From the IMG/VR virus record IMGVR_UViG_3300046820_001502, positions 1-56,790 of that record: a stretch of 56,790 bases of DNA; one strand, 5' to 3'. Shown here one piece after another: positions 1 through 56,790 of this stretch. The stretch comes from a virus (Duplodnaviria > Caudoviricetes). The notes below the pieces were generated by a model that was not told the DNA's origin, ran no database searches, and worked only from the letters and a program-made list of their open reading frames with translations. Numbering within the stretch: the stretch's first letter is position 1; each line of letters begins with the position of its first letter. Both the position numbers and the translations under genes were made by a program.

Positions 1-3000
1 TTTTTGTATTCAGGCGTTTCTGCCAAATCAGTAAATTGTTTTTTCCAATAATCTTGGAAACTAATGTAATTAGCACTTAAAGCATCCGCAATTATTTTAA
101 TTTGTTCTACAGCGTTAGGATTTGTTTTAATTTCATTTCCACCTTGTAGGTCATTTATTAAAGTCGTTAAAGAATCTGATTTTGTAAATAATGGGGTCAT
201 TAAAATGTAAAATCTGTTGTCGGCACAGCTTTGGAAAAATGTTTTAATTAATGGTATTGTAAATCCACATCCGTCTCTATCAATGGTTGAGGTTGATTCT
301 TTGAAATAACTGTATGTCATGTCGTATGAATCTAAAAATTCATTATAAGTATCTATTGTGTTTTTAACATTAAATGTATATACATCAAATATTGATCCTG
401 ATGTTTCTTGCGGATCAAAGAAAGTACTACCGCTCAAATCATAAATTAATGGTTCGTTTGACGGACTTAAACTACCATCTAATTTTGACGCGATCACATC
501 AAGTTGTCTAAAGATAAAATTCAATTCGTTCTCAACATTAACCAAATTTGTCGTGTTATTTAAAATAACATTTAATAATGCAGTTTGTCTTTCGGTTGCA
601 ATATTTGTTAATTTCTCTTCGAGTTCTCTTTTTTGTTTTGCATTTATGGTATTGTCGGCTAATAATGTTTTTGTAAATGGATCTTCATTTTTAGAAATAT
701 CATCTTTAACTCTCACAACTAATTTTTCAACAAACTCCTGATACTTGTTAGTTTTTCCATAAATAGAAGTTTCTACTTTCTCAGGTGTGAATGGTGATAA
801 CTCACCTTTTGTGTAGTTTCTACTATTGTTTGCGATTTGTAACGCACCATAACCATAATCAGAATTAATTTTACTTAATGAATCGTATTGTGATTTAAAA
901 TACTGAACAAGTTTTTCTTCTAAAGATCCATATAATGTTGTGTAATCCATAACTGTAGCGTCAACTATACTACCAACAGTAGATCCACCTTTCTTAGGTT
1001 GTACACTATTGATTTGAGCTTGTTGTTGTGGAGATACAGGTGGTAATCCTCCTGTAATTTTTTCCACAACATATTGATCTTTTTTGGTGGTGTCTTCAGT
1101 TGGTGTTGCCCTTTCATCATAAATTTCTGTATTAGCGTAGAAGTTAAATGATAAAGCATTTTGTAATTGTTGTACTGGTTCTTTTAATCCCATACCTCCT
1201 ATTACGTTGAACCCCATGCTAACTTTTACGATCATAGGTTGTACACCAATACCTTCAGGATTTAAATCTAATTCGTTAAATGTAAAACCTAAACTTGTTG
1301 GGATTATCTTAGTGTGAAAGAAATCCCCAATTCTTAATACCAATACAGGTGGTGCTCCAAATGATGTATTTAAAGCATCATTATATTTTGGTCTTCCGTC
1401 AGGTCCAATAATAGGAATTGATTGTCCAGGTCTAACACACTGATTTAGGAATGTTAATCGAGCATTCAAACCTTCAGGGGTCATAGAGTGAAACGCAGGA
1501 TCAAAGTATTTGATTTTGTCTTTAATAGAATCAAACACCATAGGATCGGTCTCTTTTATTACCTCAAAATAATCACACTCAGAAAATAAATTTCTAAGTA
1601 TTTGTTTAGAAATCCCATTTTTAATTTTTTGTTCCACAGTAACTTGTGGTTCTGGTTTAATACTTTGAGTTGGTTCAGTAAGAATATTCTGTACGTTGTT
1701 TGGCTTATCGTTATTAGATGTAGTTGCCGTTTCTTTTTCTTGAACTGGTTTTGGATTTTCTTTTTGTTTTGCCCTAATTCTTTGTATATAAACCCTTCGA
1801 CACGCCATAGCAGGAACACTATATACTTGAGAAATTGGAGTTACCGGACTTCCAGGTGCGTCTAAATTTTGTATATCTTGAGTACAATTAACCGAATCAA
1901 ATAAAACTTGACCACCTTGTGCGTTTGTAACGGCATTATCATTAACGTCTGTTGTTCCTGATGCTTCTGATCTTGTTGCCGGTATTGAAATTGTTTCTCC
2001 CTTAGCAATAAGTTTAAGTTTAAAATTTTCCCCTGCGGTATAGTAAGTGTTTATCGTTGTTCCATCATCTAATGGTTGAGCTAAAAACCATTTTAAAACA
2101 GAATCATTTCTTCTTTGAGATAATTTGTCATTATAAGATACAGATGCGGTTGGTGATGCAGACCCCACCATATCAATTTCAACACTTCCACCATTTTTTA
2201 ATATGTCTTTAACTTGTGGTAATAAAGTGTTTTTAATGTAATTAAAGTTACCTTCAACAACATCAGTAAAGAAATTAGGGACTGCAGAACCTGAAAAAAC
2301 CGATCCTCCTTCTGGTTGTACTTTTTGTGGTGCCTTTTCTGTGTAAGTTGTTTTATTTGCAATATAACTATTATACCAATATTCATATGGTTGACTTGCG
2401 ACAATTGCAGTTGAGTTAGTACATTCAGGACAATCGTTATCAAAATAAAAACCTATTCCTTCATACTTAGTCATATCTACATCGGTAAAGACAGGATCAG
2501 TCGCAACTGTCGTACCTTGTTGTCCTCCGTTTTGAGTACCGTCGGCACCTGTTGCAGCTCCAGGTTGGTTTGTTGCCGTGTCCTGTGGTATACTTTCTAA
2601 AACTTGGATTTGTTCTTCTGCAGTTAATCTTGGGTTATTTAATATTTGTTGATATGTATATAAATCTTTTGTTGGTATTGTGTTAAACTTAGCAGCTAAA
2701 TCATATAAATCATATTTTGTACAACCAGCATAAAACGAATCTACAATACTATCTATTCTTTCTTTTTGAACTCCTTTTAATTGTTTTTCAATTATGGTGT
2801 TCATCGCTGAAGGTGTGTCCACAATAATTGTAAATCCTAATTGACCTGTTCTACTTGTGTTCTTATAAGTATAAATTGGTTCAGGTCTACCCATAAAGTT
2901 AGTTTGACTAAAGTCGGGTCTTGAGTCATCGGAGAATGTTAAATCATAAGGTGGGAACCACATAATTCTACCACCATTAGGTCCTTTTTCACAAACAGGT

Positions 3001-4898
3001 AAATCATCGTAAGTAAATCCAGGTCTATCTGAAGTTCTCCAAGCTAAGTTCTCTAAAGAGAACATATATTTTTTAACTTTACCATCTCTAATGTTTGTAG
3101 ACTCTTTACCTCTTAATGGTGCGATGTTCAAGTTATATGTGTTATCTAAAATTGAATAGTCAAATTGTCTTCCTGTTGTTGTAATACCATCTGATTTTTG
3201 TAGATCGGCATAGGTATAATACGGTGTATCTTTTTGGAATACTCTACAATATTCTAATCCTGCCTGTGTTCCATCCGCTTGATTAACATATGATAAAACT
3301 CTTGAACCTTTAGTAATTTCTTTATATCCGTCGTTGAATACTTTTGAAACTTGATTAATTGCGGTACCAACGTGTTTTAATCTTGTCTGACCTTGTACTT
3401 GATCAGCAGCATCTACTAATCTTTGTGTTTCATAAAGAATTGATCCAGGTCTAAATTCAATATCGGTAGATTGATATTGTAAATAATCTGCCGATATCTG
3501 ATTAAAATCGTCATCAAGACTACCTGCACCTCCACCCTGAGTCGCTCTAAACCCTGCGTTAGGTTTGTATTTTGGTGAAGTCCAAACTAATTGTCCTGTT
3601 ATTCCACCACCATCACTATAAGATCTACCTTTTAAACCAAACTTAATTGATTCTTCATTTCCTTCATAAAGGATACTAAGAGCGTCAGGTCCATAAACAA
3701 TACTTTGTTGTTGAACTCCGAATTGATTTACAGGTAATTGGTTTGGTGGTCCGTCAATTTGTGCCGGTTCTGAATTTTCACTACCAACATAATAACCTGA
3801 AGATTGTGCTTTATCTTGATCAAATAATCTATTTACTGCTGCCGATGCTCCTGCAATTAAACCACCAATAAGACCTCTGTTATACGCTGGTCTATAAAGG
3901 TTATAATCTAAAGCCGAGAATAATGCCGATCTTTGACCGTTACCTGTATTAGCAACAAACACCTCAGAAGGATTTCTATACTTGTTTAATATAGGTGCTA
4001 ATAAACCACCCGTTAGATTATTTGCAACACCTAAAGCGGCTTCTGTTTGTGGTTTGTTAATTGGGTTATCGTCATCAAAATAATCTCCCGGTATAAATGA
4101 AACGGGGAAATATGTACCTGTCAATCTATTCGCAAAAGAAACCGCAGCTAAAGCAGGGTTTTCAGGAACCGTAATTTTCCAATTCTTAATAAAGAATGGT
4201 TGTTGTCCTGTCGCCAATAAACTTGCAGATAACGGATCACTAATCGTATCTAAATTAATCGCACCTATTGTTGCTTGTTGTAGTTCTTGTGATATTCTTT
4301 CATTAAACGCAAACTTCAATTGACTTGCACCAATTTTTGCCAAATAACTATCGGAAGATAAAGGTCCGTTTGAACCTACAGGATCATCTTGAAATACGAT
4401 ATTAAATGTAGGGTAAGATGAATAGTTATAGTATAATGGATCCCAATATGGTTGATATATATTACCATTATTTTGTATATCTGTTATAACTACTAAATCT
4501 TTGAATCCTCCTGAAGGACCCCATTTGTTCGTGACATAAGCCGATTCTATGAAAAACTCATTTACAATTAAAAGCGCACCACTTGTAGAAACTGTGTTTG
4601 CTGCGTATGGTCCTTGATTTGGGTTCAGTACAGGCGTTAAATTAACGGCAATAGGAACTCCAAATCCACCTTCAGGCCCATATTCATTTAATGGATATAA
4701 GTCTTGCGCAAATAAATTTGTTGATACAAAATTATTAGGAGAATCTACCACATTCGCAACCGTTAATACAGTTTCAAAATTAATAGGGTTACCAGGTGAT
4801 GTATATGAACCTGGCACGTTGTATGGTGGTAAATTCCTTACCAACAATTGTTTTCTGAATGTTTCAGAACTACCAAAAGACAAAAAACTTTCCGCCAT
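1..4898 (-). CDS. Large baseplate hub / tube-initiator-like structural protein with an OmpA-like segment; runs off the left edge (>1632 aa; absent from the ORF track)
   Basis: ATG at 4898 (MAESFLSFGSSETFRKQLL...); the same frame reads ...DLAETPEYK at the window edge. Contains GRIMWFPPYDLTFSDDSRPDFSQTNFMGRPEPIYTY and FGAPPVLVLRIGDFFHTKII (tube-initiator/baseplate-like) and VGSASPTASVSYNDKLSQRRNDSV (OmpA_C-like). Lies directly downstream of the tape measure gene. Openness was checked only at sampled segments. Confidence 0.75.
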   Translation of the reverse strand, partial: MAESFLSFGSSETFRKQLLVRNLPPYNVPGSYTSPGNPINFETVLTVANVVDSPNNFVSTNLFAQDLYPLNEYGPEGGFGVPIAVNLTPVLNPNQGPYAANTVSTSGALLIVNEFFIESAYVTNKWGPSGGFKDLVVITDIQNNGNIYQPYWDPLYYNYSSYPTFNIVFQDDPVGSNGPLSSDSYLAKIGASQLKFAFNERISQELQQATIGAINLDTISDPLSASLLATGQQPFFIKNWKITVPENPALAAVSFANRLTGTYFPVSFIPGDYFDDDNPINKPQTEAALGVANNLTGGLLAPILNKYRNPSEVFVANTGNGQRSALFSALDYNLYRPAYNRGLIGGLIAGASAAVNRLFDQDKAQSSGYYVGSENSEPAQIDGPPNQLPVNQFGVQQQSIVYGPDALSILYEGNEESIKFGLKGRSYSDGGGITGQLVWTSPKYKPNAGFRATQGGGAGSLDDDFNQISADYLQYQSTDIEFRPGSILYETQRLVDAADQVQGQTRLKHVGTAINQVSKVFNDGYKEITKGSRVLSYVNQADGTQAGLEYCRVFQKDTPYYTYADLQKSDGITTTGRQFDYSILDNTYNLNIAPLRGKESTNIRDGKVKKYMFSLENLAWRTSDRPGFTYDDLPVCEKGPNGGRIMWFPPYDLTFSDDSRPDFSQTNFMGRPEPIYTYKNTSRTGQLGFTIIVDTPSAMNTIIEKQLKGVQKERIDSIVDSFYAGCTKYDLYDLAAKFNTIPTKDLYTYQQILNNPRLTAEEQIQVLESIPQDTATNQPGAATGADGTQNGGQQGTTVATDPVFTDVDMTKYEGIGFYFDNDCPECTNSTAIVASQPYEYWYNSYIANKTTYTEKAPQKVQPEGGSVFSGSAVPNFFTDVVEGNFNYIKNTLLPQVKDILKNGGSVEIDMVGSASPTASVSYNDKLSQRRNDSVLKWFLAQPLDDGTTINTYYTAGENFKLKLIAKGETISIPATRSEASGTTDVNDNAVTNAQGGQVLFDSVNCTQDIQNLDAPGSPVTPISQVYSVPAMACRRVYIQRIRAKQKENPKPVQEKETATTSNNDKPNNVQNILTEPTQSIKPEPQVTVEQKIKNGISKQILRNLFSECDYFEVIKETDPMVFDSIKDKIKYFDPAFHSMTPEGLNARLTFLNQCVRPGQSIPIIGPDGRPKYNDALNTSFGAPPVLVLRIGDFFHTKIIPTSLGFTFNELDLNPEGIGVQPMIVKVSMGFNVIGGMGLKEPVQQLQNALSFNFYANTEIYDERATPTEDTTKKDQYVVEKITGGLPPVSPQQQAQINSVQPKKGGSTVGSIVDATVMDYTTLYGSLEEKLVQYFKSQYDSLSKINSDYGYGALQIANNSRNYTKGELSPFTPEKVETSIYGKTNKYQEFVEKLVVRVKDDISKNEDPFTKTLLADNTINAKQKRELEEKLTNIATERQTALLNVILNNTTNLVNVENELNFIFRQLDVIASKLDGSLSPSNEPLIYDLSGSTFFDPQETSGSIFDVYTFNVKNTIDTYNEFLDSYDMTYSYFKESTSTIDRDGCGFTIPLIKTFFQSCADNRFYILMTPLFTKSDSLTTLINDLQGGNEIKTNPNAVEQIKIIADALSANYISFQDYWKKQFTDLAETPEYK

Positions 4899-4910
4899 TA
4901 ACTTTTATTT

Positions 4911-4917
4911 ATAAATA
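4911..4917 (-). promoter_or_regulatory. TATTTAT putative late-promoter motif (one of about 20 copies; see findings)
   Basis: Recurs upstream of almost every structural gene on both strands. Confidence 0.6.
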
Positions 4918-4949
4918 GATATTAGGTGATTTTTTTTGTAAATATAGAT

Positions 4950-6749
4950 TTACTTATTTTTACCACCATTTGAAGACGAAGGTCCTATACCGTCTAACAC
5001 TACTTTTCTCAAACTAGCGGCAAATGCTGGGTCTTCTAACATTTTTTGTTTGATTTGTGCAACTTCGGTATCGGTTAATTTTAAAGTATTATTATCCCCC
5101 TCAACTTTTAAGTTAAAATTCACGTTTGCGTCAGATTTTGTTTCTACTTGTATTGGTTGTGAGTATGCCTTTTCAACTCTTTCCATTATTGATTTTTGTG
5201 AGATCTCAGTTTGTTTCATGAGGTTGTCTTCTAACCTTGATGTTACTGTACCAAAGTTTGTGAATAACTCGTCTAAGGCTTTATTTTGTCTATCTTTGTC
5301 ACCTGTAACCGCACCAGCGATAACATCCTCTAAAGGTCTGTATATCTCTTCTTGGTTTTTTCTCATGTCCTCAGTAGAACCAACTACATTAGAAAATCCT
5401 TTTGCAACATCTTTATAACTTTCAGATAGAGTACCATAAAATTTAGAAAGTGTTGGACTTGTTGCTTTTGCCATTTTTGCAGATACTTCACCACTTTTTA
5501 AGTAATTAAGGATTTGAGTTGTTTGATCCAATTGGTTCATTGCAATCTCTTCAATACTTTTTGAAGATTCCTCGTTAGCTCTTTGGAGTTGTTTAATATC
5601 GTCAGGTGTTAATTCCTCAACTTTTTTCTCTGTTGTAATTCCTGTTTCAGCATTTCTAACTTGTACCGTCGCAACACCATTTTTCATTTGAGCCATGGAT
5701 GCAATCAACTCTTTTGTTTCATCGTCTCCTGCAAAATTTGGCATTTTAATTTGTTTTAACTTCATTTCAAAGTCTGCAGATTTAAGAGCCATAGCGGCGA
5801 ATTCTTTTCCTGTCATACCAACAGCATCGGCAACTTCTCTCATTCTTCTTTTTGCACCAGGTAGGATTTCCATTTTACCTGTCTTCTCGTTGAATGTTGT
5901 AAATTCTTTACCAAGATTTACCATTTCTTTTTGTAACGCTTCAGGATCGTTTTGTGCCATGTCCATTGCTCTTAACGGATCTAATAAACCACTTGATGTA
6001 ACACCTAATCGTTGTAGTGCTGCTGACATATCAATTGCCTTTTCAGGATTCATTAAATTTTCCGCTTGTTGGAATACGTGGTCCATACTTATACCAAGTC
6101 TTTCTGAAGTTGCCGCCATTTTAGCTAATCCTTTAACACCAGTTTCAAAGTTGTACATATTCATTTCACCCAAATTAGCGACAACTTTTCCTGAAACTCC
6201 TGCAACTGAAACACCAACACTTCTCGCATAATCTGCAACTTCTTTCATTTGGTCTCCAACATCGTAAATTGAAACTCCTACATCTCTAAAACTAGCTGCT
6301 AGTGTTTCAATATTTTCACCTGTAAGTTGAGCAGCAGCGGATAATTCAACAACAGCTTCTTTACCAACACTAGCTGCGGTTCCCAAACCTTTCATTACAC
6401 TTGTTAAATTGGTTGCAAATTGATCTTCACTTATACCTAACTTAGCTAACTCAGGTCCGGCGTCTGCAATTGTTGTTTTGAATTCGTCAATTCTTGCCTT
6501 TGATAACCCAAAGCTTTGTTGTACAGATGTTGCATATTTATCCATATCCTCAAACACTTGAGAATCAAAAGGATTGATGGCACTAGCCATGCTTTTAACC
6601 GTATTATTGACAACACCCGCTAAAGAAGAAACGTTCATAGTAAAGGCATGGAAATCCTGTGAGGTTGAATTCACCATGTTTTTAAATTTTTCTCCTGTTT
6701 GAGAAAAATAATCTTTATTCTCTTGGGTAAAATCTTCTTCCCCTGCCAT
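4950..6749 (-). CDS. Tail tape measure protein (putative)
   Basis: 599 aa, Ala/Met/Lys-rich and helical-looking; canonical position after tube and chaperone genes. Confidence 0.7.
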   Translation of the reverse strand: MAGEEDFTQENKDYFSQTGEKFKNMVNSTSQDFHAFTMNVSSLAGVVNNTVKSMASAINPFDSQVFEDMDKYATSVQQSFGLSKARIDEFKTTIADAGPELAKLGISEDQFATNLTSVMKGLGTAASVGKEAVVELSAAAQLTGENIETLAASFRDVGVSIYDVGDQMKEVADYARSVGVSVAGVSGKVVANLGEMNMYNFETGVKGLAKMAATSERLGISMDHVFQQAENLMNPEKAIDMSAALQRLGVTSSGLLDPLRAMDMAQNDPEALQKEMVNLGKEFTTFNEKTGKMEILPGAKRRMREVADAVGMTGKEFAAMALKSADFEMKLKQIKMPNFAGDDETKELIASMAQMKNGVATVQVRNAETGITTEKKVEELTPDDIKQLQRANEESSKSIEEIAMNQLDQTTQILNYLKSGEVSAKMAKATSPTLSKFYGTLSESYKDVAKGFSNVVGSTEDMRKNQEEIYRPLEDVIAGAVTGDKDRQNKALDELFTNFGTVTSRLEDNLMKQTEISQKSIMERVEKAYSQPIQVETKSDANVNFNLKVEGDNNTLKLTDTEVAQIKQKMLEDPAFAASLRKVVLDGIGPSSSNGGKNK

Positions 6750-6774
6750 AAATTACTTTATTTAATAAATATTC

Positions 6775-6933
6775 TTAGTCAGTTTTTTTATTGTCTTCAA
6801 CATATTTGTTGATTAGATACTTTCTAACGTAAGTAGGCATTTTATAAAACTCTGAATATTGAGTTCTGAAGATTTTGGAAAAATAATAAAATTCGTCTAA
6901 AATGATTGACTTATACTGATATGAAAGGCCGAA
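6775..6933 (-). CDS. Frameshift extension of the tail-assembly chaperone (52 aa, FGLSYQYK...MPTYVRKYLINKYVEDNKKTD)
   Basis: Open +1 frame overlapping the 3' end of 6911..7681 at GAA TTT TTT CGG; no ATG near its 5' end; fills the gap before the tape measure gene. Confidence 0.65.
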   Translation of the reverse strand, partial: FGLSYQYKSIILDEFYYFSKIFRTQYSEFYKMPTYVRKYLINKYVEDNKKTD

Positions 6934-7681
6934 AAAATTCCACCCCAAAAGTAATGTCGACCATTACTCTTTCTCCTGACGGGGCTATAACTTCTTTTAC
7001 TAAATCTAATCTAGGTTCGTTTTCAGCCATAAACCTTCTAATAAATTTTGAATCTCCAATTGGCATTTGTTCCACAAACGTAGCAATATTTGTTCTATCG
7101 GAACTTCCATCTATTTCTACAATTTGACGAGTTATTCTTGTTGTTACAGTTGGCGATACACGACCAACAGGTGTTGACTGTAGAATTCTTTCAATTTCAA
7201 TTCTATCTCCAATAGTTAGAACTTTTAATTTAATATTTTTTTTAGATACAGGAAGAGTCACTTCAAACAACCCATCATCATTTGGTTTTTCTTTAGTTTG
7301 TTTAATGTTTAACTCATCTAACAAAATTGTAGTTGTAAACCTTTGTTCTGTTTTTGGGTCTGTTGATGAAATTGTATATTCAGGGCCAAAAGATGTATTT
7401 CTTAAAAATAAAAGAATCGCCTCAACATCACCATCAATTAATTCTTCAGGTCTTAAATCTCTTTCATATAACTTATTTCTAAGTAATGGTAATATAATAC
7501 TTTCTTGAATTGTTTTTTTAAAGTCGGCATCGGCAATTATGTTTTCGTCAACAGCGGTTAAGTAACCTATCTTAACAGATTTCTTTTTTGATTTGTAAAA
7601 AATACCCATACTTGGTAATGTGATTACATCATGTGGTAAATTAAACTCAGCTTGTCCTGCTGCATATACGTCTTGTTCCAT
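6911..7681 (-). CDS. Tail assembly chaperone / baseplate hub assembly protein (T4 gp26-like)
   Basis: ITLPSMGIFY, YLTAVDENI, LIDGDVEAILLFLRNTSFGPEY motifs; ends in FFRP; lies between tube and tape measure genes. Confidence 0.7.
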   Translation of the reverse strand: MEQDVYAAGQAEFNLPHDVITLPSMGIFYKSKKKSVKIGYLTAVDENIIADADFKKTIQESIILPLLRNKLYERDLRPEELIDGDVEAILLFLRNTSFGPEYTISSTDPKTEQRFTTTILLDELNIKQTKEKPNDDGLFEVTLPVSKKNIKLKVLTIGDRIEIERILQSTPVGRVSPTVTTRITRQIVEIDGSSDRTNIATFVEQMPIGDSKFIRRFMAENEPRLDLVKEVIAPSGERVMVDITFGVEFFRPFISV

Positions 7682-7702
7682 AGTTTCTTTTATTATAAAA
7701 AT

Positions 7703-7740
7703 AAAAAAAGACCTATACTAGTAAAGTAAATAGGTCTTTT
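7703..7740 (-). terminator. Intrinsic terminator after the tail tube gene
   Basis: AAAAGACCTAT...ATAGGTCTTTT inverted repeat running into a T-tract on the minus strand. Confidence 0.7.
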
Positions 7741-7761
7741 ATAATCAAAGTATTTTTTATA

Positions 7762-8250
7762 TTAGTATACCAAGATACAACGGTCCATTCTCATAGATGA
7801 TGTGATAGTTGCAATACCATCTTGTGAATAAGATAATTGTCCACCATCATATTTTGTTAAGAAGGTTCCTTCCAAAATCCATTTCTCAACAACAACACCT
7901 GTTGGGTCTAACATTTCTAAATCCACATTTTTCTTATATCCCGCAGCATATCCCATACGACCTGTAACTGACTCAGCACATAAACGTATCCACTCCATTA
8001 GAGCTTGTGAAGCTGAAGGTCCGATAGGGTCTCTGAAGGTAACACCAAGTTCACCCCAAGTAAATCTACCTGCAACATATGTTGAAGTGTTCAAAAACTG
8101 AATCTCTGTTGCCGCGATTGTTAAACTCGGTCTTGATGTTGTTTCTACATACCACTCGTTGATCCCCAATGAAGAAGGGAATCTTAGAATCCAACGGTTT
8201 TGCCTTTTCGGCTCGTAAGGAATCGGCATTTTCATTAATAAATCAGCCAT
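7762..8250 (-). CDS. Tail tube protein (T4 gp19-like)
   Basis: YEPKRQNRW, YVAGRFTWGELGVTFRDPI, GYKKNVDLEMLDPTGVVVEKWILEG motifs; 162 aa; near the sheath gene. Confidence 0.88.
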   Translation of the reverse strand: MADLLMKMPIPYEPKRQNRWILRFPSSLGINEWYVETTSRPSLTIAATEIQFLNTSTYVAGRFTWGELGVTFRDPIGPSASQALMEWIRLCAESVTGRMGYAAGYKKNVDLEMLDPTGVVVEKWILEGTFLTKYDGGQLSYSQDGIATITSSMRMDRCILVY

Positions 8251-8359
8251 ATCTTAAATTTTCTTTTTTTGTTTTATTTTTATTATAAATAGTGTGAAAT
8301 AAAATTTTTTCTATTTACTTCAAATTTTTTTCAAGTTATATCTTAACTAGTCCTAGTTT

Positions 8360-9190
8360 TTATTCAAATTTAGTTTTCTTTCCTCCTCCAGTATAATAAA
8401 TATCTAATCCAGATTCATCATCAAAATGTTTCTTCATAGTTTGAACATTCTTTAAATCGTCATCTGAAAAACCTATATAAGGTATAAAATAATTACTAAT
8501 TTTGTTTTTCATAAATGCCTTTTCTTGTAGTTTTCTTGAAAGGTCTTGTACATAATTAACAAACTCTCTCATTGCAGTCACTTTAAGTTCCTCAGGGTTG
8601 GCAGCCGAACCTTCACCAAAACTTACAGGGTGGAATCTACACATATCTAAATACACCTTAATTAATTCGTCATCAGAAAGTTCGTCCTCGTCTGCAAGGT
8701 CTCTATATTTTTTAAGATTTTTAACAATCTCTGATTTATTTAAACCGTGTTTATTATTTTGAATTAAATTATAAACAGCCTGTTTTAATACCGAAGGGGT
8801 GTGTCCTCTTGCTGTTACAATGGCAAAAATGGATCCATTATTCACCGCCTCAACAAAGTCGTCCCACGCAGGACCAATAGGGGCTTTCATAGAGTCTGTT
8901 AAGAATTTTTTATCACCCGTAACTCTGAAGTCTCTAAAAGCATCGTCGTCAAAACCTGCGACAGTGTGACCTTCATATTCGAAAGGTTCTTTTCCAATTT
9001 CAGTTCGGTATTCAGCAAAGTCTTCTGTAGACATCCCAACACTATTACCTTTATCATCCTTCAAATATATTTTAGTTGGCATATACATAAGGTTATCATC
9101 CCAATCAAAAGCATAATACTTCATCGTAGGTTTCATTTGGTCCTGAATAATTTCTGATATTATTTCTTTAACAATTTTTTTGTGATACAT
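8360..9190 (-). CDS. HAD-superfamily phosphatase-like protein
   Basis: Motif I FDWDDNL, motif II IVTARG, motif IV GFSDDD. Confidence 0.65.
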   Translation of the reverse strand: MYHKKIVKEIISEIIQDQMKPTMKYYAFDWDDNLMYMPTKIYLKDDKGNSVGMSTEDFAEYRTEIGKEPFEYEGHTVAGFDDDAFRDFRVTGDKKFLTDSMKAPIGPAWDDFVEAVNNGSIFAIVTARGHTPSVLKQAVYNLIQNNKHGLNKSEIVKNLKKYRDLADEDELSDDELIKVYLDMCRFHPVSFGEGSAANPEELKVTAMREFVNYVQDLSRKLQEKAFMKNKISNYFIPYIGFSDDDLKNVQTMKKHFDDESGLDIYYTGGGKKTKFE

Positions 9191-9212
9191 ACTAATAAAT
9201 ATTGTGTTTAAT

Positions 9213-9240
9213 AAAAAAGGGGAACGTTTGTCCCCCTTTT
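9213..9240 (-). terminator. Intrinsic terminator after the tail sheath gene
   Basis: AAAAGGGG...CCCCTTTT stem followed by a T-tract on the minus strand. Confidence 0.65.
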
Positions 9241-9258
9241 CTTTTTTTATAACTTAAA

Positions 9259-12200
9259 TTAGATATTTTCAAACGATGCTCCTGTTGGAGTGATGTAGAA
9301 TGTAATATCAATAAATTCAAGAGATCTTGTTGGTTTGATATAGATTTTTCCTGTTAATTGGTTTCTATCTATATCCTCAGGATCTGAAGAAACTGTTACA
9401 CGGAAGTCATATAAACCACGGTCTCTTCTAATCGCATCTAAGATTGGGTTAACCGCATTTAAGAAGTCTTGTCTTACTTGTGCGTCGTTTTGTTCAAACA
9501 ACAATCTGATAGATACTGCTGAAATCAACTTACGAGTTTGTAATAACAATCTTCTTACGTTGATTCTATCAAGAGCCGATTCTCTTACTTGTAGAGTTTT
9601 GTTACCCCAAATTACGGTACCTACGTCAGAGAAAGTTGCAATTGGGTTAATTCTACCAATATAAAGGATGTCTCTATCTTCTTGAGTCAACTTCTTACGA
9701 GCTTTAATACAGTTAACAATACCACGAGTGTAACCCGCCGCCGCGAACCATGGGAATGCGATGTTGTCTGTAAGAGCTAAGTTTCTTGTTACCTCAGCCG
9801 TTGGTGGAATATAAAGTTGAGTGTTGTTTACACTATCTCTTGTTAATACCCAAGGGTAGTAAGTACAAGTGTAGTTAGAGTCAATTCCTGTGTTATCTAA
9901 GTTGTCAACTGCTTCTGTTGGGTAAATAAATATGTCAGTACCGTTAGGTGATGGAACATATAAATCTATATCAGGAGTAGTACAGATATAAAGTGAGTCA
10001 GCTCTGTTGAATTCAATCATACTAACCGCATCCTCAACCAAGTTACTGTTATTTACATAATCAATACCAGGAGTTACGAATACGTTGATGTTTGTTGCCT
10101 CAGGGTTTGCGAATGTCTGTTGTCCTAACAAGTATGCGTAGTAGTCAGTATTCGCCCAATCTTGAGTACCATCTCCAAGAGAAATCTCTTTAAATGCTCC
10201 CCATCCTGTAGCGTTAGGGTATCTTGTAGAAGGACAAGCTCCTCTTAAGAATCCACTTCTACCAATTTGGAATTCATCTGTATTTGTTCTCCACTCTCTG
10301 TAGATATCCCATCCGTCGAATCCACCTTGTACTAAGAATGTGAATTTACGTGCAAATAATCTATAGTATGCGTTTGTCGGAGATTCAGGTTCAGTAATGA
10401 ATGGTGAATTACCACAGATAAATCTTGGGTCACCACTTGTTGAGAACTCAGGTCCGATTGTTAATCCACTTGCGTTTACGTCCATGTGGAAACCTGCTGA
10501 TCTGAAGTTGAATGGTAATCCATCAATATCACAAGAATTCACAGGATTTCTCTTACCAACATATTCGAAGAAAGCTGGATCCCAACCATAAGAGTTAGAA
10601 ATACCTAAGTAAGTTCTTCTAACATTATCTCCTGAACTAACTAATGCATCGTTGTTTCCTGAAGATAAACCAAATGGTGGATCGTAAATTACTTCACCAG
10701 GGAAGTCATATTTTCCTTTAATGATTGGGAATGGTGAGTTAGCACCTGCGTAATTTCTAAAGTTAAATCCGTTAAATCCACAAGGTAATGTGTCGATCGG
10801 AGCGTCTTCAGACATTTCAATCATAACGTATTTAGAGTTAAGAGCGTACTCCCCATCTAATGTTCCAATTTTATTTGCAACGAAGTTGTTTTGACCTGGA
10901 TCCATAGTACAGTTTGTGAATTTCTCAATTACAACAGGGTTTGCATCCGTATCAAAATAATCTCTAATCAATACATCAAATGTTAAATTAGAATAAGTTT
11001 GATTGATGATTGAAATTTTAATTAATGTGTTCGCCGCGTCTCCATCAGAAATTGTGTAGAATCTAAATAAGTCATATACTTTATTACCTCTTAATTCTGA
11101 CACAACAAACGGAGATACTGGTGTTTGCCATCTGTCTAAGTACCAACCAATTGAGTTTGGATCTCCACTCTGAGCTGAGTCAAGTGCAATTAAGTTAGGG
11201 TTTAGACCTCTAATGTATCCTTTTCTCCAAGCGAAGTTCAACCATGATTGGAAGTTTTCTTCTGCAAATACAGGAACTTCGATTCTTGGTTTTTGGAAGT
11301 TGGTTACACCAAACACTTTAGTCCAATATTCAGGATCATTTTGAGTAAATGAAGTTTCAAATGTAAAGTTAGTACCAAATTTGTCTTTAACATTTACAGC
11401 AAAAGTTGCATATGGGTTTTTAAGAACCGCCGAGTATTGACCTGTCATATTTAAAGTAACATCAGACGTTCCTGTTACAGAATATGTAGGGTTTGTTGCC
11501 GTAGTATAAGTTGAGACACCTCTTGATCTTAATGTACCAACAACAACATTATCGTAATTAGTATATGATGTACCTGTGTAGTAGTATTGTTTAACAACTA
11601 ATATACCACTATAACAATTAATAGGTGCTGCAGTTGTTGTAGTTGTGGTTGTTCCTGGTACAGGAGTAACACAAGGACTAGTTGTTGTAGTCGTTGTTGA
11701 AGGTGAGATTGTTGTTGTAGTTGTGATTGGGGTAAGTGTCAAACCTGAAACATAAGTCAAGAAAGAATATCCAAGATAATTTGTATTTCCAGTATTTGAG
11801 AACAACGCATAGTACCAAGAATCGTTTAATGGAGATAATAAATTTGTATCGTCCAAAGAAACTGAAGGAACACCAAACACGTTTGTTTGTGCTGTCCATC
11901 CTGCGTTAGTTAAAGCTTCATAATCGCTTGTTTTAACCGAACCAAAATATGAAATGTACTCATCTTCCGCAACATATGGTTGTGAATCTGTAATTACACT
12001 GAAAATTAGATCTTTAATTTGAGCGTCTAATGTTGATGTACTACCATTAAATTGTTCGTATTGATCGTACAATATACTTTCTATATCTGCCGGGAATAAT
12101 GTTTCATATGAAATTGTACTTGTGTCGTTAGTACATGCTGTGAACGCAACTAATGTTGTTTGTTCGTATGGTACTGCACATATAGTTTCACAAGTGTAAA

Positions 12201-12594
12201 CGTCAGTAACAGAACTTAAACAATAAACACCGATTGTTGATGGGTTTACGTTAGCAACCGTTGCCACAGACCAAGATGGACCTGCATCATATCCTGATAA
12301 ACCAAGAATTCTAGTTACAAATAATTGATTTGATTGTTGTAAGTACGCCTTTGCAATATAAGATGCCTCGTATTTAGGGATTTGAGTATTTACAAATTTT
12401 TCAGGTGAGTTTCCACCAAAAACTGTTTGGAATTCATCAAAATTTGTTATGAAGATTGGTTCAAAGGCTGGACCAATTAGAGTTTCTCCAACTATACCCA
12501 AAGTAGTTACACCGACACTTTGAGCCACAAAACTCAAGTCAACTTCTGATGTGTATACTCCAGGTGATACAAAAACTTTACTGTTTGTTGCCAT
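9259..12594 (-). CDS. Contractile tail sheath protein (1111 aa, with insertions)
   Basis: N-terminal FVSPGVYTSEVDLS; C-terminal PWFAAAGYTRG, INPIATF, IWGNKTLQ, ALDRINVRRLL, GKIYIKPTRSLEFIDITF. Confidence 0.95.
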   Translation of the reverse strand: MATNSKVFVSPGVYTSEVDLSFVAQSVGVTTLGIVGETLIGPAFEPIFITNFDEFQTVFGGNSPEKFVNTQIPKYEASYIAKAYLQQSNQLFVTRILGLSGYDAGPSWSVATVANVNPSTIGVYCLSSVTDVYTCETICAVPYEQTTLVAFTACTNDTSTISYETLFPADIESILYDQYEQFNGSTSTLDAQIKDLIFSVITDSQPYVAEDEYISYFGSVKTSDYEALTNAGWTAQTNVFGVPSVSLDDTNLLSPLNDSWYYALFSNTGNTNYLGYSFLTYVSGLTLTPITTTTTISPSTTTTTTSPCVTPVPGTTTTTTTAAPINCYSGILVVKQYYYTGTSYTNYDNVVVGTLRSRGVSTYTTATNPTYSVTGTSDVTLNMTGQYSAVLKNPYATFAVNVKDKFGTNFTFETSFTQNDPEYWTKVFGVTNFQKPRIEVPVFAEENFQSWLNFAWRKGYIRGLNPNLIALDSAQSGDPNSIGWYLDRWQTPVSPFVVSELRGNKVYDLFRFYTISDGDAANTLIKISIINQTYSNLTFDVLIRDYFDTDANPVVIEKFTNCTMDPGQNNFVANKIGTLDGEYALNSKYVMIEMSEDAPIDTLPCGFNGFNFRNYAGANSPFPIIKGKYDFPGEVIYDPPFGLSSGNNDALVSSGDNVRRTYLGISNSYGWDPAFFEYVGKRNPVNSCDIDGLPFNFRSAGFHMDVNASGLTIGPEFSTSGDPRFICGNSPFITEPESPTNAYYRLFARKFTFLVQGGFDGWDIYREWRTNTDEFQIGRSGFLRGACPSTRYPNATGWGAFKEISLGDGTQDWANTDYYAYLLGQQTFANPEATNINVFVTPGIDYVNNSNLVEDAVSMIEFNRADSLYICTTPDIDLYVPSPNGTDIFIYPTEAVDNLDNTGIDSNYTCTYYPWVLTRDSVNNTQLYIPPTAEVTRNLALTDNIAFPWFAAAGYTRGIVNCIKARKKLTQEDRDILYIGRINPIATFSDVGTVIWGNKTLQVRESALDRINVRRLLLQTRKLISAVSIRLLFEQNDAQVRQDFLNAVNPILDAIRRDRGLYDFRVTVSSDPEDIDRNQLTGKIYIKPTRSLEFIDITFYITPTGASFENI

Positions 12595-12716
12595 ATTAAG
12601 TATTTCTTTTAGTTATTTATTTTTTTCTATAAATACTCGATAAAACAACAAAAACTTTACAATAATGAAACTATTTATATTTTGGTAAGATTTTATTCTG
12701 CCTTTTTTCTACCCCT

Positions 12717-12881
12717 ATGTCTAAAGATATTAAAAAGATAAAAAACTTAAAAATTGATGTTGAGGCCCACAACGTTCTGAAAAAATACTGCGATAAAAGA
12801 GGAATTAAAATGTATCGTTTTTTAGAGAACCTAATATTTGAAAAATGTAAGGAGAAAAAAGATATCTACGGAGAAGACTAA
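12717..12881 (+). CDS. Small ribbon-helix-helix-like DNA-binding protein (54 aa; absent from the ORF track)
   Basis: MSKDIKKIKNLKIDVEAHNVLKKYCDKRGIKMYRFLENLIFEKCKEKKDIYGED*; strand-helix-helix pattern; divergent from the sheath gene. Confidence 0.65.
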   Translation: MSKDIKKIKNLKIDVEAHNVLKKYCDKRGIKMYRFLENLIFEKCKEKKDIYGED

Positions 12882-13921
12882 ACTAATTTCTGCGAGAAAG
12901 AAATTGACGGGACTTCAATACCATCACCTTTTACAATATCAATTCTTAAAAGATCATTTGTGTTAATTTGTATTAAATCAACATCATCACCATAATAACT
13001 ATTATTTATGTAAACGGAATAACTGTCTATGTTTTTAGTATTCTCATAATATAAATTACAAGTGTATTCAAAAAAGTATTCGGCACTTGTAGAATCATCA
13101 GGATAAATTAATTTAATCGTTTCTAACACAACAGGTTCTTCTTTTTTTCTTTTTCTTTTGACAGGTCTTTGATCAACCTCATACATTTGAAAAGTTCGAG
13201 ACAACGCAGGTGTAACCTCAAATTCGTTTTCATCTAATAAGAATCCCATCATAGTGAAGTCATATTTTTGAACGTAGTATTTTCTTTTTTCCAAATCCAT
13301 AACAGATTCGTCAGTAAAACCGTCATTAATTATTGGAATGTAATGGCCGTTAATTGTTTGGTATGCTTGTCTTGATGCAAATGTTTCCATAACTCTTTGG
13401 TTCAAAGTATTAACTTCTCTCATTCTATTACAAACAATTGCAACACTATATTTTATATCAACAGGAACAGGTTGTGGTATTTTATAAATGTCCGCACCCA
13501 TTCTATTTCCATCCCATGTCGGAACTTCCATGTAGTAATACATTCTTCTTACAGGAATATTATACATAACCGCAGGGTTATTACCATATTTTACCTCGGG
13601 GTTTCTAACTACGGTGATAAAAGGTGGTTCAAGGTTCTTGTCGATATTTTGAAAATCCCATGTTTCAACAAATTGTGACCAATTTTGGGTTGTTATTAAA
13701 ATATCAACGACAGGAATTGTTTTTCCCTCAGAAACTATATTAAATTTTTGTTTAACAAAATCTAAAAACCCTCGGTCTAAGTCCGCATGTAAAAGAGACT
13801 TAGGTAAATAAGTTCCATCCTTTGTAATCATATCCTTAATCTGTTCTCTTCTCGGTAAAAGAGTTTTTGGATAATTCAAAGGTATTGTAGGTTTAACAGG
13901 TCCTTTCTTTGGTATTGCCAT
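12878..13921 (-). CDS. Tail terminator / sheath stabiliser-like neck protein (T4 gp15-like)
   Basis: YKIPQPVPVDIKYSV motif, FTMMGFL; adjacent to the sheath and gp14-like genes. Confidence 0.55.
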   Translation of the reverse strand: MAIPKKGPVKPTIPLNYPKTLLPRREQIKDMITKDGTYLPKSLLHADLDRGFLDFVKQKFNIVSEGKTIPVVDILITTQNWSQFVETWDFQNIDKNLEPPFITVVRNPEVKYGNNPAVMYNIPVRRMYYYMEVPTWDGNRMGADIYKIPQPVPVDIKYSVAIVCNRMREVNTLNQRVMETFASRQAYQTINGHYIPIINDGFTDESVMDLEKRKYYVQKYDFTMMGFLLDENEFEVTPALSRTFQMYEVDQRPVKRKRKKEEPVVLETIKLIYPDDSTSAEYFFEYTCNLYYENTKNIDSYSVYINNSYYGDDVDLIQINTNDLLRIDIVKGDGIEVPSISFSQKLV

Positions 13922-14433
13922 TATAATCCTCTAAATTCGTTTGGTCCGACAGGAGCCGCGATTATTGTTCTATAAAAAGGTTTGAATCCTTTATAAGTAT
14001 GTTTAGTATCAGAGATCACACGACCGTCATTAACAACCGTATAATATCTAACAAAGTTTTCACTATCATAATATCCGATATAATCACCAAAATCAATATC
14101 AATTCCCAAATCATTTAAAGTCTTTAGGTATACCGATATGGTAATATTACCTGGCTCAACTTGATCCATTTTTGTTGTACCAACCATTTTGTTTTCAGGT
14201 GCCGCAATAGTTACTTGACCATTAAACTCAACAGGAGGTAAAAACTTAATACCATCTTCTATCACCTCACCATAAACATCATCAGTTTTAATTTTGTTTC
14301 TGTCAATTTTATATAAGACACAAGTATAGTTCATATCCCCAATTAACCATTCTTGACCCATCCCAATTTCTAATTCGAAATCACGATCACCAAAAAATTT
14401 ACCTAATCTTGTAATTGGAACATTACTTCTCAT
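13921..14433 (-). CDS. Head-tail connector / neck protein (T4 gp14-like)
   Basis: TDDVYGEV...KFLPPVE, IDFGDYIGY; ATG at 14433 preferred over the GTG at 14439. Confidence 0.55.
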   Translation of the reverse strand: MRSNVPITRLGKFFGDRDFELEIGMGQEWLIGDMNYTCVLYKIDRNKIKTDDVYGEVIEDGIKFLPPVEFNGQVTIAAPENKMVGTTKMDQVEPGNITISVYLKTLNDLGIDIDFGDYIGYYDSENFVRYYTVVNDGRVISDTKHTYKGFKPFYRTIIAAPVGPNEFRGL

Positions 14434-14444
14434 AACCACTTTTA

Positions 14445-14473
14445 TTGATAAATATTAATTTTATTGTTATTTT
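14445..14473 (+). promoter_or_regulatory. Sigma70-like promoter for the helicase (TTGATA-N17-TATTTT)
   Basis: Canonical 17-nt spacing; similar elements precede the polymerase and GT60 operon. Confidence 0.45.
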
Positions 14474-14482
14474 TAATATATA

Positions 14483-16258
14483 ATGAATTTGGAAAATCCA
14501 AAACCACTTGTAGAACACAGAGCTCTTGAATTATTAGAGTCGTATAGTGGTGCAAATAATTATATTTTATATCTGAAACATAAACAAGAAGTTTCCAAAA
14601 AATTCTATCCTACAAGGTCCCAAGCTGATTACATCGTCACATTTATAGATTCAACACCAAAGGTTGCAAGAAAGTGGGTTGATCTTGATACGTACTTTGC
14701 CAAAAAGTTTGCCGAAGAAAGGTACTTGTTAGAAACACCTGAAAAAATTTATATTGAGAAATTATTGGTTGAGAAAGAAAAATCTTATCATGTTTGGGGT
14801 AAGTTTTTTGAAAAAGATAAACTATCTGAGTTTTGGGTTCCCAAATCAGCATTAATTAAAACACATAATGTCCAATCAGTTACTATTGATTATTCGAAGT
14901 ATTCACATCGTCCTCCGCTTGATCATCAAAAAAGTGCGATCGAAAAATTAGCAGGATCAAAAAGATTTATCTTAGCTGATGATATGGGTCTTGGTAAAAC
15001 CACATCCACAATTATCGCGGCTTTAGAGACAGGTGCAAAGAAAATATTAATTGTTTGTCCAGCATCTTTAAAAATAAATTGGCAACGTGAAATTGAAAAT
15101 TATTCAGATAGACCTGTTTTTATTGCGGAAAGTAAAAAATTTTCAACTGAATCTGATTTTGTAATTGTTAATTATGATATTCTAAAAAACTTCCACGACT
15201 CAGACCCAAAGAAAAAAGAAGAGTCGTTATTATTACAAAGTAATTTTGATTTAGTTATTTTAGATGAGGCCCATATGATCTCAAACGTTCAGGCTCAAAG
15301 AACAAAAATTATAAACAGTTTTGTTAAAAGGATCGATAAAGTTTGGTTATTAACGGGAACTCCTATGACCTCAAGACCTATGAATTATTATAACTTGTTA
15401 AATATAATTGAAAGTCCTGTTGCTCAAAACTGGAAAGCATACGCGATCCGTTATTGTCAAGGGTTTCAGTTTACAGCAGGAAAAAGAAAAGTTTGGAATG
15501 TGACGGGGGCATCTAACTTGGAGGAATTAAGAGATCGAACATCAAAACAAATTCTTCGTAGATTAAAAGAAGATGTTTTAGATCTACCTGATAAAATTAT
15601 CACTCCTGTTTATTTGAGATTGAAATCAAAAGAATATGAAGATTTAATGGGGGAATATTTTGATTGGTACGATAAAAACCCTGACGAGTCTTCATCACTT
15701 ACGGTTCAGTTTTCAAAACTAATGAAGGTTAGAAAAGTAATCGCGAATGAAAAAACAAAACAAACAATTGAATTCACAGAAAATATTATAGAACAAGGCA
15801 AGAAAGTTATAATCTTTACCAACTTTACAGACACACTCCAAACAATCTACCAACATTTTGGAAAACAGGCGGTGTATCTTGATGGTAGTTGTTCTAATGC
15901 TATTCGTCAACAGGCTGTCGACCAATTTCAAAACGAAGATAAAATAAAAGTATTTGTTGGGAACTTAAAAGCCGCAGGTGTTGGTTTAACGTTAACAGCT
16001 GCCGAAGCGGTCATAATGAATGATTTATCTTTTGTTCCCGCAGAACACGCACAAGCCGAAGACAGGGCGTATCGTTACGGTCAAAAATCAAATGTATTAG
16101 TTTATTATCCTTTGTTTGAGAATACTATTGAAGGTGCAATTTATGACATTCTAAATAAGAAAAAACAGATAATTAAAACTGTTATGGGTGACGGTGTTCA
16201 AGAAACCACGGGAGATGTTGCTGAAGAAATCCTTAAAATGATAAATAAAAATAGATAG
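14483..16258 (+). CDS. SNF2-family (SMARCAL1/HARP-like) helicase/translocase
   Basis: LADDMGLGKT, IVCPASL, ILDEAH, LLTGTP, GVGLTLT, QAEDRAYRYGQ. Confidence 0.92.
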   Translation: MNLENPKPLVEHRALELLESYSGANNYILYLKHKQEVSKKFYPTRSQADYIVTFIDSTPKVARKWVDLDTYFAKKFAEERYLLETPEKIYIEKLLVEKEKSYHVWGKFFEKDKLSEFWVPKSALIKTHNVQSVTIDYSKYSHRPPLDHQKSAIEKLAGSKRFILADDMGLGKTTSTIIAALETGAKKILIVCPASLKINWQREIENYSDRPVFIAESKKFSTESDFVIVNYDILKNFHDSDPKKKEESLLLQSNFDLVILDEAHMISNVQAQRTKIINSFVKRIDKVWLLTGTPMTSRPMNYYNLLNIIESPVAQNWKAYAIRYCQGFQFTAGKRKVWNVTGASNLEELRDRTSKQILRRLKEDVLDLPDKIITPVYLRLKSKEYEDLMGEYFDWYDKNPDESSSLTVQFSKLMKVRKVIANEKTKQTIEFTENIIEQGKKVIIFTNFTDTLQTIYQHFGKQAVYLDGSCSNAIRQQAVDQFQNEDKIKVFVGNLKAAGVGLTLTAAEAVIMNDLSFVPAEHAQAEDRAYRYGQKSNVLVYYPLFENTIEGAIYDILNKKKQIIKTVMGDGVQETTGDVAEEILKMINKNR

Positions 16259-16273
16259 ATATATTTATCTATA

Positions 16274-18412
16274 ATGAAAGTTTCTATTAAATACGAAAAT
16301 TCCGATCTAAAACAGTATCAAGATTTTGTTAAAAAATTCATCAATTTATTACAAGATGAATATCCGTTAAAGGATGATATCAGAATCGAGTTTTTAAATG
16401 GTCGAAAAGGTGAGATGTCTACAGGTAGCAGAAGAGGAGATCATCTTATTAAAGTCTTAGCGAAGAAAAGACTTAATCGTGATATTATGAGAACTTTGGC
16501 TCACGAGTGGGTACATGAATATCAATTTGCAATTCTTAACAGAGAACATGGACCAAACATCGGTGGTAAAAACGAAGACGAAGCAAATGCGGTTGCAGGA
16601 CAGATTGTTAAAAAATTCGAAAAGAAATATCCCAAACTTGAAAAGTTAATGTACGAAGGTACGGGTATTGAAGGAAAGCTCAATTTACTTACAGAACAAA
16701 TTCTAATTGAAGAAAAAACAAGTGTTCAAAATGACTTGTTACTTGAAATGAAAAAGGTTGGTATTGAAAAATTACCATATTCATATTCTTCTTTGGGTAG
16801 GTTTATTGATAGTAGAACTATGAATATTCACTATAACAAACATTACAAGGGTTATGTTGACAAACTCAACAAAGCATTAAAAGATGTTGATGGTGATATG
16901 GGATTAGAAGAAATTGTTAAATCAATCAGTAAGTTTGACAACAAAGTTAGAAATAATGCTGGCGGAGCATTTAACCACGCACTATTTTGGAAAATGTTAT
17001 CTCCAAAAAAACAAAAACCCAAAGGAAATATTTTTGATAAAATTAAAGAAGATTTTGGTAATATAAAAAAAATGAAAGATAAATTTAACGAAGCCGCCAA
17101 AGATCGTTTTGGATCGGGTTGGGCTTGGTTATATTTAACAAAAAACGGTGACTTAGAAATTATGTCCACCCCAAACCAAGACAACCCTTTAATGAATGTT
17201 GTTAAAAAAGGTGGTTATCCTTTATTAGGTCTTGATGTTTGGGAACACGCTTACTATTTAAAATACCAAAATAAAAGAGATGAATATATTGAGAAGTTTT
17301 GGGATGTTGTTAATTGGGAATTTGTTGAGGAATTATATAATCAACATACTAAAAAGAAAAACCTAAAAGAGAATTACGATAACTCAAACATAATATCTGA
17401 GGCAAAGAAAGATCCTGCATTCCCATACACAGCAAAACAAACTAGAGACTTAATATATCCACAATATGTTGGTTGTTATGAAAAACAATTTAAATACGGT
17501 TGTTTAGGTAAAATTGAAAAGAAAAGATGTCAAACTAGTTTGGGTGTTTTAGGTGGTGATTTTGCCGAAAACAAATACGGTGGTAATAGTAATTGGTCTA
17601 TTATAAATCGTTTTGATACTAATAAATCGGTTCATAGAGAAATAATTAAAATTTGGAAAGAGGAGACTCAAGGTCTTGAAGATATTGCAACTTGGATTAA
17701 ACAACATGCTTATGACCTATTTTCAAATGAAGGTATGTATACAGAAAGGTTGGTTGATATCAATTCAGAAATCATTAGTGACGGTAATCTTAATGAAGAT
17801 TATGCCAAACAAATTATTATTGAGCAATATAATTTAGACCCTGCAAACGAAGGTATAACATATGAGTTATATGAAAGTTGTTCTGGTGATCCAAATGATA
17901 TTAAAAAAGGTCAAGACATCATATTAAAATTGTTAGATAAAAATGAGGTTGTTTATTTCCAAGTCAAACCTTTTAAGTCAGATATTGTAATCTTATATGG
18001 TGGTGGGGATAGAGGTATATATTTTATTGTTCCGTCAAGTTACAATATGAACAAGTATAAGGCCGAAAATGTTGATGTTTTTGTTTTTGTTGATAGAGAA
18101 CAACAAAAATTTATGATGTTCAGAAATGATAAAAATAGAATATTAACCATAGCAAACCCAGACAGATACCCTCCGTTTTTGAATTACTTTTATGAACTTC
18201 CTTTAAAGAGTAATTTTAAAGTTCCAGAATCAGAGGAACCTATAAGAACACCAATTAAAAAATCTTTAGAAAGAGATAAAGATAAAGAAATCCAATATTA
18301 CAAAGACAGAATTAAAGTTCTAATGAAAAAAGTTGAGGAGTTAGGCGGATCTGTTGATATTGAAAATTTATTAGAATACTACCAAAAGGAACTCGAAAAA
18401 ATTTCTTTTTAA
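16274..18412 (+). CDS. sodA: Fusion: HExxH metallopeptidase-like domain + Mn/Fe superoxide dismutase + C-terminal PD-(D/E)xK-like domain
   Basis: SOD motifs LPYSYSSL, HYNKH, NNAGGAFNHALFW, FGSGWAWL, NQDNP, LGLDVWEHAYY; N-terminal LAHEWVHE...EDEAN; C-terminal D-x4-QD-x12-QVKP (this last call is weak). Confidence 0.8.
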   Translation: MKVSIKYENSDLKQYQDFVKKFINLLQDEYPLKDDIRIEFLNGRKGEMSTGSRRGDHLIKVLAKKRLNRDIMRTLAHEWVHEYQFAILNREHGPNIGGKNEDEANAVAGQIVKKFEKKYPKLEKLMYEGTGIEGKLNLLTEQILIEEKTSVQNDLLLEMKKVGIEKLPYSYSSLGRFIDSRTMNIHYNKHYKGYVDKLNKALKDVDGDMGLEEIVKSISKFDNKVRNNAGGAFNHALFWKMLSPKKQKPKGNIFDKIKEDFGNIKKMKDKFNEAAKDRFGSGWAWLYLTKNGDLEIMSTPNQDNPLMNVVKKGGYPLLGLDVWEHAYYLKYQNKRDEYIEKFWDVVNWEFVEELYNQHTKKKNLKENYDNSNIISEAKKDPAFPYTAKQTRDLIYPQYVGCYEKQFKYGCLGKIEKKRCQTSLGVLGGDFAENKYGGNSNWSIINRFDTNKSVHREIIKIWKEETQGLEDIATWIKQHAYDLFSNEGMYTERLVDINSEIISDGNLNEDYAKQIIIEQYNLDPANEGITYELYESCSGDPNDIKKGQDIILKLLDKNEVVYFQVKPFKSDIVILYGGGDRGIYFIVPSSYNMNKYKAENVDVFVFVDREQQKFMMFRNDKNRILTIANPDRYPPFLNYFYELPLKSNFKVPESEEPIRTPIKKSLERDKDKEIQYYKDRIKVLMKKVEELGGSVDIENLLEYYQKELEKISF

Positions 18413-18440
18413 TTTCTGGATATTTATAGGAAAAACACCT

Positions 18441-19568
18441 ATGGCAATTATTAATGAACCGGAAAGAAGTCAATTCTACCAAAAAGTTAGACACTTATTA
18501 GGGGCTCCTTTAAGATCTGTAGAATTGGAAGATGAGATGATGGATACCTTATTAGAGTATGCAATTGACGATTATTCTCAGTATGTCCAAGATTGGTTAA
18601 TTGAGTCCCAATGGACTTCATTAAATAATTTAAATTTAGATACCCAATCTTTATCAAGAGCATTTATCACTAAAAGTTTAGACTTTGAAACTAGATATAC
18701 TTACGCATACTCTAAAATTGTTGGTCTACAGGCTGGTGGTGATTGGGAAATTAAAAAAGATTATATACAGTTAGTTCCTAATCAACAAATTTATGAGATA
18801 CCTGCAGGTCGTGAAATAAACGAAGTATTATGGTTTACTCCATCCACACTTAACAATTTAATGTTTGGTTTAGGTGGTTTTGCAGGTGTTGGTATTGGTA
18901 CAGGACTTGGTGGTGGTGGAGGTCTTGCACAGATCGGTAACATGGCGGGAAGTTATTATTTAACACCGGCATTTGATACTTTATTAAGAATGCAAGAGGT
19001 TAACATACAAAGAAGAATATATGCGGGTGATTTAACATATTACATAACTGCACTTCCCGACGGTAAAAAAGCATTACACCTTTTGAACACACCTGGAGGT
19101 AAATTTGACTTTGGTAATGCAGAATTATCAAAAGGTCAAGTTTGGTATTGGTATTATGATACTTCACAAGGTGATAGAGATAAATGTTTAGCAGATAATC
19201 CTGATATTGTATTATTACCATCAGATGTTCCATTTAATAAAATAAGTTGGGACAGACTTAATAATCCTGCACAAATATGGGTTAGAAGATGGTTTACCGC
19301 TTATTGTAAAGAAACACTTGCAAGAGTACGTGGTAAGTTTAGTGGTAGTTTAAAAACTCCTGATGGTGAATTAACTATGGATTATGCGGCACTTGCAACT
19401 GAAGGTAAAGATGAGAAGACAAAATTAATAGAAGAATTAATTGGTGCGGAAGGAAGATTAACAAGACTTCGTCCTGAAAAAATAATGGAGAGAGAAGCAT
19501 TACTTGCTGAAAACTTAAACAAACAACTTAAGTTTAGGGCAATGCCACGTCAAATTTATGTGATTTAA
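18441..19568 (+). CDS. Neck / head completion protein (T4 gp13-like)
   Basis: LGAPLRSVELEDEMMD N-terminal motif; C-terminal KETLARVRGKF. Confidence 0.7.
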   Translation: MAIINEPERSQFYQKVRHLLGAPLRSVELEDEMMDTLLEYAIDDYSQYVQDWLIESQWTSLNNLNLDTQSLSRAFITKSLDFETRYTYAYSKIVGLQAGGDWEIKKDYIQLVPNQQIYEIPAGREINEVLWFTPSTLNNLMFGLGGFAGVGIGTGLGGGGGLAQIGNMAGSYYLTPAFDTLLRMQEVNIQRRIYAGDLTYYITALPDGKKALHLLNTPGGKFDFGNAELSKGQVWYWYYDTSQGDRDKCLADNPDIVLLPSDVPFNKISWDRLNNPAQIWVRRWFTAYCKETLARVRGKFSGSLKTPDGELTMDYAALATEGKDEKTKLIEELIGAEGRLTRLRPEKIMEREALLAENLNKQLKFRAMPRQIYVI

Positions 19569-19570
19569 TT

Positions 19571-19918
19571 ATGCCAGTATTAAAAGATAGACCAATAAGA
19601 AAAACTGTTTTACGAGGTGACAGGTCAATTAATTTGGATACGTTTGAAACTGTTGTTGTAAGTGATGAATTTTACTCAACAAAAGGTGAATTACTTTTAA
19701 TTATAAGAGATGTCGATCGTTGTAAAGTAAAACTTGATTCTACAACGACCGACAAAATAAAAATCAAAACCTTAACAAACTGTATCATTTTTCCCGACAT
19801 GGGAAGAATAGATGAAGATTGGGATGAAATATCCGTAGGTCGTGGTGCTTGTGTTGAGTTACAAAACGTAAGAGGTGTGTGGTATATCCTATCCTCCGAC
19901 GGTCTCAAGATGGAATAA
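19571..19918 (+). CDS. Hypothetical protein
   Basis: 115-aa ORF starting 2 nt after the neck gene; overlaps the polymerase 3' end by 30 nt. Confidence 0.6.
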   Translation: MPVLKDRPIRKTVLRGDRSINLDTFETVVVSDEFYSTKGELLLIIRDVDRCKVKLDSTTTDKIKIKTLTNCIIFPDMGRIDEDWDEISVGRGACVELQNVRGVWYILSSDGLKME

Positions 19919-22720
19919 ATTAGAGTCAGGTAAATATCTCCACATATAAGGATCTGCATTCTTATACATATGGTATGGAGTTTCACCAACGCGATTCCAA
20001 AATAACATCTCTTCATCAGAAATCTCCATCACATCTTCTAATTTATCTTGATCACCTTCATCAAATGGTTGTCCGTTAATTAATTCGCACTGAACTTTAG
20101 TAAAGAATGGTCTATCTTCAGGATTTTTAACTAACAACCCATTTCTAACTTCTTGTTTGAATACAACCAATAAAGGCTCAACTCGTTTGTTAAAAGTGGC
20201 AATTGCTCGCTGTATATTGTATTCACCTGTCATAGTTGGGTTAGTTTCAATATCAGAAGGATCAACTCGATAACAATTTAATTGAATTATTGAGTCAACG
20301 TTTTCAGGTATTGTAGTTCCCCAATCTCTCAAATAATTATCGATGTGTTCTTGTGACCAACCTTTCTTTGGTTTGTTAACTTTCTGAACATCACCATGAG
20401 ATGCCTTTGTGCCGTTATTAACATAGAATATTACCTCACCAAGATTAGCATTTAGTTTATCTTTAATGGCCAACTCCATATGTGCTTGACGTGACATTAA
20501 TGCTCCTGACTTAGTTTTTGTTTTACTTCGTGCGATGTAATCATCAATTGTTTGTTTTATTTTTGATTTGTTGGCAATATCCATTAAAGGAATTTTTTGG
20601 TCAAATATTTTTTGTACGTATTCATAATACCACTCAACAAACTCTTGTCCTTTACCATCAAGAAGTAATTTAATCCCTTTATCCAAAAACTTCTCAATAT
20701 AGATTGGCATCTTTTTGGATTTGATTGAGTTCCCTGTAAGTTTAATTTTACCTTTTGCTGTGATCAAAGCGTAGTTCTTACGAGCCAAGTTAATACATGC
20801 TGGCCATTGACCGTCAGTATCAAGTGCCATCTCACCTCTCATCGCAAAATCATTAAACTCCATTACGTCGGCTTCTTCACCAATATATTCTTTACCCTCA
20901 ACAACTTTCCAGTTTAACCCTTTACCAACATACTTTCTTGTCTCTACTCCATCAGGAACAGAAAAGTTAATACCGTCCGTGTCCATTACAAGAGGTGTAT
21001 ATCCACGATCCATAAAGAAGTGAATCATCATGCGAAGATACTGACGACCCGTACAAGTAATCATCTCACCTTTATCCATATCACCCCAATGGAATACTTG
21101 AGGTGCGGATAATGCACCGAACATCGAGTTAATAAAGATCTTAATTGGTAATTGTTTACGGTCATAAGATGTTGATTTCTTTTTATCAATACTTGCGTAT
21201 TCCTCAGCGAGTTGTTTGTATTTGATACGAGTGTTACGGAAGTAAGATAATAAACCTTTCATCGCGCCTGTCACATCACACTCGGGGAATACATCGTGTA
21301 CTAACTGAATAGATGGATATAGAGACGAGTAGTCAAGTTTTAATACGTTTCTTGAGTATCCTGTTCGGATCAATCGAGAAAGTCCTCCTACGAAGTTCCC
21401 TTTATCATTCTTAGCAGGAATTGCCAAGTTATGTTTATAAGACCATGCTAACATTAACATTTTCCATAATGTTGCGGTACCCATAGTTGAAACTCTTTCA
21501 TATGTTGTTGGAAGTAATGATGCCAACAAGAATGACCCTTGATTGAATTCCTCATCGACCAATAGAGTTTCTTCTAAGTCATCATCAAGGTAACGCTCAA
21601 TAATATCGTCCCCCGTTGTTTTAATATAAACTTTAGAATGTCTTCCACAAACATCATCGATCTTTAAATCTACTCCGACTTTCTTGTACTTACCATTTTC
21701 AATATTCAACCAATACTCTTCTTTGTCTCGATACATAGAACCAATCTTATCGTGATCAACATAAACACGATCAGGAGCTTCAGCCTCAATATATTTGGTA
21801 ATATATTTCAAACCGGCTTCTTTAATATTTGAATTGATTGCTTGTGCTCTACGGACTGAATGTAAAATATCAATAATGTTATAACCCCACATTTGAGTTT
21901 GATTAAATTTCTCAACCTCATTTGCCAATTTCAACATCGACTCTTTCATCGAGATTGATTTGTCGGGATTTAAAGACTTTGCAATTCTTTTTACATCAAG
22001 ATTTAACGCCTTACACCTTTCATAGATCCAATACCAGTCAAAGTTGAATGAGTTATATCCTGAAAGAATTGAAGGTTTGATGTCGTCGATTATATTAAAG
22101 AATTCAACTAACCCTCTTCTTTCATCATCAGGTGTTGCACACTCAATAACTTTTTTATATCCTTTGTTTGTTTTAATTCCAATCATGAAGATACGACCAT
22201 CCTTGGGCTCAAGTGAGGTCGTCTCCAAGTCGAATACCATCCTCGTGATGTCGTTGTATTCTTCGAATCCTTTGAATAGTCGTTTCTCTTTTGAGATGAG
22301 GTATTGCTCAACAGGAGGAAGTACCATGATGAGGTCTTTTGTTTTTTCACCCCAAGGATCTAATCCACCCTCTCTAAAAAATTGTATTAGGTTTCGATAA
22401 CCTTTCATAGACTTAACCATAAATGTAAGTCCTCGTTCTAAACGATCGTTATCTTCTGTTCGAAGTTTCTCAATCATAATACCATGTTTGGTCATGGCTT
22501 CTTTCTGTAAAGCTTTTGATGATGAGTAAAAATTTTGACCACGTAGATCACCAACCCAAGCAAATGAGATTAATGTGTCTCGTTGAATCTGTTTCCCTTT
22601 ACCGGGAACTTCTTTGATTTTGTAGATTTTATCAGATACGTAATCGTATTCTACGGATACGATGAATTCCTCGGGGTCATTACCCACAAGGAAGCTTTCA
22701 ATTTCTTCTTGTGATATCAT
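19889..22720 (-). CDS. Family B DNA polymerase
   Basis: Exo motifs FDLETT and GYNSFNFDW; polymerase motifs LDYSSLYPS, KIFINSMFG, MDTDG; no intein seen. Confidence 0.95.
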   Translation of the reverse strand: MISQEEIESFLVGNDPEEFIVSVEYDYVSDKIYKIKEVPGKGKQIQRDTLISFAWVGDLRGQNFYSSSKALQKEAMTKHGIMIEKLRTEDNDRLERGLTFMVKSMKGYRNLIQFFREGGLDPWGEKTKDLIMVLPPVEQYLISKEKRLFKGFEEYNDITRMVFDLETTSLEPKDGRIFMIGIKTNKGYKKVIECATPDDERRGLVEFFNIIDDIKPSILSGYNSFNFDWYWIYERCKALNLDVKRIAKSLNPDKSISMKESMLKLANEVEKFNQTQMWGYNIIDILHSVRRAQAINSNIKEAGLKYITKYIEAEAPDRVYVDHDKIGSMYRDKEEYWLNIENGKYKKVGVDLKIDDVCGRHSKVYIKTTGDDIIERYLDDDLEETLLVDEEFNQGSFLLASLLPTTYERVSTMGTATLWKMLMLAWSYKHNLAIPAKNDKGNFVGGLSRLIRTGYSRNVLKLDYSSLYPSIQLVHDVFPECDVTGAMKGLLSYFRNTRIKYKQLAEEYASIDKKKSTSYDRKQLPIKIFINSMFGALSAPQVFHWGDMDKGEMITCTGRQYLRMMIHFFMDRGYTPLVMDTDGINFSVPDGVETRKYVGKGLNWKVVEGKEYIGEEADVMEFNDFAMRGEMALDTDGQWPACINLARKNYALITAKGKIKLTGNSIKSKKMPIYIEKFLDKGIKLLLDGKGQEFVEWYYEYVQKIFDQKIPLMDIANKSKIKQTIDDYIARSKTKTKSGALMSRQAHMELAIKDKLNANLGEVIFYVNNGTKASHGDVQKVNKPKKGWSQEHIDNYLRDWGTTIPENVDSIIQLNCYRVDPSDIETNPTMTGEYNIQRAIATFNKRVEPLLVVFKQEVRNGLLVKNPEDRPFFTKVQCELINGQPFDEGDQDKLEDVMEISDEEMLFWNRVGETPYHMYKNADPYMWRYLPDSNLFHLETVGG

Positions 22721-22747
22721 ATATTTTTTTACTTTTGGTGTATTAGC

Positions 22748-22780
22748 TACCGAATTAGGTCGGCATTTACCTTCGTAAAT
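22748..22780 (-). promoter_or_regulatory. Two adjacent hairpins in the polymerase 5' leader
   Basis: Minus strand: ATTTAC-GAAG-GTAAAT and TGCCGA-CCTAAT-TCGGTA, about 27-60 nt upstream of the ATG. Confidence 0.45.
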
Positions 22781-22781
22781 A

Positions 22782-22810
22782 AATATAAATGAAAGGATTT
22801 ATCTTATCAA
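22782..22810 (-). promoter_or_regulatory. Sigma70-like promoter for the DNA polymerase (TTGATA-N17-TATATT)
   Basis: Same -35 hexamer and spacing as the helicase element. Confidence 0.45.
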
Positions 22811-23649
22811 CAGATGTATTCTGAATTTTGTAAAACTCCGTTTATAAATTGGATCACAGCAAATGATCCATCTAACCACATTATGAAATATCCTGTGTCG
22901 TTTGTCGGATAACAAGTGGTTTCATTTGCAAATGCTAGTGACCCAACAGTTGGTCCATTAACATTAAAATATCTATCATAATATCCATCATAATTACATA
23001 GAGTGTTTCTTAAACAATATAACGCCTCACATGCCCTATCCCTATCGTTTGTAAAATCACCGTGTAAGGTAGTTGAATAGATCAACTCTTCGTATCTTGG
23101 GTGAGGACAAATCGGTTGGTTAGGCGTTTGTGTTGGAGTTAAAGTTGGTGTCGGTGTTGGTGTTACCGTACTAGTTGGTGTAGGACTTATAACTGGTTCT
23201 CTTGTCGGTGTTGGTGTTGGTGATGGAAGTGGGGTAACACAACAATTATATTCTAAAACATAACAATTATTGTATGGTAGATCAGTCGCAATATAACTCT
23301 CAACAATATTAATAAATAATGGCTCTCTTATTGGTAAAACTAAAGTACCTGTGTCATTTATAAACATAAACTGACCTTCATACCTACCAATTTTACTTGT
23401 ATCTTGTTGAGTAAATCTATAATAAACATAATACTCAGGAGATGCATTTGGGTCCATGTCTATTTTTTCAACAAATCCAGCGGACTTTGTATAGACTTTT
23501 GGGATACCGTTGTCGGTATTTACCATAGTAAAAAAAATAGAGGATCTCTCTATGAACTCCATCATAGAGTTATAACTCTCAATACCATCATTAACAACTT
23601 GAAGTTTAAGTAAGGGTAGAGTTGAATTTTGACCTATTGTAAATTCCAT
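22807..23649 (-). CDS. Putative virion protein: BppU-like N-terminal domain, Pro/Thr linker, Cys-containing C-terminus
   Basis: N-terminus paralogous to 26656..28218 (YYVYYRFT...GRYEGQF); PTPTPT tract. Confidence 0.6.
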   Translation of the reverse strand: MEFTIGQNSTLPLLKLQVVNDGIESYNSMMEFIERSSIFFTMVNTDNGIPKVYTKSAGFVEKIDMDPNASPEYYVYYRFTQQDTSKIGRYEGQFMFINDTGTLVLPIREPLFINIVESYIATDLPYNNCYVLEYNCCVTPLPSPTPTPTREPVISPTPTSTVTPTPTPTLTPTQTPNQPICPHPRYEELIYSTTLHGDFTNDRDRACEALYCLRNTLCNYDGYYDRYFNVNGPTVGSLAFANETTCYPTNDTGYFIMWLDGSFAVIQFINGVLQNSEYIC

Positions 23650-23709
23650 CTATTCTTTTATCTATAAATATTAGAAAAGAAGTTTACTAAATAATTTAAT
23701 TTAAATTAC

Positions 23710-23967
23710 TTATTTTTTGGTAAGTTCCATATAATATTGCAACCCTGATTTTTTATCCGGCACAATATCATCATCTTTTAATTCGTTACTACCTAAATAT
23801 ACAATCTCTTTTTCGATTGTATAAAGGTCTAAGAATTTATTTGTTTTTTTAATTTCTGTTTTAAAATCGGCGACTGCGATGTTGTCGTTTAAATTAAGTG
23901 AAGTAACGTAATTTTGTAAATTACCTTGACCTTTTAGTTTTACTGTTATTTGTGTTTGATATTTCAT
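23710..23967 (-). CDS. Hypothetical 85-aa protein, possible ubiquitin-like (beta-grasp) fold
   Basis: ATG at 23967 right after the upstream stop; ITVKLKG...VADFKTEIKK...IVYLGSNELKDDDIV. Confidence 0.5.
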   Translation of the reverse strand: MKYQTQITVKLKGQGNLQNYVTSLNLNDNIAVADFKTEIKKTNKFLDLYTIEKEIVYLGSNELKDDDIVPDKKSGLQYYMELTKK

Positions 23968-23968
23968 T

Positions 23969-26020
23969 TTAATCCCACCATATATAATCATTTATCATAT
24001 CCCAACTGGTATATTCATTATCTATTGTTATTTGTTTTACATCATCATCAGAAATCATCGTTAGTAAGTATTGACCATCAATACTATTTTTTATCACATA
24101 TCTATCTTTAACCGAATAAATATCACTCCAATAATCATCCTCAACAATAATACTATTTAGTAATGCTCCATTAAAATTATATAGATTAACCCTTAAGTTA
24201 TCTGAATTGGTAAGATAAACATATAAGAAATTATTTCTACCAATACTTAAATCTCTTTCACCTGAATCCTCGGGTAAACTAAATTGATTACTTAACGAAT
24301 CTTTAGTTAAAACTCTAGCCGTTGAATTTTGAGAATTGTATAAAACAATATTTGAGTTACTATAATAGTATTCTTGAGTATAATAACCATTTGATGTATT
24401 AACATCTTGATATACCTCTATTTGTGTATACCCCGTTACTTGATTATTAACATAGTAACCATTAGTGTAATTAGTTAAGTAAAATGTTTCATAACTTGTC
24501 CAAATATTAAAACCTTCAGGTGTTGAAAATTCTAATGTGTCAATTACTTCACCATTTAAGAATAACATATTATTACTCACTGTATTACCTTCTGTGTTGT
24601 AAGAATAATTAAAATAATCTCCAAACCAATTAGTGTTCGTTCCGTTTATATCATCATAACTAACATTTGTTGACGTAAGATTAACACCATCTTCAGTTAT
24701 TGAAAAAACTACTGAATTAGTATCTCCTGTAGAACAGAATGTGTAAAAGGTCTTATTACCCCAAGAATACGGATAAAAAGTTTTATCATTTGAACCGCTA
24801 TCTTGGAAAGTATAAGTCGTAAGTTCGGTTTGATTTTCTAATCTGTAAATAATATCTAAATAACTAACCTCGTAACCTCCACCATTAAAATAGGTACCAA
24901 GACCATTATATAATATAATAAAAATACCACCCGTAGGGACATCACTAGGGAAAAAATTTGTTTCATACTGAATACTGATACTTGTGTAATTAGTACCCCT
25001 TGTGTGTGTTGTTGATGAAACATAGTCAGTGACACCATTATAGTTGTAAATTAAATAATCAATATTACTATCAGCACTGTTCCACATTATGATATTAAAT
25101 GATTGATTACCATACCATTCTAAATTCCAAGATTCGTATGTGTTTGGTGTTATTGATAAATTAGCCGTTTCAGTAAGTGATGTGTCATAAATTTTTAAAG
25201 AACTAAGTGTACCGTCACTTATTAAATAAGATAGTTCGTAAAAATAATTTGAGGAGTAATATGTTCCGTAGTATCTTTGCTCGACTGTCGAATCCCAAGA
25301 ATCTATTAATTGAGTAGATCCGTTATAATTTACTTTATATGAATATCCTGTGTTATTGTCACTATTATTAATTATAAAAAAGAACGAACCATCTAAACAA
25401 GTACTATCCCAATCCCATTGAATATCTAAACTCTCTATAAGTGGATCATATGTATATTGATAAACTGATTGACCATTAAACCAATATAATAAACCAGCAT
25501 CAGGGTCTTGGAAATATACAATTCTACCGTCTAACACATCAGTTTGAGAGTCTATCGTAATTGCGCTGAATTGATCAACAATATTTCCGTTTTCATCTAA
25601 AAATAACGTTAAACGTGCATTATCCGTATAATTATAAAAACTTAATGCACTACCACTTTCAGATAACGGGTACCAATCATTACTACTCCAATATGTTGTA
25701 TCAATATCAAGATCTATAACTTCAGCGGTAAAATCATTAAAGTTTAAGATTCCTAAACTGAAAGTAGTTTCCCCCGATACATTACCTAATTGCATATAAT
25801 TTTGGTTTTGTCCGTAAGGTTGTTGTACATTTAATCTGTAAACATAATCATATGTTATTGATGAAAGTATATATTCACCATAAGGAAGTTCACTATAATA
25901 GTTAAATGGTATTGTTTTAATACCCAAATCTATTGGTGTCCCACCTGTCATTGGTTGGAAAACAACGTTAACGGTCTGACCGATTAGGTTTTCACTTGTA
26001 ATTCTAACTCCTATTGCCAT
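23969..26020 (-). CDS. Putative virion protein, beta-rich (propeller-like), Tyr/Asn/Asp-rich
   Basis: 683 aa; N-terminal module shared with 53615..54043; TATTTAT motif upstream. Confidence 0.55.
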   Translation of the reverse strand: MAIGVRITSENLIGQTVNVVFQPMTGGTPIDLGIKTIPFNYYSELPYGEYILSSITYDYVYRLNVQQPYGQNQNYMQLGNVSGETTFSLGILNFNDFTAEVIDLDIDTTYWSSNDWYPLSESGSALSFYNYTDNARLTLFLDENGNIVDQFSAITIDSQTDVLDGRIVYFQDPDAGLLYWFNGQSVYQYTYDPLIESLDIQWDWDSTCLDGSFFFIINNSDNNTGYSYKVNYNGSTQLIDSWDSTVEQRYYGTYYSSNYFYELSYLISDGTLSSLKIYDTSLTETANLSITPNTYESWNLEWYGNQSFNIIMWNSADSNIDYLIYNYNGVTDYVSSTTHTRGTNYTSISIQYETNFFPSDVPTGGIFIILYNGLGTYFNGGGYEVSYLDIIYRLENQTELTTYTFQDSGSNDKTFYPYSWGNKTFYTFCSTGDTNSVVFSITEDGVNLTSTNVSYDDINGTNTNWFGDYFNYSYNTEGNTVSNNMLFLNGEVIDTLEFSTPEGFNIWTSYETFYLTNYTNGYYVNNQVTGYTQIEVYQDVNTSNGYYTQEYYYSNSNIVLYNSQNSTARVLTKDSLSNQFSLPEDSGERDLSIGRNNFLYVYLTNSDNLRVNLYNFNGALLNSIIVEDDYWSDIYSVKDRYVIKNSIDGQYLLTMISDDDVKQITIDNEYTSWDMINDYIWWD

Positions 26021-26131
26021 TTTGTTTTTATTTTATAAATATCATTTACTTTTTATTTGTTTAATATAACTCACTATAAAATCCCTCCTATTTAAAATGT
26101 TATTAATTGTACCATGTAATTAAAATCCCAA

Positions 26132-26638
26132 TTAACTTACTTTAATATAACCGTAATATACTATTTGAGATGATCCACTGTTATTGGTTATGCCAAATGT
26201 AAAGGTATTTGAATTTGAAACTGCCGGAGATGAGGTAATAATAGTTCCCGCAGTTCCAACTATCTGACTTGGTATTGAGGTTAAAACCAAAGCATTTCCT
26301 GCAAGATAATACCAACCATACTGAACACCTATTACAGGTACATTATTGTTTGATAATGTTACTGTTGCATTCCAATTAACAATACCGTTTGGAATATTTC
26401 CATTCACCCACATAACATATGATTGACCTGCAGGAACTGTAAAACTAACAGTATTTGTACCTGCAGATAATGTCCAACTTCCTGTGACGGGGGATATCGC
26501 ACTTTGTGAATACCCACTAAATAATGTTTCTTTAGTTATTTTGAATGATTCTGTGTTACCACTATTGTTCATAACAAGAAAAACACCATTTGTGTTTCCT
26601 GTGTATGTTTGTAAATCTGATATTAATGTGTTTGCCAT
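26132..26638 (-). CDS. Small fibre/virion protein (putative)
   Basis: 168 aa, beta-rich, N-terminal LISDL fibre-like motif; TATTTAT upstream. Confidence 0.5.
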   Translation of the reverse strand: MANTLISDLQTYTGNTNGVFLVMNNSGNTESFKITKETLFSGYSQSAISPVTGSWTLSAGTNTVSFTVPAGQSYVMWVNGNIPNGIVNWNATVTLSNNNVPVIGVQYGWYYLAGNALVLTSIPSQIVGTAGTIITSSPAVSNSNTFTFGITNNSGSSQIVYYGYIKVS

Positions 26639-26655
26639 TTTTATAAATATTAATT

Positions 26656-28218
26656 TTAATGTTGATATTCTATTCCATCACCATTTTGAGCGGTTAATAT
26701 GTTACCATTCTGAGCTAATATAAAGAATGGTTCTGTTGGTGTAGGTGTAATAGTTGGTGTAGGTGTAATAGTTGAAGTAACACTCGGTGTTGGGGTTGGT
26801 GTTTGCGTTACCGTTACCGTGGGGGTTATGGTTGGTGTAGGTGTTGGTGGTAATATTATTTCATATGACACGCATACCTGTTCTCCCGCAACAAAATCAA
26901 CAGGAGATGATTGTATTAATATTAATTGAGATGTTGGCCCACCAAAACCACCATTTATAAAACCACCAAAATCAGGATAAAATGAATTTTGATCTCCTTG
27001 ATATATTGAGGTATTACCATTTTGACTGAATGATATTAAATAATTGTTTGATAATAATTGATCATAGTAATCATATAAATTATTACCTAAATCATCCACA
27101 GATGCAAAATCAACTCCATTAATATCAAAAGTGTTTGGGTTAAGTATACCTTCAACGGAACTTGGATTTGTGAATTCAGGGAATATTATATTACCAGATT
27201 CAGGATAAAAATAAGGTAATGTTATTAAATTAAATAAACCTCCGCCACATGTTAATACTTCTGGTGTTAAATCATTATTTGGTATTATTTCAGAACCTAA
27301 ACCATCGTTTGGTATTTGATTATCATTTAAATCATTTAAAGGTATAAATCCACCATTTAAATCATTATTTGGTATAAATCCACCATTTAAATCATTATTT
27401 GGTATAAATCCACCATTTAAATCATTATTTGGAATATTATTACCGGTAAGATCGCCATTAGGTATATTATTACCAAGTAAATCATTATCGGGTATATTTT
27501 GATCACCCAAATCATTATTAGGTATTACCAAATACTCAAAATCATTTGGTGGTGCAGGAGTACTTGTTGGTGTTAAAGTTGGGGTCGGTGTAGGTGTTGG
27601 TGACGATCCTTCAGTTGGGGTCGGTGTTAAAGTTGGAGTCGGTGTAGGTGACGATCCTTGTGACGGTGTAATTGAGACAGTAACCGTTGGGGTTGGTGTT
27701 TGAGTTACAGTTGGTGTTGGTACAATAGTAGTTGTTGTAGTTGTTGGTATTACAGTTGTTGTGGTTGTTGTAATTGGTGGTACAGGGGGTATTATTCCTC
27801 CTGATTTACAACAGGGAAAATCAACAACATAACAGCTTTGATATTCCATATCATCCAGAATAAAACTGTCCGTTACATTAATATAAATTTCTTGATTTAA
27901 TGGTAAGGTTAGAATTCCTGTTTCATTTCTAACTAAAAACTGGCCTTTATATCTACCAACGACTTTAGTATCAAAAGGTGTGAATTGATAATAAACGTAA
28001 TATTGTAGTTCTTCATTATTATTGAAATCTTGTTTTTCCTTTAATCCCGCAGGTCGAGAAGTTATTTTAGGAATACCCGTTACGGTGTCCACCATGGAAA
28101 AAAAAATATCCGTACCCGAAAGGAACCTCATGGTTCTATCGTAGTCACTTCTCCCATCTTTAATAATGTTAATTTTTAGAACAGGAAGGGTCGCATTTTT
28201 TTTGATAAAAAATTCCAT
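26656..28218 (-). CDS. Putative virion protein: BppU-like N-domain, mucin-like Thr/Pro tracts, 9x IPNNDL repeat
   Basis: ATG at 28218 (MEFFIKKNATLP) preferred by alignment with the paralog at 23649. Confidence 0.6.
   Translation of the reverse strand: MEFFIKKNATLPVLKINIIKDGRSDYDRTMRFLSGTDIFFSMVDTVTGIPKITSRPAGLKEKQDFNNNEELQYYVYYQFTPFDTKVVGRYKGQFLVRNETGILTLPLNQEIYINVTDSFILDDMEYQSCYVVDFPCCKSGGIIPPVPPITTTTTTVIPTTTTTTIVPTPTVTQTPTPTVTVSITPSQGSSPTPTPTLTPTPTEGSSPTPTPTPTLTPTSTPAPPNDFEYLVIPNNDLGDQNIPDNDLLGNNIPNGDLTGNNIPNNDLNGGFIPNNDLNGGFIPNNDLNGGFIPLNDLNDNQIPNDGLGSEIIPNNDLTPEVLTCGGGLFNLITLPYFYPESGNIIFPEFTNPSSVEGILNPNTFDINGVDFASVDDLGNNLYDYYDQLLSNNYLISFSQNGNTSIYQGDQNSFYPDFGGFINGGFGGPTSQLILIQSSPVDFVAGEQVCVSYEIILPPTPTPTITPTVTVTQTPTPTPSVTSTITPTPTITPTPTEPFFILAQNGNILTAQNGDGIEYQH
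27256..27525 (-). repeat. 30-nt tandem repeat x9 encoding IPNNDLxxxx
   Basis: IPNNDLGDQN, IPDNDLLGNN, IPNGDLTGNN, IPNNDLNGGF x3, IPLNDLNDNQ, IPNDGLGSEI, IPNNDLTPEV. Confidence 0.9.
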
Positions 28219-28245
28219 TAAACCTTTTATCAATAAATACTCCGT

Positions 28246-30624
28246 TTAGAATTCTTTTCTTAAATTTCCTTCGTAGAACTCAAACCTATCATGTTCTGTT
28301 GGTGTCATCAAAAGAACTCCGGCATTAATTTTACCTTGTTTCATCTCTTTATAACAGTGAGACATTAAAGTTTGCTCGTAAGGATAAGTGAACTTAGTTT
28401 CGATATAACATTTGTAATTACCTTCTTGTGAAAGAATTATTGGCCAGTTAGACAAATAAACTTCACCTGTCGCATATGGAATACCGTCATAAATTTTTAT
28501 GTTTTTATATTCTAAATAAGGTGCGTTTGGATCTTGTCCGTTTACAGGTAATTTTGGATTGTCAGGCCAATGCTCATCTCTATATGCTTTGTCTACATTA
28601 TACCAAGCCCACTGTTTTTCATGACTACCATAAAACTCAGTAAAGTTGAACTTTAAAAAATCAAAGTTTTCTTTTCTTGTAATTTGTAAAACTTTTTCAT
28701 ATAAATTATTTGTTTTTCTTAAAAACCCATTTCTACAAGATGTTTCAGCTCCACCGTAGAAAAACATATCATCCTCAAAGAAAATATAATAATCCATGTC
28801 AGATTCATTAAAATGTTCGGCAACAAACACTCTACCACCTGTAATACCTATGTTATCTTTTTTAATGTGCTCAAATCCGTATTGTTCACAAAGTTCTAAG
28901 TATCGTGGTGTGGTTGATAGATCTGTTGAGTTATTTAGTAAAAACTTTTTAGTTCTTGTAAGAAAATCATTATCATATAACTCCATAGATCGTATTAGAG
29001 TTTCAAATTGTTTAGGACTATTAAATGTGATTACGTATAAACCAACATCTCCATTCTTTTTGATTTTAATCGGATCTTCTTTTCTAAAACTTTTAATAAC
29101 TACTGAATCATTTTTTACGTCCTCAAAAAACTTATAAAGTAATCCATTTGATTCGATTTCTACATAATCAATATTTTTTGGACTCGTATAAGTCATGATT
29201 GAAAATAAACTTTCTTCAGTACCCATCAAACCTCTGTTAAGTGTTGATTTCATTAGATCATAATACAAAGTATTCATTTCTCTAATCAAAGGTTTTGGTC
29301 CACCAAAAAATCCACCCCTACAAACTTTATTAACTCGTTGACCAACAAGTTCAGTCATAGAATTAATTTCAAAACCGTGGATCTCGTTGTCGGCTTCATA
29401 TGGGAATGCAACAAATGTAAAATTATCAAATAAGTTGTCTATTTTTGGTAATACATTATCGTGAGTAAAGTAACCTATATTAACTGTGTTGGCAATACCG
29501 GCATCTAACCAATATAATTTTTGGGAATTGAATTTGTCTAAAATAACCGCATCGTGCAGTAAAAACATTTTTGACATTACAAGAGGGTTATACATTTCTA
29601 ATTTGGCCTGTGTCGAATCTTTTAACCAACCCGCCAAATTATACCAATCAGGATTTGTTCTAATTTCTTGTATTTTATCGTAAAACTCTCCTTTGAACCA
29701 AGATTGATCTCTTAAAATGAATTGAGTATTTTCATGACTTCTTTTTGTAAATACAAAACTTTCTAATTCTGCATCACCAAAAATTATCATATTACAAGGA
29801 ATGTCTAAGAACTGTAAAAACTTTTCTAAATAATGTTGATACGATCTTGCCCATCCTTCAGTTAACCCATCTCTTTTGATATCCCATAAACCTGTAACTA
29901 ATGTAAGTTTTGAGTCTATTTTTTTTACAACTTCTTTTGGTTCTAAAGTTGCCTTAATTTCATCGTGTACGTCTTTTCTAATCGCATCAATATCCATATT
30001 ACCCAATATCTCATAAAGATAACCAGCCTCTGTTAACTTGTTTGTGATGTTAGTTTTTTCTTCGTCAGTCATATTACACCACTCTAACCGAATTAAACTT
30101 GGTCTAAACTTTCCTAAATCAATTTGTTTAAAGATTGTATAATCGTGTCCTTCAGTATCAACAGATAAAACATCAAAATGATCTATTCCGTGTTTTTGTA
30201 CTAATGTGTCCCAAGTAATACAATTAACCTCAACGTCAACGGCATATTTTTCAACAACTTCTCTATCACCTTCACTACCCATACCATTTTTAGATGGATC
30301 AATTACACTCATACCATAAAAAGCAGGATGAACTAAACCTTCGTCAACAACTTCGATTGGGATTGTTTTCATAGTTATAGTTCCATTAAAATCACTTACC
30401 GCAGAGTTTTCAAATTTGTTGCCAGGGTTATTACTCTTATGATTAACTAATCTCTCAAAATGAGGTTTCATAGGCTCAACATATAAAACATCCGAATTAT
30501 AGATTTGGGCGTATCCACTCATACTATCAAACATAACACCATCCATTGCTCCGATGTTAATCATAAATAATTTTTGGCCCTTTCTACCGTAATAATGTAA
30601 TACCTTATCAAAAAAATCTTCCAT
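28246..30624 (-). CDS. Multidomain: FkbM-like methyltransferase + WlaTC/HtrL-like glycosyltransferase + GT-A-like domain
   Basis: NIGAMDG/VEP/SVDTEGHD; LVTGLWDI/YWLDAGI/RGGFFGG/GTEES; VITFNSP/IFFEDDM. Confidence 0.7.
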   Translation of the reverse strand: MEDFFDKVLHYYGRKGQKLFMINIGAMDGVMFDSMSGYAQIYNSDVLYVEPMKPHFERLVNHKSNNPGNKFENSAVSDFNGTITMKTIPIEVVDEGLVHPAFYGMSVIDPSKNGMGSEGDREVVEKYAVDVEVNCITWDTLVQKHGIDHFDVLSVDTEGHDYTIFKQIDLGKFRPSLIRLEWCNMTDEEKTNITNKLTEAGYLYEILGNMDIDAIRKDVHDEIKATLEPKEVVKKIDSKLTLVTGLWDIKRDGLTEGWARSYQHYLEKFLQFLDIPCNMIIFGDAELESFVFTKRSHENTQFILRDQSWFKGEFYDKIQEIRTNPDWYNLAGWLKDSTQAKLEMYNPLVMSKMFLLHDAVILDKFNSQKLYWLDAGIANTVNIGYFTHDNVLPKIDNLFDNFTFVAFPYEADNEIHGFEINSMTELVGQRVNKVCRGGFFGGPKPLIREMNTLYYDLMKSTLNRGLMGTEESLFSIMTYTSPKNIDYVEIESNGLLYKFFEDVKNDSVVIKSFRKEDPIKIKKNGDVGLYVITFNSPKQFETLIRSMELYDNDFLTRTKKFLLNNSTDLSTTPRYLELCEQYGFEHIKKDNIGITGGRVFVAEHFNESDMDYYIFFEDDMFFYGGAETSCRNGFLRKTNNLYEKVLQITRKENFDFLKFNFTEFYGSHEKQWAWYNVDKAYRDEHWPDNPKLPVNGQDPNAPYLEYKNIKIYDGIPYATGEVYLSNWPIILSQEGNYKCYIETKFTYPYEQTLMSHCYKEMKQGKINAGVLLMTPTEHDRFEFYEGNLRKEF

Positions 30625-30633
30625 ATCTAATTT

Positions 30634-31521
30634 TTAAATTCCTAATTCCGTCTCAAAAAAATGAACGAAGTGTGTTTTATTTTTAATTGATTCTCTATCG
30701 AAAACCGGAGTTGTGAGCCAAAAGTCTTCATGATACCAAGTATCAAAACTGAATGTTTTAAACATATCAGGATTTTCGAACTCTAAGTTTGTAATCATAC
30801 CTTCGTGATTTAATATATGATTTTCATTTAAACATAAATTACTTATTATATCAAATTCTTGTATGAACCATTTTATTTTTGAAATGTGTCCTCCCAAAAT
30901 ACCACCAACAGACATATGTTTATAATCATTATTATTTTTATAAACTTTTCTAATCTCATTTGGGTTATGTGAAAACATGGTATTTGCCAAGTTGATTAAT
31001 TTATCGCCAACCCAATTATTTATCTTTGGGAATAATTCAGGACAAAATATTTTTGTAAATGAATAGTTTTCCCAATCTCGAGATAAACCAGTAATCTTAT
31101 CGGAGTAAGGATTATATTTTAAGGTAAACAATCCTCTGTGAGATAAACCACAATCAATCCAATAAATGTAGTCATAGGATTCGTCGTATTCTTTTGAAAT
31201 AAGGTATATTTTATTCCAATCAACTTCATGGTAGAAATTAAATTGTTCGTTAGATTTTTTAATCTCTAACATTCTTTCCGTTTTTGGGTAGTCTTTAAGA
31301 TTTGAAATTTTAATCGTTACGTTATTTAAATTAAATTCCTCACAATATTTTTGTAACAAATCAAATTGAGTTTCATTACAATAACATATAATTTCATTAT
31401 TCATGTTATTTAATGTCCTTAAAGAATGTAAGTATCTTTCTTGTCTTGCAAATGACTCGTGACCAAAAAAAGGAAACCCAATAATATCGGTATAAAAGGC
31501 GGTTACTAGCTTTGTCTTCAT
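30634..31521 (-). CDS. WlaTC/HtrL-like glycosyltransferase
   Basis: KLVTAFY, YIYWIDCGL, VGGILGG; resembles the middle domain of the neighbouring gene. Confidence 0.6.
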   Translation of the reverse strand: MKTKLVTAFYTDIIGFPFFGHESFARQERYLHSLRTLNNMNNEIICYCNETQFDLLQKYCEEFNLNNVTIKISNLKDYPKTERMLEIKKSNEQFNFYHEVDWNKIYLISKEYDESYDYIYWIDCGLSHRGLFTLKYNPYSDKITGLSRDWENYSFTKIFCPELFPKINNWVGDKLINLANTMFSHNPNEIRKVYKNNNDYKHMSVGGILGGHISKIKWFIQEFDIISNLCLNENHILNHEGMITNLEFENPDMFKTFSFDTWYHEDFWLTTPVFDRESIKNKTHFVHFFETELGI

Positions 31522-33095
31522 ATTCTTTTTCTAAAATAGTAATCACCTAATAAAAGACAATCCATTTCTGTTTTATCGTAAACCGAAATCGCATCACTAT
31601 ATCGAGAAAGTATTGGTTTTCCATTAACGTTGAACGATGTATTTAATAATACCCCTATACCTGATTGTTTCTCAAACTCAGTTAATAAATTGTATAACCA
31701 AGGGTTTTGTTCTTCAGTTACGGTTTGTACTCTTGCTGTACCATCTACGTGTGTAATTGAAACTAATTTTTCTCTCCACTCTTCTTTTACAGTAGGACAA
31801 AATCCCATCCACTTACTTTCACCCTCAAAATTAAAATATTTAGATACGTCTTCTAATTTACATACAGGGGCAAAAGGTCTATACCACTCTCTGTTTTTTA
31901 CTTTAGCATTTAATATATCTTTCATGTTATCATAAGCAGGATTACAAATAATACTTCTATTCCCTAAAGCTCTCGGACCATGTTCTGCATTACCTCTGAC
32001 AACACCAACAATTCTTCCATCTACTAAATCCTTAACTAACATTTCTGTCTCTAAAGGTAAAGCGTGTCTTTCCTCAACATGAGACATTAATGTATGTTTA
32101 TCTAAAATTGGAATACCTGCGTATGTAATGTCGATAGCCTTTTCAGGTTTAATATGATTTAACATCATTCCTGTTGCAATTCCACAATCATTTGGATTGG
32201 GTGGTACAAAAACTGGTCTATCAAGTTCTTGGTGTAACTTTGTGTTTAACAATATGTTTAATGCACAACCACCAACAAGTATTAAAGGTATATTTGGGTA
32301 TTGATCTAAAAATGGTATAGTTAACTCCATAAACACATTCTCAAATGCAATCTGAGAAGTTTTAGCAACATCCCAACCTATTTGACCCGTTAATCTATTT
32401 TCAAAATCAAAAGAAAGACCTGTTTGTTCTGCCAACTCATTTAAATAACCTAAGTAATTATTTCCGTCAGGTTTTTTTCTATAGTATTCTTCGAAGTGTG
32501 GCAACCAATCTTCATTAACATTACCATAAGAACAAAGTCCCATAATTTTTCCTGAGTAAACTAAATTACCAATATTAAGTGCCGGTTCTTTTGTAATATC
32601 ACCCAAGTAATCACCAAATGACATATATGGAAACCCTAAATCAGTATTAAATTTTTCAATAAGGTTTATGTTATTTCTGTCTTCCGCATGATACACATTA
32701 AAGAATCCATCATTACCTCCTCCATCAAATGAAATAATTAAAGCTTCGTTATAATCTGTTTGGTATAAACCACAAGCAGCATGGCTTAAATGGTGTAGTG
32801 AATTAATATATTCTTTTGCCGGTATTAACTCTTGATAATGAACCTTTGTTGTGTGTTCGATTGTATCCGCATTTAAGTAATAACATTTATCATATTCTGA
32901 AATTCCATATTCATCTTTAATAAATTGTAAAATATGTTTTAACAAAAAGGGTCTTGAGTATGAAATTAAATATTGTGCGTAACCTGCGTTTTTTTGGGTA
33001 AGAAATCTTTCGACTTCTATTACCACAATAATTTTTCCTTGATCCTCAACAACAACCGCAGAATTGTGAGATCCGTAAAATGAAATGTTTGCCAT
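31518..33095 (-). CDS. Carbamoyltransferase (NodU/CmcH/TobZ family)
   Basis: HHLSHAA, DGGG, GGCALN, EHGPRALGNRSI, KNREWYRPFAP, HVDGTARVQTV, LNTSFN. Confidence 0.92.
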   Translation of the reverse strand: MANISFYGSHNSAVVVEDQGKIIVVIEVERFLTQKNAGYAQYLISYSRPFLLKHILQFIKDEYGISEYDKCYYLNADTIEHTTKVHYQELIPAKEYINSLHHLSHAACGLYQTDYNEALIISFDGGGNDGFFNVYHAEDRNNINLIEKFNTDLGFPYMSFGDYLGDITKEPALNIGNLVYSGKIMGLCSYGNVNEDWLPHFEEYYRKKPDGNNYLGYLNELAEQTGLSFDFENRLTGQIGWDVAKTSQIAFENVFMELTIPFLDQYPNIPLILVGGCALNILLNTKLHQELDRPVFVPPNPNDCGIATGMMLNHIKPEKAIDITYAGIPILDKHTLMSHVEERHALPLETEMLVKDLVDGRIVGVVRGNAEHGPRALGNRSIICNPAYDNMKDILNAKVKNREWYRPFAPVCKLEDVSKYFNFEGESKWMGFCPTVKEEWREKLVSITHVDGTARVQTVTEEQNPWLYNLLTEFEKQSGIGVLLNTSFNVNGKPILSRYSDAISVYDKTEMDCLLLGDYYFRKRI

Positions 33096-33105
33096 TATTA
33101 TATTT

Positions 33106-34350
33106 TTATAAATTTCCTGTTATTCTATCACACCAACCTTTAGATGTTGAGTAAGGCCAAACAACCCAATATTTAGGTTTTTTAGTTGTATTGAATTCTC
33201 TCCATACTTTACAGTATCCATCAGGATCTCTAAAGAAACCGTTTATTTCATTAATATCTGCATCTCTTCTATATAAAGTTTCATCATTTTCATCGTGAAA
33301 AGCAACTACCCAATATTCATAATCTTTTTCAGGAACACTCACATAATTTACGTCTATACAGTGTTTGAAGATTGTTGAAAATGATTTCTTCCATTCCTCT
33401 TCTGTCTCGAAGTTATAGGTGTTTGGTGGATATTTTTTGTCAATTGTCTCTTGTTGGATTCCTCTTGACTCAAACAAAACACCAGCATATTTTTCATAGT
33501 CACTTACGGTTCTTTCAGTTCCAAACCATAAAGAATAATCTCCATCAAATTTTTCACCGTCAACTCCTAAAAGTTGTCTGTTTTTAATATGACAAGCTGT
33601 GTTTCTTAAATGCCAATCTTTGTCATCGTCCCACTGTTTAGTTCTACCTTTTCTTGTGTATTCGTGCCAAATTAAAACTTTGTGTGGATGGAATAAATCA
33701 TAACCATATGTATAAGCTCTTACTGAAATTGAAATTTCTTCTCCGTGAAAATAAAATTCAGGATCATGTTGAACTTCAGTTGAAAATTCACCTAAAGTAA
33801 AACAATAATGTGCTGAGTAAAATCTTGCAGGAACAGGTTGTTTCATTTCTTGCCAACCTGGAATTGATTCAGGCAAGAAGAATACAACACCTTCAGGTGT
33901 AAATCTATCAAATGCCATTCTCCATGGTTCTCTAACACGACCTTCAGGATCATTATCAGGATCAAATGATGAAACATATCCTGTTAAAAGAGGTTTTTTA
34001 TGTCCTTTCTTTTGAAGTTGTTTAATCATTTTAATCATTTCATCATCCCAATTCTTTTCGAATCTCATGTGAGAATCGATTTGAAGAGTATACTCCTCAC
34101 CACCATACAGTTGTTGGACTTGATGTCTTGCCCAACAAACCCCTTTTGATTCTGTGTAAGGAATATTTAGGATTCTAAATCTTTTATCTTTTTCATACTT
34201 AGATAAATCATCAAAACCATCTTCAGGATGGAATTGTCTTGCAACACCAATAATTACATTTTTTGGTCTTTTTGCGTTTTCCAACATATTTTCTATTGTT
34301 GGTATTAGTTGAGGGTCGCGATACGCAGCGATTTGTACAAATATTTTCAT
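33106..34350 (-). CDS. GT60-like polypeptide N-acetylglucosaminyltransferase
   Basis: IFVQIAAYRDP, GVCWARH, LQIDSHMRF (DxH), FYFHGEEI motifs. Confidence 0.8.
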   Translation of the reverse strand: MKIFVQIAAYRDPQLIPTIENMLENAKRPKNVIIGVARQFHPEDGFDDLSKYEKDKRFRILNIPYTESKGVCWARHQVQQLYGGEEYTLQIDSHMRFEKNWDDEMIKMIKQLQKKGHKKPLLTGYVSSFDPDNDPEGRVREPWRMAFDRFTPEGVVFFLPESIPGWQEMKQPVPARFYSAHYCFTLGEFSTEVQHDPEFYFHGEEISISVRAYTYGYDLFHPHKVLIWHEYTRKGRTKQWDDDKDWHLRNTACHIKNRQLLGVDGEKFDGDYSLWFGTERTVSDYEKYAGVLFESRGIQQETIDKKYPPNTYNFETEEEWKKSFSTIFKHCIDVNYVSVPEKDYEYWVVAFHDENDETLYRRDADINEINGFFRDPDGYCKVWREFNTTKKPKYWVVWPYSTSKGWCDRITGNL

Positions 34351-34387
34351 AAAACAAAAATATTATACACATTCCAATAGTAAATTG

Positions 34388-34690
34388 TTAGGGACCTTCG
34401 AATAAATAAATCACATCATCTTGGAACATGAAGACCTCAAAGTCCTCAAATTGTTTACCATAAAGTATTCCACAACTTAGTAATACAAATTTTTCACAAC
34501 CTAAAGAATCAACAATTTTTAAAAGTAAAGATACAACATTATCAAGTGGTGGCGGAACAACAAATTGGTATGGAGTTACAATTGTTGTTGCACTTGAAAC
34601 TAAAAAACAATAAGTCAAAGTAACATCACAAACATAAATGTCATATGGTGAATTACCTGATATAGAATTTATTTGGATTATGTTTGCCAT
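34388..34690 (-). CDS. Small putative virion protein
   Basis: 100 aa, Cys-containing; TATTTAT upstream. Confidence 0.55.
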   Translation of the reverse strand: MANIIQINSISGNSPYDIYVCDVTLTYCFLVSSATTIVTPYQFVVPPPLDNVVSLLLKIVDSLGCEKFVLLSCGILYGKQFEDFEVFMFQDDVIYLFEGP

Positions 34691-34736
34691 GATACTAATA
34701 AATAGTTATGATAAAATTATTTAAATTTCAAAAACC

Positions 34737-35720
34737 TTAAATGTATCTTGTATACGTATTGTTGTAATATTGTACGATATCAGAATTTGATAATGCAATA
34801 TCGTATATTAATACTTCACCAACATTACCTTGCAAATATTCATTACTTACTGTTTTTGCGATTTGTATCGCACTTGTTGTGACATTATGTCCTGAAGGTG
34901 TATCTGAACCAACTAAAACACCGTTAACCAATATACTTCTTGTTGTACCATCATATTTTACAACAGCATTAAACCACCCATTTGTTGGTGACACGGAACT
35001 TGTCACAACTAAATCATTACCCCACCAATAATTTATTACTTGATTAGTTCCTCCGGCTCTAAATGCATTTGATTGGTTACCAGTTCCAAATGAACCAACA
35101 CTCATAAATCCATTACCACCCCAATTAGTACCAAGTTGTACCCATATTATAAAAGTATAATCTGAGTTTCCTGTCGGTAAGTTAGTTCCTGATGGATTAC
35201 TAAACCATCCATTAGACCCTGTTGAGAAATAAACCGCTCCTGTATTATTCCAAGTTATACTACCTGAGTTTACCATGGTAACATCATTTCCATTACCACT
35301 TAAATCATACCAAGTAGTACCCGCACCTGAGTAACTATTAGGGTCGGCAGCATCTAAATGCAAACTTAAATTAGAAACGTATGAGGTCCAGTATCCTTGA
35401 TTGTTTAAATAAGTTTTACATTGACTTCCCGTTGTAAATGTTTGATTAAAAACTCCATTTACTAAGTTAACAAAAGATTGTTCTGTTTTAACTTTTGATC
35501 TCAAAAATCTAATATATGCCGGTACATTATCAGGATTAGGTTGATTACCAAAAAAGTTAGGTCTACATATAACATAACCCAAATCTTCATCAGGACCATT
35601 CCACCATCTTGGTAAACCTGTAAATCCTGTGGTTGGGAAACCTACCGCCAAGTCTCCAATCTGTAATGTTCCTGAAATTGTTGATCCTGTGTTAAAAGCA
35701 AAAGGTCTTGTTGTTGACAT
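34737..35720 (-). CDS. LamG / concanavalin-A-like lectin-fold virion protein
   Basis: LHLDAADPNSYSGAGTTWYDLSGNGN, YDGTTRSILVNG, GNVGEVLIYDIALS. Confidence 0.8.
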   Translation of the reverse strand: MSTTRPFAFNTGSTISGTLQIGDLAVGFPTTGFTGLPRWWNGPDEDLGYVICRPNFFGNQPNPDNVPAYIRFLRSKVKTEQSFVNLVNGVFNQTFTTGSQCKTYLNNQGYWTSYVSNLSLHLDAADPNSYSGAGTTWYDLSGNGNDVTMVNSGSITWNNTGAVYFSTGSNGWFSNPSGTNLPTGNSDYTFIIWVQLGTNWGGNGFMSVGSFGTGNQSNAFRAGGTNQVINYWWGNDLVVTSSVSPTNGWFNAVVKYDGTTRSILVNGVLVGSDTPSGHNVTTSAIQIAKTVSNEYLQGNVGEVLIYDIALSNSDIVQYYNNTYTRYI

Positions 35721-35749
35721 TATTGTAGTTTAACAATAAATATCATTAA

Positions 35750-36676
35750 CTACACTATTTCCAATACTTTGTTATAAACCGCAAATATTGTTGGGTGACA
35801 CTCAAATGTTTCTTTTCTTTCTAAACAATTAACTAAAGATGGGATGCCTTGTATTGATCCCCACTCTCTAACACCATATTTTATGTTGGAAGCGCAATTA
35901 AGACCACAACCACCAACAACATAATGGTATTTGTATTGTTGCGATCCTCGTCTAAATGGTGATCTAAACTCAGGATTTATAGAGCTACCTAATTGAATTA
36001 TTTCAGCATCTGTTGTTCCTGCCAAATGTAGTAAACCAGAATCCATGGTTATGAAACACATACTATTGTGAATTAAATGCCAAGCCTGATCCATATCCGT
36101 GTTGTTCATTAAATTTAAACCTAAGTTGATTGGAAAATTAAAAACAGGTTTATCAACATTAGATCCGCCAAGTTCTGAAGAATCTTTACCAATTGACACA
36201 ACCGCAATTCCTTTTTGATTTAAAAGTTTCGTTAACATTTGCCAATTTTTTGCATCCCAAGTTCTTGAGTTCCAATTTTGAACAGGATGTATTAAAACGT
36301 ATTTTTCAGGTAGACCCTCTATTTTTTCAATTGATTTTGGTATGTAATCCATCCCCATCTCATCTTTGGTTAACATAAACCCAAGATTGATTGCATGAAA
36401 TTGTCTAATATCCATGGCGTTATGTTTATAACAAACCCCATTTGGGTGATATCCAACATTAAATGAAACAAAGACTTCATGTGTTTCTTTTAATTCATCT
36501 GTAACTTCAGTAAAGATTTGATCAACACAAGGATTATTAGAAAATAAATATGGGTGGTGTGTTGCGACAGATATTTTTTTACCGTAAGAATAGTAAAGTT
36601 TTCTTAAAGTTGGTGTAACTGCTAAGGTATCACCTAACGCTCTACAACCTAATACATCAATACAAACATTTTTCAT
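35750..36676 (-). CDS. GT9 (heptosyltransferase-like) glycosyltransferase
   Basis: ALGDTLAVTPTLRKL, RTW, FITMDSGLLHLAG; C-terminal Cys cluster. Confidence 0.8.
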   Translation of the reverse strand: MKNVCIDVLGCRALGDTLAVTPTLRKLYYSYGKKISVATHHPYLFSNNPCVDQIFTEVTDELKETHEVFVSFNVGYHPNGVCYKHNAMDIRQFHAINLGFMLTKDEMGMDYIPKSIEKIEGLPEKYVLIHPVQNWNSRTWDAKNWQMLTKLLNQKGIAVVSIGKDSSELGGSNVDKPVFNFPINLGLNLMNNTDMDQAWHLIHNSMCFITMDSGLLHLAGTTDAEIIQLGSSINPEFRSPFRRGSQQYKYHYVVGGCGLNCASNIKYGVREWGSIQGIPSLVNCLERKETFECHPTIFAVYNKVLEIV

Positions 36677-36742
36677 ACAAAAATTATAACTAATAGATCT
36701 ATTAAAATACAGAATTAGAAAATTGTTTTTATTATTAAGAGT

Positions 36743-39667
36743 ATGAAAAAGATTAAATTATTGTATTTAACACCTCATCTATCAACAGGTGGGATGCCAC
36801 AATTTGTTTTAAAACGAATTCAAGAACTCCAAAAATTTAAAGACAAGATTGAAATATTTTTAGTTGAGTATTCTCAATTCAGTTCAACTTACGTTGTTCA
36901 AAGAAATGAGATCATTAAATTATTAGGTGAAAACCATTTTTTTAGTTTAGGAGACACTACTGATGTAGATAGAAAATATCAACTAATGGATATTATTAAA
37001 AATAATGATATTGATATTATACATTCAGAGGAGATGATGGAAGGTTTTGAAAGTTTTAATAAAATCCCATTACCGTTATTAAATCAAATTTATTCTAATG
37101 ATAGAACTTGGAGAATTGTTGAGACTTGTCATAATATTTGGTTTAACCCACAAACACATAAAAAGTTTAATCCTGACGCATATTCGTTTGTAACACCATA
37201 CCATTTAGAAGAAACATTCTCTAATGAGAAACCGATGAAATTTTTATCACTATATCCGATTGAAGATAAAGTTTCTGAAATTTTAAAGGAGTGTGAGATT
37301 TATGGGGACTTTAATCAAGTACCTTTAATTAAAAAAATACAAATAAGAAATGAACTTGGTTTGGATATGTTTAAAACTCATGTTTTAAATGTTGGGTTAT
37401 GGACAAGTGGTAAAAATCAAGGTGAGGGTGTGAATGTTGCAAAAGAGTTAATCGAATCAAACCCTGATATTGAATTTCATTTTATTGGAAACCAAGCTCC
37501 GAACTTTGAGGATTATTGGGGACCGATCATGAATGACTTACCATCAAATGTAAAAGTTTGGGGTGAAAGAAATGATGTTGATAAGTTCATGCAAGCATGC
37601 GATGTATTGATGTTTAATTCAACTTGGGAATGTAATCCATTAGTTATCCGACAATCAATTGGATATGGAATGAAAATCCTATCAAGAAATCTACCACAAT
37701 ACATGGGTATGTTTGACGGATACATCACTCCGATTGAAGGGGATGTCAAAAATATATCAAAACAATTGGTCAGTCTTATTGAAAGTAATGGGGTTTACTC
37801 GATATTACCTGATGATAAATTTGGTGAAGATTTATTATCGATGTATAAAATTGTAATGAACGAGAATACCACAGAAAACAAACCACTAACCAAAGATTAT
37901 ACTTTTATTAAACATTATGTAACCCAACCTTATTTTGAGGTACAAGGGACTACTCAAAACAAATTAAACATTAAATATTTTGATGAAAACAATAATGTGG
38001 TTTATCAAAATGAATTACCTATCAATAGTTGGGTAAAACTAAATAAAGAATATTTTATTAAGTGGAGAACTACGGTTGAGGAAAACGGTCAAGTCATATA
38101 TGATGAAACCTTAAACTTAAAAGATAAAAGAGTTTATATTTCATTTGGATCTAAGTCTTTGGGTGATACGATGGCTTGGGTTCCTTATTGTGAAGAGTTT
38201 AGAAAAAAACACAACTGTAAACTAATCGTTTCTACATTCCTTAATGGGTTATTTAAAGATCAATATCCTGAAATAGAATTTATTGAGCCAGGTGAGGTTG
38301 TACCAAACATTCACGCACAATACAGATTAGGTTGGTATTACGACGATAAAGGTGAATTTGATAGAAACAAACACCCACACGACTTTAGAAAAATGCCGTT
38401 ACAAAAAACAGCATCTGATATTTTAGGATTAGAATATACTGAAATCAGACCAAAGTTAAAATTACCTAACACACCAAAAAAGAAAAAAGTTGGTATCGGT
38501 ATTCACTCAACAGCACAATCTAAGTATTGGAACAACTCAACAGGTTGGCAAGAAGTAGTTGATTATTTGAGATCATTTGGTTATGAGTGTATGATTTATT
38601 CCAAAGAAAATGATGGGTATATGGGTAACCATCACCCAAATGGTGTAACCAAATTTGTTGGTGGGACATTACAAGATGTAATTGATGATCTATCAACTTG
38701 TGAATTTTTTATTGGTTTAGGATCAGGTTTATCTTGGTTAGCTTGGGCATGTGAACTACCTGTTGTTTTAATTTCAGGGTTTAGTGAGAAATGGGCGGAA
38801 ACAAAATTAGACACATATAGAGTTATAAATGAAAATGTTTGTCACGGATGTTTTAATTCGGAAAGATTAGACGCTGGTGATTGGAATTGGTGTCCTTTAC
38901 ATAAAAACACAGATCGGATGTTTGAATGTACAAAACAAATAAATTCCGATATGGTTATAAATGAAATAAAAAAAATTATGAATAATACTAAAGAAGTTAC
39001 GCAAAGTAAGTTAGAAGGATTTGATTGGGGTGGAAAAGATAATTGGTATAGTGATGCCGCAATACAAGAAATTGAAAATGATAATATGTACGATAGATTT
39101 TTTACCGTTGAGGAAGGTGATATTGTTGTGGATTTAGGAGCGTCAATGGGCCCATTTACCTATTCTATTTTACCAAATAGCCCTAAACAATGTTATGTTG
39201 TTGAACCATTATCTTATCAAGTTGATGTGTTACATAAAAATGTTGGGGGAGATAATGTGAAAATTATTCGAGGAGCAATTACCGATAAAAAGAAAATTGA
39301 GATTACTTGGGATGGTATAACTGAAATTGCACCAACATTTACCTTTAAAGAGTTTTTGGATGAAAATAATATTGATAAAATTGATTTTTTAAAATGTGAT
39401 TGTGAAGGTGGTGAGTACGACGTATTCCAACCAAGTAATATTGAGTTTTTAAAAACCATACCAAAAATTGTGACTGAATTCCACATGAGAGTTGATGAGA
39501 ATTTTCATAACTGTAAGTTCAGATGGTTTAGAGATAATATACTACCACAATTTAATAACTACCAAGTTTTTTCTGTGGATGGTGTTGACATCAAATGGGA
39601 TTTATGGAATGACCACTTTTTAGAATACTATTGTGAAGTAATCATTTATATTGACAATAGAAAATAA
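36743..39667 (+). CDS. Trifunctional: GT4-like + TibC/Aah-like protein O-heptosyltransferase + FkbM methyltransferase
   Basis: PHLSTGGMPQ/KNQ/NSTWECNPL; SKSLGDTMAW/FIGLGSGLSWLAW/ISGFS/CHGC..WCP..FEC; VDLGASMGPF/FLKCDCEGGE. Confidence 0.8.
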   Translation: MKKIKLLYLTPHLSTGGMPQFVLKRIQELQKFKDKIEIFLVEYSQFSSTYVVQRNEIIKLLGENHFFSLGDTTDVDRKYQLMDIIKNNDIDIIHSEEMMEGFESFNKIPLPLLNQIYSNDRTWRIVETCHNIWFNPQTHKKFNPDAYSFVTPYHLEETFSNEKPMKFLSLYPIEDKVSEILKECEIYGDFNQVPLIKKIQIRNELGLDMFKTHVLNVGLWTSGKNQGEGVNVAKELIESNPDIEFHFIGNQAPNFEDYWGPIMNDLPSNVKVWGERNDVDKFMQACDVLMFNSTWECNPLVIRQSIGYGMKILSRNLPQYMGMFDGYITPIEGDVKNISKQLVSLIESNGVYSILPDDKFGEDLLSMYKIVMNENTTENKPLTKDYTFIKHYVTQPYFEVQGTTQNKLNIKYFDENNNVVYQNELPINSWVKLNKEYFIKWRTTVEENGQVIYDETLNLKDKRVYISFGSKSLGDTMAWVPYCEEFRKKHNCKLIVSTFLNGLFKDQYPEIEFIEPGEVVPNIHAQYRLGWYYDDKGEFDRNKHPHDFRKMPLQKTASDILGLEYTEIRPKLKLPNTPKKKKVGIGIHSTAQSKYWNNSTGWQEVVDYLRSFGYECMIYSKENDGYMGNHHPNGVTKFVGGTLQDVIDDLSTCEFFIGLGSGLSWLAWACELPVVLISGFSEKWAETKLDTYRVINENVCHGCFNSERLDAGDWNWCPLHKNTDRMFECTKQINSDMVINEIKKIMNNTKEVTQSKLEGFDWGGKDNWYSDAAIQEIENDNMYDRFFTVEEGDIVVDLGASMGPFTYSILPNSPKQCYVVEPLSYQVDVLHKNVGGDNVKIIRGAITDKKKIEITWDGITEIAPTFTFKEFLDENNIDKIDFLKCDCEGGEYDVFQPSNIEFLKTIPKIVTEFHMRVDENFHNCKFRWFRDNILPQFNNYQVFSVDGVDIKWDLWNDHFLEYYCEVIIYIDNRK

Positions 39668-39691
39668 TTTAAGATTTAAATAAGTTAAATT

Positions 39692-39725
39692 AAAAACCCC
39701 CATCTTTTCAGGTAGGGGTTTTTTT
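39692..39725. terminator. Probable bidirectional terminator between convergent genes
   Basis: AAAAACCCC...GGGGTTTTT inverted repeat with A/T tails on both sides. Confidence 0.65.
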
Positions 39726-42700
39726 ATGCTGGACAAGCGTGTGCCGCAATACAAGTCGTACAGTCACTATATTGTGCGGTTATTGTTCCTACTGATACGG
39801 TTGCGGGCCCAGTACTAGATGAAACAAAGTCAAAACATACACCAGTAAGAGGATCATAAAATCCACTGAATCCCATACCACCTTGAGCTAATACAACTTG
39901 GTTAGTGTTTAAACAACAGTTATAAACTTCGTAATAATTACAAGGGTTGGATTCTAAACACTTTTCACAAGTATCATAAGGAGTATCAGTGTAAAAATTA
40001 CTTGTTGGTGTATCTGTCGTTATTGACACACAAACATAACAGTTATCACTTATTACTTCAAGATAACTTAATCCAATTGTAAATACTCCATATGCGACTT
40101 GTGTTACGCCAGTTTCACAACAAGCCGAGAATAAATAATAGTCAGGACAGCCACCAACATCTAAACGACATTGTGTACAATCATCAAATTGTTTGGAGTT
40201 ATAAATTGGTACTGGCCAACTTACAGTACCCGTTAAGTCCCAAGAAGTAACTTCCCAACAAACACCATTTGTGTCTGTAAATATAGTCCCTGTTTGTGGG
40301 ACAAACGCTTGAGTTGCATATACCTCAACTTGTAAAGGGTTACAACAATTTCTTATTGTAACATAAACAACTTCAGGACAAGGATTTGCTGTTTTACAAG
40401 CTTCACATCCACCAAAATATTGGCTAGCTAAAGATATACTATAATTTGTTGGTAATTGATTTACTTGTGTATTAATTACCCAACAAAAACCATTTGTGTC
40501 TATCCAAATTTCTCCAATAGATACAGTTCCGGCTGGTATTGATATGATTTCTTGAGGTAAAACCTTACAACATGAATTAATAAACCAAAACTCAGGACAC
40601 TCATTTGTGGTAATACAGTCATCACAATTTGTGTATCCCGTTGTTCCAATTGTAATTGTTGGTGCTGTTACAGGTGCCCCGGTTCCAGATGTAACATTCC
40701 AACACAATCCATTATCATCAACAAAAGTATCACCAACTACTAAATCTAACGAACCTGTAACATATTCAAGTCCAGTAACACAACAACTATCAATTACCGC
40801 ATTATCAGGACAAGGGTTACTTGATATACAAGAAGAACAACTTGCGTAATTGGTCACTAATGTTCTAATACTATTTGGTGCTGCAAGTGTAGTACTTTCT
40901 ATTTCCCAACAGTTATCTTGAGCATCACTCCAAAATGTTCCTATCGTTAAACTACTACCAACAATAATTTCAGTTACAGTTGGTTCACAACAGTTTCTTA
41001 ACACATAAAATTCACCATCAGGAATTGTACAATCTTTTTCATAATTTAAGGTATATGTAAATCGTGGTTCTTGTGTAGGAGTATCAGCATCTTGAACAAT
41101 ATTAAAACCAACAACATAGAATATGTCACACGCATTATAATATTGTGTAAATGTATGTGAAACATCAAAACATAAATAGTTTGATGTCATATTGAAATAT
41201 GCTGGAGATATTACAGTTGTTAAAGGAATTAAATCTCCTAAATCATTACATTGATATAAATAAAGTGCCACAACAAAAGATGGTTGGTACGAAGATAGGT
41301 TAATCTTCCACCATACATTACCACAAAGTCTTATACTATCTCCAGCTCTAACATTAACTGGTGATGGAACACCTAAAAAGGCTGTATCACCTCTAAGGGG
41401 GTTCGCACTAAATCTTATAGGAACTCCTATATCCCAAGGACAACCATTCCAACCACATTCGGAACTACCCATCCAAAGAAAATTTGTGTTTGTGTCTGGC
41501 TGTGGGGTTAGTTTAAATTTACCCGAATTTGACGCTATTAATGTATTATCTATGTTACAACTTCCACCTCCACCAGTACAAGTTAATGTTACATTTACAG
41601 ATCCACTTGTTCCTGAGGTTGCGGTTATACAAGTTCCGATAAAATTAATACTTGTTGCACTTGATTGAACTAAATTTCCTTCGTCGAATATAGAAATTGC
41701 ACCTCCTCCGCCGCCACTTGTACCTGAAGATCCGTTTGTACCATTTGTTCCCGAAGTTCCAGGTGATCCTGTTGCCCCATTTGTTCCGTTTGTTCCTGAC
41801 GTACCATTTGTTCCGTTAGTTCCTGAAGTTCCCGGTGATCCTGTCGCCCCATTTGTTCCGTTTGTTCCTGACGTACCATTTGTTCCGTTAGTACCTGAAG
41901 TTCCCGGTGATCCTGTCGCCCCATTAGTTCCGTTTGTTCCCGAAGTCCCATTTGTTCCATTCGTACCTGAAGTTCCCGGTGATCCTGTCGCCCCATTAGT
42001 TCCGTTTGTTCCCGAAGTCCCATTTGTTCCATTCGTACCTGAAGTTCCCGGTGATCCTGTTGCCCCATTTGTACCATTAGTTCCTGAAGTACCATTTGTA
42101 CCATTAGTTCCTGAAGTTCCCGGTGATCCTGTAGCCCCATTTGTACCATTAGTTCCTGAAGTACCATTTGTACCATTAGTTCCTGAAGTACCAGGTGATC
42201 CTGTCGCCCCATTTGTTCCGTTTGTTCCTGACGTTCCATTTGTACCATTAGTTCCGTTTGTTCCATTAGTACCCGAAGTCCCATTAGTTCCATTCGTTCC
42301 TGAAGTCCCATTAGTCCCGTTAGTTCCATTTGTTCCTGACGTACCCCTTGTTCCTGACGTTCCATTAGTTCCGCTAGTACCATTTGTTCCATTTGTTCCT
42401 GATGTACCGTTCGTTCCTGAAGTTCCATTTGTTCCGTTAGTTCCATTGGTTCCCGAAGTTCCGTTTGTACCGTTGGTACCAGAAGTCCCATTTGTTCCAT
42501 TAGTTCCATTTGTTCCGCTAGTACCATTCGTACCGCTTGTCCCATTCGTACCATTCGTTCCTGATGTTCCATTTGTTCCGTTGGTCCCGTTAGTACCTGA
42601 CGTTCCATTTGTACCACTAGTACCATTAGTTCCGTTAGTTCCGCTAGTACCATTAGTACCGCTCGAACCATTTGTTCCATTTGTTCCTGAAGTACCATTT

Positions 42701-45700
42701 GTTCCATTAGTACCCGATGTTCCGTTGGTACCGCTAGTTCCGTTAGTTCCATTAGTCCCTGACGTACCGTTGGTTCCTGAAGTTCCATTAGTTCCATTTG
42801 TACCACTTGTTCCATTTGTACCATTAGTTCCTGAAGTTCCGTTTGTTCCATTTGTACCATTTGTCCCGTTGGTCCCTGAAGTCCCGTTAGTACCTGAAGT
42901 ACCATTCGTTCCTGACGTACCGTTTGTTCCATTAGTACCTGATGATCCGTTTGTACCGTTAGTACCTGAAGTTCCATTTGTCCCGCTAGTTCCGTTAGTA
43001 CCATTAGTTCCTGATGTACCATTAGTTCCGTTTGTCCCTGAAGTACCATTAGTGCCTGATGTTCCGTTTGTTCCATTTGTCCCGCTAGTTCCGTTTGTAC
43101 CATTGGTTCCGTTTGTTCCGCTAGTCCCGTTAGTACCGTTGGTACCACTTGAACCATTTGTTCCATTAGTTCCCGACGTACCGTTTGTACCTGAGGTTCC
43201 GTTAGTACCATTCGTACCGCTAGTGCCATTTGTTCCATTCGTACCGCTAGTTCCATTTGTACCATTAGTTCCCGAAGTTCCATTGGTACCTGATGTTCCG
43301 TTAGTCCCATTAGTACCACTAGTTCCATTCGTACCGTTTGTTCCGCTAGTACCGTTGGTTCCACTTGAACCATTTGTTCCATTCGTCCCTGAAGTGCCGT
43401 TTGTCCCATTTGTTCCATTTGTTCCCGAAGATCCGTTTGTTCCGTTAGTACCTGATGTTCCATTGGTTCCGTTAGTTCCATTCGTCCCTGATGTACCATT
43501 TGTTCCTGATGATCCGTTTGTACCGTTAGTACCTGATGTTCCATTAGTTCCCGAAGTCCCATTTGTACCGTTGGTACCACTTGAGCCATTAGTTCCGTTC
43601 GTTCCGCTCGTACCGTTTGTTCCTGACGTTCCATTTGTACCATTCGTTCCATTTGTACCATTTGTTCCTGAAGTTCCATTGGTTCCCGAAGTTCCGTTGG
43701 TTCCATTCGTACCTGAAGTTCCATTAGTACCATTTGTTCCGTTAGTTCCTGAAGTTCCGTTAGTTCCGCTCGTACCATTTGTTCCATTAGTTCCATTAGT
43801 ACCGTTGGTTCCTGAAGTCCCATTTGTTCCTGAAGTTCCGTTGGTTCCACTAGTACCATTTGTACCGCTCGTACCATTAGTACCCGATGTTCCATTAGTT
43901 CCGTTTGTTCCATTAGTTCCGTTTGTTCCCGATGTACCATTAGTACCACTTGTACCATTCGTTCCATTAGTTCCTGAAGTACCATTAGTTCCCGATGTCC
44001 CATTTGTCCCATTCGTACCTGATGTTCCATTTGTGCCGTTAGTTCCGTTTGTACCGCTAGTACCATTTGTACCATTTGTTCCTGAAGTTCCATTGGTTCC
44101 GTTAGTTCCTGAAGTTCCATTTGTACCTGACGTTCCATTGGTACCATTTGTTCCTGAAGTACCATTCGTACCTGATGTTCCATTAGTCCCATTAGTACCT
44201 GAAGTTCCGTTGGTACCATTTGTTCCTGAAGTACCATTTGTTCCGTTTGTACCTGAAGTACCGTTGGTTCCGTTAGTACCACTTGTACCATTCGTACCTG
44301 ATGTTCCGTTAGTTCCATTTGTACCGCTAGTACCATTAGTACCATTTGTTCCTGATGTGCCGTTAGTCCCAGAAGTTCCATTGGTTCCACTTGTTCCGTT
44401 AGTACCATTCGTTCCTGACGATCCATTGGTTCCATTGGTACCTGATGTTCCATTAGTCCCACTTGTTCCATTTGTACCATTTGTTCCTGAAGTACCATTA
44501 GTTCCGCTAGTTCCGTTTGTACCATTTGTTCCGCTAGTTCCATTTGTTCCGTTCGTACCGCTAGTACCATTTGTACCTGAAGTTCCGTTCGTACCATTTG
44601 TTCCTGATGTTCCATTCGTACCTGAAGTTCCATTTGTCCCATTCGTACCACTAGTACCATTAGTTCCATTTGTACCGTTAGTTCCGTTTGTTCCTGATGT
44701 CCCATTTGTTCCGTTGGTTCCTGATGTTCCATTAGTACCTGAAGTTCCATTTGTGCCGTTAGTTCCGTTTGTACCGCTAGTTCCATTGGTTCCGTTAGTT
44801 CCTGAAGTTCCATTTGTACCTGACGTTCCATTGGTACCATTTGTTCCTGAAGTACCATTCGTACCTGATGTTCCATTAGTCCCATTAGTACCTGAAGTTC
44901 CGTTGGTACCATTTGTTCCTGAAGTACCATTTGTTCCGTTTGTACCTGAAGTCCCGTTTGTCCCACTTGTTCCGTTGGTTCCATTCGTTCCATTAGTCCC
45001 ACTTGTTCCGTTGGTTCCATTCGTTCCGCTAGTTCCATTAGTCCCATTTGTTCCGTTAGTCCCATTCGTTCCGCTAGTTCCATTCGTTCCTGACGTTCCA
45101 TTCGTACCGTTGGTACCACTTGAACCATTTGTTCCGTTAGTACCCGAAGTTCCGTTTGTACCATTCGTCCCTGAAGTACCATTTGTTCCGCTTGTACCGT
45201 TAGTCCCATTAGTTCCACTAGTACCATTTGTTCCGTTTGTTCCACTAGTTCCGTTAGTACCTGAAGTACCGTTGGTTCCATTTGTACCGCTAGTACCGTT
45301 TGTTCCATTTGTTCCTGAGGTTCCATTCGTACCGCTAGTACCATTAGTACCATTTGTTCCCGAAGTACCATTTGTACCATTCGTACCTGAGGTTCCGTTT
45401 GTTCCGCTAGTTCCATTTGTTCCATTAGTACCGCTAGTCCCGTTAGTTCCATTTGTTCCTGAAGTTCCATTAGTACCCGAAGTACCATTCGTACCATTAG
45501 TTCCTGACGTACCATTAGTACCGTTGGTTCCATTCGTACCATTCGTACCATTTGTACCACTAGTCCCATTTGTTCCTGATGTTCCATTCGTACCACTAGT
45601 TCCGTTAGTTCCATTTGTACCTGAAGTACCATTAGTGCCGTTTGTACCAGATGTTCCATTCGTTCCGCTAGTACCATTTGTTCCGTTTGTCCCTGACGTT

Positions 45701-48700
45701 CCATTAGTTCCGTTCGTTCCATTCGTTCCGTTGGTTCCCGAAGTTCCATTGGTTCCATTTGTACCACTTGTACCGTTAGTACCATTAGTTCCGTTTGTTC
45801 CATTTGTACCACTTGTACCGTTAGTACCATTAGTTCCTGATGTTCCGTTAGTCCCATTAGTACCCGATGTACCATTTGTTCCGCTAGTTCCGTTGGTTCC
45901 ATTAGTACCATTCGTACCATTAGTTCCGCTAGTACCATTTGTACCGTTAGTTCCTGATGTTCCGTTTGTCCCTGAAGTACCGTTAGTACCGTTGGTTCCC
46001 GAAGTTCCATTCGTTCCGTTTGTACCTGAAGTTCCATTTGTACCATTTGTCCCCGATGTACCATTAGTACCTGAAGATCCGTTCGTACCATTCGTTCCGC
46101 TAGTTCCATTAGTACCATTCGTTCCACTAGTACCATTTGTTCCAGACGTACCATTTGTTCCATTAGTACCGCTAGTTCCGTTCGTACCATTTGTTCCATT
46201 AGTACCGTTAGTACCTGATGTTCCGTTTGTTCCATTCGTACCTGATGTTCCATTGGTTCCATTTGTTCCTGACGTACCGTTCGTACCGCTAGTACCGTTT
46301 GTTCCATTTGTTCCTGACGTTCCATTAGTTCCATTAGTTCCGTTAGTACCGTTTGTTCCCGATGTCCCATTCGTACCGCTAGTACCATTAGTTCCGTTAG
46401 TACCGTTTGTACCTGAGGTTCCGTTGGTTCCATTAGTTCCGTTGGTACCATTTGTTCCGCTAGTTCCATTCGTTCCTGACGTACCGTTTGTTCCTGATGT
46501 GCCGTTAGTTCCGTTAGTTCCGTTAGTACCGTTTGTTCCCGATGTTCCGTTAGTACCGTTTGTTCCCGATGTTCCGTTCGTTCCTGAAGTTCCATTTGTA
46601 CCGTTGGTACCGTTAGTTCCGCTTGAACCATTTGTTCCATTTGTTCCTGACGTACCGTTTGTTCCATTAGTACCGCTAGTACCATTTGTTCCCGATGTTC
46701 CATTAGTACCGTTGGTTCCTGATGATCCGTTTGTACCATTTGTCCCACTAGTGCCATTTGTGCCTGAAGTTCCATTCGTTCCATTGGTACCGTTAGTTCC
46801 TGATGTTCCGTTTGTTCCATTCGTACCTGAGGTTCCGTTGGTACCATTTGTTCCGTTTGTACCATTTGTACCCGATGTCCCATTGGTTCCGTTCGTTCCG
46901 CTAGTTCCATTGGTTCCGTTTGTTCCCGATGTTCCGTTGGTACCATTTGTTCCATTAGTTCCGTTCGTACCGCTAGTTCCGTTGGTACCATTTGTTCCAT
47001 TAGTACCATTTGTACCTGATGTACCATTCGTTCCACTAGTTCCATTCGTTCCGTTTGTACCATTCGTTCCATTTGTCCCGCTAGTTCCATTAGTACCTGA
47101 TGTTCCGTTTGTTCCATTAGTACCCGACGTCCCGTTTGTTCCAGAAGTACCATTAGTACCGTTGGTACCGCTTGAACCATTTGTTCCATTCGTTCCCGAA
47201 GTTCCATTAGTACCTGATGTACCATTGGTTCCATTAGTACCTGAAGTTCCGTTTGTCCCATTCGTACCTGATGTACCATTTGTTCCCGAAGTTCCATTCG
47301 TACCATTCGTACCTGAAGTTCCATTTGTACCTGAGGTTCCGTTTGTTCCGTTTGTGCCCGATGACCCATTAGTTCCATTCGTACCGTTGGTACCATTTGT
47401 ACCTGAAGTCCCATTAGTTCCTGACGATCCATTTGTCCCATTAGTACCCGATGTCCCATTAGTACCCGATGTTCCGTTAGTACCGTTGGTTCCATTTGTT
47501 CCGTTAGTTCCATTTGTTCCGCTAGTACCGTTGGTTCCGTTTGTTCCATTCGTTCCGCTAGTTCCATTTGTACCTGAGGTTCCATTCGTTCCGTTTGTTC
47601 CTGATGTTCCATTAGTACCGTTTGTTCCTGAAGTTCCATTGGTACCACTTGAACCATTTGTTCCATTAGTACCGTTAGTTCCATTCGTACCTGATGTTCC
47701 GTTAGTCCCTGATGTACCATTTGTTCCATTTGTCCCTGAAGTACCATTAGTCCCGTTTGTTCCATTTGTACCTGAGGTACCATCAGCCCCACTTGTTCTA
47801 TAATATGTATTTCCGCTTGTATCAACAACAACAAATCTTGTTGCTCCTGAATTAATTGTAATGCCTGTAATACTTAACGCATCCGTAGTTGTTCTACCCG
47901 AACCATCAAAAGATATCTTATGAACTCCCGCACCATTTTTAATTTCTAACACCGGATCAGCATCAGACGCACTACCTCTTTGTATTGTAACCGCACCTAA
48001 TGTTGAATTAGTTATAATCTCAGGTTCAGATGAGTTATTATATGCTTGTTGTAAATTTGTTGTTGGACTACCTCCCGCAGCACCTACCACATCACCAAAT
48101 TTTGATACATTAAAGAATAACGCTTTTGCAGTATCTGTTAAGACAGTTGTGTCTTTTCTAAGAGAAAGTATTCCTATTAAAATGGCATCATTATTGAAAT
48201 TAGAAAATTCAACAAATTGTTCAGTTTGGATTCCAGCAACCGCCGCAGCCAAACTTGAATATGTTTGTTGTCCATATTGAACTCTAAACACACCATTTTG
48301 AACCAAATAAATTCTTTGGTTAGTTGAAGTTCCCCCTCCACCAGGTATAGTGGTGATAACACCATTCAAATCGTATTTTGTTGGATCAATAAATGTAGTG
48401 TTTGATGCCGTACCCCCTGTTTGTGTTCTATATTGAAATGTACATGGAGAGGTACCTGAAACGTATATTGTATCAGGTTGTAAAGGATTAGCAGCAAAGT
48501 TAATACCCAAACCATACAAATATTGTGCACTTGTGTTAAACCTTAAATTCGCACCATTTGCTGATGGATAGATACCCCCATTTATTAAGTTAATAGGAGT
48601 GAACATGTCACGAAGTTGTGACAATGGTGATTGGATAAAGTCAGGTTGACTAAACGCATTTATAATAGTTGTTTTGTCAGCATGTCCTAATTTACCTAAG

Positions 48701-49302
48701 AATATATTTTGTCTTCTTTGTGTCTCAGTTAAAGGAAGATTTGATTGTGAAAGTGTACCACCACTTGTTAAATAAATCCAACTTTCTGTATCAGTTGTTC
48801 TATATGTAGCACTATAAGTACCACCACTGTATGCGACATAATAAAGTTGCGGAAATAAAGGATTTGTAAAATCATCTACAACCCAACCTTTTACAGGTGC
48901 TACAGTAAATGTGGTTGGGGATGCAATACTTAAACCAGAAAATGAAAATACCCCTGTTGAGGAGTTAACACTTGAAATATTATATGCAATGGCAACCCAG
49001 TTTGAACCGTTACTTGCAAGTTGTAATGAATTTGTTTCCCCTAATACAACAAATGACTTATCATCAATATTCTGACCAGAATATGGTAATACAGTAACCG
49101 CACCACCACCATTATTTTTAATTACAATTAATCTACCCTGTTTTCCAACAGCTGTCTGTAGTTGAACGTTAAAGGTACCACCTGTAACGTCAATCATGTA
49201 ATCACTATCAGTAACAGTATAAGTACTGTTAATTGTAAGTTGGGGGAATGTTATACCACTAAGAGATTTAAGCCCATTACGGGCAACGAATTCATTTGCC
49301 AT
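39724..49302 (-). CDS. Giant collagen-like fibre protein (3192 aa): N-terminal globular region, 675 Gly-X-Y triplets, C-terminal domain with six Cys-rich repeats
   Basis: Non-repetitive N and C termini in frame with the GTN/GTS repeat; TATTTAT upstream, terminator downstream. Confidence 0.88.
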   Translation of the reverse strand: MANEFVARNGLKSLSGITFPQLTINSTYTVTDSDYMIDVTGGTFNVQLQTAVGKQGRLIVIKNNGGGAVTVLPYSGQNIDDKSFVVLGETNSLQLASNGSNWVAIAYNISSVNSSTGVFSFSGLSIASPTTFTVAPVKGWVVDDFTNPLFPQLYYVAYSGGTYSATYRTTDTESWIYLTSGGTLSQSNLPLTETQRRQNIFLGKLGHADKTTIINAFSQPDFIQSPLSQLRDMFTPINLINGGIYPSANGANLRFNTSAQYLYGLGINFAANPLQPDTIYVSGTSPCTFQYRTQTGGTASNTTFIDPTKYDLNGVITTIPGGGGTSTNQRIYLVQNGVFRVQYGQQTYSSLAAAVAGIQTEQFVEFSNFNNDAILIGILSLRKDTTVLTDTAKALFFNVSKFGDVVGAAGGSPTTNLQQAYNNSSEPEIITNSTLGAVTIQRGSASDADPVLEIKNGAGVHKISFDGSGRTTTDALSITGITINSGATRFVVVDTSGNTYYRTSGADGTSGTNGTNGTNGTSGTNGTNGTSGTNGTSGTNGTNGTNGTNGSSGTNGTSGTNGTNGTSGTNGTNGTSGTNGTSGTNGTNGTNGTSGTNGTNGTNGTNGTNGTSGTNGTSGTNGTNGSSGTNGTSGTNGTNGTNGTNGSSGTNGTNGTSGTNGTSGTNGTNGTSGTNGTSGTNGTNGTSGTNGTNGTSGTNGTSGTNGTNGSSGTNGTNGTSGTNGTSGTNGTNGTSGTNGTSGTNGTNGTNGTNGTSGTNGTSGTNGTNGTNGTNGTSGTNGTNGTNGTNGTSGTNGTNGTSGTNGTNGTSGTNGTNGTNGTNGTSGTNGTNGTSGTNGTNGTNGTSGTNGTSGTNGTNGSSGTNGTNGTSGTNGTSGTNGTNGTSGTNGTNGSSGTNGTNGTNGTSGTNGTSGTNGTNGTSGTNGTNGTNGTNGTSGTNGTSGTNGTSGTNGTNGTNGTNGTSGTNGTNGTNGTSGTNGTSGTNGTNGTNGTNGTSGTNGTNGTSGTNGTSGTNGTNGTSGTNGTNGTSGTNGTNGTNGTNGTSGTNGTNGTSGTNGTSGTNGTNGTSGTNGTNGSSGTNGTSGTNGTNGTSGTNGTNGTSGTNGTNGTSGTNGTSGTNGTNGTSGTNGTNGTNGTNGTSGTNGTSGTNGTNGTSGTNGTNGTSGTNGTNGTNGTNGTSGTNGTNGTSGTNGTNGTNGTNGTSGTNGTNGTSGTNGTSGTNGTNGTSGTNGTNGTSGTNGTSGTNGTSGTNGTNGTNGTNGTNGTSGTNGTNGTSGTNGTSGTNGTNGTSGTNGTNGTSGTNGTSGTNGTNGTSGTNGTNGTSGTNGTSGTNGTNGTSGTNGTNGTSGTNGTSGTNGTNGTSGTNGTNGTSGTNGTSGTNGTNGTSGTNGTNGSSGTNGTNGTSGTNGTSGTNGTNGTNGTNGTSGTNGTNGTSGTNGTNGTNGTSGTNGTSGTNGTNGTSGTNGTNGTSGTNGTNGTSGTNGTSGTNGTNGTSGTNGTSGTNGTNGTSGTNGTNGTNGTSGTNGTSGTNGTNGTSGTNGTNGTNGTNGTSGTNGTNGTSGTNGTSGTNGTNGTSGTNGTSGTNGTNGTSGTNGTNGTSGTNGTSGTNGTNGTSGTNGTSGTNGTNGSSGTNGTNGTSGTNGTSGTNGTSGTNGTNGTSGTNGTNGTSGTNGTSGTNGTNGTSGTNGTNGTSGTNGTNGTSGTNGTNGTSGTNGTSGTNGTNGTSGTNGTSGTNGTNGTSGTNGTNGTSGTNGTNGTNGTSGTNGTNGTSGTNGTSGTNGTNGTSGTNGTSGTNGTNGTNGTNGTSGTNGTSGTNGTSGTNGTSGTNGTSGTNGTNGTNGTNGTSGTNGTSGTNGTNGTNGTSGTNGTNGTSGTNGTSGTNGTNGTNGTNGTSGTNGTSGTNGTNGSSGTNGTNGTSGTNGTSGTNGTNGSSGTNGTSGTNGTNGTNGTSGTNGTNGSSGTNGTNGTNGTSGTNGTNGSSGTNGTSGTNGTNGTSGTNGTNGTSGTNGTSGTNGTNGTSGTNGTNGTSGTNGTNGTSGTNGTSGTNGTNGSSGTNGTNGTSGTNGTNGTNGTSGTNGTNGTSGTNGTSGTNGTNGTSGTNGTNGTSGTNGTSGTNGTNGSSGTNGTNGTSGTNGTSGTNGTSGTNGTNGTNGTNGTSGTNGTNGTSGTNGTNGTSGTNGTSGTNGTNGTSGTNGTSGTNGTNGTSGTNGTNGSSGTNGTSGTNGTNGTSGTNGTSGTNGTNGTNGTSGTNGTNGTSGTNGTSGTNGTNGTNGTSGTNGTNGTSGTNGTNGTNGTSGTNGTSGTNGTNGTSGTNGTSGTRGTSGTNGTNGTNGTSGTNGTNGTSGTNGTNGTNGTNGTSGTNGTNGATGSPGTSGTNGTNGTSGTNGTNGATGSPGTSGTNGTNGTSGTNGTNGATGSPGTSGTNGTNGTSGTNGTNGATGSPGTSGTNGTNGTSGTNGTNGATGSPGTSGTNGTNGTSGTNGTNGATGSPGTSGTNGTNGTSGTNGTNGATGSPGTSGTNGTNGSSGTSGGGGGAISIFDEGNLVQSSATSINFIGTCITATSGTSGSVNVTLTCTGGGGSCNIDNTLIASNSGKFKLTPQPDTNTNFLWMGSSECGWNGCPWDIGVPIRFSANPLRGDTAFLGVPSPVNVRAGDSIRLCGNVWWKINLSSYQPSFVVALYLYQCNDLGDLIPLTTVISPAYFNMTSNYLCFDVSHTFTQYYNACDIFYVVGFNIVQDADTPTQEPRFTYTLNYEKDCTIPDGEFYVLRNCCEPTVTEIIVGSSLTIGTFWSDAQDNCWEIESTTLAAPNSIRTLVTNYASCSSCISSNPCPDNAVIDSCCVTGLEYVTGSLDLVVGDTFVDDNGLCWNVTSGTGAPVTAPTITIGTTGYTNCDDCITTNECPEFWFINSCCKVLPQEIISIPAGTVSIGEIWIDTNGFCWVINTQVNQLPTNYSISLASQYFGGCEACKTANPCPEVVYVTIRNCCNPLQVEVYATQAFVPQTGTIFTDTNGVCWEVTSWDLTGTVSWPVPIYNSKQFDDCTQCRLDVGGCPDYYLFSACCETGVTQVAYGVFTIGLSYLEVISDNCYVCVSITTDTPTSNFYTDTPYDTCEKCLESNPCNYYEVYNCCLNTNQVVLAQGGMGFSGFYDPLTGVCFDFVSSSTGPATVSVGTITAQYSDCTTCIAAHACPA
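39727..41010 (-). repeat. Six ~70-aa Cys-rich protein repeats (CC...C[W/Y/F]...CxxC...C)
   Basis: Read from the translation, e.g. NCCEP..DNCWEI..CSSCISSNPCP and SCCVT..GLCWNV..CDDCITTNECP. Confidence 0.85.
41716..47790 (-). repeat. 9-nt-period coding repeat (Gly-Thr-Asn / Gly-Thr-Ser), 6075 nt = 675 triplets
   Basis: Gly at every third residue; length exactly divisible by 9. Confidence 0.95.
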
Positions 49303-49420
49303 CTATATTATTTCTTTTTTCCCTATCCAAAAGAAAATCCTTTGATTTATTTGTTATTCAATAAATATTTGTTAAGTAACGATTATTACCTAAAAAGAAA
49401 AATTAAATAAAAGATTGATT

Positions 49421-52400
49421 TTAGAATACAATTCTTGTAGCGACTAAGATGTCCCAAGTACCTCCAGTAATTGTTGCAATTAAATCAACAATACCTGCGG
49501 TTACTTGGACATTCCATTTAAGATTCGCGGTAGAACCATTCAAATCAGGTGATGACACATCAGTAAATGCGGCCCCCGCATTATCCCAAGTTGCATATAC
49601 TTGACCAACTCTTTTTTGACCTGCATTTCCTGTAATACAATATTCGAAGAACGCAGCACATCCAAAATCAGATCTAAATCTATCGATAGTGGTTGTTGTA
49701 GTTATACCTGTTGCGGTTTTAGTATTAACTTTATCGTAACTTCTATTTAGAGTTAATATACCGTCAGTTCCATTATATGTGAAATTAGTTTCTGCAACTA
49801 TTCCTCCCGAGCCGTCAGATGTTAGTATTTCATTATCCGAACCTGGTACTACAGGTGATGATCCGCTTGTACCATCAGTACCTGAAGTTCCATTTGTCCC
49901 TGACGTTCCATTAGTTCCGCTAGTACCATTTGTTCCTGACGTTCCGTTTGTTCCTGAAGTCCCATCTGTTCCATTAGTTCCTGAAGTCCCATCTGTTCCA
50001 TTAGTTCCTGAAGTACCGTTTGTTCCGTTAGTACCCGATGTCCCATCAGTACCTGAAGTTCCGTTAGTTCCATTTGTTCCCGAAGTCCCGTTAGTACCAT
50101 TCGTACCATTCGTACCATTCGTACCACTAGTACCATTAGTTCCGCTAGTACCATCAGTTCCATTAGTTCCTGATGTACCATTCGTACCATTAGTTCCATT
50201 TGTTCCTGAAGTACCGTTGGTTCCATTTGTTCCTGATGTACCATTAGTACCATTTGTTCCTGAAGTCCCATTAGTACCATCCGTACCATTCGTACCATTA
50301 GTTCCGCTTGTTCCGTTAGTTCCGTTAGTCCCATTTGTCCCCGAAGTACCATCAGTCCCGTTAGTACCTGATGTTCCGTTTGTACCATTTGTGCCTGAAG
50401 TTCCGTTGGTTCCATTAGTACCTGATGTTCCATCTGTTCCGTTAGTTCCATTAGTCCCCGAAGTTCCATCTGTTCCGTTAGTACCTGAAGTACCGTTGGT
50501 TCCGTTAGTACCTGAAGTACCATCTGTCCCATTAGTTCCGTTAGTCCCATTTGTACCAGAAGTCCCATCTGTTCCTGATGTTCCGTTAGTTCCATTTGTA
50601 CCGCTAGATCCATCTGTTCCGTTGGTTCCACTTGTACCATTAGTACCTGAAGTACCATTTACACCTGATATCCCACTAGTACCATCTGTCCCTGAAGTGC
50701 CGTTAGTTCCGCTAGTTCCATCTGTACCATTTGTACCATCGGTTCCTGAAGAGCCATTTGTCCCATCGGTTCCTGAAGAGCCATTTGTCCCATCGGTTCC
50801 TGAAGTTCCATTTGTCCCATCGGTTCCTGAAGTCCCATCTGTTCCGTCAACACCTGAAATACCACTTGTCCCATCTGTACCTGAAGTACCGTCTGTTCCA
50901 TTAGTCCCATCTGTTCCGCTTGAACCATTTGTTCCGTCAGTTCCACTTGTTCCATCTGTTCCATTTGTTCCTGAAGTCCCATCTGTTCCGTTTGTACCTG
51001 AGGTTCCATCTGTTCCATTTGTTCCTGAAGTCCCATCTGTTCCGTTTGTCCCCGAAGTACCATCTGTTCCGCTAGTACCATCAGTTCCATTCGTACCATT
51101 TGTTCCGCTAGTACCATCAGTTCCTGAACTTCCATCCGTACCATTTGTTCCGCTAGTACCATCAGTTCCATTCGTACCATTAGTTCCACTTGTTCCATTC
51201 GTACCACTTGATCCGTCTGTTCCATTAGTTCCCGAAGTTCCATCTGTTCCATTAGTTCCCGAAGTTCCGTCCGTTCCGTTTGTACCGCTTGAACCGTTTG
51301 TACCGCTTGAACCATTTGTTCCTGAAGTCCCATCTGTTCCATTTGTACCTGAAGTTCCATCCGTACCACTTGATCCATTTGTACCATCAGTTCCATCAGT
51401 CCCATTAGTACCTGAAGTTCCATCAGTCCCGTTTGTTCCACTAGTACCATCAGTACCCGAAGTACCATTTGTTCCGTCCGTACCGCTAGTACCATCAGTT
51501 CCATTTGTTCCACTAGTACCGTCTGTTCCATTTGTCCCTGAAGATCCATTTGTCCCATCTGTACCGCTAGTTCCATTTGTCCCATCTGTACCGCTAGTTC
51601 CGTCAGTACCATTAGTACCTGAAGTTCCATCTGTACCATCAGTTCCATTTGTACCACTAGTACCACTAGTACCATCTGTTCCATTTGTACCTGAAGTACC
51701 ATCTGTTCCATTTGTACCTGAAGTTCCATCTGTTCCACTTGAACCATCTGTACCATTCGTCCCACTAGTCCCATCAGTCCCTGAAGTCCCATCTGTCCCG
51801 TTAGTTCCGCTTGAACCATCTGTTCCGTCTGTCCCATTTGTACCCGAAGTACCATCTGTTCCGCTAGTTCCATCTGTACCATTAGTTCCGTCTGTACCTG
51901 AAGTACCATCTGTTCCATTTGTACCGTCAGTACCTGAGGTTCCATCTGTACCATTAGTTCCTGATGTACCATTAGTTCCTGATGTTCCGTTAGTACCATC
52001 TGTACCTGAAGTCCCATCTGTTCCATTTGTTCCGCTAGTCCCATCTGTTCCATTTGTTCCGCTAGTCCCATCTGTTCCATTTGTTCCGCTAGTTCCATCT
52101 GTACCATTTGTTCCGCTAGTTCCATCTGTACCATTTGTACCGTCAGTACCATTTGTTCCTGAAGTTCCGTCTGTTCCATCTGTTCCTGAAGTTCCATCTG
52201 TTCCATCTGTTCCTGAAGTTCCGTCTGTACCATTTGTACCCGAAGTCCCATCAGTACCATTTGTTCCATTTGTTCCATCTGTACCATTAGTTCCTGAAGT
52301 TCCGTCCGTACCACTAGTACCATCAGATCCATCTGTTCCGTTTGTACCACTTGAACCGTCAGTTCCATTAGTTCCCGACGTACCATTTGTTCCGTTAGTT

Positions 52401-53536
52401 CCTGATGTACCGTTGGTACCATTTGTTCCTGAAGTTCCGTTTACTCCAGATATACCACTTGTCCCATCAGTCCCTGAAGTTCCGTCTGTTCCGCTAGTCC
52501 CATCAGTTCCGTTTGTGCCTGATGATCCGTCTGTTCCGTTTGTGCCACTACTACCTGAAGTACCGTCTGTTCCGCTAGTTCCGTCTGTTCCGTTAGTTCC
52601 CGACGAACCGTCTGTTCCGTTAGTTCCCGACGAACCATCTGTACCATTTGTTCCGCTAGTTCCGTCTGTACCACTAGTCCCATCGGTTCCTGAAGTTCCA
52701 TCAGTCCCATTTGTACCCGAAGATCCATCAGTACCATTAGTTCCACTACTTCCATCAGTACCATTTGTACCTGACGTTCCATTTACACCTGATAATCCGC
52801 TTGTTCCATCTGTTCCGCTTGTTCCATCTGTTCCACTTGTTCCATCTGTTCCACTTGTTCCATCTGTTCCACTTGTTCCATCAGTTCCTGAAGTTCCGTC
52901 TGTTCCACTACTTCCGTCCGTACCATTTGTACCTGAAGACCCATCTGTCCCGTTAGTACCACTTGATCCATCAGTACCATTTGTTCCGCTAGTTCCATCT
53001 GACCCACTAGTTCCATCAGTTCCTGAAGTTCCATCTGTTCCTGAAGTTCCATCTGTTCCACTTGAACCTGAAGACCCACTTGAACCTGAAGACCCACTTG
53101 AACCTGAAGACCCACTCGATCCTGAAGATCCATTAGTTCCGTCTGTTCCACTTGATCCTGAAGATCCGCTTGAACCTGAAGACCCACTCGATCCTGAAGA
53201 TCCACTCGATCCTGATGAACCTGAACTACCTGATGAACCTGAACTACCTGATGAACCGCTTGATCCTGAACTACCTGATGAACCTGAACTACCTGCAGTT
53301 CCTGATCCACCACTTGTACCACTTGAACCATCTGTTCCTGAAGTACCGTCTGTACCTGAACTACCACTACTTCCTGTGGCACCACTTAAAATTGCCTGTA
53401 AATCACTTAAAGGAGCATAATAAGAAGAACCTTGTGGGCTCTGAGAAGTGTCTCCCGTAACAACTACGTGAAAAATATCGTTTAAGGTTACAGCTGAAAC
53501 CCTACTCCTGTCCGTTAATCTACTATATACTGGCAT
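49421..53536 (-). CDS. Second collagen-like fibre protein (1371 aa; 392 Gly-X-Y triplets of GSS/GTD/GTS/GTN)
   Basis: Short unique N-terminus and ~145-aa beta-rich C-terminal domain flank the repeat; TATTTAT upstream. Confidence 0.88.
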   Translation of the reverse strand: MPVYSRLTDRSRVSAVTLNDIFHVVVTGDTSQSPQGSSYYAPLSDLQAILSGATGSSGSSGTDGTSGTDGSSGTSGGSGTAGSSGSSGSSGSSGSSGSSGSSGSSGSSGSSGSSGSSGSSGSSGSSGSSGTDGTNGSSGSSGSSGSSGSSGSSGSSGSSGTDGTSGTDGTSGTDGTSGSDGTSGTNGTDGSSGTNGTDGSSGTNGTDGSSGTDGTSGTDGTSGTDGTSGTDGTSGTDGTSGTDGTSGLSGVNGTSGTNGTDGSSGTNGTDGSSGTNGTDGTSGTDGTSGTDGTSGTNGTDGSSGTNGTDGSSGTNGTDGTSGTDGTSGSSGTNGTDGSSGTNGTDGTSGTDGTSGTDGTSGISGVNGTSGTNGTNGTSGTNGTNGTSGTNGTDGSSGTNGTDGSDGTSGTDGTSGTNGTDGTNGTNGTDGTSGTNGTDGTSGTDGTDGTSGTDGTDGTSGTNGTDGTNGTDGTSGTNGTDGTSGTNGTDGTSGTNGTDGTSGTNGTDGTSGTDGTNGTSGTNGTSGTNGTDGTSGTDGTNGTDGTSGTDGTNGTDGTSGTDGTSGTNGTDGTDGSSGTNGTDGTSGTDGTSGTNGTDGSSGTDGTSGTNGTDGTSGTNGTDGTSGTSGTNGTDGTDGTSGTNGTDGTSGTDGTNGTSGTDGTNGSSGTNGTDGTSGTNGTDGTSGTDGTNGTSGTDGTSGTNGTDGTSGTNGTDGTDGTNGSSGTDGTSGTNGTDGTSGTNGSSGTNGSSGTNGTDGTSGTNGTDGTSGTNGTDGSSGTNGTSGTNGTNGTDGTSGTNGTDGSSGTDGTSGTNGTNGTDGTSGTDGTSGTNGTDGTSGTNGTDGTSGTNGTDGTSGTNGTDGTSGTDGTNGSSGTDGTNGTDGTSGTDGTSGISGVDGTDGTSGTDGTNGTSGTDGTNGSSGTDGTNGSSGTDGTNGTDGTSGTNGTSGTDGTSGISGVNGTSGTNGTSGTNGTDGSSGTNGTNGTSGTDGTSGTNGTNGTNGTDGTSGTNGTNGTSGTNGTDGTSGTNGTNGTDGTSGTNGTNGTSGTNGTNGTSGTNGTDGTSGTNGTNGTNGTSGTNGTNGTDGTNGTSGTNGTNGTSGTNGTNGTSGTNGTNGTNGTSGTNGTDGTSGTNGTSGTNGTNGTNGTNGTSGTNGTNGTSGTDGTSGTNGTNGTSGTNGTDGTSGTNGTDGTSGTNGTSGTNGTSGTNGTSGTNGTSGTDGTSGSSPVVPGSDNEILTSDGSGGIVAETNFTYNGTDGILTLNRSYDKVNTKTATGITTTTTIDRFRSDFGCAAFFEYCITGNAGQKRVGQVYATWDNAGAAFTDVSSPDLNGSTANLKWNVQVTAGIVDLIATITGGTWDILVATRIVF
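49856..53383 (-). repeat. 9-nt-period coding repeat, 3528 nt = 392 Gly-X-Y triplets
   Basis: Gly at every third residue; length exactly divisible by 9. Confidence 0.95.
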
Positions 53537-53614
53537 TTCAAACTATAAATATTTATGACTTGTGAAGTATCTACTCATATTATAATAATTATTTAACTTT
53601 ATTGTTTATAAAGA

Positions 53615-54043
53615 TTAAATTGCAAAATTACTACATGGTATAAAACTTCCTGATGCCGTAGGCGTAACTGTTGGCGTTAAAGTATGTATTGGGGTTCGAG
53701 TAGGAGTTGGTGTTGGTGTACTTGAAGAACAAGGTAAAGGTGATGTTGTCGGACTTGGTGTTGGTGTTGCAGTTGGTGTAGGTGTTTTAGTCGGTGTATG
53801 TGTTGGGGTTGTTGTTGGTGTAGGTCTTGGTACATTTAAAAAATAAGGACAATCTGTACCAACTACTAATATTGTGTATGTTCCAAAAACTTCTCTTGGT
53901 GGAATTAGTAATGAAGGATCAAATGTAAATGGTAATGTAACTTCCCCAAGATTGATCACCACATCACTATTATCCGGTTTAAATAAAACTTCCGCCAATT
54001 CACCCTCATTAAAAACACTATTGATTATAATATTTTGACTCAT
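53615..54043 (-). CDS. Small putative virion protein with a mucin-like Pro/Thr tail
   Basis: ATG at 54043 (MSQNIIINS), just after the upstream stop; N-terminal module like 23969..26020. Confidence 0.65.
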
Positions 54044-54045
54044 AA

Positions 54046-56235
54046 TTAATTGACTATTGTGTATGAAAAATCGTTTATAGCACAAGCCAAAATATCACAA
54101 TTAGGACAATCAGGATCGAACATCATGAAAGGTTCCTTTAATATTGAAAAGTTATGTTTAACTTCGGGTGCTGATAATGGTTCTGTATAAAATCTAAATT
54201 GAGAAATTGCACCATCAAAAGTCCCTGCAAAGTTTTCTTCTAATAATATGTGTGTTTTTAATTTATTTAATGTTGTAGCACTTAAAATATTTTCAGGAAA
54301 ACATTCAGGATCTTGGATATATAAACCTGGTGATGTTGCGGTAATTGCAGATAAAGTTAAATTTTCATGAAGTCCTTGAGTCCCTCCACCCCAAGACATA
54401 TTAAATGGAACCGCAACTTGTTTTTCTTTATCCGTATCCAAAGCACGAGGTATAACCTCTTCAAAATCTTCAATAGTGTAAAATATTCTACCATTTATAT
54501 AGATCTTTAATCTACCAAGTCTGAACTTTGTTTCATCTAACCAAGTTTGATTCAACGCAACTAATTCAATTTGTTCAGGAAATGCACCACCATTTGTATA
54601 TGGAGGAGCAATAAGAGCAATTGCATTATTTGCTAAACTTTGTAAAAATTCAACTCTTGTTATTTGATCTAACCCACCAAACCATCTTAAATCACAATAA
54701 TCTAAAAACGTATATCTTTCAAATACGACATCAACTTGGAACCAGTGTTCAAGATTCAACCATGCAGGATTTACCGTATTACAATACGGATATATTGGTG
54801 GAGTACAAATATCAACAATAGTATAACCTGTTGTGTAAGTTTGTCCTGTGATACAACTACCTGTAGTTTCACACACACCTGTTATTTTAATTGCTCTAAT
54901 CCCAATACCAGGATTTTTAGGATCACCACATAATCTAACTGAAAAATTATTAGACAACGCATCAAATTTAGGATCAACCTCACATGTATTTTGTACTGAT
55001 GAAAAAGTGTAAGATGGATACTTCGGAGGACAATAACAAGCGTCGGACTCACAACCACAAGCCGGACAAGAGGTACAACAAGGTGTTGTTTTTGGGCAAT
55101 TAACAACCGTAGAATAACTATCACAAGGTACTGTTGGGGTTGGTGTAGGAGTTGGTGTTGGGCTTGGGACCATTATGGTTTTACAATCGTGATCAAAACA
55201 CATCCATCCACAAGTCAAACAAGGTTGCAAATTACAACCGCAACCACATGTTAGTTTTTCTTTATCATCTCCTTTACATAAATCACAACCGTAATTTAAA
55301 TGTGGGTCATATTCACCACCTTTTGTTCTTGGTGGATATACGTATATACATCTACTATTTGTAATATAATAATCACAACAAGCACAAGTTTCTTCTTTTG
55401 TTAATCCTGATGTAACTCTCACATAATTAGGTTCACATTTTGGTGACCCATCGGCGTAATGATAAAATTTATTTTCCGCTCTTGTACCTAAGTAAAAGAA
55501 AGTGTTTCTATTATTTGGGTAAATTTGGTTTAATGTTGTGTATCCTGGTGGTGGTGTATATTCATCAACAAACCTCGGTTTTAATAACATCTCAACGGTC
55601 CACCCTTTTTTCATTCTTTCAGGTAGAATTTCATAATCATAACCAAACAATTTATAAAACCCTTGATAAAACCCACCATATAACTCAACGTATCTACCAA
55701 TAACAGGAGCCGTTTTTGAGACCATTTGGTATGTTGTATATAAAGGAACACCTGAAAACTTATGGTTTTGAGGAACATTTGTTGTTGTTTGAATAAATTT
55801 CATTCTTCTGTCGTAGAATAACCTATCAAACTTCTCAACGTCATCAAAAAATCCATTAGTATAACTTAATGTATCTCCCTTTATTTTATTTACCAATCCA
55901 TTATCAACGCCAGTAAGACCTATATCACATGTTGTACCTGCGGTAAAACAATCAAAATTCAAATCATCAGGTTGATAATAATTTTCAGACACAATTACAT
56001 TATTAGGATTATAAACACCATAACTTAAGTTTATATTTTGTGCTGATGAAGGATTATTTAAATCCACATTAACAGGAAGTTTTTTTCCGTTATCAACCGC
56101 AATAATAAAAGGTGAAAAAATTACTTCTTGATTAAAGTCTATTTCGTCTGATGCCAAAGACATATCTTGCCCGTCATAAATAACTTGCAGTTTTAACTTT
56201 GGGTAGTTATATTGATTTATATTTTGGTATGCCAT
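54046..56235 (-). CDS. Putative virion protein: split LamG-like fold with a Cys-rich insertion
   Basis: [42 protein letters not shown]; CGCGC and [10 protein letters not shown] clusters. Confidence 0.6.
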
Positions 56236-56288
56236 CAGTTTTACTTATAAATACAACAAATGAAAGTATTTATTAAGAAAATTGTATC

Positions 56289-56790
56289 ATGGTTAAACTT
56301 AATAGTGAGTATTTCAACAGCCCGTATTATTTCTATTTGAAAGATAAGGGTGATAAAGTTGCGATATATTATTCTGTATCTGATACTTTAACTGAGTCAA
56401 GAAAAAATGATAATGTTATTGTTGTAGATAAATCTATTTTTGAAGACATGCAAAAAGTTATTGCATCAATTTTAAAATCAGGAAAAAAACTTACAAAGGA
56501 ATACGTACATAAATTATTAGATTCAAAGGCCAAAAGTGTTGAGAAACCTGACGGTGAATTAGGTGAACTTGTAAATCCTGATGGATCTATAATCGGATCA
56601 AGTATTCCAATTTTAAACCAAAGAAATTTGGCCAAGAAAACTATGGACCAAACTGTTCGTATGAGTAAATCAACTCAGTTCCCATTCATCCGTGTATATT
56701 ATGGTGAGAATGAAGATAAAGGTGAAAATATAGTATCTGAGGAAGACTCAACGTGTCCAGAACACGTTAGTCCAAGTGGTAAAAAAACTA
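56289..56790 (+). CDS. Hypothetical protein, partial (runs off the right edge; absent from the ORF track)
   Basis: MVKLNSEYFNSPYYFYLKDKGDK... open to the window end; TATTTAT at 56267-56273. Confidence 0.7.
   Translation, partial: MVKLNSEYFNSPYYFYLKDKGDKVAIYYSVSDTLTESRKNDNVIVVDKSIFEDMQKVIASILKSGKKLTKEYVHKLLDSKAKSVEKPDGELGELVNPDGSIIGSSIPILNQRNLAKKTMDQTVRMSKSTQFPFIRVYYGENEDKGENIVSEEDSTCPEHVSPSGKKT

Follow-up and report, generated by a model that had tools for sequence, protein, structure and literature searches.

The TibC-TibA and Aah-AIDA-I pairs of E. coli (PDB 4RAP/4RB4; TIGR04414), in which a transferase hyperglycosylates the adhesin encoded next door, and the collagen-like spore fibres of the BclA type are the closest described parallels to the locus considered here. 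BclA of Bacillus anthracis is reportedly an O-glycosylated collagen-like spore fibre comparable to BclA3 of Clostridioides difficile. Freeman et al., writing in Cell Host Microbe in 2023, are said to have found that mycobacteriophages use glycosyltransferases of their own to modify their structural proteins, reportedly capsid and tail-tube subunits in siphoviruses of Gram-positive-type hosts, with no collagen-like fibres involved. The collagen-glycosylating GT-A enzymes LH3, COLGALT1 and Mimivirus R699 act on hydroxylysine, and vent-worm cuticle collagen carries glycosylated Thr at the Y position. In TibC, Asp-110 is described as the catalytic base, Thr-226, Lys-230 and Trp-305 as phosphate and sugar binders and Arg-286 as the residue that reads the adenine of ADP-heptose; as a counterpoint to any collagen-directed role, the family substrates covered by the same source are autotransporters with a beta-helical rather than a triple-helical fold (PMC4358343). 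In C. difficile, the gene directly upstream of bclA3 encodes SgtA, which adds GlcNAc to Thr of the BclA3 collagen repeats, and the glycan masks the peptide surface, as described in PMC7157674; by analogy, this pair sets a precedent for an enzyme dedicated to a collagen-like substrate and encoded beside it.

The window analysed here is the whole 56.8-kb stretch of DNA, a piece of an uncultured freshwater myovirus genome of ~300 kb in full, and it also contains the tail sheath, tail tube and baseplate hub genes. A sequence-only reading had described giant Thr/Ser collagen-like fibres beside an enzyme cluster, and this observation is confirmed: the reading frames, the triplets and all listed domains were recovered, the claimed seven or so GT-like domains, two FkbM domains and one carbamoyltransferase by profile or structure searches (Table 1). 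The composition given for the fibres, nearly all triplets with Thr or Ser, also holds; the count of 1067 is corrected to 1069 (677 + 392), a number that depends on this one assembly, since contigs from three other freshwater runs end at the repeat edge (position 41782) and only short pieces were found inside the repeat.

Table 1. Features of the fibre and glycosyltransferase region, in window coordinates (amino acid residues where so marked).
Feature	Position	Strand	Evidence
280-aa protein, N-terminal domain then Pro/Thr-rich linker	22807..23649	-	
525-aa protein, two long Pro/Thr-rich linkers	26656..28233	-	relatives in 65/82 loci
792-aa fusion: FkbM 24-204, HtrL/YibB-like 236-490 (PF09612), GT-A 501-792	28246..30624	-	
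HtrL/YibB-like protein, 295 aa	30634..31521	-	hhalign vs HtrL domain family, probability 98.6%, E 8.6e-16
NodU/CmcH-type carbamoyltransferase, 525 aa	31518..33095	-	Carbam_trans_N, Carbam_trans_C; phrog_1601, E 3e-118
GT60-family glycosyltransferase, 414 aa	33106..34350	-	PF11397, E 8.4e-69; phrog_24687, E 6e-166
100-aa protein, no assigned function	34388..34690	-	relatives in 70 loci
Laminin_G_3 (concanavalin-like) protein, 327 aa	34737..35720	-	Pfam, E 7.5e-14; phrog_8510 'virion structural protein', E 4.6e-11
GT9-like protein, 308 aa	35750..36676	-	PF01075, E 5e-14
Module B fusion, 974 aa: GT4-type + TibC/Aah-like + FkbM	36743..39667	+	
GT4-type domain of the fusion	residues ~200-347		28.6 bits vs cut-off 27
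TibC/Aah-like domain of the fusion	residues 407-748		TIGR04414; PDB 4RAP
FkbM methyltransferase domain of the fusion	residues ~795-919		
Large collagen-like fibre, 3192 aa	39724..49302	-	ORF and triplet count
C-terminal region, six Cys-rich repeats of ~70 aa	39727-41697	-	
Array of 677 uninterrupted Gly-X-Y triplets	41698-47790	-	
N-terminal tail-fibre-type domain	47791-49302	-	phrog_16641 'tail fiber protein', E 8.6e-22
Small collagen-like fibre, 1371 aa	49421..53536	-	ORF and triplet count
C-terminal beta-sandwich (modelled), 144 aa	49424-49855	-	structure model, pLDDT 79
Array of 392 triplets	49856-53383	-	
Conserved 51-aa N-terminus	53384-53536	-	
Small protein, Pro/Thr-rich tail of ~60 aa	53615..54085	-	
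729-aa protein with Pro/Thr linker, conserved flank of variable fibre region	54046..56235	-	

The large array is a single unbroken run with 435 GTN, 207 GTS and 17 GSS triplets, and its 2031 residues comprise 650 Thr, 248 Ser, 435 Asn, 7 Pro and 2 charged residues; the small array has 117 GTN, 108 GTD, 104 GTS and 50 GSS. Exact internal repeats reach at most 174 nt, and synonymous codons are scrambled across the repeat array, which indicates that the repeat is maintained at the protein level. The N-terminus of the small fibre is matched in 29 other loci (20 at 84-90% identity, the rest at 49-61%), and the model of its C-terminal domain resembles phage baseplate, tailspike and tail-fibre C-terminal domains (Z 11.1, 9.8, 9.4 and 8.0). 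Judged by these matches, both fibres look like virion parts. They share with BclA3 a Thr in nearly every triplet and an adjoining transferase gene (PMC7157674), and O-glycosylation is predicted here. In BclA3 and BclA, however, Thr occupies Y in Gly-Pro-Thr repeats and the arrays are far shorter, whereas in the Gly-Thr-Asn/Ser/Asp repeats of the phage it occupies X and proline is nearly absent; SgtA belongs to a different enzyme family and serves a spore surface rather than a virion. The same X position makes the vent-worm analogy drawn in the earlier reading a loose one.

The gene convergent with the large fibre gene, across a gap of 56 nt, encodes the 974-aa fusion. Its middle domain is, by sequence, a true TibC/Aah-family member: it scores 297 bits against the TIGR04414 cut-off of 200 and matches PDB 4RAP (E 3.5e-72) over TibC residues 40-389. 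Like TibC (PMC4358343), it retains the catalytic Asp, the phosphate-binding Thr and Lys, the Trp and the four iron-finger Cys, which are kept in 54/54 distinct phage domains. Unlike TibC, it is fused between a GT4-type domain, whose match is weak here and stronger in homologues, and an FkbM methyltransferase. In all 54 domains the Arg-286 position is occupied by Val, Leu or Ile (Val in this phage) and the Pro-300 position by Gly, Ser or Ala (Gly in this phage), so the chemistry may differ from heptosylation and the donor may be another one. As at TibC/Aah loci, the enzyme gene adjoins one for a surface protein that is long, repetitive and rich in Ser/Thr, the neighbour here being a Gly-X-Y fibre and not the beta-helical autotransporter described for TibC (PMC4358343). 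Literature searches found no paper on the pairing of a TibC-like enzyme with collagen-like repeats.

This pairing recurs across lineages. Relatives of the TibC-like gene are present on 286 viral contigs, and among the best 80 of these a collagen-like run, defined as at least 15 triplets within 10 kb, lies at 52 loci; after dereplication at 85% identity, 24 of 32 clusters have one, three are negative with full flanks and five have incomplete flanks. Control loci gave 0/80 for the tail sheath and 1/9 for the carbamoyltransferase. Thr or Ser occurs in 16669 of the 17641 triplets of these runs, and the two genes are convergent in some lineages and tandem in others. Viewed from the repeat, TIGR04414 passes its cut-off in 25 of the 49 records with the GTN pattern, among them 6 of the 7 with a completeness of 90% or more, and a match is absent in 22, most of them fragments. 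The co-occurrence could partly reflect a shared hypervariable fibre region, and many of the loci are related by descent. We consider it very unlikely that the enzyme acts on another virion protein, or on a non-collagen part of the fibres, and is near the repeats only through such shuffling. The beta-helical substrates known for TibC (PMC4358343), the three repeat-free clusters and the possible acceptors in the large fibre itself, its 504-aa N-terminal domain and Cys-rich C-terminal repeats, speak for that view; yet at 32 of the 52 positive loci the fibre end domains of this window are all absent, which leaves the repeat as the common factor, and GT60 occupies the same region but has a repeat at only 9/80 of its loci, so location alone does not yield 52/80.

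GT60 belongs to a second set of genes with other partners. Its relatives occur on 221 viral contigs, and 75-82 of the 82 related loci carry the GT60/HtrL/GT-A core. The 295-aa HtrL/YibB-like protein within it has no Pfam match, and its kinship rests on hhalign; residues 236-791 of the 792-aa protein are conserved in 75/82 loci, including the Xanthomonas jumbo phages XacN1, a cultured relative, and Xoo-sp13. In these two phages the GT60-carbamoyltransferase-HtrL-HtrL/GT-A core is syntenic (40-47% identity; GT60 is 46% identical to XacN1 ORF334) and borders a giant gene of the virion region whose product has Pro/Thr-rich linkers. Unlike the phage studied here, XacN1 and Xoo-sp13 have no collagen-like repeat or TibC-like gene in the whole genome, and the same is true of a 100%-complete relative that also carries the core.

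The sequence-only reading had proposed a single prime-extend-cap pathway on the fibres. That all six enzyme genes build one methylated, carbamoylated glycan on both fibres would suit their contiguity with the fibre genes and the distance of 0.5 to ~10 kb between GT60 and the GTN repeat, taken from coordinates, in the 9/9 records that have both. The pathway as stated is nonetheless distinctly unlikely: the core is kept at 71/80 loci without a collagen-like run within 10 kb and in the three repeat-free genomes, GT60 is missing from 40 of 49 repeat-bearing records (5 of the 7 at least 90% complete), and the carbamoyltransferase, a variable member, occurs in 11/82 loci. Foldseek ranks LH3, COLGALT1 and Mimivirus R699 among the top matches of the GT-A domain (C-terminal 292 aa; model pLDDT 85; invariant Glu-Asp-Asp motif), which could favour a collagen substrate. 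The modelled domain, however, reaches Z 13-15.6 with many GT-A enzymes, and a second aligner places many unrelated ones at equal or higher Z, so the ranking is unspecific and the fold match generic; unlike the substrates of the collagen enzymes, the phage repeats contain no lysine. Co-occurrence with GT[N/S/D] repeats, expected for the whole transferase set, thus holds for the TibC-like gene and fails for the GT60/HtrL/GT-A core, and a division into two modules, each with its own partners, is the better fit. The glycosylation interpretation is in part supported because the cluster splits in this way: module B pairs with the repeats, whereas the core of module A is kept in relatives without such fibres.

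Candidate partners of module A lie in the neighbouring genes. Characterised GT60 enzymes are described as acting on polypeptides, some of them initiating glycans on mucin-type Ser/Thr domains (PMC8724618, PMC6939170). Pro/Thr-rich ORFs occur at 74/80 GT60 loci (11.9 per 100 kb) vs 9/80 sheath loci (0.87 per 100 kb); this association is correlative and comes from a single syntenic region. The N-terminal domains of the 525-aa and 280-aa linker proteins are paralogous (46% identity over 137 aa), and the small protein with the Pro/Thr-rich tail, which probably begins at the ATG at 54043, is a candidate mucin-like acceptor. The Laminin_G_3 protein is probably a virion protein, and relatives of the 100-aa protein are often directly upstream of collagen-like genes with the conserved 51-aa N-terminus (L019, L016, L249, L262).

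Members of the HtrL/YibB, GT9 and GT4 families typically take part in lipopolysaccharide synthesis. The 308-aa GT9-like protein has a generic heptosyltransferase-type fold, closest to lipopolysaccharide heptosyltransferase II (PDB 1PSW, E 5e-5), and is not a member of the TibC family. Its gene accompanies the TibC-like gene in other records; in 11, open frames of ~310-324 aa with weak second TIGR04414 matches, 2-5 kb from the TibC-like gene, are taken to be its counterparts. These family memberships would suit enzymes that remodel lipopolysaccharide, capsule or other host glycans, for example as a superinfection block, and leave the fibres unglycosylated. The GT9 gene of XacN1 is likewise the only ORF for which PMC5852040 gives a best match in Xanthomonas, and pelagimyophages and cyanomyophages, T4-like aquatic myoviruses, also mix glycosyltransferase and tail-fibre genes in one variable region, where the enzymes, mainly GT8, are interpreted as host O-chain modifiers; the sections of PMC7029224 on these enzymes describe no collagen-like repeat or TibC-type pairing. 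We regard host-surface remodelling as unlikely all the same. TibC/Aah and GT60, the clearest identities, are known from the sources cited to act only on polypeptides, and remodelling gives no reason for the pairing of TibC-like genes with Thr/Ser repeats across lineages and orientations. The XacN1 authors also report at least two virion glycoproteins, which they propose to be products of the phage's own transferases, and no tail fibres visible by electron microscopy (PMC5852040).

The explanation that we favour, and hold to be reasonably probable as a whole, is that this window samples the variable region for host recognition in a large freshwater myovirus, where two glycosylation modules act on the phage's own virion proteins, B on the fibres and A on others. 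The enzymes differ in family from those reported for the mycobacteriophages. Building on the established domain identities, fibre architecture and co-occurrence statistics, we infer enzymatic steps, acceptor sites, sugars and a role in triple-helix stability as follows. Module B would be the GT4-TibC-like-FkbM fusion, probably working with the GT9-like protein. By analogy with TibC and Aah, whose neighbour proteins are modified at many sites in the cytoplasm, the TibC-like domain would place the first sugar on Thr/Ser of both adjoining fibres in the cytoplasm of the infected cell; the GT4 part of the fusion would next lengthen the glycan, and the FkbM part would methylate it. Module A, comprising GT60, two HtrL-like domains, GT-A, FkbM and, here, the carbamoyltransferase, would be an older core of this phage group. 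It would glycosylate virion proteins of another kind, with the mucin-like, Pro/Thr-rich linkers encoded nearby as the most likely targets, and its action may or may not extend to the fibres. The sequence evidence thus suggests that this phage probably adds a sugar coat to its own fibres, and the glycan could help to stabilise a triple helix almost devoid of proline and charge.

Every domain that the sequence-only reading had named in the enzyme cluster was found there, as were the two fibres. Leftward from 36676 on the minus strand, the genes follow in the order 308-aa GT9-like protein, Laminin_G_3 protein, 100-aa protein, GT60, carbamoyltransferase, 295-aa protein and 792-aa fusion, and the 974-aa gene, on the plus strand, points away from the GT9-like gene and towards the large-fibre gene. 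By profile comparison, the TibC-like middle domain of the 974-aa protein is the strongest domain identification of all in the cluster: residues 408-745 score 297.3 bits against TIGR04414, a curated NCBIfam equivalog with a cut-off of 200, and match TibC (PDB 4RAP) with an E value of 3.5e-72 over TibC residues 40-389.

Features of the window and of comparison loci; relatives are counted over 82 loci (80 GT60 loci plus the jumbo phages XacN1 and Xoo-sp13)
Feature	Position	Strand	Content	Relatives
Tail sheath protein	9259-12594	-	1111 aa	
Superoxide dismutase fusion	16274-18412	+	712 aa	
Pro/Thr-rich protein	22807-23649		137-aa N-terminal domain, shared with next entry	
Pro/Thr-rich protein	26656-28233		137-aa N-terminal domain, shared with previous entry	
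792-aa fusion	28246-30624	-	FkbM, HtrL-like and GT-A parts	75/82 (HtrL/GT-A part)
295-aa protein	30634-31521	-	HtrL-like	39/82
Carbamoyltransferase	31518-33095	-	N and C domains	11/82
GT60 protein	33106-34350	-	PF11397 domain	82/82
100-aa protein	34388-34690	-		
GT9-like protein	35750-36676	-	308 aa	5/82
974-aa protein	36743-39667	+	GT4, TibC-like and FkbM domains	11/82
Large fibre	39724-49302	-	3192 aa: 504-aa N-terminal domain, 677 unbroken Gly-X-Y triplets, 657-aa C-terminal region	
Cys-rich C-terminal region, large fibre	39727-41697	-	47 Cys	
Small fibre	49421-53536	-	1371 aa: 51-aa N-terminus, 392 unbroken triplets, 144-aa C-terminal domain	
N-terminus, small fibre	53384-53536	-	51 aa	
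Pro/Thr-rich protein	53615-54085			
Pro/Thr-rich protein	54046-56235			
[AGT]TATTTAT[AT] motif, examples	12636, 53552, 49368, 35743, 34409	-		
Relatives of 100-aa protein	L019:683-976, L249:6446-6742, L262:16763-17056			
Microcystis phage protein (L243)	4750-8430		1226 aa	

We mapped the residues to which the TibC structure paper assigns roles (PMC4358343) through the HMMER alignment, using nine short motifs of the 974-aa protein, and compared 54 distinct phage domains. The catalytic base Asp-110 (Asp475 in the 974-aa protein), Thr-226 and Lys-230, which bind the beta-phosphate (Thr590 and Lys594), Trp-305, which binds heptose O4 (Trp665), and the iron-finger cysteines 339, 342, 358 and 370 (Cys700, 703, 717 and 729) are invariant in all 54. 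Arg-286, which contacts adenine N1 and explains the specificity of TibC for an ADP-activated sugar (PMC4358343), is not conserved; it corresponds to Val646 and is Val in 47 domains, Leu in 5 and Ile in 2. At the position of Pro-300 (Ser in Aah), which contacts heptose O4/O6, the 974-aa protein has Gly660, and the phage domains have Gly in 49 cases, Ser in 4 and Ala in 1. Judged from this alignment, the middle domain is a true member of the TibC/Aah family with a systematically altered donor pocket, and we therefore do not assume that heptose is the sugar. Members of the TibC/Aah family are described as ring-shaped dodecamers with heptosyltransferase activity. The setting differs as well: the known substrate of TibC and Aah is a beta-helical autotransporter encoded beside the enzyme, whereas in the phage the adjoining gene encodes a collagen-like fibre, and domain and profile searches of the window found no autotransporter gene.

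Three near-complete relatives of this phage group gave no match to GmhA or RfaE domain II. Two complete genomes of another TibC-bearing group gave sub-threshold matches to both. These records, G019 and G033 (344-373 kb; the sources of comparison loci L291 and L292), combine a TibC-like gene with a GTN repeat and lack GT60, and at about 118.8-119.8 kb and 317.3-318.2 kb they contain a GmhA-like match of 188 bits (cut-off 209) and an RfaE-domain-II-like match of 107 bits (cut-off 181), possibly a partial heptose-nucleotide pathway. The TibC-like domain itself occurs alone and in GT4-TibC, GT4-TibC-FkbM and GT8-GT25-GT4-TibC-FkbM arrangements. In the cultured cyanophage Microcystis phage Mel-JY01, a protein annotated as an FkbM methyltransferase shares 52% identity with the TibC-like domain at its C-terminus. 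Relatives at 42-54% identity are also encoded on six contigs assigned to bacterial MAGs (L413-L418), five of which have a nearby Gly-Thr/Ser run of 10 triplets or more; these relatives may be bacterial genes or binned phage DNA.

The fibres beside this enzyme have Gly at each third residue without interruption through 677 and 392 consecutive triplets, as expected of collagen-like proteins, which form trimeric triple helices. The X position is Thr in 643/677 triplets of the large fibre and 330/392 of the small, while Y is taken by Asn, Ser or Asp. The stabilising proline or charged pairs in X and Y that are a feature of collagen-like proteins were not found in the arrays: the large one has 7 Pro and 2 charged residues in 2031, and the small one has no Pro and 111 Asp. 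With the collagen helix rise of 0.286 nm per residue, the arrays are predicted to span about 581 nm and 336 nm. All four Gly codons and all four Thr codons are used, and no 27-mer occurs more than four times; the codons are thus thoroughly mixed, which argues that the repeat is maintained at the protein level. Long open reading frames in the other frames across the repeats are shadows of the repeat, and G+C is 0.44-0.46 over the repeats against a window background of 0.30-0.35.

The ends of the two proteins point to the tail. The N-terminal domain of the large fibre matches two PHROG tail-fibre families (E values of 8.6e-22 and 3.1e-13), and a model of the small fibre's C-terminal domain, built from a six-sequence alignment (pLDDT 79), gives Z scores of 11.1 against a Klebsiella phage baseplate protein, 9.8 and 8.0 against two phage tailspike C-terminal domains and 9.4 against a phage tail-fibre C-terminal domain, and also matches T4 gp9 (Foldseek E 6.6e-4); matches that rank after these have a Z of at most 6.5. 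Both collagen-like proteins therefore look like tail-associated fibres. BclA-type glycosylated collagen-like proteins end in a C1q/TNF-like trimerising domain; such a domain was considered for the small fibre and is not favoured, the best model matches being phage tailspike and baseplate domains, with no C1q-type chain among the matches listed. No family match was found for the Cys-rich C-terminal region of the large fibre, which includes six repeats of about 70 aa with six Cys each (CC...C...CxxC...C).

The N-terminus of the small fibre recurs in 29 other loci, 20 of them at 84-90% identity and the rest at 49-61%, and these loci differ freely in the length of the repeat and in the C-terminal domain. 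Such variation suggests that the N-terminus is a constant anchor in the virion and that the distal parts can be exchanged. Relatives of the 100-aa protein were found in 70 loci; in several of these they are encoded immediately upstream of a collagen-like gene starting with the same conserved N-terminus, and the protein may be a fibre adaptor or chaperone.

The nature of the large array is secure; its exact count of 677 triplets comes from one assembly. The longest exact repeat inside it is 174 nt. Three further freshwater DNA runs yielded contigs of 2-3 kb that span the 974-aa gene and the C-terminal part of the fibre at about 96-97% identity and end at 41782, the edge of the repeat; in these runs the interior appears only as short pieces with many apparent joints, and no contig bridging the repeat was found among them. 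Other contigs carry arrays of 566, 695, 833 and 861 triplets, some of them in two or more records. A freshwater metatranscriptome (run X10) gave contigs that match the 974-aa gene, the fibre C-terminal part and two places in the repeat interior without differences, but because DNA carry-over is possible we do not count these matches as expression.

The link between the TibC-like enzyme and such repeats extends well beyond this window. Relatives of the enzyme occur on 286 viral contigs, and in the best 80 of these 286 loci a collagen-like run of at least 15 triplets lies within the 10-kb flanks of the enzyme gene in 52. Since many loci are near-duplicates, we clustered them by domain identity: 24/32 clusters at 85% identity are positive, three being negative with both flanks at least 9 kb long and five negative with short flanks, and at 70% identity 10/14 are positive. 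A number of contigs break off only a few kb from the TibC-like gene, as would be expected if assemblies break in repeats. Thr or Ser is present in 16669 of the 17641 triplets near TibC-like genes. The repeat gene is convergent with the enzyme gene in the closer lineages and lies directly downstream on the same strand at 50-54% identity. Another possibility is that the enzyme modifies a part of the fibres outside the collagen-like repeat; this reading is weakened because shared end domains are absent, 32 of the 52 positive loci having none of the four end domains of the fibres described here.

The sequence-only reading had proposed, as a test, co-occurrence of the glycosyltransferases as a set with GT[N/S/D] repeats. 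This holds for the TibC-like enzyme but not for GT60: GT60 relatives occur on 221 viral contigs, and in the best 80 of these 221 loci a run of at least 15 triplets is present in 9 (10 at a threshold of 8 triplets, one of them a trivial Gly-rich run). As controls with the same method and flank, tail-sheath loci gave 0/80 (1039 kb) and carbamoyltransferase loci 1/9, the one positive being a contig already counted among the GT60 loci. For the reverse search we used the degenerate DNA pattern GTN-GT[S]-GTN-GT, which at least 148 stretches of viral contigs match. We searched 49 repeat-bearing loci from distinct records, seven of them at least 90% complete, for the enzymes: TIGR04414 is above its cut-off in 25/49 (6/7 of the more complete records) and GT60 is present in 9/49 (2/7). 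In a 98%-complete relative, the repeat stands at one end of the contig, and about 10 kb separate the TibC-like gene from the opposite end. No collagen-like pattern and no TIGR04414 match were found in a 100%-complete relative or in XacN1, both with the GT60 core; Xoo-sp13, which also has this core, gave no TIGR04414 match, and no collagen-like pattern in the 41-kb locus around GT60.

These distributions bear on the proposal that a single prime-extend-cap pathway of all the enzymes acts on the fibres. That proposal was right in spirit for the TibC-like module, but as an account of the whole cluster it is unsupported, and weakened, because the two modules are distributed differently. Among the 80 GT60 loci, 5 have both a run and module B (the 974-aa fusion and the GT9-like protein), 4 a run only, 7 module B only and 64 neither. 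Between GT60 and a conserved 729-aa gene, an insert runs from the GT9-like gene to the small fibre; in many relatives only a few kb separate GT60 from the 729-aa gene. In our reading, the cluster combines an old core (module A, from GT60 to the 792-aa fusion) with a mobile fibre cassette of module B and its fibres.

The module A proteins were assigned with differing precision. The GT60 protein scores 233.1 bits against PF11397 (gathering cut-off 21), and a sequence search found no solved-structure relative. The 792-aa protein contains an HtrL/YibB domain (PF09612; 40.3 bits, Pfam cut-off 24.1) that falls below the cut-off of the equivalog TIGR02192 (55.9 against 264.9). The 295-aa protein has no Pfam match; its family profile matches the HtrL-like domain family of the 792-aa protein with a probability of 98.6% over 226 columns. 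The last 292 residues of the 792-aa protein are predicted from the model to adopt a GT-A fold with an invariant Glu-Asp-Asp. A collagen-specific enzyme was considered here, LH3, COLGALT1 and Mimivirus R699 being the top Foldseek matches; a second aligner ties these with many unrelated GT-A enzymes, and we therefore claim only the GT-A fold. The carbamoyltransferase has both Carbam_trans_N (69.3 bits) and Carbam_trans_C (212.3 bits) and, as it falls below the NodU equivalog cut-off, belongs to the NodU/CmcH family without being NodU itself.

What the module A core might modify is suggested by its neighbours. The GT60 enzymes that have been characterised initiate mucin-type glycans on domains rich in Ser/Thr or act on hydroxyproline of Skp1, those of Dictyostelium, T. 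cruzi and Toxoplasma being described as transferring GlcNAc to Ser/Thr or hydroxyproline (PMC8724618, PMC6939170). Four proteins encoded beside module A contain segments of 20-60 residues rich in Pro and Thr. ORFs with segments of this kind are present in 74/80 GT60 loci (164 ORFs, 11.9 per 100 kb), in 41/80 TibC loci and in 9/80 sheath loci of the same phage group (0.87 per 100 kb), and Pro/Thr-rich linkers are found as well in the giant proteins encoded next to the core in XacN1 and Xoo-sp13. The paper on XacN1 reports at least two virion glycoproteins, proposes the two glycosyltransferases of that phage (ORF328 and ORF334) as their makers, and states that no tail fibres were seen (PMC5852040). 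Glycosylation of non-fibre virion proteins by the module A core fits these observations, as a correlation inside one syntenic region.

The window spans an entire IMG/VR virus record (56,790 bases), which CheckV rates as about 19% complete, and we therefore place the genome near 300 kb. The genes on it include those for the tail sheath, tail tube, baseplate hub, SNF2 helicase, family-B DNA polymerase and the superoxide dismutase fusion. Sheath domains are confined to the last ~290 residues of the sheath protein, the long N-terminal part of which has a Thr-rich stretch at residues 294-317; the Fe/Mn superoxide dismutase (residues ~165-353) is embedded in its protein between flanks without a family match. 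By the GT60 gene, the closest cultured relatives are the Xanthomonas jumbo phages XacN1 and Xoo-sp13 and two Stenotrophomonas phages (42-46% identity), and freshwater metagenomes of several studies contain near-identical DNA. Of the 24 copies of the motif [AGT]TATTTAT[AT] in the window, 15 lie in sense orientation at most 75 nt upstream of a start codon, against 0.48 expected. The motif precedes the sheath gene, both fibre genes, the Laminin_G gene, Pro/Thr-linker genes, GT60 (59 nt upstream) and the DNA polymerase gene, and on this distribution is likely a promoter element of the phage group. T4-type late promoters (TATAAATA), considered as another candidate, are not enriched, with 12 matches in the window against 9.2 expected.

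Glycosyltransferases in myovirus fibre regions are usually read as modifying the host O-chain, the standard interpretation in the literature (PMC7029224), and the HtrL, GT9 and GT4 families would suit that role. It fits poorly with the two polypeptide-directed families in the cluster and leaves the pairing of TibC-like genes with repeats unexplained. We favour a model of virion glycosylation by two modules, which we consider somewhat better than an even prospect, in which module B would act on the adjoining collagen-like fibres and module A on other virion proteins. The arrays also contain Asn-Gly-Thr/Ser sequons (428 + 120); N-glycosylation at these was considered and set aside, as a recognised N-glycosyltransferase family is absent among the Pfam families found in the window. 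More speculatively, and with considerable doubt, the phage branch of the TibC/Aah family may have switched from beta-helical adhesins to proline-free, nearly charge-free collagen-like helices and lost the adenine-reading Arg, so that its donor would not be ADP-heptose; a dense sugar coat might then let fibres of about 0.3 and 0.6 micrometre fold and stay stable, as a structural requirement rather than a decoration. A literature search covering few subscription journals found no paper describing the pairing of a TibC-like enzyme with a Ser/Thr collagen-like phage fibre.

Under the two-module model, phages would have a known protein-glycosylating family with an altered donor pocket, in which both the class of substrate and the fusion context are new. 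Should the fibres prove to be glycosylated, the TibC family would gain a second and very different substrate class, and glycosylation by phages of their own virions would extend well past the few known cases into a widespread group of large freshwater phages. The fibres would then be a test case for how a collagen-type helix can be stable when proline and charge are nearly absent, and the enzyme-plus-repeat pair could be used for glycosylated collagen-like materials. Glycosyltransferases in the fibre regions of aquatic myoviruses are routinely labelled as modifiers of the host surface, and the division into two modules is a concrete ground for looking at them again.

Follow-up and report, generated by a model that had tools for sequence, protein, structure and literature searches.

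The question raised by this locus is how a very long collagen-like shaft could be held together with almost no proline and without charge pairs. The window, i.e., the whole stretch of 56,790 nt that was analysed (IMGVR_UViG_3300046820_001502, a virus record in IMG/VR with a CheckV completeness of 19%), is a fragment of the jumbo T4-like myovirus genome of an uncultured freshwater phage. Its genes include those for a sheath, a gp19-like tube, T4 baseplate proteins, PolB and SNF2. The features of interest are listed in Table 1. A TPTPT-rich linker is present in an ORF neighbouring the fibre gene.

Table 1. Position, strand and basis of assignment of the features in the window.
Feature	Coordinates (nt)	Strand	Basis
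Fibre ORF P0001, 3192 aa, collagen-like shaft inside	39724..49302	-	Translation, single ORF
P0001 N-terminal region, aa 1-504	47791..49302	-	PHROG, homologues, AF2/VIA
677 uninterrupted Gly-X-Y triplets, aa 505-2535	41698..47790	-	Triplet count, Pfam
Sub-array at the C-terminal end of the shaft, 72-nt (24-aa) units	41774..42069	-	Repeat analysis
Putative TNF-like jelly-roll head, aa ~2581-2761, predicted homotrimer	41020..41562	-	AF2, VIA, trimer prediction
Six tandem Cys-rich modules, ~70 aa each, putative distal tip	39727..41010	-	Motif, AF2
Second collagen-like ORF P0002, 1371 aa	49421..53536	-	Translation
974-aa enzyme: GT1 + TibC/Aah-type + FkbM methyltransferase	36743..39667	+	Profile and structure matches
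TibC/Aah-type protein O-heptosyltransferase domain, aa 407-748 of the 974-aa enzyme	37961-38986	+	TIGR04414, 4RAP
GT9-family glycosyltransferase, 308 aa	35750..36676	-	Profile search
PF11397 'Glycosyltransferase (GlcNAc)' protein, 414 aa	33106..34350	-	Profile search
NodU-like carbamoyltransferase	31518..33095	-	Profile search
FkbM methyltransferase + HtrL/YibB-like domain	28246..30624	-	Profile search

Composition, Register and Constraint of the Gly-X-Y Array

Translation confirmed the Gly-X-Y array reported in a first-pass annotation of the sequence, revealing an unbroken run within a single ORF and, as had been claimed, no break in periodicity, with Gly at 677 of 677 third positions. The array had been placed at 41716..47790 with 675 triplets; its end stood, whereas the run was found to cover 41698-47790, the earlier start lying 18 nt inside it, and the figure of 675 is correct once the terminal GGG and GGA are excluded. 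The composition of the 2031 residues (G 680, T 650, N 435, S 248, A 9, P 7, D 1, R 1) reproduced the earlier counts of Pro, Arg and Asp exactly and bore out what had been said on the absence of Pro and of charge pairs, with both Lys and Glu at zero. The triplets are GTN (435), GTS (207), GSS (17), GAT (7) and GSP (7), with one each of GAD, GTR, GGG and GGA, and Thr occupies the X position in 643 of the 677. Pfam Collagen (PF01391) matched the protein with 880.9 bits (E 9.3e-273) at a cut-off of 27.2. Pro/Hyp and Lys-Glu/Asp pairs, the usual collagen stabilisers according to PMC11923368, are all but missing from the 2031-residue array, which runs counter to the proposal in that paper that Lys-Glu/Asp salt bridges are the folding device common to collagens.

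The array departs strongly from chance. Its GXY reading frame is that of both flanking domains, for each of which homologues exist. Gly codon positions 1 and 2 were invariant in 677 of 677 units, with an entropy of 1.45 bits at position 3, and synonymous third positions across the array were near randomised (1.45-1.78 bits). Near-random synonymous sites together with the retention of Gly and Thr indicate strong selection for a structure requiring Gly at each third residue. Array variants in another study carried in-frame 9-nt indels, corresponding to whole triplets. Ser at Y in neighbouring triplets was observed once against an expectation of 74, and Ser-at-Y spacings of two triplets (70 times) and three triplets (107 times) predominated. 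There are 435 Asn-Gly dipeptides. All seven Pro and the GATGSP motifs are confined to the sub-array at the C-terminal end of the shaft; apart from these seven GATGSP at one end, no periodic turn or punctuation signals were found over the 2031 residues. Other long open frames over the array (41670-47834 on the minus strand, 42446-47803 on the plus strand) were rejected as low-complexity by-products.

Array Length and Assembly Integrity

The length of 677 triplets comes from one short-read metagenome assembly, which was checked against Logan contigs of four runs from four studies. Exact array pieces of 84-872 nt were recovered along the entire stretch, with no array-spanning contig among the matches listed. 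As judged from its sequence, the array is not a simple assembly expansion. It is very unlikely, in our estimate, that the gene is real with an array inflated or mis-ordered by the assembler, e.g., by joining up pieces of co-occurring strains or of paralogous arrays. Such an error would agree with the missing spanning contig and the many joints with short sides reported in Logan, with one X3 contig joining 42849 to 44330, with a duplicate of ~215 nt (44066-44280 and 44759-44973) that could let 693 nt loop, with a related 295-kb contig of which both ends fall inside arrays, and with a second array gene next door. Against inflation, 89% of the 31-mers and 97.5% of the 101-mers of the array are unique, the longest exact repeat being 174 nt, and the long near-identical blocks that allele concatenation would give are absent (median best non-self identity of 0.81 for 150-nt windows). 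Read depth in X1, possibly the source sample itself, was 15-21 for array pieces and resembled that of the flanks (17.5-31), and other uninterrupted arrays exist, namely 392 triplets in P0002 from the same window assembly and 421 triplets on an independent contig (L008).

The P0002 array (nt 49856-53383) is composed of GTN, GTD, GTS and GSS. Pro-free arrays of the GTS/GSS type are common in metagenomic fibre proteins, though much shorter than 677 triplets: among the metagenome protein matches listed (240 rows, 231 distinct), uninterrupted runs reached 192 triplets at most, or 136 in those of the GTS/GSS type.

Flanking Modules of the Fibre Protein

The N-terminal region of P0001 matched PHROG tail-fibre families (phrog_16641, E 8.6e-22; also phrog_5668) and 73 long homologues, one relative sharing the N-domain ending in a C-terminal Peptidase_S74 chaperone domain. 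Residues 18-110 are similar to anchor modules of the tailspike, gp9 and gp10 types, and residues 113-470 form a conserved fibre body. In the AF2 model of the region (pLDDT 75), residues 18-110 matched the Solidus gp83 tailspike with a VIA Z of 14.2 (rmsd 1.5 Å over 88 residues); further matches were CBA120 TSP4 (10.9), the capsid spike Pa223 (10.8), T4 gp9 (9.6) and the phi812 baseplate (9.0). With this fibre and anchor homology, the likeness in fold and the position of the gene among structural genes of a tailed-phage genome, P0001 reads as a trimeric virion fibre protein of four parts, i.e., N-terminal module, shaft, head and six Cys-rich modules, most likely of the tail or baseplate.

The head model (AF2 pLDDT 86) gave VIA Z values of 9.6-7.5 over ~115-138 residues with the IBDV VP2 P domain, RANKL, TNF, PM2 P1 and the BC2L-C lectin, where the tool rates Z 7-8 as middling; no Pfam family, C1q and TNF included, matched the C-terminal 657 aa at E up to 0.1. 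With three copies, the head adjacent to the array was predicted to be a homotrimer at an ipSAE of 0.90 (best control 0.02), with an agreement between runs in at least 63% of contacts and a partner pLDDT of at least 67. In the tool's calibration, 20 of 30 solved pairs attained this mark, as did 1 of 23 single chains; these counts apply only roughly to the three-copy head run because they were obtained with two copies and the tool's own alignments, and the pass may also reflect resemblance to solved TNF-family trimers. The confident contacts lay in the head, from chain residue 91 onwards, while the placement of the preceding 90 collagen residues was not confident. Each of the Cys-rich modules shows the pattern CC..C..CxxC..C; together they are the putative distal tip, with a probable role in receptor binding.

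Glycosyltransferase Genes Beside the Fibre Gene

The gene of the 974-aa enzyme is convergent with the fibre gene and lies 57 nt from its stop. TIGR04414 matched the enzyme with 297.3 bits (cut-off 200), and its aa 407-748 aligned with the structure of TibC (PDB 4RAP) at E 3.5e-72. By hand count of this alignment, with residue roles taken from PMC4358343, the catalytic base Asp-110 and the four iron-finger Cys (339, 342, 358, 370) are all identical; of the four sugar-binding residues, Thr-226, Lys-230 and Trp-305 are kept and Arg-286 aligns with Val, and Pro-300, the stereoselectivity residue, aligns with Gly. Given these two replacements, the donor sugar may not be ADP-heptose; gmhA of the ADP-heptose pathway was not found in five related contigs. 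According to the same paper, TibC acts on Ser, not Thr, and recognises a beta-helix as substrate.

Across 80 related loci, the TibC domain was present in four, all of which adjoin collagen-like ORFs with arrays of 421, 192, 116+ and 316 triplets (the last in seven runs). Of five large contigs, the single one with TibC over the cut-off (G008) also has arrays, and three have neither. The TibC-type domain thus occurred only in contigs with collagen-like ORFs, beside or near them (4/4 loci and G008), these contigs being relatives and not independent events; it was absent from the available sequence of four loci with arrays of 57-63 triplets (L018, L019, L059, L062). The PF11397 gene was found in 80/80 loci, with or without collagen-like genes, and the FkbM/HtrL gene in 73/80, mostly without collagen-like neighbours, a GXY run of at least 10 within ±10 kb being absent in 71/80. 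Since both are kept without collagen neighbours, most of the glycosyltransferase cluster is not fibre-specific.

Proposed Structure of the Shaft and Alternative Readings

With a rise of 0.286 nm per residue in the collagen helix, the ~580 nm given by the first-pass annotation agrees with the arithmetic (2031 x 0.286 nm = ~581 nm), a length that holds only for a collagen-type helix. Its suggestion that the shaft is stabilised otherwise than by Pro and charge, e.g., by glycosylation, gained indirect genomic support from the adjacent TibC-type gene and its co-occurrence with collagen-like ORFs; the glycosylation itself is putative. In host-guest peptide studies, triple helices form poorly with Thr at X or with Asn at Y, which weighs against the helix. 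As the shaft is without proline and charge pairs, we infer O-glycosylation as its stabiliser, and the lack of periodic turn signals together with the position between trimeric modules favours a three-chain helix. A ~0.58 µm collagen-type triple helix stabilised by O-glycosylation is the reading that we modestly favour, helix and glycosylation both being inferred.

In the mechanism we propose, three copies of the ORF product would make up a virion fibre, most likely of the tail or baseplate, and their N-terminal modules would fix it to the particle. The 677 Gly-Thr-Asn/Ser triplets of each chain would join those of its two sister chains in a collagen-type triple helix ~0.58 µm long, the folding of which would be nucleated by the TNF-like trimeric head directly after the array, with the six Cys-rich modules as distal, probably receptor-binding, tip. 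Dense O-glycosylation of shaft Ser/Thr in the host cytoplasm, for which the adjacent TibC-type transferase is the candidate enzyme, would stabilise the shaft, or at least stiffen and protect it, and neighbouring transferases may extend or decorate the glycan. The stricter proposition of a natural ~0.6 µm collagen triple helix without proline or salt bridges, whose folding depends on hyper-O-glycosylation by the phage TibC-type enzyme, is possible, and we hold it only tentatively.

A collagen-type triple helix without modification, kept together by the terminal trimer domains, sheer length and hydrogen-bond and water networks of Thr, Asn and Ser, with the glycosyltransferases serving other virion proteins, the host envelope or DNA, is in our view unlikely. 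It would suit the presence of PF11397 and FkbM/HtrL at loci mostly without collagen-like neighbours, the specificity of TibC for Ser on beta-helix substrates, the replaced Arg-286 and the absence of gmhA in five relatives, yet it leaves aside that the TibC-type domain was met only with collagen-like ORFs, that the non-random Ser-at-Y spacing fits spaced modification sites and that GTN is an unfavourable triplet for the collagen helix.

Still less probable is an array that is not triple-helical and serves either as a mucin-like tether, extended and heavily glycosylated, or as a flexible and disordered linker joining the two folded trimeric ends. A composition of essentially Ser, Thr, Asn and Gly, the adjoining protein glycosyltransferases, the lack of confident contacts in the collagen part and the TPTPT-rich linker of the neighbouring ORF speak for it; such a linker, however, has no need of a Gly register, which is complete here despite near-saturated synonymous sites, the indels comprise whole triplets, and the 435 Asn-Gly would deamidate quickly if the chain were flexible, as is usual for Asn-Gly in flexible chains. 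Another polyproline-II-based packing, such as a polyglycine-II-type sheet or the bundle that the earlier annotation had proposed, both of the kind exemplified by the snow-flea antifreeze protein and the gp38 adhesin tip, is highly improbable. Gly at every third residue, small polar side chains and the near absence of Pro would suit packed PPII helices, but periodic turn signals are lacking except for the GATGSP motifs at one end, Gly makes up only one third of the residues, the flanking modules are three-fold, and three parallel PPII chains are effectively a collagen helix.

Comparison with Known Systems

The shaft is about twice as long as human type I collagen. BclA, a Bacillus exosporium glycoprotein, has a C1q/TNF-like trimeric head and O-glycosylated Thr in a stalk whose triplets number in the tens, most of them GPT, in which Thr is at Y. 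The phage protein shares the Thr-rich stalk, the collagen-like region directly followed by a (here predicted) jelly-roll trimer head and glycosylation as proposed stabiliser; it differs in its 677 triplets with Thr at X, Asn/Ser at Y and almost no Pro, in the lack of any Pfam family, C1q included, in its C-terminal part, and in belonging to a phage particle instead of a spore. Glycosylation of BclA is covered in PMC11923368, which also describes glycosylated Thr in the cuticle collagen of the vent worm Riftia and (Gly-Pro-Thr)10 that folds only when galactosylated. Both are precedents for a sugar on Thr replacing hydroxyproline as helix stabiliser; the one is an animal protein and the other a synthetic peptide, and in both Thr is at Y and Pro is present.

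Collagen-like tail fibres of tailed phages, including P-SSM2 orf28 and EPclA of an E. coli O157 prophage (Smith et al. 1998 'Bacteriophage collagen'; PMC1079782; PMC3368898), likewise have Gly-X-Y runs in tail-fibre genes and are supposed to be trimers, but are far shorter and use Pro and/or ~22% charged residues, the latter figure being that of EPclA in PMC11923368. The AIDA-I and TibA autotransporters with Aah/TibC (BAHT family) parallel the locus in that the gene of a cytoplasmic enzyme adjoins that of a highly repetitive surface fibre rich in Ser/Thr, and catalytic Asp and iron-finger Cys are retained in the phage enzyme; in contrast, the putative substrate is a collagen-like array instead of a beta-helix passenger domain, and the phage enzyme is fused to GT1 and FkbM and has Arg-286 and Pro-300 replaced. 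Mycobacteriophage virions are glycosylated by phage-encoded glycosyltransferases (Freeman et al. 2023, as cited in PMC12619734), there on C-terminal tails of capsid and tail-tube subunits and not on a collagen-like fibre. No relevant paper came up in a literature search that paired TibC or heptosyltransferase with terms for phages and collagen-like proteins.

Implications

That phage fibres can have collagen-like shafts has been known since 1998. Distinctive of this one are 677 unbroken triplets against 192 in the longest run among the metagenome protein matches listed (240 rows), the near-total absence of residues thought to stabilise or guide collagen folding, and the linkage to a family of protein-glycosylating enzymes hitherto associated with bacterial autotransporters. 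If the shaft were not triple-helical, its strict Gly register would still need explaining. If the helix depended on glycosylation, the heptosyltransferase family of the autotransporters would gain collagen-like phage fibres as a new class of substrate, and the shaft would be a living counter-example to Lys-Glu/Asp clamps as the common collagen folding code. If the triple helix holds true, the shaft would provide a clean natural test of the extent to which glycosylation or mere Thr/Asn/Ser networks can replace proline and salt bridges, and a simple design, in three letters, for recombinant collagen-like rods of great length; for the phage, it would be a fibre for capture that exceeds those of T4 several-fold in length, a point relevant to host finding by large phages in dilute freshwater.

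Collagen-like shaft of P0001

The fibre gene P0001 consists of an N-terminal region, a collagen-like shaft and a C-terminal head and tip, and the coordinates of these and neighbouring features are compiled in the table. The triplet tally of the shaft was GTN 435, GTS 207, GSS 17, GAT 7 and GSP 7, plus four singletons; its 2031 residues include 7 Pro, 1 Arg and 1 Asp, with neither Lys nor Glu (0 each), and the Pfam Collagen match of P0001 reached 880.9 bits (cut-off 27.2). The first-pass annotation had described an uninterrupted, almost Pro- and charge-free Gly-X-Y array of 675 triplets; this observation is real, and the same Pro, Arg and Asp counts were obtained. Only the start of the array was misplaced, the unbroken run beginning 18 nt earlier and comprising 677 triplets.

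Features of the window discussed in the text
Feature	Position	Strand	Basis
Tail sheath protein, 1111 aa, with ~830 aa N-terminal to the matched sheath domains	9259-12594	-	
712-aa phage protein	16274-18412	+	
974-aa enzyme (GT1 + TibC-type domain + FkbM)	36743-39667	+	
P0001, single open frame, 3192 aa	39724-49302	-	translation
Six tandem ~70-aa modules, pattern CC..C..CxxC..C, after the jelly roll	39727-41010	-	
Collagen-like shaft, aa 505-2535, 677 consecutive Gly-X-Y triplets without a break	41698-47790	-	count
72-nt-period sub-array, at least 95% self-identity	41774-42069	-	150-nt window comparison
Duplicate, ~215 nt, at least 95% identity	44066-44280 and 44759-44973	-	150-nt window comparison
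P0002, collagen-like ORF, 1371 aa, next upstream gene on the same strand as P0001	49421-53536	-	

It has been known for many years that tail-fibre genes of phages can contain Gly-X-Y runs (PMC1079782, citing Smith et al. 1998), and prokaryotic collagen-like chains of up to ~2000 triplets, with interruptions, have been described (PMC11923368). The supplementary sequences of the latter source list, among others, short GTS/GSS/GTD and GTN arrays in uncharacterised proteins. Pro-free GTS/GSS arrays were common in metagenomic fibre-like proteins (240 rows listed, 120 per search; 231 distinct proteins); among those listed, unbroken runs reached at most 192 triplets overall and 136 in arrays of the GTS/GSS type. 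Since each search scored ~8000 candidates within a length window only, longer arrays may exist, and the related IMG/VR locus L008 holds one of 421.

Assembly and length of the array

Within the array, 89% of 31-mers and 97.5% of 101-mers occur only once and no exact repeat exceeds 174 nt, revealing that it does not consist of stacked identical repeats. The median best non-self identity of 150-nt windows was 0.81, and 95% or more was reached at only two places (see table), of which the ~215-nt duplicate could conceal a 693-nt loop error.

Exact array pieces of 84-872 nt, distributed along the whole array, were found in contigs of four public runs from four studies (X1, X3, X5 and X6); none of the pieces listed for these runs spans the array. 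In run X1, which may be the sample of origin, the depth of array pieces was 15-21 and that of the flanks 17.5-31. One run contained in-frame indels of 9 nt as well as a contig in which 42849 is joined to 44330; many contig joints have short sides (21-30 nt), which are unreliable in a repeat, and uncovered stretches were not interpreted. Mostly unique k-mers, exact pieces across studies and flank-like depth together establish that the sequence content is real and single-copy, with exact length and order deriving from one short-read assembly.

Long arrays also occur independently in relatives, L008 having an unbroken run of 421 triplets and L021 one of 192. Both ends of G008, a 295-kb contig of L068 rated 98% complete, fall inside collagen-like arrays (terminal open frames of 755 and 654 aa), which probably reflects a circularly permuted genome broken by the assembler within such an array.

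Domains flanking the shaft

The N-terminal 504 residues of P0001 match two PHROG tail-fibre families and have 73 homologues in proteins of 1755-5586 aa, none of which (0/73) carries a GXY run of at least 6; one shorter relative terminates in a Peptidase_S74 chaperone domain. In the AF2 model (pLDDT 75), residues 18-110 align structurally with the Solidus gp83 tailspike (Z 14.2; 88 residues at an rmsd of 1.5 Å) and also with CBA120 TSP4, a capsid spike of Pa223 and T4 gp9 (Z 9.6); for residues 113-402, the structural matches were a phi812 baseplate protein and the tail fibre of cyanophage A-1(L). No sequence relative with a solved structure was found below E 0.4 for this region or for the C-terminal domain.

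The family of the C-terminal 657 residues is small, with 97 representatives among 1.84 billion; of 96 members retrieved, 8 have GXY runs of at least 15, several being cut by contig ends. Because the AF2 model of this part (pLDDT 86) is multi-domain, Foldseek on the whole model returned only low TM values (0.09-0.15 on the query), and VIA was used in its place. Residues 46-226 of the model appear to form a jelly roll, whose structural matches (Z 9.6-7.5) are TNF-family cytokines, TNF-like lectins, the PM2 spike and the P domain of birnavirus VP2; Z values of 7-8 count as middling for this tool. For the Cys-rich modules that follow, no Pfam or PHROG family was found and Atlas matches were confined to viral hypothetical clusters (0.80-0.87, under the trusted level); they may bind metal or form disulfides. 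Such modules also exist as stand-alone small proteins.

A segment of the last 30 triplets plus this jelly-roll head, modelled in three copies, was predicted to form a trimer, with an ipSAE of 0.90 against 0.02 for the best control, at least 63% of contacts common to the runs and a partner pLDDT of at least 67. When the tool was calibrated, 20 of 30 solved pairs attained this mark, as did 1 of 23 single chains; these counts apply only roughly here, as the calibration used two copies instead of three and its own alignments. Confident contacts begin at residue 91, that is, inside the head and not in the collagen part, and the score may be partly owed to likeness with solved TNF trimers.

In five close relatives, no match to the C-terminal domain was found, and in L028 the collagen arrays stand N-terminal to the conserved fibre body, fibre modules being shuffled among relatives. 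In these comparisons, head and tip are exchanged between relatives.

Second collagen-like ORF

P0002 contains 392 triplets without interruption (GTN, GTD, GTS, GSS) and its richness in GTD renders the array acidic. The conserved N-terminus (~50 aa) recurs in the related loci L008, L021, L028 and L018 and the small C-terminal domain in L062, and a 'LTSDG..G' motif follows the array in P0002 and all of these. No sequence relative of the C-terminus with a solved structure was found below E 0.4.

Glycosyltransferase genes next to the arrays

The segment 28246-39667 encodes an FkbM/HtrL protein, a NodU-like carbamoyltransferase, a PF11397 GlcNAc-type transferase, for which no sequence relative with a solved structure was found, a LamG protein, a GT9 protein and the 974-aa enzyme, whose gene is convergent with the fibre gene (57 nt between stop codons). 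Residues 407-748 of this enzyme match the Aah/TibC protein O-heptosyltransferase model with 297 bits (curated cut-off 200) and solved TibC with E 3.5e-72. An alignment set by hand against the TibC residues named in PMC4358343 revealed preservation of the catalytic Asp-110, Thr-226, Lys-230, Trp-305 and all four iron-finger Cys; Arg-286 is replaced by Val and Pro-300 by Gly, so that the donor sugar may differ from that of TibC. The ADP-heptose gene gmhA had no match in five related contigs, a weak result given that four of the five are incomplete.

The PF11397 gene has 221 IMG/VR relatives, and the following counts cover 80 fetched loci. No GXY run of at least 10 was present within ±10 kb at 71 of these, and an FkbM/HtrL gene was present at 73; both genes, being common without arrays, are lineage genes and not fibre-specific. 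A whole glycosyltransferase cluster dedicated to the fibre was thereby ruled out.

The TibC-type domain, in turn, occurs at only 4 of the 80 loci, three of which hold the three longest arrays (421, 192 and 116+ triplets). Arrays of at least 100 triplets within the flank were thus found at 3/4 TibC loci versus 0/76 others (one-sided Fisher value 4/82160, ~5e-5, relatedness ignored). At the fourth TibC locus, a 1935-aa ORF whose 316 triplets fall into 7 runs lies ~0.7 kb away, just beyond the fetched flank; its inclusion biases the count in that extension past the flank was examined only at loci already noted for TibC/GT974 matches or arrays. Among five further large contigs, one (G008) has a TibC-family match over the cut-off together with arrays, three have neither, one of them being rated 100% complete, and the last carries an array at its extreme end, with no TibC in the available sequence. 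Against the link stand L018, L019, L059 and L062, which have arrays of 57-63 triplets and no TibC domain. By gene neighbourhood, the TibC-type protein glycosyltransferase is the specific neighbour of the fibre gene.

Phage context

The window, an IMG/VR virus record (CheckV completeness 19%), encodes the tail sheath, a gp19-like tube, a T4-type baseplate protein, a family-B DNA polymerase and an SNF2 helicase. The closest sheath relatives (31-37% identity) are those of an uncultured 484-kb phage and Microcystis phage Mel-JY01, and related contigs extend up to 295 kb. A megablast of window positions 30000-42000 against 50,697 phage records revealed no near-identical phage genome. Relevance of the 'moraphage' described in PMC12619734 to this lineage was considered and not borne out. 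The runs containing the sequence are mostly labelled freshwater metagenome.

The presence of P0001 N-domain homologues in Aquirufa (Bacteroidota) genomes gives a weak hint that the host may be sought there. Five of these homologues (P0028, P0030, P0031, P0036 and P0037; ~50% identity) lie on chromosome-sized Aquirufa contigs and are 2400-2700-aa 'beta strand repeat-containing' proteins, possibly encoded by prophage, tailocin or cellular adhesin genes.

The 712-aa protein contains a complete Fe/Mn superoxide dismutase (Sod_Fe_N + Sod_Fe_C, E 2.7e-40) within a much longer chain. A phrog_15511 segment is common to the ORFs at 53615-54085 (-), 22807-23649 (-) and 26656-28233 (-), and in the first of these a long TPTPT-rich linker forms a further stretch of likely O-glycosylation type. 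A promoter and terminator scan of 36000-54500 was uninformative, the counts (46 and 10) matching those in shuffles (52.5 and 10.0).

Constraint and candidate structures of the shaft

Over the 677 shaft units, Gly codon positions 1-2 are invariant and position 3 carries 1.45 bits; Thr occupies X in 643 units, with 1.78 bits at the third position of the X codon. Synonymous sites are near saturation, and the triplet register is fixed along with residue identity at two of the three positions. This pattern is the mark of prolonged purifying selection for a structure requiring Gly at every third residue and not that of a free linker. Position Y holds Asn (435) or Ser (224) in most units, and Ser-at-Y triplets adjoin each other once versus 74 times expected, their spacing being 2 triplets (70 times) or 3 triplets (107 times).

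The shaft contains 435 Asn-Gly dipeptides and 428 N-G-S/T sequons. Asn-Gly is the most deamidation-prone sequence in flexible chains; these sites must be protected by the fold or by modification, or else deamidation is tolerated. N-glycosylation of the sequons was considered, and Pfam revealed no family beyond those reported here on the scanned window ORFs.

Modelling and sequence identify P0001 as a collagen-like fibre protein of great length from a jumbo phage, the shaft being followed directly by a predicted trimeric head. According to PMC11923368, Thr-rich triplets are frequent in bacteria and viruses, with glycosylation proposed as stabiliser, and Lys-Glu/Asp salt bridges are argued to be a folding device common to collagens; the P0001 shaft has none. 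With the TibC-type neighbour and the fixed Gly register, a triple-helical fibre of ~0.58 µm stabilised by glycosylation is, by a little, the reading we would expect to hold. A triple helix without modification is rather unlikely.

A non-helical glycosylated tether would share the enzyme neighbour and is set against the selection for Gly periodicity; we regard it as improbable. Another PPII packing of the array, which the periodicity might also accommodate, is given very little weight. That the assembled length is substantially wrong, as the near-identical duplicate and the joining contig might suggest, has only a slim chance in view of the long arrays in relatives. A literature search on jumbo-phage collagen-like fibres with glycosyltransferase or TibC and on glycosylated tail fibres, with most subscription journals outside its reach, returned no description of such a fibre. 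P0001 is of interest for the extreme length of its unbroken array, for a composition of three letters and for its linkage to the enzyme.
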